A stretch of 64,000 nt of DNA, taken from Stegostoma tigrinum (taxonomy: Eukaryota). Positions 1 to 64,000 of this stretch are shown piece after piece. The stretch covers positions 47,911,205 to 47,975,204 of the forward strand of contig NC_081365.1 in NCBI RefSeq assembly GCF_030684315.1. The letters are read 5' to 3'. Under the pieces are notes generated by a model, which saw only the letters and a program-made list of their open reading frames with translations, had not been told where the DNA came from and did no database searches. The translations under genes were made by a program, and so were the position numbers. Positions within the stretch are counted from its first letter, which is position 1. Each line of letters starts with the position of its first letter.

Positions 1-1060
1 TGGCTGGGAAATCAGTTGAGTGGCAGGTGACAGAAAGTTAGGATTATGGGTAGGTACTCAAATTTGCAGGATGTGACAAGTGACGTCCAATGTGGATCCA
101 TGTTAGGGCCTCAATTATTGACATTATTTATGAATGACTTGGGTCATGACAGAGAAAGCCATAATTCCAAATATGCTCATCACACAAAGTTAGGCAGCAT
201 TTTGGCAGTGTAGATGATAGCATAAAATTACATAGGGATATTGACAGACAAAGTGAATGTGCAGAGCCATGGCAGATGGAGTCCAATAGAAGTAAATGTG
301 ATGTTATCTGTTTTGGACTGAAAATGCATTAATCAGGATACTGTATAGAATGTAAATACAGTGAATGTCCATGGAAACTTTAGGGTTCAGCTGCACTGAT
401 CTGTAAAGTCTCATGAACATGTGCAGGCAAGAAAACTAATGGAATGCTGACATTTATGTCTGGAGGACTGGATTACAAGGTTGCAGAAGTTATGCTGCAG
501 TTTTACAAAACGCTGATCAGACACCACTTTGAGTGTTGTGAGTAGATTTGAGCACCATGCCTTGGGAAGGACATATTGGCCTTGGAAGGTGTGCAATATA
601 GATTCATAAAAATGATACTTGACCTTCAAAGGTTATGAGGAGAGAAATATGGCCTATTTTCTCTTGAATTTAGAAGTTTGAGGGTGATCTGATTGCCGTC
701 TTCAAGATATTAACAGGAAAAGACAGGATATATAAAGATAAATTATTTCCACGAGCTGAAGCATCTAGAGTTAGGGGGCATTGTCTAAGAGTTAGGTCCA
801 GACCATTGAGGGGAGATGTTAGAAAGCACTTCTATACACAAAAGGGGATAGATGTTTGGAACTCCCTTTCTCAAATGAAAATGGGTGCTGGATCAATTGT
901 TAATTTTAAATCTGAGATGGATGAACTTTATAAAGAAAGGGTATTATGGGATATGGACCATAGGCAGGTATATGGATTTAGGCCACAGATCATCCATGAT
1001 CTCACTCAATAGTGGGATAGGTTTGCAGAACTGCATAGCCTGCTACTGTTCCCATGTTCC
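1..1060 (+). mobile_element. Decayed CR1-type LINE, 3' part of ORF2 and 3' UTR
   Basis: Degenerate CR1 RT C-terminal motifs (SMLGP, HTKLG resembling DDTKLG, QFYKTLIR, MRGDVRKHFYTQK, VWNSL) with many stops. Confidence 0.75.
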
Positions 1061-1317
1061 TATATTCCATTCCCTGCTCTTCAGCATATATCACAACTGT
1101 TTTTCCTGCTCCAGTTATGCAGAGCACAGCATGCTTGGATTATGTAGCACATTATACTGAGGGTATTGCAAGATCTCCCAGGCCAGTTGAAGCATCAAAA
1201 CCCCATCTTCAGCATGCTCATCATTTACCACACCATGGCTCTGGTAGAAGAATGAGCTGCATAGTATCTGCACTTAGCTTCAGTCAGGGCTTGAGTTATG
1301 GAACCATTGGTCATGGG

Positions 1318-1518
1318 GGTTGGTTAGCTCAGTTGAATTGATAGCTGGTTTCTGATATAGAGTGACACCAGCAGCATGGGTTTAATTCCTGCATCAGTTG
1401 AGGTTACCATGAAAAGTCTCAACCCCTCCCCTTGCCTTAGGTCTGTTGACTGTCTGGTTAAACTCATTGCTAGTCATCTCTCTCTGAAATTGAACTATGG
1501 CGAATTTACTTACTTTAC
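1318..1518 (+). mobile_element. tRNA-derived SINE (old)
   Basis: A-box-like GGTTAGCTCAGTTG and B-box-like GGTTTAATTCC; related copies at about 22440-22630 (-) and 61500-61680 (+). Confidence 0.55.
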
Positions 1519-1879
1519 ATCAGCCATGGTCTCCTGATGACAATCCTTGAAAGGCATCCAGCCCTTGACAGTTTAGCATATCTCTCCATACAATGGAATA
1601 TAGAGGACTCCAACAAGCAGAGCCAAGGAATGACTCTCAATGAGCTTTTGGCATTCAGGCCCTCTTCCGATGAATGTAGCACAAGCCACACCAAATAACA
1701 GATGTGAGATATGGTAAGTGCTGCATGATTTCTGATATCCTGACCCCTGACATCTATGAAGAAAGGCAGCATCACATATAGAGCTTTCTGGTGAATACGT
1801 AGGTGAGATGATATGATTTCTGTTCCCCTGATGAGCATAGGAGACTTTGGATTGTCTTAGTGAAATATGGCCTGTGAGT

Positions 1880-3600
1880 ATAACCTCCAAGATCACTTGT
1901 GATTACTTTTTCTTCACAGAGATAACAATGCTCAATCCACAATGACCAGTCCCTTCTGGTTCTTGACTCTCCAACCAGCATAAACATCTTGCCGGCATCT
2001 ACTCTGTTGATCCTTTTTAACTACATTACAGGTTTCAATGAAGTCACCTCTCATTCTTTGAAAATCTAGAGAATACAGGACAGTTTTCCCAATTTCTCTT
2101 CATTGGATTGTCTCACTAGACTGAGAACAAGTCTGGTGGACCTTTGCTACACTCCCTCTATGGCAATAGTATCTTTTCTGAGACAAAGAAACCAAAACTG
2201 CACACAGTATTCCAGGTTTGGCCTAACCAAGCTGTTATACAATTTATGCAATTCACTACTTCTGTACTCAAATCCTACTGCAATAAAGGCAAATAATCCA
2301 TTTGACTTCCTAATAGTTTGCTGCACCTCCATGTCAGCCTTCAATGACTTATTGACAAGGCCACCTGGGTCCCTTTATAGATCTACAGTTACCAACATCT
2401 TATCATTAAGAAACATTTCACACATCGTTCTCTCTAACCAAAGCGGATAACTTTACATTTTTACACATTTTATTGCAATTGCCATGTTTTTGCCCGTTCA
2501 TTTAATCTGAATGGGTAAGATTCATTCTTCCTGAAGCTTCCCTCATACACACATTCTCACATAGCTTTGTGTCATCCATAAATCTGGAAATATTTCATCC
2601 CCACCTCCAAATATTTATTGTGAAAGCTGAGGCCCAAGTATCAATCCTTGTAGTTTCTTACTAGTCACAGCCTTTTGGCATGAGAATGACTCATTAATTC
2701 GTCCCCATCCCCCTCTCTGATGAAGGGTCTAGGCCCGAAACGTCAGCTTTGGTGCTCCTAAGATGCTGCTTGGCCTGCTGTGTTCATCCAGCTCCACACT
2801 TTGTTACCATTAATTCCTACTCTCTGCTTTTTATCTGTTAGCCAATCATTAATCCACTCCAGTACATTACTTCCAGCCCACTTGCTTTAGCTTTTCTCAA
2901 TATCCTCCTGTGAGGTGTTTTATTAAAAACCTTTTGAAAATTAAATATGTCCATAAAGACCTAACCAATTTTTTTAGCGACTACTTCAAAAAAATTCAGT
3001 AAACTAATCAAACATGATTTCCCATTCAGTAATCCATGCTGACTATGTCCATTCAGACCATTAACAACCAGCCACCTATTTATCTCATTCTTTATAATTG
3101 ATTCTAGCATTTTTCCAGCCAATAACATAAGACTAGCAGATATGTAGTTTCCCGTTTTCTCTCTTCTTCCCCTCTTAAATAGTAGTGTGACATTTGTTAT
3201 CTTCCAATCCACCAGAATCATTCCTGGATGTATAGAATTTGAGAGATAATAATTAGTGCATTAACTATCTGCATGGCCACACCTCCAACACTTAAGTTTT
3301 GTCAACTTTTAGTCCCACTAATGTCTCCATTACAAGCTTTATACTCATGTTAATCTCCTTCAACTCCCATTCTCCCGACCCACTTGGATCTTTACTTCGG
3401 AGAGATTTGTTTTATTCACTCTTGGGATGTCAGTTTTGCCTCTGCCAGTATTTGTTACCTTCTTGAACTTCTGCAATCTATGTTGTTTAGATTGGAGAGA
3501 GTATTCTAGGATTTTGATTTAACTGCATCTTTCACAGTGAAGCACACAAAAAAAAACATTTAGCATCTCTGCCATTTCTCAATTCCAAATCAAATTAATT
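1880..3600 (-). mobile_element. Decayed CR1-type LINE ORF2 fragment, interrupted by a PLE fragment
   Basis: Minus ORFs DWKITNVTLLFKRG..NY..SL..KMLESII..SQHG..KSCLISL and LYNSLVRPNLEYCVQFW are CR1 RT motifs. Confidence 0.8.
2701..2807 (+). mobile_element. Penelope-like element 3' fragment (single arm, short 3' end) with hammerhead core
   Basis: Matches the 3' end of the long PLE copies; hammerhead core at 2717-2744; flanked by 9-bp direct repeat CATTAATTC (2692-2700 / 2808-2816). Confidence 0.85.
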
Positions 3601-4504
3601 AAATGGGATATATTTTTTAAAAATTCTTGAAGAAAATGTGAGGATGACATCAAACTATTGCAGCCAGCAATGAGTGCTTCATGGGTAGAGGTATGGCAAA
3701 TAATCTTTGTGGATTTTCCCTTGAGATCTTCTCATAAGGACAGAATTTCAAATATTGTAATTATGTCTTATTTAAAGGTTCCCTTTACTTTCCTCATTAC
3801 AGCTATCCTAAGTACATGGGACAAAAAATTGTTATGCATTTACTTTTGGGGATGTGGTTTGCAATCACATACCACTTGTCCTTGTTGCCATGGAAGGAGG
3901 CAGTATGGGAATCAACAGAATGATTTTAGCAAGTTGCACAGTGCATTTTGCTGATTGATTTCACACACAATAAGGGGGCTGGTTTCAATTAGATTGTTGC
4001 ACTTTGAAACAACCTCTGCCTTTTAAATTCACAAAATGTGCAGCCTCTTAACTGTTCTTTTGACCATAGTATGGCTGTGCCTGCATAAAATTCTGATTGT
4101 GGATATTTCAGCAATAGTAATGATGTTGAATGTCAAGAGGAGACAATTTGATTGTGTTTTGTTGGAATTGGTTATTGGATGATACCTTGGTTGTGTTATG
4201 TCACTTACCGCTAATCAACCCGTGACTGAATGCCATCAGATCTTGCTAGTTCTGTAGTCTCAGTTTGGCATTGTGACATCTGGCAGTCTTAGACAGTAGC
4301 AGTGGTGCTACCAAATTACTTGTTCATAATGGCCGCTGAAGTTCCTCACCCAGAGTATGTTCTCAGTGCTATTTTCAAAGGTGTCCAATGTGGAGGAATG
4401 CTGATTCATCAGCTTGAAGGGTTGAGAGCGATGTTGGGGGTTGTACTCAGTAAAATGCTTCCTTGCCTATATTTGATGTTGTCCAAAGTCACACAACACC
4501 ATGT

Positions 4505-5241
4505 ATACTGCATCCACTGTACCCGGTGTGGCTCCCTCTACATTGGGGAAACCAAGCGGAGGCTTGGGGACCGCTTTGCAGAACACCTCCGCTCAGTTCG
4601 CAACAAACAACTGCACCTCCCAGTCGCAAACCATTTCCACTCCCCCTCCCATTCTTTAGATGACACGTCCATCATGGGCCTCCTGCAGTGCCACAATGAT
4701 GCCACCCGAAGGTTGCAGGAACAGCAACTCATATTCCGCCTGGGAACCCTGCAGCCTAATGGTATCAATGTTGACTTCACCAGTTTCAAAATCTCCCCTT
4801 CCTCCAGCGCATCCCAAAACCAGCCCAGTTCGCCCCCTCCCCCCACTGCACCACACAACCAGCCCAGCTCTTCCCCTCCACCCACTTTATCCCAAAACCA
4901 GTCCAACCTGTCTCTGCCTCCCTAATTTGTTCTTCCTCTCACCCATCCCTTCCTCCCACCCCAAGCCGCACCCCCAACTACCTACTAACCTCATCCCACC
5001 TCCTTGACCTGTCTGTCTTCCCTGGACTGACCTATCCCCTCCCTACCTCCCCACCTATACTCTCCTCTCCACCTATCTTCTTTTCTCTCCATCTTCGGTC
5101 CGCCTCCCCCTCTCTCCCTATTTATTCCAGAACCCTCACCCCATCCCCCTCTCTGATGAAGGGTCTAGGCCCGAAACGTCAGCTTTTGTGCTCCTGAGAT
5201 GCTGCTTGGCCTGCTCTGTTCATCCAGCCTCACATTTTATT
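4505..5241 (+). mobile_element. Penelope-like element, 5'-truncated single arm (GIY-YIG endonuclease + 3' UTR)
   Basis: VYCIHCTRCGSLYIGETKRRLGDRFAEH...EQQLI...NGIN; hammerhead core 5153-5180; 7-bp duplication ACCATGT (4498-4504 / 5242-5248); inserted into an older small palindromic element. Confidence 0.9.
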
Positions 5242-5650
5242 ACCATGTTATAGCCCAACAGTTTTCTTCAGGGGATGAAGGGGCAGTGTTTCAACAGCTT
5301 GTGATTTCAGATAAACCTGTTGGACTGTAACTTGGTGTCGTGTGACTTCTGACCTTATTCGCCCAAGTCTAACACTGGGACCGCCACATCATATATTTGA
5401 TGTTGTGTTGGCACATTAGGGAAGGGAGAAGCACCAAAAAGACAAGCACTAAGAAGTTGGACAGGGTGAGTGATTTCTATTTAATTGTGAGTGCTGTGGA
5501 TAAAGATGTCAGTAAGAAGGATTTATGTGTTGCCCTTTTTTGTTGAATAATAACCAGGGGGATTCTGTGAAGTGAAATCTTAATTAGATGTGGCAGTGGT
5601 GAATGGCAGGCCTGTAGTGGTCAAAGAAAGCAACTTCATTAAAAACAGAG

Positions 5651-5867
5651 ATAACATGGTGTAGAGCTGGATGAACACAGCAGGCCAAGCAGAATCAGAA
5701 CAGCAGGAAAGGTGACATTCGGGTCGAGACCCTTCTTCAGAAAATGTCCTAACTTAGTCTGCTTAATGTCAGCTTTCCTGCTCCTCTGATGCCGCTTGGC
5801 CTGCTGTGTTCATCCAGTTCTATACCATGTTATCTCAGACTTTCCAGCATTGGCAGTACCTACTACC
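5651..5867. mobile_element. Miniature two-armed (inverted) PLE insertion, second subfamily
   Basis: Inverted copies of the PLE 3' end; 15-bp TSD TCATTAAAAACAGAG at 5636-5650 and 5868-5882. Confidence 0.85.
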
Positions 5868-6904
5868 TCATTAAAAACAGAGTCTGGATTTGCATTCTTT
5901 CTCAGCCCATCCAGAGAGACAGGGTGCACTCTGCCTCCATTTATTTCTCCTCTTCCTCATCGTTCTTTTCCTCCTCTTATTCCACCTCATACTACTCCCA
6001 AAGGTCTCTAGACAGAGGTAAACATGGAGCATGCAGCAGATTACTATATGATTTGAAACGCACTCTGAAATGAATTGTAAAGTTGTAAAAAGCAAACAAG
6101 GAAGTAGCAGTCTGGCTTGAGCAGCCGGAGACTCTGTTAAACCTTTGCATGACTCCTGCTCATCAATAATAATATTTCAGCTTGGCTTGATAAACTCTCT
6201 TTTGGTTTTCTGCTCCTGTCAAGGTTTCTTTATAACCTTGTATGAACAATATGGGTCAGTGAAACTTCAAAAACATGTCCAACATCATCAATCGTTTTGG
6301 AATCCTATTTGCAGCAAGGAAAATCAATTGTTAAATGTGCCTATACCCAGCAATGTAGAATAATTGGGAGTTATCTATATTGTTTATCTTTGCAAATTTA
6401 TTCTAGTAAATTTCAACACCAAGTAAAATTAGGAGCCGCAAGAATTATTTTTTGCATGAGATTGATAACTTTAAAAACGTAATTGAAGGCATTGAAAAGA
6501 AAATGCAATTTATTAGATGAATGTAATCATGTTATTGTAAGATGTTCAGATTTGAAATGTCAGTTCTGAAGATAAGCACAGCAAATTAAATGCTTTATCA
6601 CTGAACAATTTGGCAATTCTTGAATGAAAATATTGCTTCATGGCATGGCAGTTGCTACAGTTAGTGATGTTTTCACAGTTCATTAGAGTGCCACCAAGTG
6701 GAGTCTCAGGGCAGTATTGATATTTAACATGGAACTTCTCACTTAGTGTGATGCAAAGTTAATTGCAGATTGGGGTCTAACAAGTATTTGTGGTTGGTAA
6801 TTTGGATGGTTAACTGTTAGCATTTTAATGCAGGAAAGCCTAAAACAAGTTACATTTCAAATGGGATCCACAACCTACGGAGATATTTTATTTTCTTCTT
6901 TCGA

Positions 6905-7200
6905 GAGTCAGAGAATCCATATAGTGTGGCAGCGGGCCATTTGGCCCATCAGGTCACACTGACCCTCTGAAGAGCATCCCATCCAGACTCACTCCTCCGA
7001 ACCTAACACTGTAACCTTGTAATTCCCAAGGCTAATCCACCTAGCCTGGACTGTGGCAGGAAAGCAGAGCACCCAGATGAAACCCATGCAAACACAAGGA
7101 GAGCATGTGAGCTCCTCACAAACAATCACCCAAGTGTGGAAACAAACCTGGGTCCCTGGTTCTGTGAAGCAGCAGTGCTAACCACTGAACCACCATGCCT
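6905..7200 (-). mobile_element. HE1/V-SINE-like tRNA-derived SINE
   Basis: Reverse complement of the SINE at 41130-41470 (A-box GTGGTTCAGTGG, V-domain-like core, CR1-like tail). Confidence 0.7.
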
Positions 7201-8172
7201 TGAAGGTAATGTTTTATAGGTGGATATAGAAACCAGAGTGGTGTTAATTGGTTTTATTCTCTGGCAAAGCCATCATTTATTGCCCATTCCATCATTGCCC
7301 TGTGAGAAGACACTGGTAAATGAATGTTGAAGGTGCTAATGCCAGTTGAGAACATTGCTTTATCCTGGACGGTGTCAAGCTTCTTGTGTATTGTTAGAGC
7401 TGCAATCATTCAGGAAAGTCGAGAGTATTCAATCACACTTCTGACTTTTGCCTTGAATAAAATAAAGATGGTGGATGATGTAGATGAAGAACATGTTAAG
7501 GGAGGTCAGAATTCCTAGTCCCTGACCTGGTCTTAGAGCTTCAGTATTTATTTTTCTCATTTAGTTTCTCGTCAATGGTAAACACCAGATTGTCAATAGT
7601 GGGGTATTCAGCAGTGATAATATCATTGAATATCAAGGGGTGATTCCTAGATTTTCTTTTGAGATAGTTTATGCTTTGCACTTGAGTGGGATGAATGTTG
7701 CCTACAACTAATAATCCAAAATCTGGGTAGCATCCATGTCATACTGCTAGTAGAGGTAAATGACTTCGGCATCTGAGGAGTGCAAATAATACTAAACACT
7801 GTGCAATCACCATTGAACATCTGAACTCAATGAGGGAAGGTGCGGTATGACTTTGATTGACACTACTGGCACCTCATGATATCTGCGACCTTTGTCAGTC
7901 AGTGTTTCAGAGTAAGGGTTGTTCCAGGTGGCTCACTGTCATCAATCCTTCTTATCAGTAAGTAAAAAGAGAAACTGCTGGAGAAGCTCAGTAGACTTAG
8001 CAGCATCTGAGGTGAGAGAAAACACAGTTAACATTTTGAGTATGATATGACTCTTCTGCGGAACAGCAAGAGGTTAGGGAATTGTATTTTTTTGCGATTG
8101 ACAGGGTTGGAGGTGGAGCACATGAAATGGATGGTGCATGTATGCAGAGCAGCAAACAAAGGGATTGCTAAT

Positions 8173-8836
8173 ATAACAAAGTGTGGAGCTCGATGAACAC
8201 AGCAGGCCCAGCAGCATCTCAGGAGCACAAAAGCTGACGTTTCGGGTCTAGACCCTTCATCAGAGAGGGGGATGGGGAGAGGGAACTGGAATAAATAGGG
8301 AGAGAGGGGGAGGCGGACCGAAGATGGAGAGAAAAGAAGATAGGTGGAGAGGAGAGTATAGGTGGGGAGGTAGAGAGGGGATAGGCCAGTCCAGGGAAGA
8401 CGGACAGGTCAAGGAGGCGGGATGAGGTTAGTACGTAGGAGACGGAGGTGTGGCTTGGGGTGGGAGGAGGGGATAGGTGAGAGGAAGAACAGGTTAGGGA
8501 GGCGGAGACAGGCTGGGCTGGTTTTGGGATGCAGTGAGGGGAGGGGACGAGCTGGGCTAACCTCATCCCGCCTCCTTGACCTGTCCATCTTCCCTGGACT
8601 GACCTATCCCCTCCCTACCTCCCCACCTATACTCTCTTCACCACCTATCTTCTTTTCTCTCCATCTTCGGTCTGCCTCCCCCCTCTCCCTATTTATTCCA
8701 GAACCCTCTCCCCAATCCCTCTCTGAGGGCCTGAAACGTCAGATTTTGTGCTCCTAAGATGCTGCCTGGCCTGCTGTGTTCATCCAGCTTCGCACTTTCT
8801 TATCTTGGATTCTCCAGCATCTGCAGTTCCCATTCT
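8173..8836. mobile_element. Two-armed inverted PLE insertion (minus arm 8173-8558, plus arm 8557-8836)
   Basis: Both arms are the PLE 3' UTR with 3' ends outward; 16-bp TSD CAAAGGGA(T/C)TGCTAAT at 8157-8172 and 8837-8852; 2-nt junction overlap CT. Confidence 0.9.
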
Positions 8837-10411
8837 CAAAGGGACTGCTAATGGTGAGTAAAGAAAAAAAGCATTATAAATATTGAGAGGCTGAAAATGG
8901 TGGCATGCAAAATAATTTTGCTAACTTTATACAGGCATGACAGGACTTTGACATAACTGTACAGAAAGCAATTAGGAAAACACTTTTAACACCATTTACC
9001 AATTTCATTGCCAATATTTTCTTGAGCTATGAAAGGATATACTTTCATAGGAGTGAGTGCAATGGAACTTCACTAAACTGAGTTCTGGTATAAGGGGATT
9101 ACTCTCTGAGGAGAACCAACTAGTCTACACCTATATTCTCTTGTATTTTGGAAAATGAAAGCTACCTAACTACAATAATTTAAATTCCCAAGAGCCTGGG
9201 CAAGATAGATGATGGGCCAATGCTTTACAAAGCTTCTCTTGGCTGTGGAGTTTAGAAGTAAGTATCACAGTCTGAGAATAAGGGGTTGGTCACTTGGGAC
9301 TGAGAATGAAATAAATTACATTATTTAGTATCTCGAGATAATATGGGTTAGTTAGTTGAGACAAAAGGTAAACTGTGGTATTATAGAATAATGCAGCAGG
9401 TTTGAGGACTAAATAACCTGCTCCTAATCTATTTCTTACCTTTTTTACAGAAACACACAATATAGAAGAATGTCATACTGCCTGTGGTTGTGATTTAGTT
9501 CAGCTATCCAATTAGTTCCACATCTTGGCCTTTCTCCCATAGGCTTTCAAGAATTTATTTGAAAATTAATATTAATCTACTCTTTCCTCTGTTTTTAAGC
9601 TCATTATATAAACTGTGTCCTTCTATTACTAGAAATGTTTTCTCCTACACTATTTGATGAAATTTCTGTAAAGTCCAACCAATCTAATGATGTCACACAA
9701 TGGTGGTGAAAAGAGGAGTCTAGGTTGAGATCTTGATGGAAACAGATGTGTCATTGTTGTTCCCTGGCCAATCTTAAGTTACTATATTAAACTAGCCAAT
9801 GTTGATTGTATCTATTGCTAGTGTGCTATTGCTATCATTAAGGCAGGTGGTGCTCTAGTTAAAACTGATCAACGGTTGATCCTGTATTACTGTTAGCCAA
9901 ATGGTCGCTTGGACTAAATATAGAAAAGAGGATCGGTAGCAGTACAGTGCACATAGCATGTTAACAATGGTGAATAAAGACCATAACATCTAACAGAAAA
10001 TAAATTTTGGAAGTTAAGAGTTTGCTGCTTAAAATACATTGTCTCTTAAAGAATACCTAGTTAGATGGCACCTGCAAGTGCTTGAGCAAACAAGTAATTA
10101 GTGGAGTTGTGTCAGAAACAAGGCACTTCAGACTATAACTATCATTCAAACGAAATATGAGGCACAGAAGAACCAGCGTGAGATTTGGTATTCAACCGCC
10201 AATTTTGGACTTTTGTGAAGAAAGTTTAAAATCCCTGTTGGCAAGTAGAGAATCGTTAAATTAATGATGCTAAAGACCAAGTCATGAACACTAAGAATTA
10301 AAGAAGGGATCAGAGATAATGGGAACTGCAGATGCTGGAGATTCCAAGATAATAAAATGTGAGGCTGGATGAACACAGCAGGCCAAGCAGCATCTCAGGA
10401 GCACAAAAGCT

Positions 10412-10439
10412 GACGTTTCGGGCCTAGACCCTTCATCAG
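10412..10439 (-). ncRNA. Minimal type I hammerhead ribozyme motif in PLE 3' region
   Basis: CTGATGA-aGGGtctaggCCC-GAAA-C-GTC core with palindromic ACGT stem III, as known for PLE-encoded minimal hammerheads. Confidence 0.75.
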
Positions 10440-10663
10440 AGAGGGGGATGGGGGGAGGGAACTGGAATAAATAGGGAGAGAGGGGGAGGCGGACCGAAGA
10501 TGGAGAGTAAAGAAGATAGGTGGAGAGAGTGTAGGTGGGGAGGTAGGGAGGGGATAGGTCAGTCCAGGGAAGACGGACAGGTCAAGGAGGTGGGATGAGG
10601 TTAGTAGGTAGCGGGGGGTGCGGCTTGGGGTGGGAGGAAGGGATGGGTGAGAGGAAGAACCGG

Positions 10664-12129
10664 TTAGGGAGGCAGAGACAGGTTGGACTGGTTTTGGGAT
10701 GCAGTGGGTGGGGGGGAAGAGCTGGGCTGGTTGTGTGGTGCAGTGGGGGGAGGGTACGAACTGGGCTGGTTGAGGGATGCAGTAGGGGAAGGGGAGATTT
10801 TGAAACTGGTGAAGTCCACATTGATACCATATGGCTGCAGGGTTCCCAGGCGGAATATGAGTTGCTGTTCCTGCAACCTTCGGGTGGCATCATTGTGGCA
10901 GTGCAGGAGGCCCATGATGGACATGTCATCAAGAGAATGGGAGGGGGAGTGGAAATGGTTGGCGACTGGGAGGTGCAGTTGTTTTTTGCGAACTGAGCGG
11001 AGGTGTTCTGCAAAGCGGTCCCCAAGCCTCCACTTGGTTTCCCCAATGTAGAGGAAGCCGCACCGGGTACAGTGGATGCAGTATACCACATTGGCAGATG
11101 TGCAGGTGAACCTCTGCTTGATGTGGAATGTCATCTTGGGGCCTGGGATGGGGGTGAGGGAGGAGGTGTGGGGACAAGTGTAGCATTTCCTGCGGTTGCA
11201 GGGGAAGGTGCCGGGTGTGGTGGGGTTGGAGGGCAGTGTGGAGCGAACAAGGGAGTCACGGAGAGAGTGGTCTCTCCGGAAAGCAGACAGGGGAGGGGAT
11301 GGAAAAATGTCTTGGGTGGTGGGGTCGGATTGTAAATGGCGGAAGTGTCGGAGGATAATGCGTTGTATCCGGAGGTTGGTAGGGTGGTGTGTGAGAACGA
11401 GGGGGATCCTCTTGGGGCGGTTGTGGCGGGGGCGGGGTGTGAGGGATGTGTCGCGGGAAATGCGGGAGACGCGGTCAAGGGCGTTCTCGATCACCGTGGG
11501 GGGAAAGTAGCGGTCCTTAAAGAACTTGGACATCTGGGATGTGCGGGAGTGGAATGTCTTGTCGTGGGAGCAGATGCGGCGGAGGCGGAGGAATTGGGAA
11601 TAGGGGATGGAATTTTTGCAGGAGGGTGGGTGGGAGGAGGTGTATTCTAGGTAGCTGTGGGAGTCGGTGGGCTTGAAATGGACATCAGTTACAAGCTGGT
11701 TGCCTGAGATGGAGACTGAGAGGTCCAGGAAGGTGAGGGATGTGCTGGAGATGGCCCAGGTGAACTGAAGGTTGGGGTGGAAGGTGTTGGTGAAGTGGAT
11801 GAACTGTTCGAGCTCCTCTGGGGAGCAAGAGGCGGCGCCGATACAGTCATCAATGTACCGGAGGAAGAGGTGGGGTTTGGGGCCTGTGTAGGTGCGGAAG
11901 AGGGACTGTTCCACGTAACCTACAAAGAGGCAGGCATAGCTGGGGCCCATGCGGGTGCCCATGGCCACCCCTTTAGTCTGTAGGAAGTGGGAGGAGTCAA
12001 AAGAGAAGTTGTTGAGTGTGAGGACGAGTTCAGCTAGGCGGATGAGAGTGTCGGTGGAGGGGGACTGGTCGGGCCTGCGGGACAGGAAGAAGCGGAGGGC
12101 CTTGAGGCCATCTCCATGCGGAATGCAGG
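10664..12129 (-). CDS. PLE polyprotein, partial RT + GIY-YIG endonuclease (about 488 codons open; the ORF track's N-terminal ~22 aa come from flank)
   Basis: ORF 10664-12196; element sequence ends near 12129, judged by comparison with the older copy at ~63120. Confidence 0.9.
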
Positions 12130-12974
12130 AGTACTTTTGTTCGCAGTAGGTGCAGTGACCATGAAGCAGAGCTACTGTAGCAAAGTCAGGAACCATAGAA
12201 TTAAGTTACACTGGACTGCAGTATCAAGAATGTCATTGTCCTTTTATCACATTAAATGAGCCCAATTTAAAAGCTAGAAGGGACAGAGTCTAACAGAAAA
12301 AGATAATTTGAAGTCTTTTAAATCAATAAGAATGGGCGATTAAAGCACAATTTTGCCAAGAAATGTTTTTAAGGCTGCAACCATAAAGCTGTTTTGGAAA
12401 GTAATGCAAGGGGATATGCATTGTACTTCAGGCTGTGAAAGTTGGGAAAGTGTCCACTTTGTCAATGATAAAATGGAAAATCCTTAACTTAGCCGCAGAA
12501 AATGCAGAAAACTGCCACTTAACCTGCAGACGGCAGGAGACCACTATTTTGGGGGTAAAGGTGTGGGAAATCCACCAGTAAGCTGTATTGTTATTTAACA
12601 AAATTTAAAGCTTTATTAGAGAAAAAATACAGCATTGCTACAATATATGATTTATAGCTTTAAAAGAAGAAAATAATACAACTTTTTAAAGGTAAACAAG
12701 ATAAAACAGCATTATATAATGTAGACTATAAAATCTATTTAGCAGAGACAGAAACGCAGCAGTGTTTAGATAACACCGAAGACATCTTGAAAGGATGAAT
12801 CATAAATAATTACACCAAGAAGACATGGCAGGAGATATAATAATATTGTAGAGATTTAATTTCAGAGATGCACTAAATAAAACTCAATACTGGATATCTT
12901 AGTGAAAACAACACTTACGGCGCAGTTTTTCAGCATTAAATACTAAATCTGTAGTTGATTAAGTAAATACACTA

Positions 12975-13219
12975 AATGAAAAAAATACTGTGAATTTTAG
13001 AAATCAGAAACAAAAACAGAAGATGCTGGAAAAACTCAGCCAGTCTGCCAGCATCTGTGGCGAGAAGGCAGAGTCAACGTTTCAATTCCGGTGACCCTTC
13101 TTCAGAATGGAAGAATGGGTTCTGAAGAAGGATGATTGGATCCAAAACATTAATTTTGCATTCTCTCCACAGATGCTGCCAGCCCTGCTGAGATTTTCCA
13201 GCAATTTCTGTTTTTAAGC
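12975..13219. mobile_element. Old miniature two-armed PLE-type palindrome (third subfamily)
   Basis: Inverted arms with decayed CTGAAGA..AAAAC hammerhead-like core; 14-bp TSD AAGTAAAT(A/G)CACTA at 12961-12974 and 13220-13233. Confidence 0.7.
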
Positions 13220-13395
13220 AAGTAAATGCACTATTGTTTTCAATCGGACTTACAGCTGACAACATTCTCAATTTCCAAAATATAAAAGAAGGCACAGACA
13301 CTTTTGGGGATGCTCTTCAACTTTTTGATAATTAATTTAATCTGAATATGAACAAAAATCTTGAAAGAACAAGAGTTAGTAAAGAAGTTCACTAT

Positions 13396-15220
13396 CATAG
13401 AACATAGAACAGTACAGCACAGAACAGGCCCTTCAGCCCACGATGTTGTGCCGACCATTGATCCTCATGTATGCACCCTCAAATTTCTGTGACCATATGC
13501 ATGTCCAGCAGGCTCTTAAATGTCCCCAATGACCTTGCTTCCACAACTGCTGCTGGCAACGCATTCCATGCCCTAACAACTCTCTATGAGAAGAACCCGC
13601 CTCTGACATCCCCTCTATACTTTCCTCCAACCAGCTTTAAACTATGACCCCTCGTGCTAGCCATTTCTGCCCTGGGAAATAGTCTCTGGCTATCAACTCT
13701 ATCTATGCCTCTCATTATCTTGTATACCTCAATTAGATCCCCTCTCCTCCTCCTTTTCTCCAATGAAAAGAGACCGAGCTCAGTCAACCTCTCTTCATAA
13801 GATAAGCCCTCCAGTCCAGGCAGCATCCTGGTAAACCTCCTCTGAACCCTCTCCAAAGCATCCACATCTTTCCTATAATAGGGCGACCAGAACTGGACGC
13901 AGTATTCCAAGTGTGGTCTAACCAAAGTTTTATAGAGCTGCAACAAGATCTCACGACTCTTAAACTCAATCCCCCTGTTAATGAAAGCCAAAACACCATA
14001 TGCTTTCTTAACAACCCTGTCCACTTGGGTGGCCATTTTAAGGGATCTATGTATCTGCACACCAAGATCCCTCTGTTCCTCCACACTGCCAAGAATCCTA
14101 TCCTTAATCCTGTACTCAGCTTTCAAATTCGACCTTCCAAAATGCATCACCTCACATTTATCCAGGTTGACCTCCATCTGCCACCTCTCAGCCCATCTCT
14201 GCATCCTGTCAATGTCCCGCTGCAGCCTACAACAGCCCTCTATACTGTCAACGAACCCTCCAACCTTTGTGTCATCTGCAAACTTGCTGACCCATCCTTC
14301 AATCCCCTCATCCAAGTCATTAATAAAAATTACAAACAGTAGAGGCCCAAGGACAGAGCCCTGTGGAACCCCACTCACCACTGACTTCCAGGCAGAATAT
14401 TTTCCTTCTACTACCACTCGCTGTCTTCTGTTGGCCAGCCAATTCTGTATCGAGACAGATAAGTTCCCCTGTATCCCATTCCTCCTACCTTCTGAATGAT
14501 CCTACCATGGGGAACCTTATCAAATGCCTTACTGAAGTCCATATACACCACATCCACAGCTCGACCCTCATCAACTTTTCTAGTCACATCCTCAAAAAAC
14601 TCGATAAGGTTTGTGAGGCATGACCTACCCCTCACAAAGCCGTGTTGACTGTATTTGATTAAGCCATGCTCTTCCAGATGGTCATAAATCCTATCCCTCA
14701 GAATCCTTTCTAACACTTTGCAGACGACAGACGTGAGACTTACTGGTCTATAATTGCTGGGGATTTCCCTACTTCCTTTCTTGAAGAGAGGAATTACATT
14801 TGCCTCTCTCCAGTCCTCAGGTACGACTCCAGTGGAGAGCGAGGATGCAAAGATCTTTGCAAGTGGCGAAGCAATTGCATTTCTCGCTTCCCAAAGCAGC
14901 CGAGGACAAATCTGGTCCAGGCCTGGTGACTTGTCAATCTTAATGTTTGACAAAATTTTCAGCACATCAGCTTCCTCTATCTCTATCCATTCCAGCATGC
15001 ACACCTGCTCTTCAAAGGTTTCATTCACTACAAACTTCGTTTCTTTCGTAAAGACAGAAGCAAGAAACTCATTTAGGGCTTCCCCTACCTCCTCAGACTC
15101 CACACACAAGTTCCCTATGCTATCCCTGATCGGTCCTACTCTTCCTTTGACCATTCTCTTGTTCCTCACATAAGTGTAATTTGCCTTTGTGTTTTCCCTG
15201 ATTCCTTCTGCCAAGCCTTT
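13396..15220 (-). mobile_element. Young CR1 LINE, 5'-truncated (ORF2 RT region, one frameshift near 14480)
   Basis: ORFs 14411-15232 and 13584-14417: NYRPVSLTS, SQHGF, DFSKAFDKV, GVPQGSVLGP, FADDTK, LEYCVQFW; (TTCTATG)n-type 3' tail at ~13396-13410. Confidence 0.95.
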
Positions 15221-16406
15221 AGAAAATTTCATTAATTATCTCCACAGATCAGTGGAAAACTTTGACTATAAAGCTTTGAAATCAGATTTGTATGAAACTG
15301 AATAATTTTAGAATCATTGATAAATTTTTGTCACATCTATTAAGGTCCTAAGAAAATTTGACTTTGGGAAAGGCTATTCAAAATGTGGTGGAAGGAACTC
15401 TGAGAGGAAAAGGAAAACCTCAATACAGGAGAGAAACAGAATCCACCCATATAGTATAAACACTCTGCAGGTACACTTGACAAGGCATCACAAAGAGTTA
15501 GTGCTGTGAATAAATGGTGCAAGTTGTACCAAGTTATGATATACATATGCTACCTCTGTAAAACTATAGGTCACTTCCTGAGGACGTGCAGAAGGAGGAC
15601 CCAGTTTCAAAGTTGCAAAAAGCTCAAATTCTTACTCATTTTAATGCTACAGAAACAGTAGGAAAGAGCATTCATAAAGTAAATTAGTAATTTAACTGAC
15701 TGAACTTTGACAGAATCTATTTGCGTTAATTGCGATCTCATTATTTTCTATCTTGATACAGGGGTCAGTCTCACTGTCTCATCAGTTGTCTCAAATCTAT
15801 AATGGATAGGATTATTGATAACTTACCTGATTGTATTTGCATTGCTGACCATATCATTGTCATAGGTGAGTTAAAGGCAGAGTATGAACATAATTTTCAG
15901 CTGCTGGTGACAACAATTCAATTCAATTCAAAGGACTAACATTTAACACAGTCAAATCAACATCAACCTGATAAACCTCTTTGGATCCATTTACTTTGAG
16001 CACGGAATCCATTTGATTCCAATTAAGATCAAGGATAATTAATAAATGCTGACCGCACAGGATGAAGAACATCTCCAAAGTTGCCTTGAATCTTTTTAAA
16101 TTTGCTATAGCTATACAATCAGCACCTTGCAGAAAAGGTTTTATCTGCTGGGGGATTAGCTCAAGATAGACATCTCCTATATGTGGGAATACAACTACCA
16201 ATTTGTCTTCACTTCTCTCAAGTAGGTTCTTTCAGCAAAATCTTTCTTATTGTAATACAATTACCCTAGAAAAGACATGATTCTCAAATGCAATGCATTG
16301 CAAAAAGTTTGCAAGACAAAAGACCTATTGCCTTGATTCTAAACCCTGTCGTTTGTACAGTATACATGTCTAGGAAGGTGGTATTATTGCCAAACAGGTA
16401 ATTCAG

Positions 16407-18015
16407 AGATAATAAAATGTGAGGCTGGATGAACACAGCAGGCCAAGCAGCATCTCAGGAGCACAAAAGCTGACGTTTCGGGCCTAGACCCTTCAACAGA
16501 GAGGGGGATGGGGGGAGGGAACTGGAATAAATAGGGAGAGAGGGGGAGGCGGACCGAAGATGGAGAGTAAAGAAGATAGGTGGAGAGGGTGTAGGTGGGG
16601 AGGTAGGGAGGGGATTGGTCAGTCCAGGGAAGACGGACAGGTCAAGGAGGTGGGATGAGGTTAGTAGGTAGCTGGGGGTGCGGCTTGGGGTGGGAGGAAG
16701 GGATGGGTGAGAGGAAGAACCGGTTAGGGAGGCAGAGACAGGTTGGACTGGTTTTGGGATGCAGTGGGTGGGGGGGAAGAACTGGGCTGGTTGTGTGGTG
16801 CAGTGGGGGGAGGGGATGAACTGGGCTGGTTTAGGGATGCAGTAGGGGAAGGGGAGATTTTGAAACTGGTGAAGTCCACATTGATACCATATGGCTGCAG
16901 GGTTCCCAGGCGGAATATGAGTTGCTGTTCCTGCAACCTTCGGGTGGCATCATTGTGGCACTGCAGGAGGCCCATGATGGACATGTCATCAAGAGAATGG
17001 GAGGGGGAGTGGAAATGGTTTGCGACTGGGAGGTGCAGTTGTTTGTTGCGAACTGAGCGGAGGTGTTCTGCAAAGCGGTCCCCAAGCCTCCGCTTGGTTT
17101 CCCCAATGTAGAGGAAGCCGCACCGGGTACAGTGGATGCAGTATACCACATTGGCAGATGTGCAGGTGAACCTCTGCTTAATGTGGAATGTCATCTTGGG
17201 GCCTGGGATGGGGGTGAGGGAGGAGGTGTGGGGACAAGTGTAGCATTTCCTGCGGTTGCAGGGGAAGGTGCCGGGTGTGGTGGGATTGGAGGGCAGTGTG
17301 GAGCGAACAAGGGAGTCACGGAGAGAGTGGTCTCTCCGGAAAGCAGACAGGGGAGGGGATGGAAAAATGTCTTGGGTGGTGGGGTCGGATTGTAAATGGC
17401 GGAAGTGTCGGAGGATAATGCGTTGTATCCGGAGGTTGGTAGGGTGGTGTGTGAGAACGAGGGGGATCCTCTTGGGGCGGTTGTGGCGGGGGCGGGGTGT
17501 GAGGGATGTGTCGCGGGAAATGCGGGAGACGCGGTCAAGGGCGTTCTCAATCACCGTGGGGGGAAAGTTGCGGTCCTTAAAGAACTTGGACATCTGGGAT
17601 GTGCGGGAGTGGAATGTCTTATCGTGGGAGCAGATGCGGCGGAGGCGGAGGAATTGGGAATAGGGGATGGAATTTTTGCAGGAGGGTGGGTGGGAGGAGG
17701 TGTATTCTAGGTAGCTGTGGGAGTCGGTGGGCTTGAAATGGACATCAGTTACAAGCTGGTTGCCTGAGATGGAGACTGAGAGGTCCAGGAAGGTGAGGGA
17801 TGTGCTGGAGATGGCCCAGGTGAAGTGAAGGTTGGGGTGGAAGGTGTTGGTGAAGTGGATGAACTGTTCGAGCTCCTCTGGGGAGCAAGAGGCGGCGCCG
17901 ATACAGTCATCAATGTACCGGAGGAAGAGGTGGGGTTTGGGGCCTGTGTAGGTGCGGAAGAGGGACTGTTCCACGTAACCTACAAAGAGGCAGGCATAGC
18001 TGGGGCCCATGCGGG
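16407..18015 (-). mobile_element. Young Penelope-like retroelement, 5'-truncated single arm (short 3' end)
   Basis: Near-identical to the 10310-12129 copy; 428-aa open frame 16724-18010; hammerhead core mutated to CTGTTGA; inserted into an old SINE. Confidence 0.95.
16724..18010 (-). CDS. PLE polyprotein fragment (RT C-terminal half + GIY-YIG)
   Basis: RYIDD, CNRRKCYTCPH, VVYCIHCTRCGFLYIGETKRRLGDRFAEH; no stops. Confidence 0.9.
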   Translation of the reverse strand: MGPSYACLFVGYVEQSLFRTYTGPKPHLFLRYIDDCIGAASCSPEELEQFIHFTNTFHPNLHFTWAISSTSLTFLDLSVSISGNQLVTDVHFKPTDSHSYLEYTSSHPPSCKNSIPYSQFLRLRRICSHDKTFHSRTSQMSKFFKDRNFPPTVIENALDRVSRISRDTSLTPRPRHNRPKRIPLVLTHHPTNLRIQRIILRHFRHLQSDPTTQDIFPSPPLSAFRRDHSLRDSLVRSTLPSNPTTPGTFPCNRRKCYTCPHTSSLTPIPGPKMTFHIKQRFTCTSANVVYCIHCTRCGFLYIGETKRRLGDRFAEHLRSVRNKQLHLPVANHFHSPSHSLDDMSIMGLLQCHNDATRRLQEQQLIFRLGTLQPYGINVDFTSFKISPSPTASLNQPSSSPPPTAPHNQPSSSPPPTASQNQSNLSLPP

Positions 18016-18275
18016 AGACCCAGGTATTGTTCTGGGGACCCGAGTCAAAATCCCACCATGGCTGATGGAGGAATTTAAATTCAATAAAAACTGCAACTAA
18101 TCAAGCTAAGAGAATAACCATGAAACCGTTGTTAATAGTCTAATGTCCTTTAGGGAAGGAAACTACCATCATTAGCTGGTCTGGTTGACATGTTACTCCA
18201 AACCCACAGCAATATTGTTGACTGTTAACTGTTAACAATTAGGGATGGGCAATAAATGCTAGCATTGCCAGCGAA
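18016..18275 (+). mobile_element. Old SINE-like repeat (5' part left of the PLE at ~16375-16406)
   Basis: Shared blocks AATCCCACCATGG, AATGTCCTTTAGGGAAGGAAA, GGGCAATAAATGCT also seen near 40390-41120 and 57340-57500. Confidence 0.5.
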
Positions 18276-18543
18276 TTAGGCATCATGCAATTTCACATAT
18301 ACTTATTTTGCAGGAAATTTAATAATGAATCAGATCATAAGCCATCACAAACAATATGTCACAAACTGCAAATAAGTGCAGTGCCATTTTTGCAGCATTT
18401 ACTTGTCAAGGGGTAAGGATATGACTTTGAAGTAAGATATAAGCCTGGTGCCAGAATGGTTACTTAAACACTCACTGAGCAAATTACCCCATCTATAAAA
18501 GACCATGATATTCCTCTTCACCTGTACGTTGATGCTACAGATT

Positions 18544-18764
18544 ATGACGTGGAGGTGCCAGTGTTGGACTGGGGTGGACAAGGTCACAAATCACGTGACA
18601 CCGGGTTATAGTCCAACAGGTTTAGTTGAAAATACACGCTTTCAGAGCCACACTCCTTCTTCAGGTGTTGAACAGTCATACACCCGAAGAAGGAGTGAGG
18701 CTCTGAAAGATTGTATTTTCAAATAAACCTGTTGGACTATAACCTGGTGTCATGTGATTTCTGA
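18544..18764. mobile_element. Old miniature palindromic PLE-type element (fourth subfamily)
   Basis: Inverted arms (GGTTATAGTCCAACAGGTTT / AAACCTGTTGGACTATAACC) with CTGAAGA..GAAA hammerhead-like cores; left arm longer; a related element surrounds the 4505-5241 insertion. Confidence 0.65.
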
Positions 18765-19011
18765 CATAGATAATGAAGGTGAAGATCTTCTCACGGTTGA
18801 TTAGATTTTGGCCAGAGCCACAGTGAACAGTTGAAATTAGAAACTGCCAGAGATGATCAACTGTGAGACTTATATAAGAACATTATTTATGCCATGGCCT
18901 GACAGTATGAAATAAGTGTATGAGACAATTTGTTCATAAGAAGGACAAACTTGGTATATTGTGCCAGTTCATCTTCAAGAGCAAACAATATCAAAAGCAT
19001 TATGCCAAGAA

Positions 19012-20863
19012 AACAAAATGTGAGGCTGGATGAACACAGCAGGCCAAGCAGCATCTCAGGAGCACAAAAGCTGACGTTTCGGGCCTAGACCCTTCATCAG
19101 AGAGGGGGATGGGGAGAGGGAACTGGAATAAATAGGGAGAGAGGGGGAGGCGGACCGAAGATGGAGAGTGAAGAAGATAGGTGGAGAGAGTATAGGTGGG
19201 GAGGTAGGGAGGGGATAGGTCAGTCCAGGGAAGACGGACAGGTCAAGGAGGTGGGGTGAGGTTAGTGGGTAGATGGGGGTGCGGCTTGGGGTGAGAGGAA
19301 GGGATGGGTGAGAGGAAGAACCGGTTAGAAAGGCAGAGACAGGTTGGACTGGTTTTGGGATGCAGTGGGTGGAGGGGAAGAGCTGGGCTGGTTGTGTGGT
19401 GCAGTGGGGGGAGGGGACGAACTGGGCTGGTTTAGGGATGCAGTAGGGGAAGGGGAGATTTTGAAACTGGTGAAGTCCACATTGATACCATATGGCTGCA
19501 GGGTTCCCAGGCGGAATATGAGTTGCTGTTCCTGCAACCTTCGGGTGGTATCATTGTGGCAGTGCAGGAGGCCCATGATGGACATGTCATCTAGAGAATG
19601 GGAGGGGGAGTGGAAATGGTTTGCGACTGGGAGGTGCAGTTGTTTGTTGCGAACTGAGCGGAGGTGTTCTGCAAAGCGGTCCCCAAGCCTCCGCTTGGTT
19701 TCCCCAATGTAGAGGAAGCCGCACTGAGTACAGTGGATGCAGTATACCACATTGGCAGATGTGCAGGTGAACATCTGCTTAATATGGAATGTCATCTTGG
19801 GGCCTGGGATAGGGGTGAGGGAGGAGGTGTGGGGGCAAGTGTAGCATTTCCTGCAGTTGTAGGGGAAGGTGCCGGGTGTGGTGGGGTTGGAAGGCAGTGT
19901 GGAGCGAACAAGGGAGTCACGGAGAGAGTGGTCTCTCCGGAAAGCAGACAGGGCTGGGGATGGAAAAATGTCTTGGGTGGTGGGGTCGGATTGTAAATGG
20001 CGGAAGTGTCGGAGGATGATGCGTTGTAAGCCCCAAGATGACATTCCACATTAAGCAGAGGTTCACCTGCACATCTGCCAATGTGGTATACTGCATCCAC
20101 TGTACTCGGTGCGGCTTCCTCTACATTGGGGAAACCAAGCGGAGGCTTGGGGACCGCTTTGCAGAACACCTCCGCTCAGTTCGCAACAAACAACTGCACC
20201 TCCCAGTCGCAAACCATTTCCACTCCCCCTCCCATTCTCTAGATGACATGTCCATCATGGGCCTCCTGCACTGCCACAATGATACCACCCGAAGGTTGCA
20301 GGAACAGCAACTCATATTCCGCCTGGGAACCCTGCAGCCATATGGTATCAATGTGGACTTCACCATTTTCAAAATCTCCCCTTCCCCTACTGCATCCCTA
20401 AACCAGCCCAGTTCGTCCCCTCCCCCCACTGCACCACACAACCAGCCCAGCTCTTCCCCCCCACCCACTGCATCCCAATACCAGTCCAACCTGTCTCTGC
20501 CTCCCTAACCGGTTCTTCCTCTCACCCATCCCTTCCTCCCACCCCAAGCCGCACCCCCATCTACCCACTAAGCTCATCCCACCTCCTTGACCAGTCCGTC
20601 TTCCCTGGACTGACCTATCCCCTCCCTACCTCCCCACCTATACTCTCTCCACCTATCTTCTTCACTCTCCATCTTCGGTCCGCCTCCCCCTCTCTCCCTA
20701 TTTATTCCAGTTCCCTCTCCCCATCCCCCTCTCTGATGAAGGGTCTCCGCCCGAAACGTCAGCTTTTGTGCTCCTGAGATGCTGTTTGGCCTGCTGTGTT
20801 CATCTAGCCTCACATTTTGTTATCTTGGAATTCTCCAGCATCTGCAGTTCCCATTATCTCTGA
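19012..20863. mobile_element. Two-armed inverted PLE insertion (minus arm 19012-20028, plus arm 20030-20863)
   Basis: Both arms encode GIY-YIG + 3' UTR + hammerhead (19073-19100 minus; 20733-20760 plus); 14-bp TSD CATTATGCCAAGAA at 18998-19011 and 20864-20877; inserted in the Gypsy integrase region. Confidence 0.95.
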
Positions 20864-21611
20864 CATTATGCCAAGAATATGAGATCCATATTATACCAGA
20901 AACACATGGCTATTGTACACACAAGTCAGCTAGCACATGAATCTGTGCACTGGGCAGGGATAATTCAAGGTATGCAATGACTTGCATGTGACTAATGCCA
21001 AATACATCAAGCCTAGCATTGAAGGGAACCTCTTTATCCACATGAAGTTCCATCCATTCCTTGGATAAAAGTAGCAACAGTACTATTCAGAAATGGGAAT
21101 CTTACATCTTTGTGATGAATTACTTCTCTCAATTTCCCATGGTTCAACAACATAACAGTGCAATAAGCATTACCATTGCTGATACATTCAATATTATTTT
21201 CAGTTTATTTGGTATTACAGATCATATACAGTCTAACAATGGACCACAGCACATTGGCAAATCATTTCAAGATGTACACTAAGTAGGGGGTAATGCATAT
21301 TGTATTATCACCTATCTACTGATGCTCATGTGGTCTAGCAAAACATACAATTCATACTATTAAATCAATAATCATTATTGGACCATCCGCAAAGAAAGAT
21401 TTTCACATTACATTACTGTATGTTGTGCAACGCCAATGGAGAGGGGATTACCATCTATAGCATAATTTATACTCAGAAGGCAAACATAAACCCCACTTTG
21501 CAGAGCAAATAAAACACTCTTCTTGAAAGACAAATGAGAATTAAAGAGATGGAAGAGATAGGAGCAAGTAAATAACTAGCACAAATGTGCACTGAACAGA
21601 CTGTGTGAATT

Positions 21612-21845
21612 AGAACAAAGCTGCTGGAAAAGCTCAACAGGTCTGGCAGCATCTGTGAAGGGAAAAACAGAATTAATGTTTCAGGTCTGGTGACCCTTCC
21701 TCAGAACTAGTCCATGTCACCGGACCTGAAATGTTAACTCTGCTTTCTCCTTCATAGTAGCTGCCAGACCTAATGAGCTTTTCTAGCAACTTTGTTTTTG
21801 TTCCTGATTTACAGTATCTGCAGTTCTTTCAGATTTTATTTATTA
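21612..21845. mobile_element. Old miniature two-armed PLE-type palindrome (third subfamily)
   Basis: Inverted arms (GCTGGAAAAGCTCA..GGTCTGGCAGCATC / GCTGCCAGACC..TGAGCTTTTCTAGC); right arm longer; partial flanking repeat TGAATTAG. Confidence 0.65.
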
Positions 21846-24800
21846 TGAATTAGGAAGATAAATATGAATATTTGGATACATGCAAAGGTTTCAAGAATAA
21901 TGTAGCTACTCTGTGAAGGAACAGAAGCTAGCTTAAAGTAATGTAAAGCCCACCAATCAGACAAAAAGGGAGTGAGGAAGAATAGTCCAGGAATGATGAC
22001 TGTGTGATGATGTTGAGTGATAGCAACCAGCGGCAAGACAACGAAATTGTCAGATGAGTGCAAAAGACAACAGCGCATATCTCTTTAGGCAGGCATACTA
22101 TCAACAGAGTAACATGATATGTTAAAAATTCAAAGAATTACATTGAAGTTTAAAATGTTAGCTTTGTAAACTGTTTTTACCTGTTTGTATAGTTATTAAA
22201 ATGGTACAGATACAACCATGTCTGTCTGTTTGGGAATTTTTTTATCTAAGGAAGAAGTGGGATGTGTCATGTCTCACAGCCAGTCTGTTAGTATACTTCT
22301 AAGAGACATGCTCACGATATCAGCACCACATCATTGCATGGGAGCCAACAATAAAAGAGCTCAGACTCTATCTTACCTCAGATCACTTAATACATAACAC
22401 TCTCATGCAAGTATGTTTCTCTCTTATAACATTCTTACCAGACCATAATGCTGCTCTTTCATTAGAGAGGGGGAGATGGGAAGACAAATTGTGGTGGCTT
22501 AACCTGAGGGTCACCACACCTCAGGTAGGGCACAGTTTGAGAAGGAGAGTCCTTCATGGTAATCTCAGCCCATGCATGAATTGAACATATGCTGTTGGCA
22601 AACCAGTCATCCAACCAACTGAGCTAAGTGAAACCCGCAATTCCATAATATTCATATCCAATTTTTTGTTATGGGAGATTGCATATATTGCTGCCTCTGG
22701 TAAAACACACTGTTGGAGGCAGACACAACCGCTCAGCTACTTCTAAAGTTAATCTCAAATCTCCTATAATCTGAAGTGTACCTTTTTGTCCAACATCAGT
22801 TCATAGCCAGGTAAACCTGATTGCAAAGATGAATCTTAAACAAGAGTAACATACATTAACAACGCTTTGTATGAACTCTCCTTTTTTTGGTAATCTTAAA
22901 TTTTCTCCTCTTGTTACTAACAAATCTAGCTTGGCACAGTTTTTGAAATTTACAGAGGCCAAGTAATTAGGGAACAGCTGAAATATAGCCAGGAATTTCC
23001 TCAGAGTTGGTCTTGCTCTGCCATTGCAATTGCACTGGCACCTCTATTTATACACAAGGTTGAAGGTCTGGATTATACGCTTGCCTATTGGAAAACTTGA
23101 AAGTGGGTGGTATGTAAAATTCACAGCATGGCCTTCCCAGCACCGACCTGCTTGCTCTGACCTATCTGAAATTTGTTCCAGGATTGGATCGCTATTGGGC
23201 AGACATTTGCCATGGACGATTGGTGGTGGTGGTGGTGGTGTGGGGGTGGGGGGGGAAGGGGTGGGGGGGAAGAGGGCTGCACTCTGATACACTGTATTTA
23301 GGTACATGTGACTACAATAAAACAAATCAAATATATTAGATGTGACAGGGGTAGTCCACGTGGGAAGCCCACAGCACTGTATTGGTTGGTATGAAGCAAA
23401 GATGGGAGAGAGCTGAACCTAGTTTGTGGGTCCCCACCAATAAACTCATTAAAGGCAACATACACCTCCTCCCCTAACTCCAAACTTCATAACTCTCCCT
23501 TTGTCCACTCCCCTGATCTTTCGATCTCTGTTTCCATCTCCTTCACTGTGGCTGCCATCTGGCCTTGACATTAGTCTGGGTTTATCTCTAAGCCTGGGCT
23601 CCTCTGTCAGGACTTGCTGTGTTCCTAGCAGTGAGCACCACTCCCACACTGCACTTCAGGGGCTTCAGAGATGCTGGTCATCCAAATGCTGAGAGTTCTT
23701 CAAGGCAAGGCTACATCCCCAGGCACGGACAGATATTTTCCAGTGTTAAATTGTTTGGGGTGGCTGGCAGGATTGTGAACAGGATCTCCCTCAACCTTTT
23801 AGCCAGGGGTCAGGGTCTTGACACCTAGTTGAATACCGCCCAGGGTTCTGTCACGTTTTAAGTGAAGTGTGAGCCATCCTGTAGAAATTTGCAGTGTCTG
23901 TAATTTCAAAGGCCAATGATTTTTAAATTGGCCAGGTAGAGGCTGCATGAAATTGAATAGGTCAAAATGTGAAATGATACATTTTTAAAGGAGGAAGGTG
24001 AATTATAAATGTAGAAAATGACAATAAAAGAAAACAAATGCTAAAACATTAAGGCAACTAAATGAATAGCTTTACAGATCTTTTGGACTGGAAGATCAAA
24101 TTGCCCATTTTATAATAAAATAAACATTTAGTATCTTAGGTTTTGTAAGTAACAACACAGTACATAAACAAAGTGGTAACACTGTCTGGATCATTGATTA
24201 GGCTTCAGCTTGAATATTGTCTCCAATTTCCATTTCCAACAGGGTTCATTCAGATATTAAAGTGATACAAAGCTTGAGAAACTGGGGTCTTCTAATTAGT
24301 AGAAGAAAGATTGAGAGGGACTTGAGTGGGTGTTCAAAATTCTGAAGATTAGGACTTTTAATGGAGAATTGTTAGATAATCTACTACTATCAGAAACTAG
24401 GTATACATTAGCTTTTAAGAGGAAAGGAATTTTTTTTAAAGTGCCAGGATATGGGAAGAGAGCAAGCAAGTGAATCTGCTTTGAATAGGTAAGCAGATGC
24501 ATGATGAGCTGTTCCTTCTGTAGAGTCAAATTCTATATTTAAGAAAGCATTTTTTTTCTCAGTGGTTAATAAAAAAGAAAACAAACTAACCAATTTGAAC
24601 ACATAAGGACAATCAATAAAAACTGGAGGCTAAATTGCATATTTAAATGCTGAAATGCTGGATCAGCATTATTGACAATTACACTGGAAGCAAGATCATG
24701 GTTGCTTCTCTTTGAAACCGATGCCACGGACTTTAGGGAGTCAGTGCATAGATACATCAATTACAGAGACAAAGGAAGCACCTCCAGAAAAACAACTCAG

Positions 24801-24942
24801 GCTGTTAGAAGGGTTGGAAATTGAAGCCTTGGTGCCTGAGCTGTTTACCCTCCCAAGAAAACACATTTAAACATGTCAAAAAAGAACACGGTCCTATCTT
24901 CTTGGCACACTGGTTTCCAAAGAGGTATTATATTTCTCAGAG

Positions 24943-25094
24943 ATAACAAAGTGTGGAGCTGGATTAACACAGTGGGCTAAGCAGCATCTTAGGAGCTTTT
25001 GTGCTCCTAAGATGCTGCTTGGCCTGCTGTGTTCATCCAGCGCCACACTTTGTTATCTCGGATTCTCTAGCATCTGCAGTTCCCATTATCTCTG
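24943..25094. mobile_element. Miniature two-armed PLE insertion
   Basis: 16-bp TSD ATTATATT(T/C)CTCAGAG at 24927-24942 and 25095-25110; junction microhomology AGC. Confidence 0.85.
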
Positions 25095-25393
25095 ATTATA
25101 TTCCTCAGAGGCTGCAGTTACAAGAACAAGTGAGTCTCCATTCCAGTGCCTTTTTCCAGAGAAGACAGAGGCTTCACACCAAACCAAGGCTACCAAAATT
25201 CCTAATATATGGCAACACCTGTCCTATCTAACCTAGTCTGTAGGCTTTCAACCTCATTCTCTCCATAGTTACGGTACGAGTATTTAGAAAACACCAAGGA
25301 TTTATGTTCCTCTCCTGATCAAGGGGATTAAAATAATTGTTTGCATTGGTCACCTGATGACATGACTGTTTTTTACATGTCTTGCATTTGCAT

Positions 25394-25482
25394 TTATTGT
25401 GGCACCTTTCCCATGCTTTCATAGATGTCATCATTTTCATTGTTTCCATCTTTAAGAGATTGTTTATTCTTCATTGTTTTAC
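25394..25482 (-). CDS. Ig-superfamily receptor exon 5: cytoplasmic tail (G)KTMKNKQSLKDGNNENDDIYESMGKVPQ*
   Basis: Acceptor TTTCTTTTATCTTGACAG, phase 1 matching the TM exon; acidic-preceded YxxM motif; TAA at 25394-25396. Confidence 0.75.
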
Positions 25483-28439
25483 CTGTCAAGATAAAAGAAA
25501 GTATGATTGTGGTTAGTTGTTCCTTCAAGAAATGGGGCAACATTCATATTTACATACGATTGTACACTAATTTGGACTGCAAGATGTCATTGGTGATTAC
25601 CACTTGATGGGGAGATGCAGGACATTAATTTGTAACTATAATACTTCAGTACAAATATATAAAATCATACATGTTTTCGTCTATTATTATATGCTTGTTT
25701 TGTATTCCACTTCTCTAAAACCTCTGCACGGTCTCACTTTACAGAGTTAACAGGAGGTCTCCAGAAATATTGCTTTTGATGCAATGTGTGGTTTGTAAAA
25801 GCATTCAGCAGCTTTTGAAACAAAAGAGCACCTAGTTAACTGCAGGAAAAGCAAGTTATCATTAGTTACACTAAATGCATCTTAACAGTGTATTCTATGC
25901 TTACATGCAGAATCTAAACTCCTTTCCTGCTAATTACGGGTGGTGTGCAAGGTAGGGGAATTAAATTGAGGCCAATGTCTCAGTTTAATCCTGTTATAAT
26001 ATATACCATCACTTTCACTTTGATATGAAAAGATCTCTGAAGTGTATCAAAATGAAAATAGTGGTGTAACTTGGAAGTGAGTTCCTGATTTGACTCCTGA
26101 AATCAATGAAGTTTGGAGGCGTGAGAAACTGTCTGGTAGGAAATCTCACACCAGTTAAAGTTCACAGCAAGTGTTTGCATAACCTTTTCATAACGTTGTA
26201 ATTTAGTTTTCAAAATGCTTGTATATTTTTCAAGTGTAAGTGTACAATGATTTTCACTCAAAATGGAAGTGGGTCTCTCCCCTGCTCTTTTCCCAAAATT
26301 AAAAATGAGCTTTCAAGCATGCTGGAACTCAACTCCAAATCATCAACCATAACAGGGGTTTGAAAGCTGTACATTACTTGTTAACTGGTTTCACATCATC
26401 ACCAGCTGTATAATGGCAGTCCAGGAGTACAGCAGTACCTAAATAGATCTAATTACACCTTGGCAATCAGTTTCTCCCCCATTTTCCTCCCCCCAGTTCA
26501 ACTTTCAAAATTTCAATGATGACATGGCCTGAAATATGGCACAGTTGATAGCTGGACAAATTTCACACTGAAAGCTACAGAAAAGCAACTGTCATGCACA
26601 ATTGCTTTGAAGTTATGATTTATAATGTGTATTTTTTCTGAATGGTTAAGGTTGGTGGATGGTGGATGGTGTGGGTTGGTAGGTGTGAAGCACAACTGCA
26701 TCACATTAGTGATAAAATTGAAAGCAGCTTCTGACTTTATCAATGAATATAGCAGAGAATCTACCGGTGGGTATATCGCTGATTGCCAAAACAAACCACT
26801 ACGGTCAGTGAAGTCAATGAGAATAGATAAGACATCATTTCCAAAGTCCACATATGCGCCAATTTCATTTTCAAAGCCTATCTCTATAGGAAAGTCAGAT
26901 TTTCCACAGGACCGTTTTTGGTAGGTTTGAGTGAATGGGAGATGTCGGGTCCAGCGGGAAGTGGGGTGCCAGGTTTGTGTGGGAAAGGGACGGATGTTGA
27001 GTCCTGGGGTTCATGTCAGGTTTGTTGGAGGGAGAGAGGGAATCGAGTCCAGCAAAGGGGAGAGGGCCCCAGATACAATACCTTGTCAATCAAGTTTTGT
27101 CCAATCAGTTTCTCCCCCATTTTCCTCCCCCCTCTACAGGAAGAGAGGGGTCATGTTAGGTTCTGGGAGGAATGAAGGGTCCTAGTGAGCTCCAGTTGTA
27201 CGAGCAATGGGGTAAGGTGAGGCTCAGTTTCAATGAACTGACCAATAAGGGCAAGGATAACAAACACCTTGTTCACTATCCTATCTATCTGTAACTTCAC
27301 CATTAAGGAACTATGAACCTGTACCCCAAGGTCTCTTTGTTTTCCAGGAGTTAGACTAATTTTATAGACTAACATCTCCTGAGTAACTATTTATTTAATT
27401 TCATTGAAACTTCCCAAACTCTCCAATTTAAAAGAACACTTTTGGAGGGTTCCAGATGTGCATGTAATTGCCCAGTCGAATCTGCAATTTCAGAGTCTCT
27501 TCAAAGTGTCCTACTTTGGGACTTGGGCAGCGCTGTAATGCACAACCTTCATCTATGTTGCAGGAAAATAACTGTTTGGCCATCAGAAAACTGGGTCAAT
27601 GTTGATTGAGGGATTTATAGTGGTCAGAACACCAAGTTTATCTTCTCTGTTCTAGTCGAAAATGGTAACATATGATCTCTTATGCTCTCCTGAGAGACCA
27701 GAAAGAATGACTAATGTAAAATAGGGCATCTCTGACAGTGCTGGATTCCCTTAATACTGCACTGATATATCAGCCTAGTCTATGTCCATAACTCCAAAAA
27801 CTTATGATACACTGCCAAATGGTAACAACTGAACCATGGCTTATTGTGAGACAGAAGTGGGTGGGTTGGTAAAATGAATGTCTCAGGATTCAGACTTTTA
27901 ACACTTTAACCTCCTACCTCCATCCAAAACCATGCACTTTTTGAAGTTAAAATTCCTTCAATGCATCTAGACATTTCTTGAGATTTTCATTTGAAATGCT
28001 ATACTTCAATTCTTGAGATCTTTGAATTTTTAAAAATAATCACACTTTAGGTTTATAGTTTAGTTTAGTATTTTGTCTGAATAATGAAAATGCATCAATA
28101 TGAAAAATTAGTTCTGTTTTTCTCTCCAGATGAGACCTGACCTGTTGAGAATTCCCAGCATTTTTCACTTCTATTTCAGTATTAATGGTATTTTGTCTAT
28201 GTACACACATGATGTGTTAGTACTTACTACAAGAAAACAAAGGGTATTGTTTCAGAAATTTAAAATCGTTGTTATTGTAATGTGGCTGCATGTTTGCTTA
28301 TGTGACATTTATAGAAGCAGGCAATGAGAGAATGAGTTATTTTGCACTCTTGGTATGACTTGTTTGCTGGGTTGACTTGTTATGAAGCACGCCATCCTTT
28401 AAAGTCCATTACATTTTATGGATTTTAAGGTAATTACAA

Positions 28440-29270
28440 GGTCATAGAGTTGTACAGCATGGAAACAGACACTTTGGTCCAACTCGTCCACGCCAACCAG
28501 ATATCCTAAATTAATCCAGTCCTTTTTGTCAGCATTTGCCCCATATCCCTCTAAACTATTCTTATTCGTATACCCATCCAGATGCTCTTTAAATGTTGTA
28601 ATTGTCCCAGCCTCCATCACTTCCTGTGGCAGCTCATTCCATACACACATCACCCTCTGGGTGAAAATGCTGCCCCTTGGGTGGCTTTTAAATCTTTCTC
28701 CTCTTACTTTAAACCTATACCCTCTGGTTTTGGACTCCTCTACTCTGGGGAAAAGACCTTGGCTGCTAACCATATTGATGCCCCTCATTGTTTTATAAAT
28801 ATCTATAAGGTCACTCCTCAGCCTCTGATGCTCGAGGGAAATTAGCCGCAGCCTATTCAGCCTCTCTCTGTAGCTCAAACCTTCCAATCCTGGCAACATC
28901 CTTCTAAGTATTTTCAAGTTTCACAACATCTTTCCTATAGCAAGGAGACCAGAATTCAATGCAGTAATCCTAAGAGGTCTAACCAATGTCCTGTACAGCC
29001 ACATCATGACATCCCAAATCCTCTAGTCAATGCACTGACCAATAAAGGCAAGCATAACAAACACCTTGTTCACTATCCTATCTATCTGTAACTTCACCAT
29101 TAAGGAACTATGAACCTGTACCCCAAGGTCTTTTTGTTCAGCAACACTCCTCAGGACCCTATCATTAAGTGTATCGATACTGGCCTGTTGTACCTTAGCA
29201 AGATGCAATACCTCACATTTATCCAAATTAAGCTCCAACTGCTACTCCTCAGACCTTTGGCCCATCAATT
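28440..29270 (-). mobile_element. CR1 LINE 3' fragment
   Basis: LPGLEGLSYRERL, VWNELP, DKCEVLH motifs in minus ORFs 28399-28917 and 29023-29238. Confidence 0.85.
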
Positions 29271-29998
29271 GCTACACTGTTTCCATGTATGCAAACTAGT
29301 TTGCACAATAGTATTATCAGCATTCAGTAGAAGATTAGTGTGCAATGTTTGTGGTTCGTCAGCCCAAGAGGCGCCTGTGGTTGTGGTCTCTGATGTGTTC
29401 TTGTATTTTCCAAAGCCATTAAACAACTAGTCTGACAAACAGCATAACAGTAAAATTTGACAACAAAATTGTGCAAGATATTATTTGATGCATGGTTATT
29501 TTTGCTATATTATGTTGTAAATCAATGATAGTAATTGCTCAGGATTAGAACATTTTATTGTTGATTATTTCTGTCGAGAAGTTCAGAGTCATCTGTAAAT
29601 GCTAAAGATTCATTTTCCAAAATTGTTAAAACCACAGGTGATTATGAGAAAGTTTACTGGGTGGAGCAAAGGTACTGTAAGGATTCTGGGTGAAAGTAGA
29701 TTTGGCAATCACAACTAGCAAATATACTGATGTTAATCATTTAAAAAAAAAACTCCTGTTTTTGGTATCTCCATGCAAACAGCAGTAAAACTTCGTGAAT
29801 GAAAATGAACTCTCAGGACGTTATTAACTTAACTTTATAATTCATGTAATCCTGATGTATATCCTGTTTAATTATGCTTATTATTTCTGTACATTAATAT
29901 GTTAATTAGTGATTTAAACCTCTTAATTTCCTTTTCTTCCTTAAAATTCTTTCCACTTGTCAAGATTTTCTTCATCTTGCCTGACAGATAACATACCC

Positions 29999-30168
29999 GA
30001 GATAACAAGGTGTGGAGCTGGATGAACACAGCAGGCCAAGCAGCATCAGAGGAGCAGGAAAGCTGACATTTCGGGCCTGGACACTTCCTGTGTTTGGGCC
30101 TGCTGTGTTCATCCAGCTCTACACCTTGTTATCTCAGATTGTCCAGCATCTGCAGTTCCTACTATCTT
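29999..30168. mobile_element. Miniature two-armed PLE insertion (second subfamily) in intron 4 of the Ig gene
   Basis: Inverted PLE 3' ends, right arm with tail; degraded flanking repeat AGATAACA. Confidence 0.75.
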
Positions 30169-30941
30169 AGATAACACAACCTCTCTGGCTCAGTCTCTTT
30201 TTTCGCTATTTATTCGTATTTCACATTAACAGCATCATTCTTTTTGTAGAGACAAATAACTGCCTTCCCACAGATTTCCACCAAGCTGAGGGCAAACTTG
30301 AAAGAGAATCCTGACAGAAATTAACAAAGACTTTCAAGCAATTTCCCTCATCATTCATTGCCTTTCAGTAAATCTATATTGGCATATCAATTGTTTAATA
30401 AGTAACCACATTTCATTACTAAATTTCAGAGAGGGGCCTGTTTTTAGAGATCAATTACGTTGTGGGCATTTACAATGTTGGGTTATTTTTCTTTAAGTTA
30501 ATTCTTGAGTGTGGGTATTGCTGACAAGAACAGCATTTATTGCACACATATCATTGCCCTAACTGGTGTTGGAGTTTGTGAGAAACTTTGTCTTGAATTG
30601 CATAGTATTTTGATAAAACTGAATGACTTGCTAAATCATTTTTGAGGGCAGATAAGAATTAAGCAAATTAATTAGGTACTACAGTTCTCAAATGGTAGGT
30701 AGGGATTGCAGGTTTCCTCACTAAAGCGTATTAGAGAACTATTTTATTGACATTTCAACAATTTCAATTTATTTTACTGATTCCAGTTTACTTTCTCTAT
30801 TTATACTTTTTAAACAAGATATTTTAATCAATGCTTATTTTCGTCACCTATTGGTTCCTGTTAAGTACCAAGCATAGAACTTTTTTTTTGTTTTGCATTC
30901 TCAGTCACGTAACTAACCATTTTTATTTTGTCTTCACTTAC

Positions 30942-31061
30942 CTTGCCTTCTTGACCTTCTCCTGCAATGTCTCACAACAGCCCAAGTCAAAATAGCTATG
31001 ATGATGAGTGCTCCTGTTCCAGACAATGCACCTATCAAACCATAATTTACCATGATGTAAT
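30942..31061 (-). CDS. Ig-superfamily receptor exon 4: transmembrane (D)YIMVNYGLIGALSGTGALIIIAILTWAVVRHCRRRSRRQ
   Basis: Acceptor TTTACTTTTTAG, donor AAG|GTAAGT, 120 nt phase 1-1; hydrophobic helix followed by a basic stop-transfer cluster. Confidence 0.9.
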
Positions 31062-31658
31062 CTAAAAAGTAAACCAAATATGTTAGATGAAACTGGTGAG
31101 ATGACTAGATATTCCATTAATGAATATGACCATAATTCGATGAGTTCCTGCAGTAGCAGGAGTTGTGCAATTTACTTCTTTATAACCAAGTAGGAATGGG
31201 CATTGTTATCATTTGGGTATTGTTCTTAGATAAGCACTTTTATAAAGTATACTTAATTGCTAGCCACGCAATTAACTTTTTGACTAGGAAAGGGAAGCCT
31301 ATTTACATGCTACTGAGACTCAGTTCAAACACGCCAATGTATAGCACTCCATCCTGGTGTCACCAAATTGTCAGCCTACTTATGAATTCAAAACTTGTTT
31401 TAGGCTATTTATTATTCAAGGAGATAAACTTCATTTATTTGGTCAAATGCTGCAACTCCATACATATTTCAATATAGAGTTTTTCAAGAGTTGGGGGAAC
31501 TTTAGAAGTTGGAAATGGAAATAAGAGCAGAATATCAGACAGAAATATATTAGATTTTGTATTATATTATAACTTATAACTTATGCATAGCTTTATAACA
31601 TTTATAATTTATACATTAGTTTCACAAAATGATAATACTGATCAAACAGAATTCTTAC

Positions 31659-31736
31659 CATTGGTTTCATTAGCTTTCATGAAAGTGAGGTTAAAGACTG
31701 CAGTTGTGTTCCAACCATAATATATTTGTACTTCCT
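31659..31736 (-). CDS. Ig-superfamily receptor exon 3: stalk (E)EVQIYYGWNTTAVFNLTFMKANETN
   Basis: Acceptor CTTATTTTCATTTTCAG, donor ATG|GTAAGA, 78 nt phase 1-1; three N-glycosylation sequons. Confidence 0.8.
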
Positions 31737-32739
31737 CTGAAAATGAAAATAAGAACAAGGAATTAATAACAAACGAGGAATTGTCTCTTGTTACAAATCA
31801 CGTCTTTGTGATTTAGGATACTGTCAAGTGTTCATGTTACCACAAAGTGTAGGAAATTTGCATTTTTAATAATGATTAGTATGTCACCCATGGTTTTTCT
31901 TACAGATGGAGGTAACTTGAGAAATTCTGAAGACTGGACAGCAACTGGAGATTGTGGAAACTACCAAGGAGTTGAGCGTAGCCCTACATGTTTGTTATGG
32001 AGTCAATACAAGCTTGGTTAGTAGCAAGTGAAGATATTTTGAGGTAATACTGAAAAATGCTGGAGAAACTCAGCAGGTCTGGCAGCATCTGTGGAGAAAG
32101 AAAGAGTTAATATTTTAAGTCTGGTATGATTCTTCTTTGAAATTGTGCTGATGTCAGATTTCCAGTATCCACAGTTTGTGTCTTTATATGAGATTTTGGG
32201 TATTACTTGCACCAAAATGCTGCTTTTATTGCTACACAATCAATTCCTAATGGTTGGGCCACTGTCAGATTTTTCACACAATTGTGGTTTTTCCATTCAT
32301 CAATCCTGTCAAATTTAGCATTCAGTTCACAGCTTCAGAGAGTTCAGCCACTCAGAATGACTGGACATGTTCACAGCAACTTAAAGAGAAATATGTTTGC
32401 ATTTACAGTCACCTAATGTCATTTTTCAAAAGTGGGCTAAAGACAATTAATGTAAATGCTGGAGCATTAAAAATGAAATACATAAAGGACTTATGCTAAA
32501 TAGCAGAATCCTGATGTGCTAATTGTGCTGGTTCTACTGGTATTGTGTAGGTTTGGTCTCACCACATTGCTGTGAAATACTCCAAGCAGTTGGACTATGG
32601 TGTAAATTGCTCCTCATGGAAAGATTTACGCATATAAACACCTTTGACCACAAGTCAATCAAGTAGTGGTGTGTACGTAACACACAATAGGCCCCATAAG
32701 ACTGTATAAGTAATTTGGTGGACTCACTCATAACTAGCA

Positions 32740-33500
32740 CCTACAGACAAGCACCAAAATGTAAGATTGGCTGCTCGTTAGAAAGCCCCTTTCCATTAGA
32801 TCTTTCCTGAAATCTTATCACCTTTGCATGGCAGCTGTGACGGAGAACAGACAGTGGTCCATATCCTTGTAAACTGTGCTTTTGTAAACAAGGTCTGAGA
32901 GAAATTGTTCGTTAATGTTCACCTTAAACTGCTCTGCAGTGCAAGACTGTACTCTAAATGCTGTTCCCAGGATATAACACTGATATAAATGTTAATTGCA
33001 GATGGAGTACCATTATCTGAGTGAAAGGTGCTCTTTGCTGGCATATTTCAACTTTCAGGACTATGAGCTATGAAATGCACTGAAGCTTGGGACAGCTATT
33101 CTCGAGGTGAAATGGAGAAAAGGCACTTCTAAAGGCACTTTTCAGCTAAAGTGCAATGAGAGGTTGGAAAATGTTGAATGCTTTGACCTAACAAGGAAAT
33201 ACTCTGGGAACTTCAACAGTATTGAATTGTTTTGAGGCACCTCATAGAGGAAAACAGTTTATTTTTATTGCATTTTCAGTAATTTTTCCATTTAAACCCT
33301 CAGACTTCCACCTACCCTCAGACTGTATGCCTGACAAGGAATGTACTTTGTATATACTGAGAATATGACAATTGTATTGACACAGCTGAGAGTGGAACAT
33401 GATGGAAAAAGTTATATTTTACTGCGTTTTCTATAATTTTTGGTCAAAATGCTTTGTAAAGTACTTTTAAATTTTTAATGACAATGCATATTTTTGGGAA
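32740..33500 (+). mobile_element. Decayed L1/Tx1-type LINE 3' end
   Basis: WLLVRKPLSIRSFL and SCDGEQTVVHILVNCAFVNKV resemble the Tx1/L1 C-terminal zinc-knuckle region. Confidence 0.5.
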
Positions 33501-34325
33501 AAAAGATGCTTGATTAATTTGCAGATCTGATAGTATTCTGATCTGTTTTGACATAATCCCACTAATTTCATAAAATGCAACTCTCACTTTGTCAGTTTAT
33601 AAAATCTTTGGAATAGTGTATATAACTGCAGTGGCATGGTTTTCATCCATAAGCTACAGTCCATAATGTAAACAAATCCAAATTGCAAGAACCAAGCAAT
33701 GAAAATATGGGTTTATGATTAATGAAGATGACAGAGAAGTTTGGAGTTAGACTGATAATGTTTTCTATGGGTGGGCATTAATGGTAAAAGTATGATGTTC
33801 CTTTCATACTGCACATGAACAGGGCACTATACTGTTGGTTCCTCATTCACTAATCCGACACAGACATAATTAACCTTGCTGCATTTAAAAAAGCAGAACA
33901 CTAGGCCTGTTTGAAAGACTAGCTCCTCACTGAAGGTGAGAAGCAAAACAATTTTAAGCAGTGAGAGAGAGAGAGCTGCATACAACAGGATACAGTTATA
34001 AAGCAAACATAAAATCTTGAAACCATATGTTTTGCTTCTGATTAAAAAATTGCAGATTCTGGAAATTTGAAATTAAAATATAAAGGACTGGAGTAACTCA
34101 GCAATTTTGTACCATCCGTGGAGAGAGAAGCAGAATTCTGAGTGTAACAGCTCTTCTTTGGAAACTCAGTTTGTGAACTTACTCTTTCACAATTCAGAAA
34201 AGAGATAAATAATTTATTGACTTTGATACGGTTGCTCTCCAAACGGATGGAAGGAGAGTGAAAGATCCACTTTCATGCATGCCCTGCACACAATTCTTAG
34301 CTTCAGCCAACTGAGACCAGAATTA

Positions 34326-34550
34326 GTGATAATGGGAACTGCAGATGCTGGAGAATCCAAGATAATAAAACATGAGGCTGGATGAACACAGCAGGCCCAG
34401 CAGCATCTCAGGAGCACAAAAGCTGACGTTTCGGGCCTAGACCCTTCATCATCATCTCTCTGATGAAGGGTCTAGGCCCGAAACGTCAGCTTTTGTGCTC
34501 CTGAGATGCTGCTGGGCCTGCTGTGTTCATCCAGCCTCACATTTTATTAC
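34326..34550. mobile_element. Young miniature two-armed PLE insertion in intron 2 of the Ig gene
   Basis: Near-perfect palindrome whose arms meet at the hammerhead core (intact plus-strand core 34460-34487); 15-bp TSD CTGAGACCAGAATTA at 34311-34325 and 34551-34565. Confidence 0.9.
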
Positions 34551-35884
34551 CTGAGACCAGAATTATTTTTGTTTAATATGGCTGGTATATAGTAACCCCG
34601 TTCCTTGTTGTGTGGAGAACATGATGGTGTTTCAATTCATGTTTGTAGATACAACTACGTACCCCCTGCTTGCAACTAGCCAGTTAAGAGTGAACCACAT
34701 TGGTAATGGGCTCAACCTGGTAAGAATAGCAGCTTTCCTTCCCAAAAGGGTGTAACCACACCAGATGAGTTTTCTTTAAACGGAATTCAAATTCTTAATT
34801 AGTTACCAAGTGACTGATAGGTCGACTAATCAAAACAGAAGAAATTCAGTTGCGGATCTTGATCAATGAATCTTCCTTTGCTCTCTAATTCAGTCTGTGC
34901 AACTGTTCGTGCTGTTTCCTTTCGGAGCTCTTTGTCACTGATATTTCTCCAAATTCTCCAACGAATTGTAAGCTGGTGCTTCCACTACTCACAGATTGGT
35001 GACTCAGACTCTCCGCCAGTTTTCTCTGTCTTTCCTTAAATCAAAGTGGGCGGGTCTGGGAGGGGTAAGAGGTGAGTGTGGTGAGATGCCCACTTGAACC
35101 ACTCACTCAACCCCGTCCCCAGCAACCTGCCCTGCAAAATATCTGTTCCCAATCAGTTTCAAGCAATCTGTTGATTGCATCATCCGAAAACCATAACCTT
35201 CACAGGATTTAAGACACTCCCCGTAACCTTCAAGAAAATACTGGGGATTTTCCTACTTATATAATGGTCAGACCACTAGGGCGACATAAAAGCTGAATAC
35301 CAAGACTTTCAGCGACACTGTTTCTTTTGTGGCCCACGCGCTAAATAATGGTCGTGACTGAATGACATTCAAGGAAGAGATGAAAAGGGGAAAAAAGAGA
35401 TGCTACAAAAAAAGTTCAGAATTTTAGCTCAGAGTCGTCAATGAGAATCGATCCTCAGAAAGCCAGACATGGGGGTGTAGATGAAATGACTCATTCACAT
35501 TCGAAGGACTCACGCTAACCATTTGCTTCATTGACAGATACTTTTTAATCTGAATGCAAACTAACTGCCGTTCCTTCAAGAATCCTTTGTCCTCCTCGCG
35601 AGAGGCAACATAAGTTGAATACTTGCACAGATCCTGCTGCTGTTTGCATTGCTTTTTTTCCCCTTTCCCGCGGGCAGAACTGTAATCTCGTGGGACTCGA
35701 TGTGTAAAATTGCCCCAAGCCAACCCTGAAGTAGGTGTTCTGAATAATGTACTTAATTGTCAACCTCTCTTTTTATTTGTAAAGAAAGAGATTGCTGGGA
35801 AAAAACTTGGTAGGTCTGGCAGCATCTGTAAAGACAAGCAGGATTAATGTTGTGAGTCCAGGGGCCCTTCCTTATTTTAAAAAT

Positions 35885-36450
35885 ATGAATCCCTACAGTC
35901 TAGAAACAGGTCTTGCGGCCCAACACCTCCACAGCGACTCAACCCGCTACTCTGTCCCTGTAACCCTACGTTTTCCATGGCCAATCCACCTAACCTGCTC
36001 ATCTTTGGACTGTGGGAAGAAACCGGAGCACCCTGTGGAAACCCGCACAATCAGTACCCCGAGGCTGGAGTGGAACCCACGTCCCTGGCACATTGAGGCA
36101 GCAGTGCTAACCAGCGTGCCATCGAAACCCATTCATTCAGGTAATGGTCAGAGCCTGGAACGCGCTGCCTGCAAGGGTAGTAGGAAGTCATAACACTTAA
36201 GAAGCATTTAGAGGTGCGTTTGGATGCCAAGACATTTCATAGGATTCCTGCAGTGTGGAAACAGGCCATTCGGCCCAACGAGTCCACACCGGCCCTCCGA
36301 AGAGCATCCCAACTAGACTCACCGCCCTACCCTATAGCTGTAACCCTGTATTTCTCACGGCTAACCTACACATCCCTGGACACTATGGGCAAGTTAGCAT
36401 GGCCAATCCACCTAACTTGCACATCTCTAGACTGTGGGAGGAAACCCGAT
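35885..36450 (-). mobile_element. Two HE1/V-SINE-like SINE copies
   Basis: GCCAATCCACCTAACCTG..GACTGTGGGAGGAAACC core present twice, matching the 41130-41470 SINE in reverse. Confidence 0.7.
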
Positions 36451-37101
36451 ACCTTCACAGATAATGAGTATCCTTAATCTACTGAATTTCTCCAGTAATT
36501 TCAGTTTTTGTTTCAGATTTCCAGCATTAGCAGTTTTTTTTAAAATAAATTGTTTCGTTCAATTTGGATTTTAATTTACGGGTTTGCCAGTTATGCTTCC
36601 TTTAAATTGGAACGGCGGGGGGGGGGGGGGGGGGGGGAGGTGGTGAACAGTTGACACCTGCAAATTTCTGTTGGCGCAGGTACATGACTTATGACTTATC
36701 ACAGTTAATCCTGATAGATTCGTTATAAACAAACAAGCGCCAAAGAAATAAAATGGTTTGATTCCCCGGTTTCTCCCTGTCGAATAGCCTACAAAGAGTT
36801 TAAAGGTTGCAGTTAGCTTTATTTGGCCGGTGTCTCTGCAACTTCATTTCTGTAATGTAATGATTGATGCACTTCATAGGGGCTCATGATATGGAAATAG
36901 CGAGCTAATAATCATTGATGCGGTAAAGTCGGTTCGATGAAGAGGTTACTCAAGTAAATAAGGTTCTCAGTAATACTTTAAGAGGAGAATCTCAGCTTTG
37001 CTGTTTAGCTCAGTTTTTCTTTCTCCTGCAGTTCCAGAAGTGACAAATAATACTGAGCAGCAACTTTTCCTGAGGGAGAACATAGCTGGTCTATTGTGTA
37101 A

Positions 37102-37234
37102 GAGAGAATGGGAACTGCAGATGCTGGAGATTCCAAGATAATAAAATGTGAGGCTGGATGAACACAGCAGGCCAAGCAGCATCTCAGGAGCTGCTTGGCC
37201 TGCTGTGTTCATCCAGCCTCACATTTTATTATCT
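37102..37234. mobile_element. Smallest two-armed PLE insertion (133 bp) in intron 2 of the Ig gene
   Basis: 15-bp TSD TGGTCTATTGTGTAA at 37087-37101 and 37235-37249; left arm has the tail, right arm is short; GC microhomology at the junction. Confidence 0.9.
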
Positions 37235-37496
37235 TGGTCTATTGTGTAATCCAGGTTTTGTTAAAAGGGCAAATGCAAACTACGAGGCCCAAGCAAAGAC
37301 AGCTCAATAATGTCAGAGCTATCCTCCATGGATTCACTTCCCGCACAATCTACATTGATAGGCACCGCTGGCATGCTTCTCATCACTTATAATCGTGTTT
37401 CCCCAACGCCAATGATTCATTGCAATTCGTTCCACGGATTGCAGTTATTAAACACTCCTTGAACGTCTCGAACGACATTGAACACACAATACTTAC

Positions 37497-37844
37497 CGAT
37501 CACGTTCACGATAATGTCCTTGGTGAACTGGTCTCCATTCCAATTTGTCACTGTGCAGGAGTATGTCCCGGAATCATGCGATGTCACATTCTGGATGGAG
37601 AGCGAATGGTTCGGGTAGATTTGTGACCGGTGCAAGTAGCCGCTGAACCAATGGGTATTCCATTTCTCTTCTTCTGACATTAACTGGACGATGGAGCGCC
37701 GGGTGTTGGTGCTCACATACTTCCACTCCACTGTGTGCACCTGGTCAGTGATACTGGTGAATGACACTTCCAGGAATATGTCCCTATTAACTCTTCCAGT
37801 GACAACCTTGGGGCTGGTTCCGGCGGCCGGTGTTGGCAGGACAG
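37497..37844 (-). CDS. Ig-superfamily receptor exon 2: V-type Ig domain (CD2/SLAM/CEACAM N-domain-like)
   Basis: Acceptor CCATCTCTTTCAG, donor TCG|GTAAGT, 348 nt phase 1-1; VEW (C strand), NHSLSIQNVTSHDSGTYSC (E-F strands); B-strand Cys absent (DIFLEV). Confidence 0.92.
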
Positions 37845-37927
37845 CTGAAAGAGATGGTACACAAGGTTAGGCAACTGCTCCATTCCTGTGGGACACAGTG
37901 GCAACAAGAGGCGCCCGCATGAATTAC

Positions 37928-37982
37928 CTTGCAGCCAACAGCTGTAGAATGCAGCCGTCAGGAACTTTCTTGTCCAGCTCAT
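37928..37982 (-). CDS. Ig-superfamily receptor exon 1: signal peptide MSWTRKFLTAAFYSCWLQ
   Basis: ATG at 37982 (alternative in-frame ATG at 38000), donor AAG|GTAATT phase 1, 83-bp intron to the V exon; lies in a CpG-enriched zone. Confidence 0.8.
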
Positions 37983-40476
37983 CGGGAAACAACCCTGCAT
38001 TCCCGTCCTGTAACCACTGCAACTTAATCTCTGACTATCTGCAAACGGTTCGTGCTTCTGCTCAGGTGGTGGTCAGAGGCAAAGCAGAGGCAAGCGACGA
38101 AACGAAACTGTCAAACCGCCTGCACTCACAATGGAAAAGGCTGAGTGAGTAGGTCAGAGACCAGAGGTGATCGCCACTGTGTGCAAAGCAATGGGAATTA
38201 ATGCCCAACCTCGCTGTTTGTAGTATGGCAACACTTAGTTCATGTACATCTTTTCTATGTGCAATGTTATTTAATGCATTATTGCTTCCCTGTCGTGGAA
38301 GCTGCCATTCGATTTAACGAATGTTCAAAATTACGACCCCAGAATAAAGCCGGTAATTTGCAGAAAGTTGCTTGATATAATGTACACTGAGATCTTTCAC
38401 CATTTAGGGTTTGACTCACTCGCTTCCCAACCCCACCCCTACCCCCATCAGACTGTGTATTGCTCCAGGCAGATATTTAAGGAGCGCTGCTGACAACGAC
38501 GGAATGAACTCCTGAGAAATTTGGGAAGATTCCTCCCGCTTTAGAGAAATCACAACTTATCTGCCTTTTTTGTGGGGGGGGGGGGGAGTTCTTCATTGGC
38601 AGAAATATCTTCAGTAGCTCCACAAATCCTCATCCTACCTCCGCCCAATTATTGTTAAATAGCGTTGGAGAGAGAAATTCCTCGACTTGCTCGCGCGCTG
38701 AAAACTGGGATCAATGATTTCGTTAAAACAGTTGAAGTCGAATTCAAACGATTGACATACCATTTATAAATTACAAAAGGTTATCGCGTGGAAAGGTTGA
38801 AAATTCAATTTACAAGCCGCAGGGGAGATGGAAACAGATTACTGTAGAATTAATTTAGAAACCTTTTTTGGAATTCGGAGTTTAGGACAAGAATATAAAT
38901 TTCCAAGTACTCATACTAACGAATGAAACTATTTTTCAGAGGTGATGATAGTTAGCAAATGCAAAGAGATTTCTAGTGAGCCTGACCAGACCTAGATGAG
39001 AAAGTCGAACACCACTTGTATCTGACAGCGCATGGAACGTAATCAAATTGGTGAAAAATAAGACTTTCAGCTCCAGAACATTTAAATTTACAAAGGATCG
39101 AGTTAAATGCATGCATCAGCTAAATATCTGGTTTGAGATGTTGAGAGTAACGCTATGTGCCTATGACGTGTCACAATTCTATCCTGGAAAGGAAGTTGTG
39201 TTGCTCAGATGTTGCATCCTGCCGAAAGCGCTAGTTGCTACATATCAGCAACTCTCAACGCCAGATTATTTGTTTTTTCTTTGTCTGAAAGCTGCCCCCT
39301 ATTTCACATTGTTAAGCAACTGTTTAACTTTAGGTCTTGTTCATGGCAAAGCACCAAAATTCACACTTCTAACCTTGGTAATAATTAAGAAATCCCAAAC
39401 TGACGAGCCACAAATGATGCGTTTAACAACGTTAAGCCAGTACAAACCCCGAATATGTTGAAGTATCGCATTTGACCATTTCCACATTAGCTGCACTACA
39501 ATGAATACAAAGCGGCCACTGCTTAATGTAATGCCTCTGAATAGCAAGACATCTAGTCAATTTATAGGCAAACATTCAGAGATGAGCCAAGGGGAAGGGT
39601 TAAGTACAAAGAAGTTTACCGAAAAAAACTTTAAAGAAAAATGGTGTACGGATATGTAGAATGCGAATGTTGCTGGTGAGGGCAACAGTTATTGTCCATC
39701 CTTAATTATCTTTGAGAAGGTGGTGACGAGCCGTCTTCTTGAATCGCTGCAGTCCATGTATTGTAGGTACATCCGTAGTGCTGTTGGGTAGGGAGTTCTA
39801 GAATTTTGACTCAGTAACAGTGAAGGAATTATTTTGCAATTTTTTATTGCAAAAAGATACTGTATTCATTTAAAAAAACACTTTTTCATTAAAAATATCA
39901 ATATAGTTACGATTCAGGTTGGCCTGGAGGGAAACTTGCATACAGTGCATGCTGTCATTGTTCCATATTTCATCAGATTTTGTTCAGCAGCTTAATTATG
40001 CTGAACCCAGACTCATCAAGACACCTGATGGAATAGCAATGGCAAATAAGGCACTGAACATGTAAAACAGAAACAGATTTAATGGCCAAAAAATTCTGTT
40101 CATCATTGTTCACAGATAAATTTGACAATTTCAGTACATTTAGTTTAGTTAGCAATATCTTCACATTTTACAAAAGCCAAATTTTGTAGATGCAAATTTT
40201 TCATCAGAACTCTTTACATGCTTGTATATTTTGTGTAATCTTACAAAAACATGACAAATGTAGAGTTGAACTATATTATAAATCAGTGACTATTGTTTAG
40301 TGAAAATGCATAAGATGAACTTAAAAATGCAGAAATTCAAAAATATCTAATTTTTCAGACAACAACCCTTGGGTCAGATGGTCCAATAGTGGTAATATCA
40401 CTGGTTTGGTAATCTAGAGATCTAGGCTAATGCTCTGAGGATATGGACTCAAATCCCACCTCAGTAGCTGGTGCAG

Positions 40477-40935
40477 GTCAAGATGCATCATGGCTTGGTA
40501 CAGTAACTGCTCTGCCCTGGACTGTAAGAGAGCTACAAAGAGTTAGAACACAGCCCAGTCCACTATGCAAGCCACCCTTCCATCCATTGTCCCTATCTAT
40601 ACTTCTCACTGTCACGGAATGGTGGCCAACATAATCAAAAACGTCGCCCATTTGTCTTATAGTCTCTTTCAATCTTTTCCACTGTGCAGAAGATACAGAA
40701 AATTAAACACACAGACCAACAGATTCAAGAACAGCTTCTTCCCCGCTGTTATTATACTTCTGAATGGACCTCTCATATTTCAAATTTAATGCTGACCTTG
40801 TGCTTCATGTATCTTCTCTGCAGCTGTAACATTGTATTCCTCGCTCTGTTCTATTACCCTTATTCAGTCTGTACGATATGATCTGCCTATACAGCATGCA
40901 AAACAAAACTTTTCATTGTACTAGATGCATGTGAC
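40477..40935 (+). mobile_element. Rex1/Babar-type LINE 3' fragment
   Basis: W..N...L.RV..TAQ, RRYRKL..TNRFKNSFFPAVI.LLN C-terminus and AATAAATCAAATCAAA tail. Confidence 0.65.
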
Positions 40936-41129
40936 AATAATAAATCAAATCAAAGTTACAGTCAGTGACTATGTATCCGAAACTGAAAGCTGTCCTCATT
41001 AATGATGACAATAAAAATATTATTGCTTGTTGCAAAAACACATTTTGCTCACTAATGGCCCCGAGGGAAGGAAATCTTTTGGTCAACATGTGGCTCTAGC
41101 TCCACTACAATGTTGTTAACAATGCTGGG

Positions 41130-41470
41130 AGTAACGTGGTAGCTCAGTGGCTGGCACTGCTGTCTCATAGCGCCAGAGACACAGGTTCAATTCCACCCTC
41201 AGGCGACTGTCTGTGTGAAATTTTCACATTCTCCATGTGTCTGTGGGGCTTCCCTCTGGCTGCTCTGGTTTCTTCCCATAGTCCAAAGATGTGCCAGTTA
41301 GATGGATTGGCCATGCTAAATTGTCCATAGCGACTAGGTGGGTTAGCCATGGGAAATGTAAGGTTAACAGGGATCGGGAAGGGAGATGGGTCTGGGTGGG
41401 ATGTTGTTCGGACAGTCACAGTGGACTCGATGGGCTGAATGGCCTGCTTCCACACCAGAGGGATTCTATG
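41130..41470 (+). mobile_element. HE1/V-SINE-like tRNA-derived SINE, near full length
   Basis: A box GTAGCTCAGTGG, B box GGTTCAATTCC, central conserved core, CR1-like tail ending GATTCTATGA. Confidence 0.8.
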
Positions 41471-44400
41471 AAACTGCTGTCAGAAATGGTCGAGCAAACC
41501 ACTCAGTTTAAGGAATATAAGGATGTTCAACTGTCTTTGCCAGTGATGCCATTTCTCTTGAAAGAAAACAAAACTTACCTGAAGTCTGCAATCAACAGAA
41601 AGCATGGAGATCAAACTGTTAATCGAGCAAAATATATAATACACCCTCACTGTCAGCCTAGATAGCGTAATCCATGAGGTTGGGAAGACTTTTTTTTTCA
41701 TGATGATTCCAAGACTAGAGTATATTTATGCTTTCAACTTGAAACCTCATAACTGAATAGATTTGCTGAGGAAATGTGTTCATATGGGAGCTAAGTAATA
41801 CCAGCAATATGTCAAAGAGAAAAATTATGTGCAATGTATGTGGTGACAAGTACTTATTGAATACAATTGCTATTTTTTCCAAAGGTGTACCTGTATCTCT
41901 GGGGTAGCAAGTGGCTGATCTTATAAAATTCTCAGCACCACATTCAGCTTTATCAGTATGACTTGAAGCTGACACCAGGGCAGATATTCACACGCTAGAG
42001 GGATTTAGAAATTTAGAAAGGGAAACTTATAATGAGTCACAAACATTAAATTGTCTGATTCTGGAACACATTGAGGTTAATGGCGTGTGGAAGTACAAAA
42101 TTGAAAGTATCTTGATCCCCACCTCTTATAGGGGGTTTTGAAGATGGTTCCTGAGGAGAAACTTCATTGGTGAGCCCCTCCTTAGAATTACAGAACCCCT
42201 ACAGTGTGGAATCAGGCTCATCAATTCCATGCTGACCCTCTGAAGAGTATCACACCGAGACACATCCGACTATCCTATCCCTGTAACCCTGCATTTCCCA
42301 TAGCTAATCCACGCCATGGTAAATTTATCCCTGGTTTTGTTGTCATGGCATTATGTCTTTCCTTTCTACCATGCTCCGGGCACTGGCTCAAGATGTAGGA
42401 TTGTAAAAGAGTAAAAAGACTAAGCAGAGCCTGCCTGGGACTATAATGTAAATACTCCTTCTCTGAACACATCTCAATGTAAATCATATGTTCTTTAATT
42501 ATTTTATCATCTGGTTATATTCTTAAGATTAATTTAAATCCTGCTGGGTCTAAATTGGATAGCTTACAAAATTGGATGCAGGCTGCAGTCCTGAAAGAAG
42601 GTCAATGACCTCTACTGAGCGCTCAAAGTCAATGAATAATGCCTCATGTGCCATATCCTAGCATTGTACCAGTGGCCTCTAATACAGCTCAATGCCTTAT
42701 CTAGCAAGAAATCTTCTATAAATCATGTACTGAGTGAAGGGCAAAGCAGGAGAAAGAAATCCTTCTGGTGGTAATCAAAAACAACAGCATTACAAGGGTG
42801 GAGTTCACAATCTTGCTGTGAACCACCATAGTAAGGTTAAGTTCAGTTTGGGTTGTACAGAATTTATGGCACTAAAATAATTGAAATAGCAGATATGTTT
42901 GTACAAAAAGTGTTGGTAAATCAGAATTATATCAACATGCATCGATATAGGTGCAGGTTGTTTCTTAATGATCACAGGTGCACACAAGAATAAATTTAGT
43001 GATGTATCATGTATAACATTATATAAAATACACACTATTGATCTTTGAATTCCAATTTAATACCTGGGAGCTTTGTGGAATGATTTTAAAAAGAGACCAA
43101 AAACATTGACTTAAATTGGCCACAGGCATCGTTTGATCCACAGAAGCTTGAGTACAGGCTTTTTTTTATGAAACAACACAAATTAGGTCAAAGACCTAAT
43201 CTGAGCTGAAAATGACATATCTGCAATAAAACAAGTCATCAAACACAACCCCCTCTCCCCGGTATCATTGGCAGAGGTCTAAAGGTCTTACCCTCCTCTT
43301 TGATTTATACCATTATAAGAATCTTCACATGTTGAAGATACAACATCACCTACAATTATCAAACTTAAACATAACGAGCTTAGCATATAGGTGCAGGTTG
43401 TTTCTTAATGATCACAGATGCACCGAGCTTAGCAACAAAGCTGCTTTCTAACAATTCTCTTTTTGTCAGGGTTAGCAGGTAATAAAGGTATTTTTGTTAC
43501 TCAAGAGAAACTTGTGAATGGCTCCTTATGGAAATAGTACAAATTAGTTTACTGCAGTAATTGCAGAAGGCGTTGGTCATAAACCTTAACAACTTAACAC
43601 TTTGGTGCAACAGACCAAGAGGAGTGAAAAGAAGAAAGTTGGCTCAGCCCTTCTCATCTGATCATAACACAGGAGGAATGTTTTATCTTTTCATCTGCAT
43701 TTAACTGAGTCGGATTGGGAGATGTTGGGTGATTCTGACTTTCTTGAATAGTCACCCAGGAAAGATTGGGGGGCTTAAGACCAACTCCAACTCCAACTCC
43801 TGAGTAACTATGGAACTGATCCCTTCCTGTGACACTGTCTGATAGTCTCAACAACCTATGCCTATCTGAAACCTTTTTCCCTCGACACACTCTGATAGAC
43901 ATCTGTCCTGACTCAAGCTAACTACTGAATTTCCCCAGTACCATTTGAAAACTCCCTGATCTGAATCCATGACTCCCCATGGTCCAAACAGCCCCAAACT
44001 CACCACCTGACTCCTCCCTTGATCTGACCCAACTACTGCCCCGCTGACTCCTCACCTACCTCCCACTTACCCACACTTCACCTGCCACATTACCACTCTA
44101 TACCCACTTGCAACTCTACCAACTTGCCACTCTAATATTGAATGGGAAATAAGAAATAAAAACTAATCATGCTGGGAATTATTAAGTATCAATGTTATTA
44201 AGTGAATAAGTAAAATTGAGAAAAAAATTACATTTACAATGAGCCAATAAAAATCATTAAATGTTTAAAAGAAACAAGAAAATATAAGCTATGTAAATGT
44301 CTGAAAACATGCTACACAAGTTTCATGCAACTTACCTTGAGTTTCAATCCTTGTCCACTGCTGCCCTTTAATGGACATTTCAAATTTCCAAGTGTTGGTG

Positions 44401-45171
44401 AGGGAAGGGCATGGCATAATTCTTCTGTGCTGTTTTGAGGAGAATCTAATTTGAAGAGCTAGACACTTCAGCAAGCAGCCCGCTTTGGAACTGTATGAAA
44501 ACACTAGCACCTAAGCAGGGAGATTTTCCTACAATTGACAACGATCAAAACAGTTCTGATGCCTGTCTAAAGTTCCAGGCCAATATCTGCTGAAAGTAGT
44601 ATTTCATAGTAAGTAGCAAAAAATAACTCAGAACACTTCAAGGAGACTGCAGTAGTAAGACAAGTGAACATAGGTCAAACTGGTAAAAGACAAATCTAGG
44701 ACTAATGGAAAGTTCTTTAGCTACAAGGTAGTTAACACATGGCTTGGCCATCTGTAAAATTTAATATGGGAACACCATTGCTCTTGTTATCATCAAAATA
44801 GTTATTTACTCTTTTCAAGGGGACGTTCACCCGATAAGTGTGGATTAATGTTCAGACTTTCATAAACATAGGGTGCCTGAGTTCCCAAATCAGAATTAAA
44901 TACTAAGGTTGTTTGCTCTGGAGTTACAGTATATCAGCAGCCAACTTAAGGATGGCATCACTTTCACCATTTCCTGTGGTGAATTTCCTTGCGCTTTTTC
45001 TGCTCGGTGTTTTTGCTAGTGACGTGGAATGGCAAATCACATGGGACAAGCAGACGGGAATTCTCGCCTCCACTACAACCATCTGAGTTCACAGTTCTGG
45101 TGCTATCTTCAATATATTCAATCATCTGTCACTCACTGCAAATAGGAGCATTCCAAGATACAGACTGACAG

Positions 45172-45173
<2 letters not shown>

Positions 45174-45258
<85 letters not shown>
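45174..45258. repeat. (CA)n microsatellite, about 42 units
   Basis: Direct reading. Confidence 0.98.
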
Positions 45259-45264
<6 letters not shown>

Positions 45265-45384
45265 AACAATCCTCTGTGCTCCACAAGTTAATTGCTGCAA
45301 TTTACTCACTGCAACCTCAAACTCATGGGCCTTCACTCAGTTGAATTCGGGTGCTATACAGCCATGCTTCACATGTTTTATAAT

Positions 45385-46450
45385 GAACAATACTGTACAG
45401 GAAAAGGCCCTTCGGCCCTTCAAGCCTGCGCTGACATATTTTGCCCTTCCGTACTAAAACTCCCTTCAATTACAGGATCCATATCCCTCAATTCCCTTCC
45501 TGTTCAAGTATTCTTCTTGATGTTTCTTGAATGTTGCTATTGTGTCTACTCCCATAACCTCCTCTGTCAGCGCATTCCAGCCACTCACGACCGAACATGG
45601 CTCACCATCTCTTTTAAACTCTCCCCCCTCACACCTTGAACCTGTAACAATTGATCCCTCCACCCTGAGAAAAAGCTTCAAACTTTCCACTCCATGCCAT
45701 TCATATTCTTATAAACTTCTGTCAGGTCACCCCTCAAATTCCTGTGTTCCAGTGAAAACAAACTCAGTCTATGCAACTTTTCTTCATAGCTAAAATGTCC
45801 CAAACCAGGTAATATCCTGGTTAGCCTTTTCTGTACCCTCTCCAAAACATCCACATCCTTCTGCTAGTGTAGTGACCAGAACTATACACAACGTTCCAAG
45901 TGTGGCCTAACTGAAGTTCTTTAAAGTTGCAGCATAACTTGCCTATCTGTATACTCAGTGCCCCTTCCACCTTCAATACCTGCTCTGCTCCCTTCAGTGA
46001 TCTGTGAACCTGCACATGCACTCTGGGACCTCACTTGTGGCCAAAGAAGTTAAAAAGATGCTGTCAATGCTCCAGCAATTTGTTCTCTTGCCTCACACAA
46101 TATTCTGGGATGGATCCCATGAGGACCCAAGGACTTATCTATTTTAATACTTTTTAAGATGCTGAACATCCTTCCTTTTTAATAGCAACTTGGCTTAGAA
46201 ATTCAACACCCCCTTTCCTGAGATTATCCTCCACCAATTGCTTCTCTTTGGTGAATACTGATGCAATGTTTTCAAATGGGACCTCACCTGCCTTTTCTGG
46301 CTCCACACATAGATTCCCTTCTTTATCCTTCAGTTGGCCAACTCTTTCTCTGGCTACCCTCTTCCTTTTTATTTATGTATAAACTGCGTTGATTGTGTTT
46401 GCAAATGACTTTTCATGACCCTTTTTAGCCCTCCTAATCCCTTGTTTAAG
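45385..46450 (-). mobile_element. CR1 LINE fragments
   Basis: WNALTEEV, VQVHRSLK, and tail-proximal GAAAAGGCCCTTCGGCCC homologous to the 13396-15220 copy. Confidence 0.75.
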
Positions 46451-48639
46451 TTCTGATGTTTAATGATGTGTACTGAAAAGCTCATTACCACCTTATGTTC
46501 TAATATCTAACACTTCCTTGACAGTGTACTTCCAGCTCACTATACTGAGGAGGGATCAGCACCAGTCAGGGCTGTGCACATTTATCCTGTGTTCATGCAG
46601 ACACTCCCATCACATGCACCCCTTCTCTTTGACGATGAGATGATCCTACTGGTGAGTGAGGACCAAGCTCCCTGCTGGGCAGATGATCAGTTCGGCATGG
46701 CAAGAAGAAACATCATGATCTGCTCTTTTCAGATGTACTGGTTTTCTTACACATTCAGCTTATATCAGGGTGTCCAAATCTTCATCAACAAATTCTCCCT
46801 CTTCACTTCCACAAGCACAAGCAGTCAATAACAGACAGCAAAAACAGAAGTGGGCACAGCAGATGTCCAGCAGCACCAGCACAGAAACAGTCACCTTAGT
46901 AGGTACCTTAGATTAGATGTAGGGAGACACAATTTGGTGAACACATCACTGGCACGTGCCTGCAGCCACTGGAGGGAGAAACATCCTCAGGTCGTTGACA
47001 TTCAGAAGACTGCCGGTGACATGGCACCTGCTGAGCTCTGTGCAGAAGATGTACCTCTATACTTGGCCATGAGGTTAATCTGCAGACAGAGGCAAAAGAA
47101 AACAGATAGATAGGCCATAGGTTCTTACTGCAGGACGGTGTTTATTGAACTTTGAACTATGTCGCTCTGACACCTGAGATGTGGCTGCCCCGTGGAGACC
47201 CAGATCCAGCAGAACACTCCATGGCTACACTTGACTATCATTCCATCATTCCAGTCATGGGTGCTCATAGTCAATGCAAGGTGTGAAGGTCAAGAGGCAC
47301 CTCAACATCACTCTGGTTTCTCCTTCCTTTTGAGGAGATAGGGTGGTACCAGCAGATAACCACAAGGAAGAGCTTTCTGTCAGGACACTCCAGAGGTCCT
47401 CTAGCCATTTATCTCAATCTCCAAGCGACTTCATTGGCTGCAGCAGAGCAGGTCAAAGAGAGTGTATCTACACCCATGGAGGAGACTCTGAGAAGTCTTG
47501 GGCCCTCCAGATATAAGCCTGTTGAGGAAGCTCACCAAGGCCATCACTGTCATTGGGGAACACCAGCTAGCAGGCTCCCTCTATCTCTGCTGTACGTGTC
47601 GAGGCTACATCTAGACAGAGTGGGAGGCGAAGGAAAGTCAGTGTTGTTTTGAGGACACAGGCATGCATGCAATGTACATACTTTGGTTTCCATTAGCAGA
47701 CTGGACATTTTTAACACTTGAGGTTTAAAATGTACATCTAAGTGGCGTCTCTCAGCTGTCCTCAGGCAAGTCAGGAGGAGAAGTGTTAGCATCTGTGCAG
47801 TTCATAGTAATGAAAGCTTACAAGTGCTGCAAGGCTACATTGTTTGCTCCCAACAGGGCTGCAAGGACGGAGGGTGGAGAATGTGACTGCTGACGTCAGG
47901 TAGGATGCCACAGAAGTAGAGAGCACTCTGCATGCCCATTCTTGCCTTCTCTTTAATGAAGGCTAGCCCAGAGCAGTGCGACCTTTTGTGAGCCCCTTGT
48001 TAAGCAAGCTACAGCTATAGGTGCAACAGCTTCCTGCTTTGGAACATTTTCACATCACAAACAAACAATGGTGTGAAATTAAACACTGCTTGGTCAATGA
48101 GGTATGTTGAAACAAATACATAACAGCCTCTCAGCCAACTGCTCCATAATAAACCAGACATTGAAAGAAGTATGTCTGTATCACGCTGTCTCTCAGGAAA
48201 TCAGTGACTGTTAGGTTGTTCTATGCTCCTCTACTGCATTAGTATGTGTATAAGGACCCCTCAGGATTGTCAGGATCTCAGGATTCTTAGCCTCAACTTC
48301 CTCTTCAGTGAATACATCTCCCTCTATATTCCCTCTAATTATTCCTGCCACTGCGCTGACCTCAGAGTGTCCATGTGCGGTAGCAGTTTCTAGAACAGGA
48401 AGACGATTCTGGATCTGGAAGTGGGTTTGTGGCTTACAGTGAATATTGCTCTCATTTCTCCATGTCACCTTGTCCCATGATATCCACTGTTTGTTGAGCT
48501 TGGCAGCAAAATAACCATGTACTGCATTGCACCATCTGACCAGTAAACACCTCTGAATCTCACTTTCAGGATGTCTATGGTCTGCTTTCAATAGCCCATC
48601 AAAGGTATTTAGCACACTTGGCTTCATTGTTCACTCATT

Positions 48640-51185
48640 ATGGGTGTTACAGTCATGCTGTATTTGTACAGGATATTGATGAGGCCTCTTCTGGAATATT
48701 GTCTCCAGTTCTGGTCACCCAGTTATAGGAAGGATATTATTAAGCTAGAGATCGTTCACATTAGATTTACCAGGATGTTGCTGGGTATGGTGGGTTTGAG
48801 TTATAAAGGAAGCCTGTTTAGGCTCAGAGATAATGGGAAATGCAGATGCTGGAGATTCCAAGATAATAAAATGTGAGGCTGGATGAACACAGCAGGCCAA
48901 GCAGCATCTCAGGAGCACAAAAGCTGACGTTTCGGGCCTAGACCCTTCATCAGAGAGGGGGATGGGGGGAGGGAACTGGAATAAATAGGGAGAGAGGGGG
49001 AGGCGGACCGAAGACGGAGAGTAAAGAAGATAGGTGGAGAGGGTGTAGGTGGGGAGGTAGGGAGGGGATAGGTCAGTCCAGGGAAGACGGACAGGTCAAG
49101 GAGGTGGGATGAGGTTAGTAGGTAGCTGGGGGTGCGGCTTGGGGTGGGAGGAAGGGATGGGTGAGAGGAAGAACCGGTTAGGGGGGCAGAGACAGGTTGG
49201 ACTGGTTTTGGGATGCAGTGGGTGGGGGGAAGAGCTGGGCTGGTTGTGTGGTGCAGTGGGGGGAGGGGATGCACTGGGCTGGTTTAGGGATGCAGTAGGG
49301 GAAGGGGAGATTTTGAAACTGGTGAAGTCCACATTGATACCATATGGCTGCAGGGTTCCCAGGCGGAATGTGAGTTGCTGTTCCTGCAACCTTCGGGTGG
49401 CATCATTGTGGCACTGCAGGAGGCCCATGATGGACATGTCATCAAGAGAATGGGAGGGGGAGTGGAAATGGTTTGCGACTGGGAGGTGCAGTAGTTTGTT
49501 GCGAACTGAGCGGAGGTGTTCTGCAAAGCGGTCCCCAAGCCTCCGCTTGGTTTCCCCAATGTAGAGAAAGCCGCACTGGGTACAGTGGATGCAGTATACC
49601 ACATTGGCAGATGTGCAGGTGAACCTCTGCTTAATGTGGAATGTCATCTTGGGGCCTGGGATGGGGGTGAGGGAGGAGGTGTGGGGACAAGTGTAGCACC
49701 AACCGCCCCAAGAGGATCCCCCTCGTTCTCACACACCACCCTACCAACCTCCGGATACAACGCATTATCCTCCGACACTTCCGCCATTTACTATCCGACC
49801 CCACCACCCAAGACATTTTTCCATCCCCTCCCCTGTCTGCTTTCCGGAGAGACCACTCTCTCCGTGACTCCCTTGTTCGCTCCACACTGCCCTCCAACCC
49901 CACCACACCCGGCACCTTCCCCTGCAACCGCAGGAAATGCTACATTTGTCCCCACACCTCCTCCCTCACCCCCATCCCAGGCCCCAAGATGACATTCCAC
50001 ATTAAGCAGAGGTTCACCTGCACATCTGCCAATGTGGTATACTGCATCCACTGTACCCGGTGCGGCTTCCTCTACATTGGGGAAACCAAGCGGAGGCTTG
50101 GGGACTGCTTTGCAGAACACCTCCGCTCAGTTCGCAACAAACTACTGCACCTCCCAGTCGCAAACCATTTCCACTCCCCCTCCCATTCTCTTGATGACAT
50201 GTCCATCATGGGCCTCCTGCAATGCCACAATGATGCCACCCGAAGGTTGCAGGAACAGCAACTCATATTCCGCCTGGGAACCCTGCAGCCATATGGTATC
50301 AATGTGGACTTCACCAGTTTCAAAATCTCCCCTTCCCCTACTGCATCCCTAAACCAGCCCAGTGCATCCCCTCCCCCCACTGCACCACACAACCAGCCCA
50401 GCTCTTCCCCCCCACCCACTGCATCCCAAAACCAGTCCAACCTGTCTCTGCCCCCCTAACCGGTTCTTCCTCTCACCCATCCCTTCCTCCCACCCCAAGC
50501 CGCACCCCCAGCTACCTACTAACCTCATCCCACCTCCTTGACCTGTCCGTCTTCCCTGGACTGACCTATCCCCTCCCTACCTCCCCACCTACACCCTCTC
50601 CACCTATCTTCTTTACTCTCCATCTTCGGTCCGCCTCCCCCTCTCTCCCTATTTATTCCAGTTCCCTCCCCCCATCCCCCTCTCTGATGAAGGGTCTAGG
50701 CCCGAAACGTCAGCTTTTGTGCTCCTGAGATGCTGCTTGGCCTGCTGTGTTCATCCAGCCTCACATTTTATTAGCCTGTTTAGGCTGGCCTTTTTTTCAC
50801 TGGAGTGTAGGAGATTGAGAGGTTTATAGAGGCTTATAAAAATCATGAGGCGTGTTGACAGGGTTAATGATAGTTGACTTTTCCCTGGATGGGGAATATT
50901 AAGATTGGGAGCATATTTTTAAGGTGAGAGGAGAGAGATTTAAAAAAGACATGAGAGGCAATTTTTTTCCACGAATGGTGGTTCGCATGTGGGTGACACT
51001 CCTGAGGAAGTGGCGGATGTGGATAAAGTTACAAAATTTAAAAGTCATTTAGATAAATACATGAATAAGAAATGTGTGAGGGATATGGGCCAGGAGCAGG
51101 CAGATGGAACTAGTTTAGTTTAGGATTATTTTCGGCATGCGCTGGTTGGTCCAAAAGGTTCTATTTCTGTGCTGTATGACTCTAT
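48640..51185 (+). mobile_element. CR1 3' fragment nested in the Harbinger transposase, split by a PLE pair
   Basis: LYRILMRPLLEYCLQFWSP on the left; continuation and TGTATGACTCTATG tail on the right of the PLE. Confidence 0.8.
48825..50772. mobile_element. Two-armed inverted PLE insertion (minus arm 48825-49698, plus arm 49700-50772)
   Basis: 14-bp perfect TSD AGCCTGTTTAGGCT at 48811-48824 and 50773-50786; hammerheads at 48926-48953 (-) and 50684-50711 (+). Confidence 0.95.
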
Positions 51186-54023
51186 GTGCGGCTTTTCCAA
51201 GGATTAAAGCTGTGAGTTCCTGCCAAATGTCATGAGCCATGATCTGAGGGGAATCCCTTATTACTGACAACTCATCCCCGTATGTGCTGAGGTGGACCAA
51301 AAGATTTAGTGAGTGCTTCGAAATATATGCATTATGCCTGCTTCCTGGACAACATGTCCAGGCCTGCATTCTCTGCCTGGCATGATCACAGATGATCTAC
51401 ATGTTAATGGACAGGAAGTTTTCCCTATTCATAAATGCTGCTGGATGGTGACGGGGTGCTCTGAAAACTACATTAGTACAATCAATTGCACCTTGCACTA
51501 AAGAAATCCTGCAATGGCAGCAAAGCCGATGGCTCTGTCTGCCTCACTCTCTGCATCCTAGTGAAGCTGATAAATTGTTGTGTTTTAGCAAAGAAAGTAT
51601 CTTAGTTTATGAGTGGATGCTATGAGATTGCACAGGGATTCCCAATGGCTCCTTGAAATGATCCACGTGAATAGCAATTGAGGATCATTGTCACCTTCAA
51701 GGCAACTAGAATGGGATTGCTTCCTAGGCCATGAGAATTCAAGTACTCATCTAGCAGCTGGCAGATGTAAGTAGTACCTTCCTGGGGCATCCTGAGGTGT
51801 TGTTGACACTGCTATTCTGTCAAAGGCAAATGTCTCTGGTGAAGCCCGTCAGCTTGGTTTGAGACCAATGCTCTCCGTCTATGTGGTGAGAGCCCTCTTG
51901 AACAGGATGTTATGTCCCTGCAGACTGTTCCAAATCCAATGCCAGATCCTGCTGCTGCTCATGTTGTTGCCATTGGAGCAGGAAATGTCTGTGGTTTCTT
52001 CTGAGAAACAAAATGATCAGAAAACTGGCAGGATTGATGTTGCAATTGTGAATTGCTTTCAGGAGATCTGTGGAGACAGTAATGTCATGTTTCTCTCAGG
52101 TTTTCACACTGTTAGCCTGTCTGATCACTCATGAGAAAATCCTTCATTTACTATATTTCCCACCTGGTCCCCTCCCAACCCAGCATGCGTGTGTATGAAA
52201 ACTGCATCCCTTGTGGATTCAAAGTACAGCTCCTTGTGCTGGCAGTGTGCACTGACTTTGTATACTGAGGGCAGCCAGGGCACCTTCCCATAATCAATAG
52301 TCAGCTTTCCTTCAGGGAGTTCAAACCTCTCTAATGTGATCATGGCATCAAGAGCAGATGTCATCACTCCCTCCCCCCCAACTAAATCCCTGTTCTTGCC
52401 ATTTTTCCCTATGTGGAAGTGCAATGCAGCTAGGAAGCTAAAATGTGCTGTCTAATGGGATAGGATGTGATCTGGTTGCAAATCTGGAAAACATTCCACC
52501 CACTCTGAGTGTGTGGTTGCAGCCATTTTTCATTTCCATTGTGCATTGTTACAATTCACATGAGGATGGAAAACAACACAGTTCACATATGGCCCAGTTA
52601 ATTGTAGGGTCAGCCTGGCAATCAAAAGCACACCCTCCCACCAACTTCCCTTTTCCTTTCTTCTTGGCACTCCCCATTGACCCCATCAGGACTGAACTTC
52701 TACATGCTCTTTCACACCTCTTTCATCTTTGCCAGATGCTAGCAGCACCTTTTACCGTACCTTGTTCCTTCCATGCTCTTCTTCCTCTTCTATATCCCCT
52801 GTAAATATACCAGTTTTATTTCGTCCAAACCAATTTGCCATTGCTGTACGGAATGCTCAGGGCATGTTGCAACTGCCTTCTTAGGTGTCACATGCGCCTA
52901 TCAATTATCGCAGTGTCTGGAGTACATTCCCTTCTGATGTGCATTAGCCTTTGTCGCTTCTACCGCCAATGACAGTCTAACCGCTCTCACTAATTCCTTA
53001 ATTCCCATCCTGAGCTGTACATGCCTTCCTCATAAAGTGATGTAGCCCCCCCTTCAACTCCATGTTATCATATAACCATTTCATATCCCAAAAACTTCCT
53101 TACATGTTAGCCCATTGAGTGTAGTATCACATTGTTTGTTAATCTAATTTCTAGTCACCACCACTGCTGAAGATTTGGATGGTCACCACCTATTTGAGAT
53201 TGTACTGTCCACTTATAGATTACCTTGATCAGTAACATCCTCAAACAGAAACTGTCATCAATAATTAATTACTAGCATTTAAATTCACCACACAATTGTT
53301 TGAACTAATGAGTCAGATCCTATGGCCCGCTTTTCCTTAAACTGTTCCAACTTCTCAACACAAAGCACATTTACAGTTTTTAGCTTCTACTGAGTCTTTG
53401 AAGCATCTTTACAATATTCTTAACAAGAATAATCCAACATTTCTATTTGACCCCAGGCACTAACAACTTTGACTATGTTCATCCTTTAAACATTTCAGAT
53501 CTCAAGTCCAGATCCAAATAAGCAAAGCAGTTTCCTTTATATCTGAATTTTGTCTTCTTAAATGTGTTGCCATTTCCCAGAGAAACAACATCTGTCAGTA
53601 TCTTTTCATCCTTTGTGTTTGCTGTAATCTTCACTGACTCCTATAGAAACCCTAGTTGTCTTCGCAGAATGTAATCAGATAGAAGTGTTTAACTTAAGAA
53701 TTAATTCCCGACTAGCATACCTTAAACTAGCTGGTTTTATTCTGAACTTCACCTTCTTACACATTGACCCAACTCTGTAATGAGACTGACTTTTACCTCC
53801 CAGCTGCCCATACAGATGGTTTTGACCTACCCATTCTGCTAGTGGCTCCTGAGAGATCTGCCTGGCATTTTGTCTTTCTTCTCCCACTGTCCTTCCTGCC
53901 AGCATGGTTCTGCCTACTCATCCTGATACTTCCTGTCCTTTCAGTTTCATCCACACCTGTCAGGTACGACTCCTTGCTCTAACTATGGGGAAGTAAATGA
54001 AAACAGATTCATCCAAATGCAGT

Positions 54024-55323
54024 GATAATGGGAACAGCAGATGCTGGAGAATCCAAGATAATAAAATGTGAGGCTGGATGAACACAGCAGGCCAAGCAGC
54101 ATCTCAGGAGCACAAAAGCTGACGTTTCGGGCCTAGACCCTTCATCAGAGAGGGGGATGGGGTGAGGGTTCTGGAATAAATAGAGAGAGAGGGGGAGGTG
54201 GACCGAAGATGGAGAGAAAAGAAGATAGGTGGAGAGAGTATAGGTGGGGAGGTAGGGAGGGGATAGGTCAGTCCAGGGAAGACAGACAGGTCAAGGAGGC
54301 GGGATGAGGTTAGTAGGTAGGAAATGGAGGTGTGGCTTCGGGTGGGAAGAAGGGATGGGTGAGAGGAAGAACCGGTTAGGGAGGCAGAGACAGGTTGGAC
54401 TGGTTTTGGGATGCAGTGCATGGAGGGGAAGAGCTGGGCTGGTTGTGTGGTGCAGTGGGGGGAGGGGACGAACTGGGCTGGTTTTGGGATGTGGTGGGGG
54501 GAGGGGAGATTTTGAAGCTGGTGAAGTCCACATTGATACCATTGGGCTGCAGGGTTCCCAAGCGGCATATAAGTTGCTGTTCCTGCATCCACTGTACCCA
54601 GTGTGGCTTCCTCTACATTGGGGAAACCAAGCGGAGGCTTGGGGACCGCTTTGCAGAACACCTCCGCTCAGTTCGCAATAAACAACTGCACCTCCCAGTC
54701 ACAAACCATTTCCACTCCCCCTCCCATTCTTTAGATGACGTGTCCAGCATGGGCCTCCTGCAGTGCCACAATGATGCCACCCGAAGGTTGCAGGAACAGC
54801 AACTCATATTCCGCTTGGGAACCCTGCAGCCTAATGGTATCAATGTGGACTTCACCAGCTTCAAAATATACCCTTCCCCCACCGCATCCCAAAACCAGCC
54901 CAGTTCGTCCCCTCCCCCCACTGCACCACACAACCAGCCCAGCTCTTCTCCTGCACCCACTGCATCCCAAAACCAGCCCAGACTGTCTCTGCTTCCCTAA
55001 CCGGTTCTTCCTCTCACCCATCCCTTCCTCCCACCCCAAGCTGCACCTCCATTTCCTACCTACTAACCTCATTCCGCCTCCTTGACCTGTCTGTCTTCCC
55101 TGGACTGACCTATCCCCTCCCTACCTCCCCACCTATACTCTCTTCTCCACCTATCTTCTTTTCTCTCCATCTTCAGTCCGCCTCCCCCTCTCTCCCTATT
55201 TATTCCAGCTCCCTCTCCCCATCCCCCTCTCTGATGAAGGGTCTAGGCCCGAAACATCAGCTTTTGTGCTCCTGAGATGCTGCTTGGCCTGTTGTGTTCA
55301 TCCAGCCTCACATTTCATTATCT
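54024..55323. mobile_element. Two-armed inverted PLE insertion (minus arm 54024-54587, plus arm 54583-55323)
   Basis: TSD TTCATCCAAATGCAGT at 54008-54023 and 55324-55339; 5-nt junction microhomology CTGCA; hammerheads at 54121-54148 (-) and 55231-55258 (+, GTC>ATC). Confidence 0.95.
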
Positions 55324-55689
55324 TTCATCCAAATGCAGTTCTGCAAATGTGACACGACCACGTGCAACAACACAAAATGATACTGGACAAACTAACGGAT
55401 CAATTTATGATTGTTTATTTCATATGTACATGTGGAGAGCCAGCTTTATCACCATGACATGCGAGGTTCATGCTTATCGGTTACAAAATACATTCCAGCT
55501 TCTTACAGACCATTGCTCTTCTCTGTCTCACATTACGTTTTGTTTCCCACACTCTTTAGAGGCATCCTCTGCATTTCATTCAAGGCCAGACCTAATTTGC
55601 TGATACTGCACATTTGGCCTGTCTTAGTTTATCTGTGGTTCCCCTTTCCTTTGACAATATGACTGAAAATTTAACTCTTCACTAACTGA

Positions 55690-55884
55690 GATAGTAGGAA
55701 CTGCTGATGCTGGAGGATCTGAGATAACACAGTGTAGAGCTGGATGAACACAGCAGGCCAAGCAGCATCAGAGGAGCAGGAAAGCTGACGTTTTTTTCTG
55801 AAGAAGTGTCTCGACCCGAAACGTCAGCTTTCCTGCTCCTCTGATGCTGCTTGGCCTGCTGTGCTCATCCAACTCTACACCGTA
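55690..55884. mobile_element. Miniature two-armed PLE insertion (second subfamily)
   Basis: 14-bp TSD TCTTCA(C/A)TAACTGA at 55676-55689 and 55885-55898; hammerhead-like core CTGAAGA..GAAACGTC at 55798-55825. Confidence 0.85.
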
Positions 55885-58800
55885 TCTTCAATAACTGAAA
55901 CTGATTCAACCCCTTCGGCTGTCAAATATAATTTGTTTCTCATTGATCTTCAGTGTGTATAACACATGATCAGATGAAATGTGCTAATCTGTTCTGTATT
56001 TGTAATCTTGAAACTGTTTAAAAATCTTATGAATTATAAATTCCACATTTGCCAATTTGTTGATCTATTAAATAGATCTGAAAGCTTACATTCTTCTGGT
56101 GCAGAGATTGAAACTGGTGAATTTGTTGTATTGTTTGACTGTTGACAGGCTATTAAAGTTATTGATATGGATGTTTATAGGAATGAATTTGTTCTCTTTG
56201 TACTTAACTCATTTTGTAATCTTGTTACATTCTAAGCTGATTACAGTTTTAGTTTGTAAATGTTGTTGGTGTAGTACTAACACAGAGAGTTGTTTAAGTT
56301 CCTGCTGCTCCAAATGCTAATTTCAATGTAATGTAGGGTTTTCTGTTACTGATATGGCTTCTTCACAGGGGTGAACTGAAAATAGGTTGCTGACACTGGT
56401 GCATGCGCTATACATTACTTAGATTCGCATTTGGGGTTTTGAATAGAGAGAAGGAGTGAGAATAGTGCATATGATGTGTCCCTGGAGATGGCAGGAGAGT
56501 GGGGGACTAGGCGATGTGGCATAGGACAGAGGGGCAGAATGTGGAGTGAGAGTGAGACAGAGGGGAGAGGGCTTCCACTCCATTCCACGTTCCCCACCCC
56601 CAACCTGGTCCTCACACCCTCTGCTGAACGTTCTTTCAGTATCACGTCATCTCTGCACATTCACTGTGTGGTCATTGTGTGTAATATTATCGAAAATTCG
56701 CACCATGTTATGGGTTTCGAATTGTGTATATGAGCATTTCCAGATTAGCAAATATGAGCAGTTGCAGGCGTCAGTAGATAGTGCCTTGAAAATCTTCCTT
56801 TTCCAAGATTGACAAAGGTTTTTGAGTTGAAATGTTCTCAATCTGACTTCATGCAAATAGATCCCATGATTTTTCTGACTGTATTAAAGATATCTACTGT
56901 AACATCATTGGCATTTATCTTTTCTTTGCAATCTAGGTATTTTTGTGGTGAATTTGATACTACATGATTAGTTTTGCACATTTTTCTTTACCCAAATTTC
57001 TGCCTTCTAACTAATGAAATTGATAACATTTCTTTGTTCTGTAAAACTTCAAATTTGCTATTCAAATGGTGGAAGTAATAAAGACTTCACGAGTTTCACT
57101 GTTAGGGCTTTGAGACATCAATTTGCAATATATATTCCTGATTTTGTTTCCATTTGCCAACAATGTTATTTAATCATGCGCCTGCAGAACTATCTTAAAT
57201 TTGCTTTGTTAAAGTTTCCATTGATTAAATAGTTCGGGAAATTTTTTAACTCAGTGTTAGAAGTCTAAAATATGGGCTCCTCAGCTTAACTCTTTCATAA
57301 AAGTTAACCTTTTATGACCTTTGCCTTAAGTGACTGGATCTGTTATCCTGACCTGGACTGGCCAATATGTAATTCCAGATTCAGAGTAATGTGATTGTCT
57401 CATAACTGCTCTTTGAAATAGCCGTAGCAAGCCACTCTATTCAAGAGGCAGTTAGGGACAGGCAATAATTGCTGGCGCCATCAGAAACACTCTCATCTGA
57501 TGAACAAAGGGGGAAAAGATACTCTTTCATGACTTATAATTTTCTGGTGGTTTGTCTAGAGGGGTTTCCATGCAGAAATAATTCCTTCATGGTGACTGTT
57601 CAGCGTTACGGTTTTTCTGGCTGCTGGATGGTCTTAAACCTGTACCAATGATTTCTTGAGAAGAGTTTTTAAACATTCTTTTCTTCTCCATTGAATTTGG
57701 GTTTTTTTTAAGGCTGGTCCCGGAGAAGGTAGTATCAAGGGCCGTCATCAAGCTGAGCCTTCACTATGTATTGTCATGCATTAATGCTGTGATACATGGT
57801 AATCACACTGGGCTCCGAATTATAACAACTCATTTACCTTCTTCACATGTTTAGATTCAGGTGATCTCAATGTGTCTTTCTGAGAGAGTATTGCAGCTTA
57901 GAGTCCTGTAGTCATCTTCCAGAGTGTTGTGACTGCCCACACAGTGGTATTTATGCTCAGCTCTGTGTAATTCCATGACATCATGATAATTGGGGTCCTA
58001 ATCCACTGACACAACATTATTAGTCAGCATATTAAAATTTGTTCTGTGAAAACAAAGGCCTGGATCATGTGGAGGTAATCATTGTTGTATTAACAGCTCT
58101 TTCCTTGAAAGCAGTGAACAATTTCCAAACTATAATTGTAGAGATGCAATAGCAAACTCACACCTGTCTATTGAATATTTTCATTTCTTATGCTATATAG
58201 TGAAAATCTATGGCGCATACTTACCCGGAGCACTTACAGAAAACAGTTATCTTCAGACGGCTACAAGCGCATCTTTGACAAGTTAGCAACAAAGCGTGCT
58301 GTGAGAAAGACAGACAAATCCAAATTTTAAATATCAATCAACAGCTTTCAATTTATAAGCTATTTACCACATTTCTAAGTTCTAACTGCATCTTGTCTTG
58401 GGACAGTTCCACTATCCATAAACTGGACTCCAGAAACATAATATGTTCTGACACATTTTTGACTGTATTTATGTACAAATAAAGTGGACTTACAGATTTC
58501 TCTTTTAAGGCTATTTAGCTAACAAAACATACAGTAAGAAAGAAAAAAAACTCTAACCACACAAAGCACGAATAAACAAAGTAAGTATTTATCTGTCGCT
58601 TACTTGGAACACACTGCACTCTGTTTTGACTATGCCATCAGTTTCTGAGGTTTTCCCTCTGACTGGTGTCTGCCTCTTTGCTCTGCATAGCGTCTGTTGG
58701 TGCAGTCTTTCACACTGTTTAAACCTGCATTGTAATTAACGGTTTCTATACTCCCTAGAACCTTCAACCCCTTTCTCTTTATCAGACCCAGTCTTGATCA

Positions 58801-60371
58801 TCTCCATTAATAAGGGACGACAAACTTAGTGTTCCCTCTATCATACAGCTTAATCTCCATCGTTACATAAGGTCTGCAATCAGTTGTTGTTCAGGAAGTA
58901 GCCTTTGACATCTTTCTGCATACTATGCTTTCCCTTAGAGTCTAAACAGACCCTGCTATATCCTCTTCTCATGGTTCTCGAAGATGTAACTAGACAGCTA
59001 GACTGACAAGAGACAACTAGGACTAATACAGAACAAAACATCAGTTGGGACTGAGATGACTTTTCAGTCATGGCTAGTTCTGAAACCTTTGACTTCTACA
59101 CATTATATATTCTACCCGCAGGATGATCAAGAGATAGGTCAGTGATGACCTGACATTGGCAGTGATACTAGTTGATCTTACTTCAGTTCTTCTGTTCATC
59201 ACTGTCGCAAGTAGATCAACACTTTGACCCAGATATTCAAATGACAAGAAAGCTGTTGGAACAGATTTGGAATTGTGCATTAGGACCACGTGGAAATCTG
59301 AACACAGCTGCCTGAGGGAGTTGTCCGGAAATTTTAAACACTGATAGGCAAGACCCCAGCATTCAGAACCCCCTGTAAAAGTCCCTTAAAATCTAACTTA
59401 CCAGATCAATTGTTATTTGGGAAATGTTAGAGGATTAAAAACATTCTGTAATCACTGAGTAACTAATAAGTTGAACCCCTAAATACACCCTTCCCCCCTG
59501 ACTCCCAATCCAACAACTCTCTCCCTACCTCCTGACACTTTCCCATTTCCATGCTGCCAACACCCACCCTCTGCCTGACATGGCCACACCATGACCCCCG
59601 TTGGACATAAGCTCCCCCAGATACCTCCAACATGACCTACAATACTCCAAATCAATAGCCAATTCACCTCCTTACTCATTTCGCACCCGACCCTTCATCC
59701 ACCTGTCACCTTTTGCCTGCATACCCATCAGGCACCTTACCTTCCATCTGGCACCCAATGGTCGACTCCCATTTCCTTAACCGCTTCACCCATCTAGTAT
59801 TTAAACACCCTCTAACCCACCACTGCACCTTCCTGTCATTCTTTACTAACCCTCTCACAGGAGCTGTGCTGCTGGTCATTTACATCACAGAACATAGGCT
59901 GCTGCTGGTGGGGGCCTAGTTTTGAAGGTGATCATCTCCACAGTTGGCTGTGAGGATTCCTCAACAAATTGTCCTTGTTTTGTAACAGGAGGCTCCTGTC
60001 CACTAATTTCCAGAGTAGAATTCATTCAATGTATCTGTGTTTTCGCTTGTCTGACCAGGCCTGTAAATAAAGTTTCTGACTCTGACGGAATGTCTGGGCC
60101 TTCGTGTGAAAGAAAGTGCTTATCCTGGGCCAATGTCAAACCACACAATAGTATTGTGAACTGATCTAAGCACAATGTTTTTAACACATATCCTTCTGTG
60201 CACTTTACAGCTTGCTTTAGTAGGTTCTGGATTTGTCAAGGTATGACCATTCATAGATGGTTAAATGGTTTTAATTCACAGTCTGGAGAAAAAAAAAGCA
60301 TACAGCTCAAACTATTGCTTTTAGTAATAATATATAGGATCATGGGATAGGAGTGCTCAGAAAGGGGCTCT

Positions 60372-61305
60372 TCACTCCTTTGCGATTTGCAGCATCTTTG
60401 AATTAGTTTCCAGGAGTTGAGGTGAGATTCTCAATAGGGAACAGTGAGTTGCCTGTAAAGTGGGATTATTGCTTGTTGATCACCTTATTAAATGCATATC
60501 AACCTTATTAATATGCAGCTTCTGATCCGATTACCTATCATGGGCGAACTAAATGCCAAGAGTTCTTGAAATGGAAATCAGAATGTCTACCTCTCTGCTT
60601 TGGTCTGCTATTGGCTGCAAAGAGCTGCCATGTTGGTCACCAGGCAACAGCATCGCAGGGCATAATCCATGGGCATCAGCCACATATAAACCCTCAGAAA
60701 CAGACACTGGCATCTGAGAATAACCAATCCCTCATGATCCTCATTGCACCTCTACGTTTCACTGGTTCTTGTAAAAACTATGCAAATATTCCCATTCTCC
60801 AGCTCTTTCACCATAGCCCTGCAAACATTTCCTACTACATACTTATTGAATATTGTTGGAAAGTAAGCATTGAATCCACAATCGTTTCTGGCAGTCCATT
60901 TCAGATCATAACTTCTCACTGCATTGTTTTATGTTGCTTTGGTTATTTTGTCAAAAAATCTGCAAAAGCCTGTTTCCATTCTGTACAATTCTATTTATTT
61001 ATTCAAATCATGGTATAACTTTGAGTATCTCAATCAACTCTTTCCTTAACTTGCTCTTTACAGCCAATAGAAGACCAAAGCAGAGAGGTAGACATTCTGA
61101 CTTCCATTTCAAGAACTCTTGGCATTTAGTTCACTCATGATGGGTAATCAGATTGGAGGCTGCATATTAATAAAGGTTGATGTGCAGTTAATAAAATAAC
61201 CAAAAAGCAATAATCTCCTTAATAAGCCACTCACTGTTCCCTATTGAGAATCTCACCTCGACTCCTGGAAACAAATTGAAAGATGCAGCAATCATAGAGG
61301 ACTGA
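60372..61305. repeat. Long inverted repeat (arms ~60372-60625 and ~61054-61305), foldback/MITE-like
   Basis: For example GGTGAGATTCTCAATAGGGAACAGTGAG vs CTCACTGTTCCCTATTGAGAATCTCACC, and AACTAAATGCCAAGAGTTCTTGAAATGGAA vs TTCCATTTCAAGAACTCTTGGCATTTAGTT. Confidence 0.85.
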
Positions 61306-61369
61306 CAAAAATTGCCATTTCATCTCTGGTTACACACACACACACTCATTCTCTACCCCCCCCCCACCC

Positions 61370-61376
<7 letters not shown>

Positions 61377-61408
<32 letters not shown>
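61377..61408. repeat. (CT)n microsatellite preceded by C-run and short (CA)n
   Basis: Direct reading. Confidence 0.9.
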
Positions 61409-61409
<1 letters not shown>

Positions 61410-62099
61410 GGCAGTCTCTTGCCATTGTGGATGACTTTCTTCAACTTCAATTTGGTGGGTTCTGAGCAGTCCAATACAGACTCAGCTATCAATGAACAGG
61501 GGCTAGTTTAGCTCGGATGGTTGGATTGCAATACAGAATGATGCCATTAGCGTGGATTTATTTCCCACACTAGCTCAGGTCACCACGGACAACTTTCCTT
61601 CTCAGCTACTACCAGTCATCTCTCTCTAATGAGAGAGCAGCCATAAGTTCCAGTCAAATTATGGTGATTTTACCTTTCAACCACAGAGCTGGGAGTCTGT
61701 TGAAAGGTTGGGGAAATGTCTTATTCTGCAGTTTAAGCATTGCTGCTCTAGTTCCACCTGAAGAGCTTCTCTGGTAAAAGTACTATAAAGATTCATGTGG
61801 GTGAGACATTGAGTTGGACAACCAACACTACTTCTGATAAGGATTTTGATTCACTTGCATCTCCCTAGTTTGCTGCAGAAATCTTCAGCCTTTCTCAGCT
61901 TTTCAAAATTTGCACTTGAAATGACCAGATTTGCCAGAACAGTGTTCATGTGCAACATGGTGTATTGTTTAACCAACTGGAGTGGCTATGCAAATAACTG
62001 ATATTATCGTTGACAGCAAATTCAATTCTAGAGTGATTTCACTGGCAGCAAAACCGGTTTAGCATCATATATAAATGGGCGGGGGGGGGGGGGGGGGGG

Positions 62100-64000
62100 T
62101 GCGACGGTGGGGAGGCGATGATAGAAGGTGGATAGGGAAGCAGATAGATGGTGAGAAGATGGACAGGTCAAGGAGGTGGGGATGGAGCCAGTAAAGGTGA
62201 GTGTAGATAGGGAGTTGGGATGGGGTTGGTCAGTGGGAGGGAAGACGGACAGGTCAGGGAGTAGAGATGAGGCTAATAGGTAGGAAGTGGGGATGGGGGT
62301 TGCTTAGTCAGGTGGGAGGAGTGGATAGGTGGGAGAAAAGATGGACAGGTCAAGAAGGTGGGGACAAGATGGGCTGGTCTGGGGATGAGGAGATTTTGAA
62401 GCTAGTGAAGTCCACATTGAGACCATTGGGATGCAGGGTTCCCAGGCGGAATATGAGGTGATCTTCTTCCAGCCTTTGGGTGGCATTGTTGTGGCACTGG
62501 AGGAGGCCCAGGATGGACATATTGTCCAAGAAATGGGAGGGGGAGTTGAAATGGTTCGCAACTGGGAGGTGTTGTCTTTTGTCACGAGCCGAGCGTAGGT
62601 GTTCCACAAAGTCGTCTCCAAGCCTCCACTTGATTTCCCTGATGTACAGGAGGCCGCATTGGGAACAACGGTTACAATATACTACATTAGCAGATCTGTT
62701 TAATGTGGAAGGTTTTCTTGAGGCCTGGGATGGGAGTGAGGGGTGAGATGGAGGGGCAGGTGTAGCACTTCCTGCGATTGTAGGGAAATGTGCCGGGGGT
62801 GGTGGGGCTAGTGGGGAGTCTGGAGCAGACTAGGGAGTCGCAGAGAGAGCGGTCCCTCCAGAGGAAGAGGTGGGGTTTAGGGACAGGCTAGCTGTGGAAG
62901 AGGGGCTGTTCCATGTATCCTACAAAGAGGGAGGCATAGCTTGGGCCCATACAGGTACCCATGGTCACCCCTTTGTCTGTAGGAAGTGGGAGGAGTTGAA
63001 GGAGAAGTTGTTAAGTGTAGGGACGAGTTTGGTAAGGTAGATTAGGGTGTCGGTGGAGGGGGTCTGGTTGGGCCTGCAGGAGAGGAAGAAGCAGAGGGCC
63101 TTTAGGCCATCAGCGTGGAGAATGCAAGTGTATAGGGAATGGACGTCCATTGAGAAGATGAGGTGTTGAGGGCCAGGAAGTTGGAAGTTTTGGAGGGGGT
63201 GGAGGATGTGAAGAGTTCTTGGACCCGGTGGAGACAATGGAGTCGAGATAAGTGGAGATAAGTCCAATGGGGCAAGAGCAGGCAGAAACAATGGGTCGAT
63301 CAGGGCAGTCAGGTTTGTGGATTTTGGGAAGGAGATAAAAATGGGCAGTGTGGGGTTGGGAAACGATGAGGTTGTAGGCTGAGATTGGGAGGTCACCTGA
63401 GGTGATGAGTTTGTGGATGGTGTTGGAGATGATGGTTTGGTGCTCGGGGGTGGGGTCATGATCAAGGGGGCAGCAGGAGGAGGTGTTGGAGAGCTGGTGC
63501 CTGGCTTCGGTGACATAGAGGTCAGTGCATCATTCTATACCTGCGTCTCCCTTGTCTGCAGGTATTATAATGAGGTTGGGGTTGGAGCGGAGGAAGCAGA
63601 GGGCTGCCCGTTCTGCAGGGGAGAGGCTGGAGTTGGTGAGAGAAGCGGAGAGGTTGAGGCGATTGATGTCACAACGGCAGTTGGAGATGAAGAGGTCGAG
63701 GGAGGGTAGGAGGCCTTGGGGTGGTGTCCAGGAGGACGGGGTGTGTTGAAGGCGGGAGAAGGGGCCAGTAGAGGGAGGGTTAGATACATGACTAAAGAGA
63801 TAAGTGCAGAGGCAGAGGCAGTGGAAAAACTGTTTGGTGTCTAGGTGTGAGTGGTATTCGTTGATGTTCGGGTGGAGGTGGATAAAAGTGAGTCCTTTCC
63901 TGAGGACTAACCGTTCATCCTCAATGAGGGGGAGGTCTGGGGGGAGGTGAGGGGGTTTTCTTGGATCCTTCCCCCACCCCAGACTTCCATCCCAGGCCCA
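62100..64000 (-). mobile_element. Older diverged Penelope-like copy, internally deleted, running off the window end
   Basis: FSMDVHSLYTCI, TLNNFSFNSSHFLQTKG, EHLRSARDKRQHLPVANHF with frameshifts; large deletion at ~62860. Confidence 0.9.

What the first reader, a model, noticed from the sequence alone, without database searches (positions are those of the whole stretch)
5636..55898. Penelope-like elements integrate as two-armed, tail-outward inverted pairs inside one 14-16 bp target-site duplication
Seen: at least ten insertions consist of two 5'-truncated copies of the same PLE 3' end in opposite orientation, 3' ends outward, bracketed by a single 14-16 bp direct repeat. They are 5651-5867, 8173-8836, 12975-13219, 19012-20863, 24943-25094, 34326-34550, 37102-37234, 48825-50772, 54024-55323 and 55690-55884; three older ones have decayed flanks. 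One TSD per pair means one integration event. This differs from L1 twin priming, where the inverted piece is a different, upstream part of the RNA. Established: PLEs are RT + GIY-YIG retroelements, and inverted terminal repeats were reported for Drosophila virilis Penelope, so the geometry has precedent. Inference: a ~15-nt staggered cut is primed on both strands, each 3'-OH copying the RNA 3' end, and the two truncated cDNAs are joined in the middle. In this window it is the majority outcome.
Basis: partly seen in the sequence, partly recalled or inferred. Interest (0 to 1): 0.85.

Follow-up and report, generated by a model that had tools for sequence, protein, structure and literature searches.

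The report
Shark Penelope elements' inverted insertion pairs

Summary
All ten listed pairs and three older ones are head-to-head inverted pairs of 5'-truncated Penelope-like element (PLE) 3' ends. Ten carry a 13-16-match flanking direct repeat; random site pairs reach 13 matches in 3 of 2000 trials. Three have weaker 8-9-match repeats.

The geometry is not new. Arkhipova 2013 and Craig 2021 describe the adjacent inverted 5'-truncated copy, the single TSD around the unit and a 30-40 bp tail at one end only. Frangieh 2024 showed in vitro that a lizard PLE protein cleaves and extends both DNA strands from two adjacent RNA start sites, with the tail lying between them.

The window adds four points:
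- All 13 pairs have exactly one tailed arm.
- The tailless arm reaches further 5' in 9 of 11 scorable pairs, which argues against snap-back models.
- Both arms of a pair always belong to the same subfamily.
- The two cleanly bounded solo copies have 7-9 bp repeats.

Two-strand target-primed reverse transcription is the best explanation, at about 0.6. The scan has noted such pairs in other windows of this genome.

The parts
5651..5867 (+). Pair P1: tailless arm 5651-5741 (antisense), 23-nt filler, tailed arm 5765-5867 (sense). TSD 5636-5650 / 5868-5882 (15/15).
8173..8836 (+). Pair P2: tailless arm to 8558 (antisense), tailed arm 8557-8836. Tailless arm reaches about 124 nt further 5' by ref q (102 in my working list). 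TSD 8157-8172 / 8837-8852 (15/16).
12976..13220 (-). Pair of a diverged PLE-derived family: tailed arm on the left (about 37-nt tail), tailless arm on the right, 12-nt spacer. TSD 12962-12975 / 13221-13234 (about 12/14).
18548..18765 (-). Old pair of another diverged family: 35-nt tail 18548-18582 on the left arm, arms 18583-18668 / 18680-18765. Decayed repeat AGAT(T/A)ATGA at 18539-18547 / 18768-18776 (8/9).
19012..20863 (+). Pair P3: tailless arm 19012-20028 (antisense, 225 nt longer, holds the EN coding part), 1-nt filler, tailed arm 20030-20863. TSD 18998-19011 / 20864-20877 (14/14).
21616..21845 (+). Old pair of a diverged family: tailless arm on the left, tailed arm on the right (about 51-nt tail 21795-21845). 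Repeat TGAATTAG(A/G)A at 21606-21615 / 21846-21855 (9/10).
24943..25095 (+). Pair P4: tailless arm to 24996, tailed arm from 24994 (3-nt overlap), starting at the first base after the predicted hammerhead cut. TSD 24928-24942 / 25096-25110 (14/15).
29997..30168 (+). Weak repeat 29986-29995 / 30169-30178 (9/10).
34326..34550 (-). Pair P6: tailed arm 34326-34451 (antisense), 4-nt filler, tailless arm 34456-34550. TSD 34311-34325 / 34551-34565 (15/15).
37102..37234 (-). Pair P7: tailed arm 37102-37191, tailless arm 37190-37234 (2-nt overlap; 48-nt arms 100% complementary). TSD 37087-37101 / 37235-37249 (15/15).
48825..50772 (-). Pair P8, the youngest large pair: tailed arm 48825-49698, 1-nt filler, tailless arm 49700-50772 (238 nt longer). 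Arms 99.2% alike. TSD 48811-48824 / 50773-50786 (14/14).
54024..55323 (-). Pair P9: tailed arm 54024-54587, tailless arm 54583-55323 (206 nt longer; 5-nt overlap). TSD 54008-54023 / 55324-55339 (16/16, of which up to 4 nt may belong to the tail).
55690..55884 (-). Pair P10: tailed arm 55690-55793, 3-nt filler, tailless arm 55797-55884. TSD 55676-55689 / 55885-55898 (13/14).
2701..2806 (+). Solo A: 5'-truncated tailless copy with no inverted partner. Abutting repeat CATTAATTC (9 bp).
4503..5242 (+). Solo B: 5'-truncated tailless copy. Abutting repeat ACCATGT (7 bp).
10310..12190 (-). Solo C: the longest copy, tailed, truncated within the RT coding part (ORF 10664-12196). Repeat unclear: AGAATTAA, not abutting the tail end.
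16401..18022 (-). Solo D: 5'-truncated copy without a tail. Short repeat CAGGTA(A/T)T. Its end reads as if the tail between two ATTATCT motifs were skipped.

Best explanation
These are single integration events of endonuclease-containing Penelope-like elements (and short derivatives of them), made by target-primed reverse transcription on both DNA strands. The RT-EN protein, probably a dimer, nicks the two strands about 14-16 nt apart, leaving 3' overhangs. Each 3'-OH primes a cDNA on sense element RNA: one from the distal start site (giving the arm with the 35-40-nt tail) and the other from the proximal start site (the tailless arm). Both cDNAs stop short of the RNA 5' end. Their 3' ends are then joined head to head, by a reciprocal template switch or by microhomology-assisted end joining. 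Fill-in of the overhangs gives the one TSD around both arms. Shown here: the geometry, the single TSD, one tailed arm per pair, and the different inner junction in each pair. Shown by others in vitro: cleavage and extension of both strands, and the two start sites. Inferred: that the two strands use different start sites in vivo, and how the middle is joined.
For: (1) A single 13-16-match TSD brackets both arms in 10 of 13 pairs, with weaker repeats in the other 3; chance gives 13 or more matches in 3 of 2000 trials. (2) All 13 pairs have exactly one tailed and one tailless arm. If the ends were chosen independently, the probability is at most 0.5^13 = 1.2e-4. The two clusters of end points (0-8 and mostly 30-42 nt from the full end) match the 'two adjacent RT start sites, tail between them' of Frangieh 2024. 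(3) The same paper shows the purified PLE protein cleaving and extending both top and bottom strands, and predicts a dimer. (4) The unpaired spacer is contiguous with the tailless arm in all four large pairs (about 124, 225, 238 and 206 nt by ref q) and in 9 of 11 scorable pairs. A fold-back of the tail-first cDNA would give the opposite. A fold-back of a tailless-first cDNA could not create the tail. So both arms need their own RNA-templated start. (5) Inner junctions differ in every pair and show 1-23 nt of filler or 2-5 nt of overlap, as expected for joined cDNA ends, so the pairs are not copies of one palindromic master. (6) Both arms of each of the 10 main-family pairs are of the same subfamily, and partner arms rank first for private shared variants in P3 (5) and P8 (3). 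(7) Thousands of other head-to-head joints occur in independent short-read contigs of the species.
Against: Nothing in genomic sequence shows the order of events or which nucleic acid was the template. In vitro the start site did not differ between the strands, so the strict one-of-each rule seen here is unexplained by published data and rests on 13 pairs in one window. The lead of the tailless arm is not significant on its own (8 of 10 main-family pairs, sign test p = 0.11), and two short pairs go the other way by 9-11 nt. No empty allele or orthologous empty site could be examined. Joining of the two cDNAs has never been observed experimentally.
Confidence: 0.6

Rival explanations
1. Single-strand TPRT followed by snap-back: one cDNA is made, its 3' end folds back on itself and copies the cDNA, and this makes the second arm.
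For: Short palindromic overlaps (2-5 nt) at some inner junctions. Partner arms are very similar. Arkhipova 2013 inferred a propensity for self-priming from palindromes at inverted junctions.
Against: If the tailed arm came first, the loop or spacer should be contiguous with it; in 9 of 11 pairs it is contiguous with the tailless arm, by up to 238 nt. If the tailless arm came first, copying it back cannot generate the 35-40-nt tail and would run into target DNA. No inverted flank duplication is seen.
Confidence: 0.1
2. Self-priming on an antisense transcript, as favoured in Arkhipova 2013: a hairpin of antisense RNA and its cDNA gives the head-to-head form and is then integrated.
For: It was proposed in the literature to explain head-to-head rather than tail-to-tail pairs, and it fits intron retention.
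Against: It does not predict that exactly one arm lacks the tail, nor end points that match the two RT start sites on sense RNA found in vitro. It needs an unknown way to integrate a hairpin within a 15-bp staggered cut. No antisense RNA evidence was available here.
Confidence: 0.08
3. Two sequential insertions: a second copy homes into the 5' end of an earlier one in opposite orientation, because the endonuclease recognises its own element sequence.
For: PLE endonucleases cut within their own terminal sequence in vitro. The element is extremely abundant.
Against: Each event would make its own TSD, yet here the outer 3' ends of both arms abut the two copies of one TSD, in 10 pairs cleanly. The arms are of the same subfamily and of similar decay. 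All 13 pairs keep the one-tail rule.
Confidence: 0.03
4. Copies of a palindromic master element (MITE-like), or palindromes created by the assembler.
For: The commonest genome-wide joint is symmetric at one position (48954 to 50683). Large, near-perfect palindromes are a known assembly hazard.
Against: Every pair in the window has different truncation points in its two arms. The arms have diverged from each other by 0.8-20%. Small pairs lie within the span of single short-read contigs, and such joints occur in independent runs. The arms contain PLE coding sequence.
Confidence: 0.03

Closest known systems
Canonical insertion architecture of endonuclease-containing Penelope-like elements (Evgen'ev & Arkhipova 2005; Arkhipova 2013, PMC3846280; Craig et al. 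2021, PMC8557442)
   Same: An adjacent inverted 5'-truncated copy, head-to-head orientation, one short TSD around the whole unit, a 30-40-bp tail at one end only, a hammerhead motif in the terminal repeat, and high 5' truncation.
   Different: In this window most events are just two truncated arms, without a full-length copy or a direct pseudo-LTR. TSDs are longer (13-16 bp) than the 8-10 bp quoted for rotifer copies. The one-tail rule is strict (13/13), where the papers say 'often' or 'optionally'.
Poseidon PAc of Anolis carolinensis in vitro (Frangieh et al. 2024, PMC11167929)
   Same: Two adjacent internal cDNA start sites with the tail between them. The hammerhead overlaps an ATG, with the cut site about 25 nt downstream. 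Both DNA strands are cleaved and extended. A dimer is predicted.
   Different: In vitro there was no strand difference in start site, and no joined two-armed product was described. Here each genomic event uses each start region once. The start regions here carry ATTATCT rather than an AC-rich loop.
LINE-1 twin priming (Ostertag & Kazazian 2001; cited from my own knowledge)
   Same: The second target-strand 3'-OH also primes cDNA synthesis, giving an inverted segment within one TSD.
   Different: In L1 the second primer anneals internally on the RNA, so the inverted piece is a different, upstream part. Here both arms cover the same 3' region and differ only by the tail.
R2 non-LTR element, two-subunit model of integration (from my own knowledge; recent R2 work is listed)
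   Same: Two protein subunits act on the two strands of one target.
   Different: In R2 the second strand is not used to prime a second RNA-templated cDNA, and no inverted pairs result.

Membership tests
Endonuclease-containing Penelope-like element (Penelope/Poseidon-type) | Single ORF with a reverse transcriptase followed by a C-terminal GIY-YIG endonuclease | tested here: met
   ORF 10664-12196(-) has RVT_1 then GIY-YIG in that order (both below Pfam's curated cut-offs). The translation shows YIDD, a Cys-rich linker and VVYCIHC..YIGET..H..H. There are 929 relatives at E<=1e-10, many carrying PF00078 and PF01541 and up to about 890 aa long.
Endonuclease-containing Penelope-like element (Penelope/Poseidon-type) | Minimal hammerhead ribozyme motif in the terminal repeat | tested here: met
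   CTGANGA-N(8-30)-GAAAC occurs 15 times against 1.2 expected, always in the element's 3' module. The layout fits the min-HHR of Cervera & de la Pena 2014. Rfam models give no hit. Cleavage activity is not testable here.
Endonuclease-containing Penelope-like element (Penelope/Poseidon-type) | Pseudo-LTRs formed by partial direct tandems around a full-length copy | tested here: inconclusive
   No full-length copy and no direct partial tandem is present in the window; all copies are 5'-truncated.
Endonuclease-containing Penelope-like element (Penelope/Poseidon-type) | 30-40-bp tail extension present at only one end of the insertion unit | tested here: met
   13 of 13 pairs have one tailed arm. 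Tail about 30-42 nt in most of the main family, and 35-51 nt in the diverged families.
Endonuclease-containing Penelope-like element (Penelope/Poseidon-type) | Inverted 5'-truncated copy adjacent, head to head, within one TSD | tested here: met
Endonuclease-containing Penelope-like element (Penelope/Poseidon-type) | RT groups with PLE/telomerase RTs in a phylogeny | not tested
   No tree was built; only similarity to unnamed relatives was seen.
LINE-1-type twin-priming inversion | The inverted segment is an upstream, essentially non-overlapping part of the same RNA | tested here: not met
   Both arms align to the same 3' region of the reference copy.
Snap-back (self-primed hairpin) cDNA | The loop or spacer is contiguous with the first-made arm, and both arms end at the same outer point or run into the flank | tested here: not met
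   The spacer belongs to the tailless arm in 9 of 11 pairs, the outer ends differ by the tail, and no inverted flank is present.
DNA transposon / MITE with terminal inverted repeats | Copies share one internal structure and fixed termini | tested here: not met
   The inner junctions differ in every pair, and the arms are retroelement coding sequence plus 3' UTR.

The most novel reading that the evidence does not exclude
Both arms of a pair are copied from one RNA molecule held by a dimeric RT-EN. The two start sites, about 35-40 nt apart and each marked by ATTATCT, are each used once: one by the 3'-OH of each target strand. The cDNA from the proximal site runs ahead, the one from the distal site follows by strand displacement, and the two polymerases finish by switching onto each other's cDNA. 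This single model would explain four observations: the strict one-tail rule, the lead of the tailless arm, the shared private variants, and the shorter repeats of solo copies (only one end primed, the other end joined after trimming).
Probability: 0.25. Interest if true: 0.6.

Novelty: already known. Interest (0 to 1): 0.3.

Why it matters
How Penelope-like elements integrate is still called undefined by the specialists, and the only biochemical study stops at first extension. The quantitative regularities of these very abundant shark copies could serve as in vivo constraints on the missing steps, and they can be tested genome-wide at no cost. Those regularities are one tailed arm per event, the tailless arm usually the longer, concordant subfamilies, and TSDs of about 15 bp for pairs against 7-9 bp for the clean solo copies. 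They also matter practically: such palindromes break short-read assemblies and confuse repeat annotation.

Tried and rejected
- Rfam at gathering and E-value thresholds found no hammerhead family. The motif was found only with a hand-written pattern.
- An RNA fold of the 136-nt 3' module was no more stable than shuffled sequence (z = +0.88), so no structure is claimed for the start sites.
- Pyatkov et al. 2004 is not held, so what I say of it comes from its citation and from memory.
- Read laying: contigs break at the repeat, so the junctions of P8 itself were not bridged. A contig reaches only about 25 nt into P9. The other organisms hold the element but not the unique flanks, so no orthologous empty site could be examined.
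- Nearest-neighbour analysis of partner arms is only modestly informative: the partner is (tied) nearest for 11 of 20 arms, with many ties among young consensus-like copies.
- Target-site ATT preference and microhomology at the tailless junction (0-6 nt, typically 2-3) were read by eye but not tested statistically.
- The repeats of solo copies C and D are uncertain. The pairs-versus-solos difference (Mann-Whitney p = 0.007) therefore rests on only two clean solos.
Full report
**What is there.** An inverted-repeat scan of the window finds 13 close inverted pairs and no others. I mapped them by blastn, first with the 3' 224 nt of one arm and then with the longest copy in the window (10310-12700, minus strand). 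Ten pairs belong to one family (P1-P10) and three to more diverged relatives (at 12976, 18548 and 21616). In all 13 the two arms are 5'-truncated copies of the same 3' region in opposite orientation, with the 3' ends pointing outward.

The arms are Penelope-like element (PLE) sequence:
- The longest ORF (10664-12196, minus strand) has RT motifs including YIDD, then a Cys-rich linker, then a C-terminal GIY-YIG with interleaved Cys/His.
- Its 929 relatives at E<=1e-10 include proteins of up to about 890 aa carrying RVT_1 and GIY-YIG. The closest are from zebra shark (94%), whale shark (88%) and bamboo shark. This agrees with earlier scan notes that call the genome zebra shark.
- Downstream of the ORF lie a C-rich UTR and a minimal hammerhead core, CTGATGA-helix II-GAAACGTC. 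The pattern occurs 15 times against 1.2 expected. Rfam does not call it, but it fits the published min-HHR description.

**Target-site duplications.** I searched 42-nt zones at both outer ends of each pair, allowing one mismatch. Ten pairs have 13-16 matching bases directly abutting the arms. P5 and the pairs at 18548 and 21616 have 9/10, 8/9 and 9/10. The same search on 2000 random site pairs reached 13 or more matches three times.

In every pair one arm runs to the full end (0-8 nt from the end of the reference). The other stops mostly 30-42 nt earlier in the main family and 35-51 nt earlier in the diverged families. If the end points were chosen independently, 13 mixed pairs out of 13 has probability at most 1.2e-4.

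**This is already known.**
- Arkhipova et al. [quoted passage not shown] They state that head-to-head is the most frequent arrangement.
- Craig et al. [quoted passage not shown] They call the mechanism undefined.
- Frangieh et al. 2024 purified a lizard PLE protein. It cleaves and extends both top and bottom strands, unlike R2 and L1. It starts cDNA at two adjacent internal RNA sites, and the genomic tail is the sequence between those sites. The protein is predicted to be a dimer.

I found no paper that explicitly derives the inverted pair from it, or that uses 'twin priming' for PLEs. The shark element shares the lizard element's layout: the hammerhead overlaps an ATG, the predicted cut lies about 25 nt downstream, and the two start regions lie about 85-95 and 125 nt downstream.

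**Mechanism: what the window can discriminate.**
1. Sequential insertion is excluded by geometry. The outer 3' ends of both arms abut the two copies of one TSD.
2. A palindromic master copy is excluded. Each pair has its own pair of truncation points.
3. Snap-back models fail.
   - The unpaired spacer is contiguous with the tailless arm in all four large pairs: by 225, 238 and 206 nt in P3, P8 and P9, and by about 124 nt in P2 from the ref q values. The same holds in 9 of 11 scorable pairs; the two exceptions go the other way by 9 and 11 nt. So a fold-back of a tail-first cDNA is contradicted.
   - A tailless-first cDNA copied back on itself could not produce the tail.
   - Hence both arms need their own RNA-templated start.
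4. The inner junctions show 1-23 nt of filler or 2-5 nt of overlap, as expected for two cDNA ends joined by template switch or end joining.
5. Both arms are of the same subfamily in all ten main-family pairs. Partner arms rank first among all combinations for private shared variants in P3 (5) and P8 (3), but only weakly in P9 and P2. This fits one event and one source, though two transcripts of one master would look the same.

A TSD with both 3'-OH ends used as primers requires nicks that leave 3' overhangs of TSD length, which is the usual TPRT geometry. That step is inference.

**Independent data.** Contigs from two other samples of the same species cover the unique flanks of P8 and P9 with at most one difference. 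Summed word depth over the element is in the millions, against 15-30 on the flanks. The contigs also contain 3654 distinct joints from the antisense arm to the sense arm, which are head-to-head pairs at other loci. The commonest (48954 to 50683, in 55 and 43 contigs) is symmetric at reference position about 2261, just upstream of the hammerhead core. The same position is the 5' end of five arms in the window. No listed contig bridged P8's own junctions.

**Solo copies.** Four 5'-truncated copies have no partner: three tailless (A, B, D) and one tailed (C). A and B have clean abutting repeats of only 9 and 7 bp; those of C and D are unclear. Pairs against solos differ (Mann-Whitney p = 0.007), but on very few solos.

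**Verdict.** The single-event reading is supported, and two-strand TPRT is the best explanation (about 0.6). The finding restates the published hallmark of PLE insertions, so it counts as already known. The residual interest lies in three things: the strict one-tail rule, the lead of the tailless arm, and the possible one-RNA, two-polymerase model. All three need a genome-wide census.

Noticed in passing
window 10310-10360 and the same module in all copies (alignment): Both cDNA start regions carry the same short motif about 40 nt apart: proximal ..TTTTATTATCTTGG.. and distal ..CCCATTATCTCTGA. Related subfamilies keep TATCT at both sites. Solo copy D (16401) ends TTATTATCTCTGA, as if the tail between the two motifs had been skipped.
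   Followed up: partly
reference position q2258-2267 (for example window 34451/34456, 48954, 50683): The 5' ends of arms cluster just upstream of the hammerhead core CTGATGA. This point is also the commonest head-to-head joint, and a frequent end of copies joined to unrelated DNA, in genome-wide contigs. It may mark a strong RT stop or the 5' end of an abundant short template RNA.
   Followed up: partly
window 24994-25095: The tailed arm of P4 begins at q2290, the first base after the predicted hammerhead cut (GAAACGTC|AGC). The arms of P1, P7 and P10 begin within about 20 nt of it. This hints that self-cleaved RNA is sometimes the template, although the 2024 in vitro study found cleavage dispensable.
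   Followed up: no
window 2701-2806, 4503-5242, 10310-12190, 16401-18022: Solo 5'-truncated copies have much shorter or unclear flanking repeats (9, 7, about 8 not abutting, 6-8 bp) than the pairs (13-16).
   Followed up: partly
window 48700-50900 and 53900-54299: The element family is extremely abundant in the species: summed word depth is in the millions, against 15-30 on unique flanks. It is shared at 90% or more with at least two other organisms, which do not hold the flanking DNA.
   Followed up: partly
window 13584-15232, minus strand: Two adjacent ORFs with strong RVT_1 matches (E 1e-13 and 1e-14), split by a frameshift. This is a different, LINE-like retroelement beside the PLE copies.
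   Followed up: no
window 62199-63111, minus strand: A more diverged PLE copy (79-85% to the reference) lies near the end of the window. Its ends were not examined.
   Followed up: no
window 18023-18250: The 5' end of solo copy D abuts an unrelated repeat-like sequence (GGTATTGTTCTGGGGACCCGAGTC...), possibly a SINE. The order of insertion was not resolved.
   Followed up: no
relatives listed: Most relatives carry precomputed domains PF26215 and PF28514. My Pfam scan did not report them, and I could not name them.
   Followed up: no

Follow-up and report, generated by a model that had tools for sequence, protein, structure and literature searches.

The insertion at 19012-20863 of the window (the whole stretch of DNA analysed, 64,000 nt long, from a genome of 3.2 Gb) is a pair of head-to-head truncated copies of a Neptune-type Penelope-like element within a 14-bp target duplication. 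One copy stops short and the other carries a tail, a combination that recurs in every such pair with a target-site duplication (TSD) around it in the genome sample. The best explanation, held at a probability of about 0.6, is that the target is cut on both strands by a protein dimer, leaving free ends that prime one RNA at two windows about 36 nt apart. Of its parts, dual priming at two windows is very likely, and it is probable that both freed target ends prime on the same RNA molecule.

Anatomy of the insertion

All relative positions are counted from an anchor at window position 20814. The features of the insertion are as follows.

18998..19011, + strand: left TSD copy, 14 bp, CATTATGCCAAGAA, letter for letter the same as 20864-20877
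19012..20028, − strand: left arm, a 5′-truncated element copy with its short end at 19012
19073..19100, − strand: minimal hammerhead core of the left arm, read from the sequence
20020..20508, + strand: ORF remnant with the GIY-YIG endonuclease region
20030..20863, + strand: right arm, a 5′-truncated element copy with its long end at 20863
20733..20760, + strand: minimal hammerhead core of the right arm, with a predicted cut after 20760 (−54 from anchor 20814)
20777..20784, + strand: stem around the short start window, 5′ strand (predicted only)
20817..20827, + strand: short start window, where partner arms stop, placed from TSD inner edges
20822..20863, + strand: tail, 42 nt, in the right arm only, terminating within the long start window
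20836..20843, + strand: stem, 3′ strand (predicted only)
20864..20877, + strand: right TSD copy, 14 bp, CATTATGCCAAGAA

The two arms are 98% complementary over an 802-nt overlap, and the left arm ends 42 nt short of the right arm's end. The left arm (minus strand) codes for the 3′ part of the ORF with the endonuclease and also carries the pLTR. Upstream of the anchor, the short-ended arm reaches 1010 nt and the tailed arm 785 nt.

Identity of the element

Judged from sequence features listed in PMC8557442, this is an endonuclease-bearing (EN+) Penelope-like element of either the Neptune or the Nematis type. A single frame of 1030 aa at L100 contains a reverse transcriptase (RT) match (PF00078, E 9.5e-6, slightly under the Pfam cut-off) and a GIY-YIG region, as in 20020-20508, that matches PF01541 (E 2.9e-4, slightly under the curated cut-off); these matches are weak but specific. 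Several marks of EN+ Penelope-like elements are present, namely one ORF with RT and a GIY-YIG endonuclease at the C terminus, a minimal hammerhead motif that is apparent in the pLTR, and partial tandems or pLTRs (tandems at L140 and L144) together with an inverted truncated copy, a 30-40-nt tail (median 36 nt, range 24-52), and a TSD. By eye, protein P0001 has the ADKGG and VVYCIHCTRCGFLYIG motifs, which are EN+ Penelope-like features according to PMC8557442. The same source gives a CX2-5CxxC motif in the linker that connects RT to endonuclease as the mark of Neptune and Nematis, and it is present in P0001 as CNRRKCYTC. The Penelope/Poseidon clade, which is without this zinc-finger motif, was thereby rejected. 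The narrower label of Neptune-type appears apt, given the linker motif and the report of Neptune from fishes (PMC4209133). A sequence search of the PDB with P0001 gave no match at E<=1.

Strict pairing of long and short ends

The survey covered 116 stretches, each 10 kb long and set at a round-number position, that is 1.16 Mb of arbitrary genome, with targeted additions of 20 stretches at long young copies and 20 at read-through copies; arms were sought with a tail-free anchor. The ends of the arms are bimodal, the 256 arms in the arbitrary stretches comprising 119 short, 113 long, 16 decayed or truncated, and 7 intermediate ones, with 1 at an edge. Adjacent minus/plus arms formed 116 pairs (78 arbitrary, 28 targeted, and 10 from the window), and 75 of these passed the TSD test, which asks for a TSD at both arm ends, vs 3/300 shuffled partners. 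Long/short was the automatic call for 71 of the 75, and the remaining four proved long/short by inspection, three having slightly shifted short ends and L033 a long end with an internal deletion. Among the TSD-validated pairs from arbitrary stretches, 49/49 are long/short, with the long end on the left in 29 and on the right in 20. Of 14 further pairs picked by hand, 12 have a TSD and all 12 are long/short, which brings the TSD-flanked pairs together to 87/87. Both peaks of the histogram of end positions, opposed within pairs, had been anticipated in the initial annotation and are borne out. It had come across no long/long or short/short pair; the same holds for these 87 pairs, and one candidate stands against it among those without TSD.

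The 41 pairs that failed the TSD test include eight of the same class. One is a misclassified long/short pair (L105), two are internal tandem units (L053 and L073), two join arms from different subfamilies (L064 and L084), and two have arms set apart by unexplained gaps (L107 and L129); those that are neither misclassified nor tandem units look like separate insertions. The last, L134, is short/short, 165 bp in length and devoid of a TSD, and is the sole candidate for a genuine exception to the rule. Even where all that is left of the partner arm is the final 10-13 nt of the tail (L025:9281 and L054:694), the long/short rule is kept.

In the window, the side of the long arm had been given correctly for all ten main-family pairs (5.7, 8.5, 19.9, 25.0, 30.1, 34.4, 37.2, 49.8, 54.7, and 55.8 kb), nine of which pass the TSD test; the pair at 30.1 kb shows 8 bp only. 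The pairs at 13.1, 18.6, and 21.7 kb have the asymmetry ascribed to them but are not members of the main family, those at 13.1 and 21.7 kb belonging to family C and that at 18.6 kb to family D. In family C, 9/10 TSD-flanked pairs are long/short, the tenth being assigned to no class; in family D, 3/3 pairs follow the rule, and in no case does the TSD score reach 10.

Pairing this strict is incompatible with start sites chosen independently for the two arms, which would leave about half of the pairs same-class. A filter by selection or assembly, through which same-class pairs arise but vanish because they are more perfect palindromes, is extremely improbable. Long palindromes are unstable, and many lone arms without TSD exist, both of which such a filter would fit; against this, a difference of 36 nt at the outer edges would barely alter a stem of up to 1 kb, long and short pairs follow the rule alike, and tiny partner remnants of 10-50 nt are likewise of the opposite class.

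Two internal start windows

The ends fall mostly at +5..+13 and +42..+53 from the anchor, with a median spacing of 36 nt. The earlier proposal of two reverse-transcription start regions, one per target strand, is backed by the pair counts and by in vitro data in PMC11167929. Where defined sites had been proposed, each start region is a window about 10 nt wide rather than one point. A rigid spacer between the two starts was ruled out, since end positions within a pair are uncorrelated (rho −0.02, n=55). The (A/G)TTATCT motif that had been noted at both ends is present in both windows of subfamily A as ATTATCT and of subfamily B as TATCT, but families C and D are without it; only in the main family do both windows have TTATCT in common, and a general role for it as start signal was dismissed.

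The view of the long end as a 3′ terminus on a folded 3′ RNA is not supported. Neither arm end is the RNA 3′ terminus, because the element reads through into its ORF. At L053, L073, L101, and L140 the element sequence goes on beyond the long end, the ORF being entered about 36 nt after it at L140, and some TSD-flanked long ends, those of short pairs included, extend up to 10 nt into this ORF-ward continuation. At L140:1420-1545, an upstream ATG frame crosses both start windows, with one in-frame TGA at the long end before the start of the main ORF.

Both windows share microhomology with the target. With ends bearing extra bases left out, the mean in subfamily A is 1.74 nt at short ends (43/57 used) vs 0.73 nt in simulation, and 1.63 nt at long ends (38/57 used) vs 0.72 nt; the observed values were reached in 0/2000 simulations. 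The overlap of target and element at genomic ends is 1-6 nt. Microhomology at both windows suggests brief pairing of the primer end with the RNA.

Hammerhead and RNA structure

The core of the hammerhead, at 54-82 nt upstream of the anchor, is conserved across subfamily A arms and has a helix I of only 2 bp. Its layout, GAAACGUC/AG, matches the anole template as given in PMC11167929. Rfam yielded no match in the window at gathering scores, and only chance matches around the hammerhead. The stem of AGATGCTG and CAGCATCT put forward in the initial annotation does form in the predicted fold, but it is no more stable than shuffled sequences (z −0.53). Its 7-bp core shows no variation within subfamilies A and B and therefore gives no covariation signal; the flanking pair of subfamily B is retained in 10/20 common cases. 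At the corresponding position, family D carries a 9-bp stem, unrelated to this one, which encloses the short window and stops before the long one, and which is exact in 2/7 long arms. By way of this family D stem, the predicted structure around the short window may be conserved in position, a conclusion of moderate strength.

At two loci (L147:4291-4344 and L150:3845-3898), the cDNA passes to another template precisely where the hammerhead cut is predicted (−54), and among short pairs some cDNAs stop at the same point. These stops and jumps hint that cleaved RNA may serve as template in vivo; the AGCT palindrome at −54 could likewise favour joins there.

A probable shared template for both arms

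The lengths of the two arms go together. Both arms reach at most 95 nt from the anchor in 51 of the 75 pairs and both exceed 95 nt in 22, leaving 2 mixed (Fisher 5e-17); the arbitrary stretches alone give 38, 9, and 2. Within the 51 short pairs, the same holds for a division at 60 nt, with both arms at or below it in 13, both above it in 30, and 8 mixed (p 7e-6). No short-class arm goes past −90, and in many pairs both arms end at 80-90. We read −86 to −90 as the putative 5′ end of the transcript and −54 as the probable hammerhead cut, although the stop at −86 may reflect stalling of the RT in a C-rich tract rather than an end of the RNA.

The junctions between tandem mini-units differ between loci (26 mapped), so that a rare junction can mark a template. 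It is present in both arms in 7/9 insertions in which both arms cross it (L053, L073, L142, L151, L152, L155, and L161), and in one arm only at L143 and L148; at L143 and L156, a long arm is joined to a short arm. The distance between arms within a pair is half that of shuffled partners, a result equally expected from equal age. Sister arms are mutual nearest neighbours in 4/19 long pairs, a low score because the copies are too alike for their sources to be resolved.

Shared run-off classes and shared junctions together favour one RNA primed twice over two RNAs. Independent draws from the cell's pool of RNA would not yield them, and one RNA molecule is the simplest source of both arms. Set against this reading, two RNAs of one source locus would share junctions and subfamily too, and deletion at the centre of the palindrome after insertion could equalise the lengths of the arms.

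Closest to the initial annotation is an asymmetric dimer with one RNA per subunit, where the subunits differ in conformation such that one is directed to the short and the other to the long window. It would explain strict pairing without strand displacement, it agrees with the junctions found in a single arm at L143 and L148, and minimal hammerheads of Penelope-like elements have been proposed to act as dimers (PMC4209133). Its two RNAs would have to share a source, for instance by being paired via palindromic hammerheads, and in almost every insertion they would have to agree in 5′ end class as well as in the rare junction. As the target is without asymmetry and there is no sign of order, we consider this reading unlikely.

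Improbable as well is a form of twin priming in which the two strands prime in adjacent pLTR copies of a single tandem RNA. Tandem and read-through templates are known here (L053, L073, L157, and L161), and shared junctions would follow without displacement. However, a short arm paired with a long one is what it predicts when the 5′ pLTR is used, and mixed pairs amount to 2/75, many pairs having both arms at 80-90. Nor does it by itself explain the difference between the two windows.

Target site and order of priming

TSDs are 13-16 bp long in 57/75 pairs. Their flanks are T-rich at equal outward positions on both sides, with no difference in composition (p 0.77, 74 pairs), which is the expectation for two equivalent cuts. 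A cue in the target sequence that sets the side of the tail was ruled out by this likeness of the flanks over the 74 pairs.

Over the 75 pairs, the farther-reaching arm is the short-ended one in 39 and the long-ended one in 32. The tendency of short-ended arms in the window to run further (8/10) was lost in this genome-wide set. If the short window were always primed first, longer short-ended arms might result, and overall these are absent. The only hint of a priming order comes from the untargeted long pairs, in which the short-ended arm is longer in 10/13.

The reach of the arms bears also on a model with a single priming event, in which the cDNA folds back, primes itself, and has its second arm trimmed by the endonuclease to leave the tail on one side. 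PMC3846280 proposes self-priming, and PMC8557442 a resolution of the tail by way of the EN. Such a course would yield arms that are identical, being copied from a single template, and would leave a tail on one side. The tailed arm, however, should then always be the longer, and in 39/75 pairs the short-ended arm reaches further, as it does at 19012-20863 itself (1010 nt vs 785 nt for the tailed arm). Moreover, microhomology with the target is alike at short and long ends, and in vitro priming occurs at both sites (PMC11167929). Simple fold-back of one cDNA is excluded because either arm may be the farther-reaching one, and trimmed self-priming as a whole is very improbable.

Lone arms, of which the initial annotation makes no mention, are equally balanced. 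Of 154 short or long arms outside pairs, 122 are without TSD (62 short and 60 long); a direct TSD flanks 7 short and 3 long arms, too small a number for ordering events; 12 have a TSD across a gap, the partner being in most cases a remnant whose class is the opposite one; and 10 lie at an edge. In the window, lone arms are located at 2702-2806, 4503-5242, 10310-12134, and 16400-18034 (cited as 2.8, 5.2, 10.3, and 16.4 kb). Those without a detected TSD are as frequent as paired arms, with an even split between short and long, and may have arisen by target deletion in repair or by later loss of one arm. An ordered, asymmetric integration complex had been put forward. The asymmetry stands for each insertion; given symmetric flanks, no reliable difference in length between the arms, and an even split of lone arms, priming order is not shown.

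Proposed mechanism

With one RNA as the template of both arms, integration may proceed as follows. A two-fold symmetric protein dimer would make a staggered cut with nicks about 14-15 bp apart. One RNA would offer each window only once, such that one subunit would take the short and the other the long window, in either chromosome orientation. The RT that starts at the long window would displace the other cDNA while passing. Both RTs would head for the 5′ end of the RNA (about −86, or the hammerhead cut at −54) if the 5′ pLTR is used, and would run far into the ORF if a downstream pLTR is used. The two cDNA ends would be joined with little or no microhomology and then repaired; the overlap at arm-arm joins is mostly −4 to +8 nt. 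Cut geometry, pairing, and the shared template are read from the genome; we infer the dimer, the displacement, and the joining.

A fuller version, slightly short of even odds, has a symmetric dimer cutting 14-15 bp apart and a single RNA reverse-transcribed twice from sites that flank a position-conserved stem. The near-universal 30-40-nt tail would then be the RNA spacer between the active sites, and hammerhead-cut RNAs and circular monomers would likewise be primed twice in vivo.

Relation to known systems

In L1 twin priming, both target strands prime on one RNA, and the product is an inversion bounded by one TSD. There, the landing site of the second primer is upstream, and inverted and direct parts derive from non-overlapping RNA. 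The inversion within a single TSD is common to L1 and to the insertions described here. L1-type twin priming itself was rejected, as the arms at 19012-20863 overlap by 802 nt; in these insertions the starts of the arms are about 36 nt apart, and both arms are copies of one sequence.

EN+ Penelope-like elements are described with a one-sided tail of 30-40 bp and an inverted pLTR (PMC8557442 and PMC3846280), and Penelope of Drosophila virilis with a repeat of 34-37 bp (PMC2377424). The insertions share with the published elements an inverted 5′-truncated copy, a tail at one end, a single TSD around the unit, and partial tandems. They differ in the length of the TSD, 13-16 bp vs 8-10 bp in the rotifer examples given there, and in the constancy of the tail: in the accessible descriptions it is optional or often one-sided, with no counts of pairs, whereas it is one-sided in all TSD-flanked pairs here.

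The nearest experimental system is Poseidon of Anolis carolinensis, for which PMC11167929 describes two internal RT starts in vitro that bound the tail and lie downstream of the hammerhead. Both target strands are cut and extended with no difference between strands, a dimer is predicted, and product length is fixed by the 5′ end of the RNA. The strands are read separately, and hence pairing and the number of RNAs fall outside that assay. The two elements differ in clade, the ORF here bearing the linker zinc-finger motif. According to PMC11167929, the Poseidon start has no homology to the cut DNA and hammerhead cleavage plays no role, whereas genomic ends here overlap the target by 1-6 nt and the predicted cut is where some cDNAs end or switch template.

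The one-sided tail and the two internal starts are already known (PMC8557442 and PMC11167929), and what is added here is the quantified strict pairing together with three hints of a single RNA template. A literature search, made mostly outside subscription papers, found no published pair count or one-RNA test. In PMC11167929, the steps after the first priming in Penelope-like integration are left unvalidated; the shared run-off classes and junctions reduce the question of one or two RNAs to a single in vitro experiment. If true, the copying of one RNA twice from the two ends of a staggered cut would be unlike the pathways of R2 and L1, and would account jointly for the tail and the inverted structures.

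Tandem arrays and other sequence

Arrays of mini-units of 298-450 nt, each with one hammerhead, occur at L157:3489-6502, L161:3638-8001, L158, L160, L162, L073, and L053, with a junction that is particular to each locus and recurs up to ten times or more. Non-LTR retrozymes, which derive from Penelope-like elements, consist of tandem units of about 300 nt with one hammerhead each, as described in bioRxiv 10.64898/2026.07.22.740005 (see also PMC7229834). The tandem units at L073, L157, L158, L160, L161, and L162 resemble them, and the arrays are possibly rolling-circle copies of circular RNA. Unlike retrozymes, they finish in the same short/long pair and mark a shared template. At L114:4302-5900, a young copy lies within an older one at the short start window, flanked by a 13-bp duplication of element sequence, and is thus an element inserted into its own pLTR. 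Elsewhere in the window, 13584-15235 and 28399-28920 hold what we take to be remnants of another RT-coding element, CR1/L2-like by motifs, and an open frame at 37417-37866 (minus strand) resembles, by eye, an immunoglobulin V-type exon of a host gene.

Follow-up and report, generated by a model that had tools for sequence, protein, structure and literature searches.

Are the two arms of the inverted pair at 48825-50772 copies of a single template, as the private variants that they share led an earlier note to propose? We addressed this question within a window of 64,000 nucleotides of Stegostoma tigrinum DNA, the whole stretch analysed. The structure is a head-to-head pair of 5′-truncated Penelope-like copies within one perfect 14-bp target duplication (TSD), whereas a perfect 13-mer match arose by chance in 2 of 2000 random box pairs. 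Because a single TSD encloses both arms, we read the pair as one insertion event. Its parts and the other copies in the window are collected in Table 1. The 48-kb target site (48811-48824) is a near-palindrome with 5-bp arms and a 4-nt centre, which the other TSDs are not.

Table 1. Features of the 48-kb pair and other copies in the window (bracketed numbers, arm reach in nt)
Feature	Position	Strand	Remarks
48-kb pair: TSD, left copy, 14 bp	48811..48824	+	Identical to 50773-50786, 0 mismatches
48-kb pair: TSD, right copy	50773..50786	+	Identical to left copy
48-kb pair: left arm, 5′-truncated copy with 36-nt 3′ tail (48825-48860)	48825..49698	-	Reach 839 nt upstream of internal 3′ site
48-kb pair: right arm, 5′-truncated copy without tail, ends at internal site	49700..50772	+	Reach 1077 nt
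48-kb pair: unpaired spacer within right arm	49700-49937	+	Part of tailless arm
48-kb pair: head-to-head junction	49699	.	One extra base, no microhomology
48-kb pair: candidate hammerhead-ribozyme-like minimal core, left arm	48929..48953	-	Pattern match
48-kb pair: candidate hammerhead-ribozyme-like minimal core, right arm	50684..50708	+	Pattern match; Rfam silent
48-kb pair: ORF remnant (RT thumb region, CX4CxxC linker, GIY-YIG-type endonuclease with CCHH)	49701..50459	+	From translation
19-kb pair, 14-bp TSD	18998..20877	.	Tailless left (1021), tailed right (796); 5 exclusive shared variants
54-kb pair, 16-bp TSD	54008..55339	.	Tailed left (532), tailless right (735); discordant at lineage-marking sites
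8-kb pair, 16-bp TSD (1 mismatch)	8157..8852	.	Tailless left (382), tailed right (258); discordant arms
Short pair, 15-bp TSD	34311..34565	.	Tailed left (92), tailless right (97)
Short pair, 15-bp TSD	37087..37249	.	Tailed arm longer by 11 nt (exception)
Short pair, 16-bp TSD (1 mismatch)	24927..25110	.	Tailed arm longer by 9 nt (exception)
Short pair, related family, 15-bp TSD	5636..5882	.	Tailless arm longer
Short pair, related family, TSD decayed (8 nt found automatically)	29986..30180	.	Tailless arm longer
Short pair, related family, about 13-bp TSD with 1 mismatch	55676..55900	.	Tailless arm longer
Solo tailed copy, longest young copy (reference)	10309..12133	-	No TSD found
Solo tailless copy, nearest relative of 48-kb pair	16408..18015	-	No TSD of at least 7 bp found
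Solo tailless older copy	4498..5248	+	7-bp TSD

The element shows the traits of EN+ Penelope-like elements, with 5′ truncation, inverted copies, an optional 30-40-nt tail and a TSD. The young family is present in the window as 5′-truncated copies only, and its single ORF, with an RT followed at the C terminus by a GIY-YIG endonuclease, was recognized through the 803-aa homolog P0006, to which the window ORF of the 10-kb copy is 56% identical over 436 aa. Profile matches of P0006 (RVT_1, E 4e-6; GIY-YIG, E 5e-4) both lie below the Pfam cut-offs. Searched alone, the window ORFs of the element returned no Pfam family at E 0.001, and a piece of the 48-kb ORF remnant matched GIY-YIG (PF01541) only at E 0.11. 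Among 989 hits, the protein encoded by the longest young copy (10.3-12.1 kb) is closest to proteins of zebra shark (94%) and of whale shark (88%), which makes a carpet shark the probable host.

Its translation contains a CxxC between the VVY and YIG positions with histidines downstream, as in the CCHH motif of EN+ Penelope-like elements, and a CX4CxxC linker between RT and EN. The available portions of PMC8557442 define the CCHH motif for EN+ elements and give a CX2-5CxxC linker as a feature of the Neptune and Nematis clades that is absent in Poseidon. By this motif, rather than by an RT tree, the element is classed as a putative Neptune/Nematis-type Penelope-like element. Our initial label, Poseidon, was dropped because the linker is present.

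A hammerhead-ribozyme-like minimal core lies about 95 nt ahead of the 3′ end of the element, and the core pattern is found in both 48-kb arms; such motifs of Penelope-like elements are covered in the available part of PMC4209133. Rfam gave no match to the right-arm core at E 1, and the region folds no better than shuffled sequences (z 0.16). The 5′ ends of family copies accumulate at the start of this core, at 48954 (903 and 877 contigs with loose ends), which suggests that this place is a favored stopping point or the 5′ end of an RNA.

The family is very abundant, as one 1.4-kb stretch attracts 1.1-1.3% of reads. An older copy, about 80% identical, occupies 62200-64000 on the minus strand, extends further 5′ than any young copy and runs off the window. 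A pattern search for loci elsewhere gave no match in viral contigs or in genome contigs, and protein-based scans found no relative in 112 and 18 candidate stretches. The lone match in a metagenome contig was a bare 21-mer in DNA of 61% GC with no similarity beyond it, and was rejected as a relative.

We then compared the arms letter by letter. All the strings quoted in the earlier note, among them NKLLHL, PSASPPP, HNDTTRR and TGTACTC, occur in both arms of their pairs at the places given, and the claim of private variants held for two pairs. In the 48-kb pair, three variants are common to both arms and found in no other window copy (49493/50143, 49272/50364 and 49184/50453); the arms differ at 7 of 821 sites and by one gap, and the nearest other copy, at 16.4 kb, differs at 9-10 of 821-822. 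They are sisters in trees (support 96/92), and pairing either arm with this nearest solo copy was rejected (AU p 0.016). The 19-kb arms share five exclusive variants and differ at 16 of 779 sites, versus 22-26 to other young copies; the long alignment groups them as sisters (92-93/91-92), but two shorter alignments leave them unresolved. Non-mate pairings of the six young copies yielded no exclusive shared variant (0 of 13).

Read data show how rare these letters are in the family. The data were bisulfite reads from two samples of one study and contigs from two samples of another; reads were placed on the left arm at 80% likeness, with older subfamilies included, and cover two of the three shared 48-kb variants. 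At site 49184 the other letter of the family appears in 13538 of 13779 and 15641 of 15922 reads (98.2%), the same level as at arm-private control sites (98.4-98.5%), and at site 49272 in 10283 of 10556 and 11299 of 11687 (96.7-97.4%). Two of the three 48-kb variants are thus rare family-wide, at about 2-3% or less. The variants may still mark a subfamily, one with as many as some hundreds of members.

This rarity bears on the possibility that the pairs, or the variants that they share, are artefacts of assembly or polishing. Inverted Penelope-like structures do trouble assemblies, according to the available portions of PMC8557442, and none of the listed reads or contigs crosses the 48-kb junction. 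Mis-polishing, however, would pull letters toward the common allele, and the shared alleles are rare rather than majority ones. Each pair also has a distinct TSD, asymmetric tails and 1-8% arm divergence, so that an artefact appears very unlikely. Opposite-strand joints at 48824/48862 connect the tail end with the internal site (28 and 25 contigs); two tails may have been joined there, or the element may have inserted into its own end.

The distribution of the shared sites bears on a second alternative, in which gene conversion between the arms, or hairpin repair, later homogenized copies of unrelated templates. Pairing of long inverted repeats is established, and in a comparison of two sequences an old conversion followed by new mutation looks like common templating. 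The shared sites are spread across 310 nt in the 48-kb pair and 560 nt in the 19-kb pair, interspersed with arm-private differences rather than confined to one tract. Concordance should moreover grow with age under conversion, yet among the four long pairs the two oldest are the discordant ones, and tails, TSDs and polarity are left unexplained. We consider this explanation improbable.

For the 48- and 19-kb pairs, the proposal of one template for both arms therefore stands insofar as each pair stems from a common source lineage. That the same RNA molecule served both arms does not follow, because two RNAs from one locus would carry the same mutations of that locus as one RNA would. What the shared variants show is that both arms derive from one source locus, and not that they derive from one RNA molecule. 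An origin as RT or transcription errors was set aside, as three changes in 821 sites seem more than a single pass would leave at the error rates of these steps, in favor of mutations of the source locus.

The 54- and 8-kb pairs behave differently. The alleles shared by the 54-kb arms had been taken as private; among loose read ends of sample X15, read through bisulfite conversion, two of them, the 3-nt insertion allele (4289 reads) and the 54561/54815 allele (7037 reads), are instead the majority, and hence mark a common subfamily. Nor did these mates prove closer to each other than to other copies, as the earlier note had described them: the arms differ at 29 of 515 sites, and the left arm differs from the 4.5-kb solo copy at 27 of 512. 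Trees do not resolve the two arms as sisters. In both the 54- and the 8-kb pair, the arms differ at five non-CpG sites at which both alleles are found in other copies. The expected numbers of such lineage-marking differences are 1.18 (54 kb, P 0.005) and 0.67 (8 kb, P 0.0001), in a simulation that assumes uniform and independent sites, although some of the actual sites are neighbors or fall within a CT tract. Sisterhood is not rejected by AU tests (p 0.30 for 54 kb, p 0.24 for 8 kb). Given these p values and the assumptions of the simulation, we rejected as too strong the statement that two templates are proven; the discordance suggests that the arms had different templates or that other copies later converted them.

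Arm differences, described in the earlier note as often at CpG, are only partly so (3 of 7 at 48 kb, 1 of 16 at 19 kb, and 6 of 29 and 4 of 18 in the other two long pairs, 14 of 70 in total). The 19-kb differences (19012-20863) have no CpG excess and include some adjacent double changes. LTR pairs are used as insertion clocks, since the two copies sit at one locus and diverge once inserted, and the suggestion that arm divergence could date insertions in the same way holds only for pairs shown to be sisters. Mirror pairs differ from LTR pairs in that identity at insertion is not guaranteed, as these two pairs illustrate, and in being inverted, variable in length and made without strand transfer. 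Divergence of the TSDs was considered as an independent clock and dropped, since two mismatches in 121 bp over eight pairs offer too few sites.

Evidence that the earlier note had not cited comes from the shape of the pairs. By self-comparison of the window we found all ten inverted pairs of the family and a close relative; six have arms below 100 nt, three were measured against the reference of the related family, and all lie in one window. Exactly one arm per pair carries the 3′ tail of about 36 nt (10 of 10), an outcome with a probability of at most 0.5^10 = 0.001 under independent choice of start site. The reaches of the two arms are coupled (Spearman 0.96 in the ten pairs, 0.81 in the six short ones), with no long-short pair. 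The tailless arm is the longer in eight pairs (sign test p 0.055, Wilcoxon p 0.01), leading by 124-238 nt in all four long ones; the two exceptions are short pairs. TSDs measure 14-16 bp in eight pairs and about 13 bp in a ninth and are decayed in one, versus 0-9 bp around four solo copies. Junctions have a 2-8 nt overlap (4 of 10) or 1-4 extra bases. The same short motif stands at both 3′ ends, 36 nt apart, and loose read ends accumulate at both sites family-wide (48826, 7954 reads in sample X15; 48861, 954 contigs in sample X1). Tailed arms pass through the internal site without a scar. A hairpin in the tail between the two start sites was not detected, as all four tail folds were no better than shuffles (z -0.23 to 0.14). 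Of the six short pairs, five (5.6, 24, 30, 34 and 55.7 kb) have an informative site at which the mates match, as judged by eye, whereas the 37-kb pair gives no information.

A single molecule is indicated by the rule of one tail per pair and by the polarity of the arms, and it is from the tail allotment together with the coupling of arm lengths that the one-RNA idea draws its real support. We infer that both target ends were probably primed in one event, and tentatively favor, as the best of several readings, twin priming in which one RNA is copied from two start sites, with the internal primer leading. In this scheme, the endonuclease, a predicted dimer, would nick both target strands 14-16 nt apart. 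One target 3′ end would prime at the end of the RNA tail, and the other at the internal site 36 nt upstream, which has the same short motif. The internally primed enzyme would lead, and the tail-primed enzyme would follow over the same stretch, displacing the first cDNA; this order would usually make the tailless arm the longer. The two cDNA ends would then be end-joined with the overlaps or extra bases seen, and the arms would start out identical, with the mutations of their source locus. A minority of the pairs (54 kb, 8 kb) would be explained by a second primer that engaged another RNA, or by later conversion of one arm by another copy. That two of the four long pairs need such a second template or later conversion counts against one RNA, as does the postulated displacement synthesis that the enzyme of the element would have to perform.

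The available portions of Frangieh et al. 2024 (PMC11167929) describe a close parallel in vitro, in which the Poseidon protein PAc of Anolis, a predicted dimer, cleaves and extends both strands, with two adjacent RT start sites that bound the tail. PAc belongs to another clade and lacks the CX2-5CxxC linker present here. The start sites in vitro are alike on both strands, a point against the favored scheme, and these portions of the paper do not address inverted pairs or the service of one RNA to both strands. Target ends in the window often match 3-6 element bases at the internal start site (18998-19011, 24927-24942, 5636-5650 and 37235-37249), hinting at a possible primer-template pairing unlike the non-homologous priming reported in vitro.

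The discordant pairs are accounted for best, and with no extra steps, if two RNAs were held by the dimer and both target ends were primed in one event, the arms being alike when one source locus dominates that cell and unlike when none does. Strand displacement is then unneeded, and two-RNA insertions in opposite orientation are documented for L1 in the accessible part of PMC11702581. Without an added asymmetry, two RNAs do not predict one tail per pair in 10 of 10 or the lead of the tailless arm; the young copies in the window moreover fall into four lineages, yet both young long pairs are sisters. We rank this reading second, as less likely than one RNA.

A third route would copy one RNA once, with the cDNA folding back to prime itself on the antisense template; the insertion would be completed by a short cDNA of the tail, made from the other target end. 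Such self-priming has been proposed for rotifer elements (PMC3846280, in its available portions), and a small unpaired spacer, coupled lengths, shared variants and the 2-8 nt overlaps at four of ten junctions come naturally with it. The 48- and 19-kb junctions, in contrast, have one extra base and no microhomology across loops of 225-238 nt. In eight of ten pairs each arm has unique sequence (the tail in one, a 5′ extension in the other) that a plain fold-back cannot make, the internal site is scar-free in tailed arms, and discordant arms would be impossible. Fold-back is therefore an improbable source of these pairs.

Twin priming on one RNA, our preferred reading, also has to be placed among known systems. 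For L1, twin priming was reportedly first described by Ostertag and Kazazian in 2001. As in L1, both target ends appear to be primed, the TSD is discrete and the inversion junction is end-joined; the available portions of PMC11702581 give TSDs of 12-18 bp for twin-primed L1 insertions. L1 products, however, are adjacent, non-overlapping RNA pieces (overlap or gap of 1-10 bp), whereas here the 3′ end is the starting point of both arms, so that the same 0.05-0.8 kb is present twice, with an overlap of 821 sites in the 48-kb pair. The 48-kb structure thus works like twin priming and differs from the L1-type product.

Inverted copies that lie head-to-head and are tailed at one end have been described as typical of Penelope-like elements (Arkhipova et al. 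2013, PMC3846280; Craig et al. 2021, PMC8557442). The available portions of these papers describe an inverted, 5′-truncated copy, head-to-head within one TSD, with a 30-40-bp tail on one end, as seen here, and a hammerhead motif near the 3′ end, the counterpart here being the candidate core. In those accounts the inverted copy, a short pLTR, adjoins an element that is full or in tandem, while here both arms are truncated alike and reach up to about 1 kb each; the TSDs are 14-16 bp here versus 8-10 bp there. The pair structure is therefore already known, and the element adds a new example; the mechanistic clue is real and comes from ten pairs in one window. A literature search, with subscription papers mostly beyond its reach, found no arm-to-arm sequence comparison, polarity count or one-RNA test for Penelope-like pairs.

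The origin of the inverted structures and of the one-sided tail is stated as unresolved in the available portions of PMC8557442 and PMC11167929. Three features of the pairs can be counted, namely the allotment of the tail, the polarity of the arms and their concordance, and such counts could separate one-RNA, two-RNA and fold-back models. If the arms start identical, pairs date insertions, and discordant pairs mean that a sister test is needed first. It is plausible that Penelope-like elements routinely copy one RNA twice, with two RTs in convoy from look-alike sites 36 nt apart, and that most insertions are born as identical mirror pairs. Were this so, tail and inverted repeats would be explained in one step, and sharks would gain a dense clock for insertion age and neutral mutation.

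Outside the ten-pair count, short head-to-head pairs of three other Penelope-like families lie at 12961-13233, 18545-18770 and 21614-21830. Each seemingly has one tailed arm, as judged by eye, and a 14-bp TSD was found for 12961-13233 only. An inverted pair at 60372-61305, unlike the Penelope family, has arms of about 255 nt at 87% identity, a 430-nt spacer and no TSD that we could find. An immunoglobulin V-set exon is encoded at 37417-37866 on the minus strand (PF07686, E 3.5e-9), and some 170 nt beyond this exon comes the 37-kb pair, so that the mirror pairs may sit in introns and give rise to long double-stranded RNA. A separate LINE-type RT remnant occupies 13584-15235 (RVT_1, E 1.3e-14).
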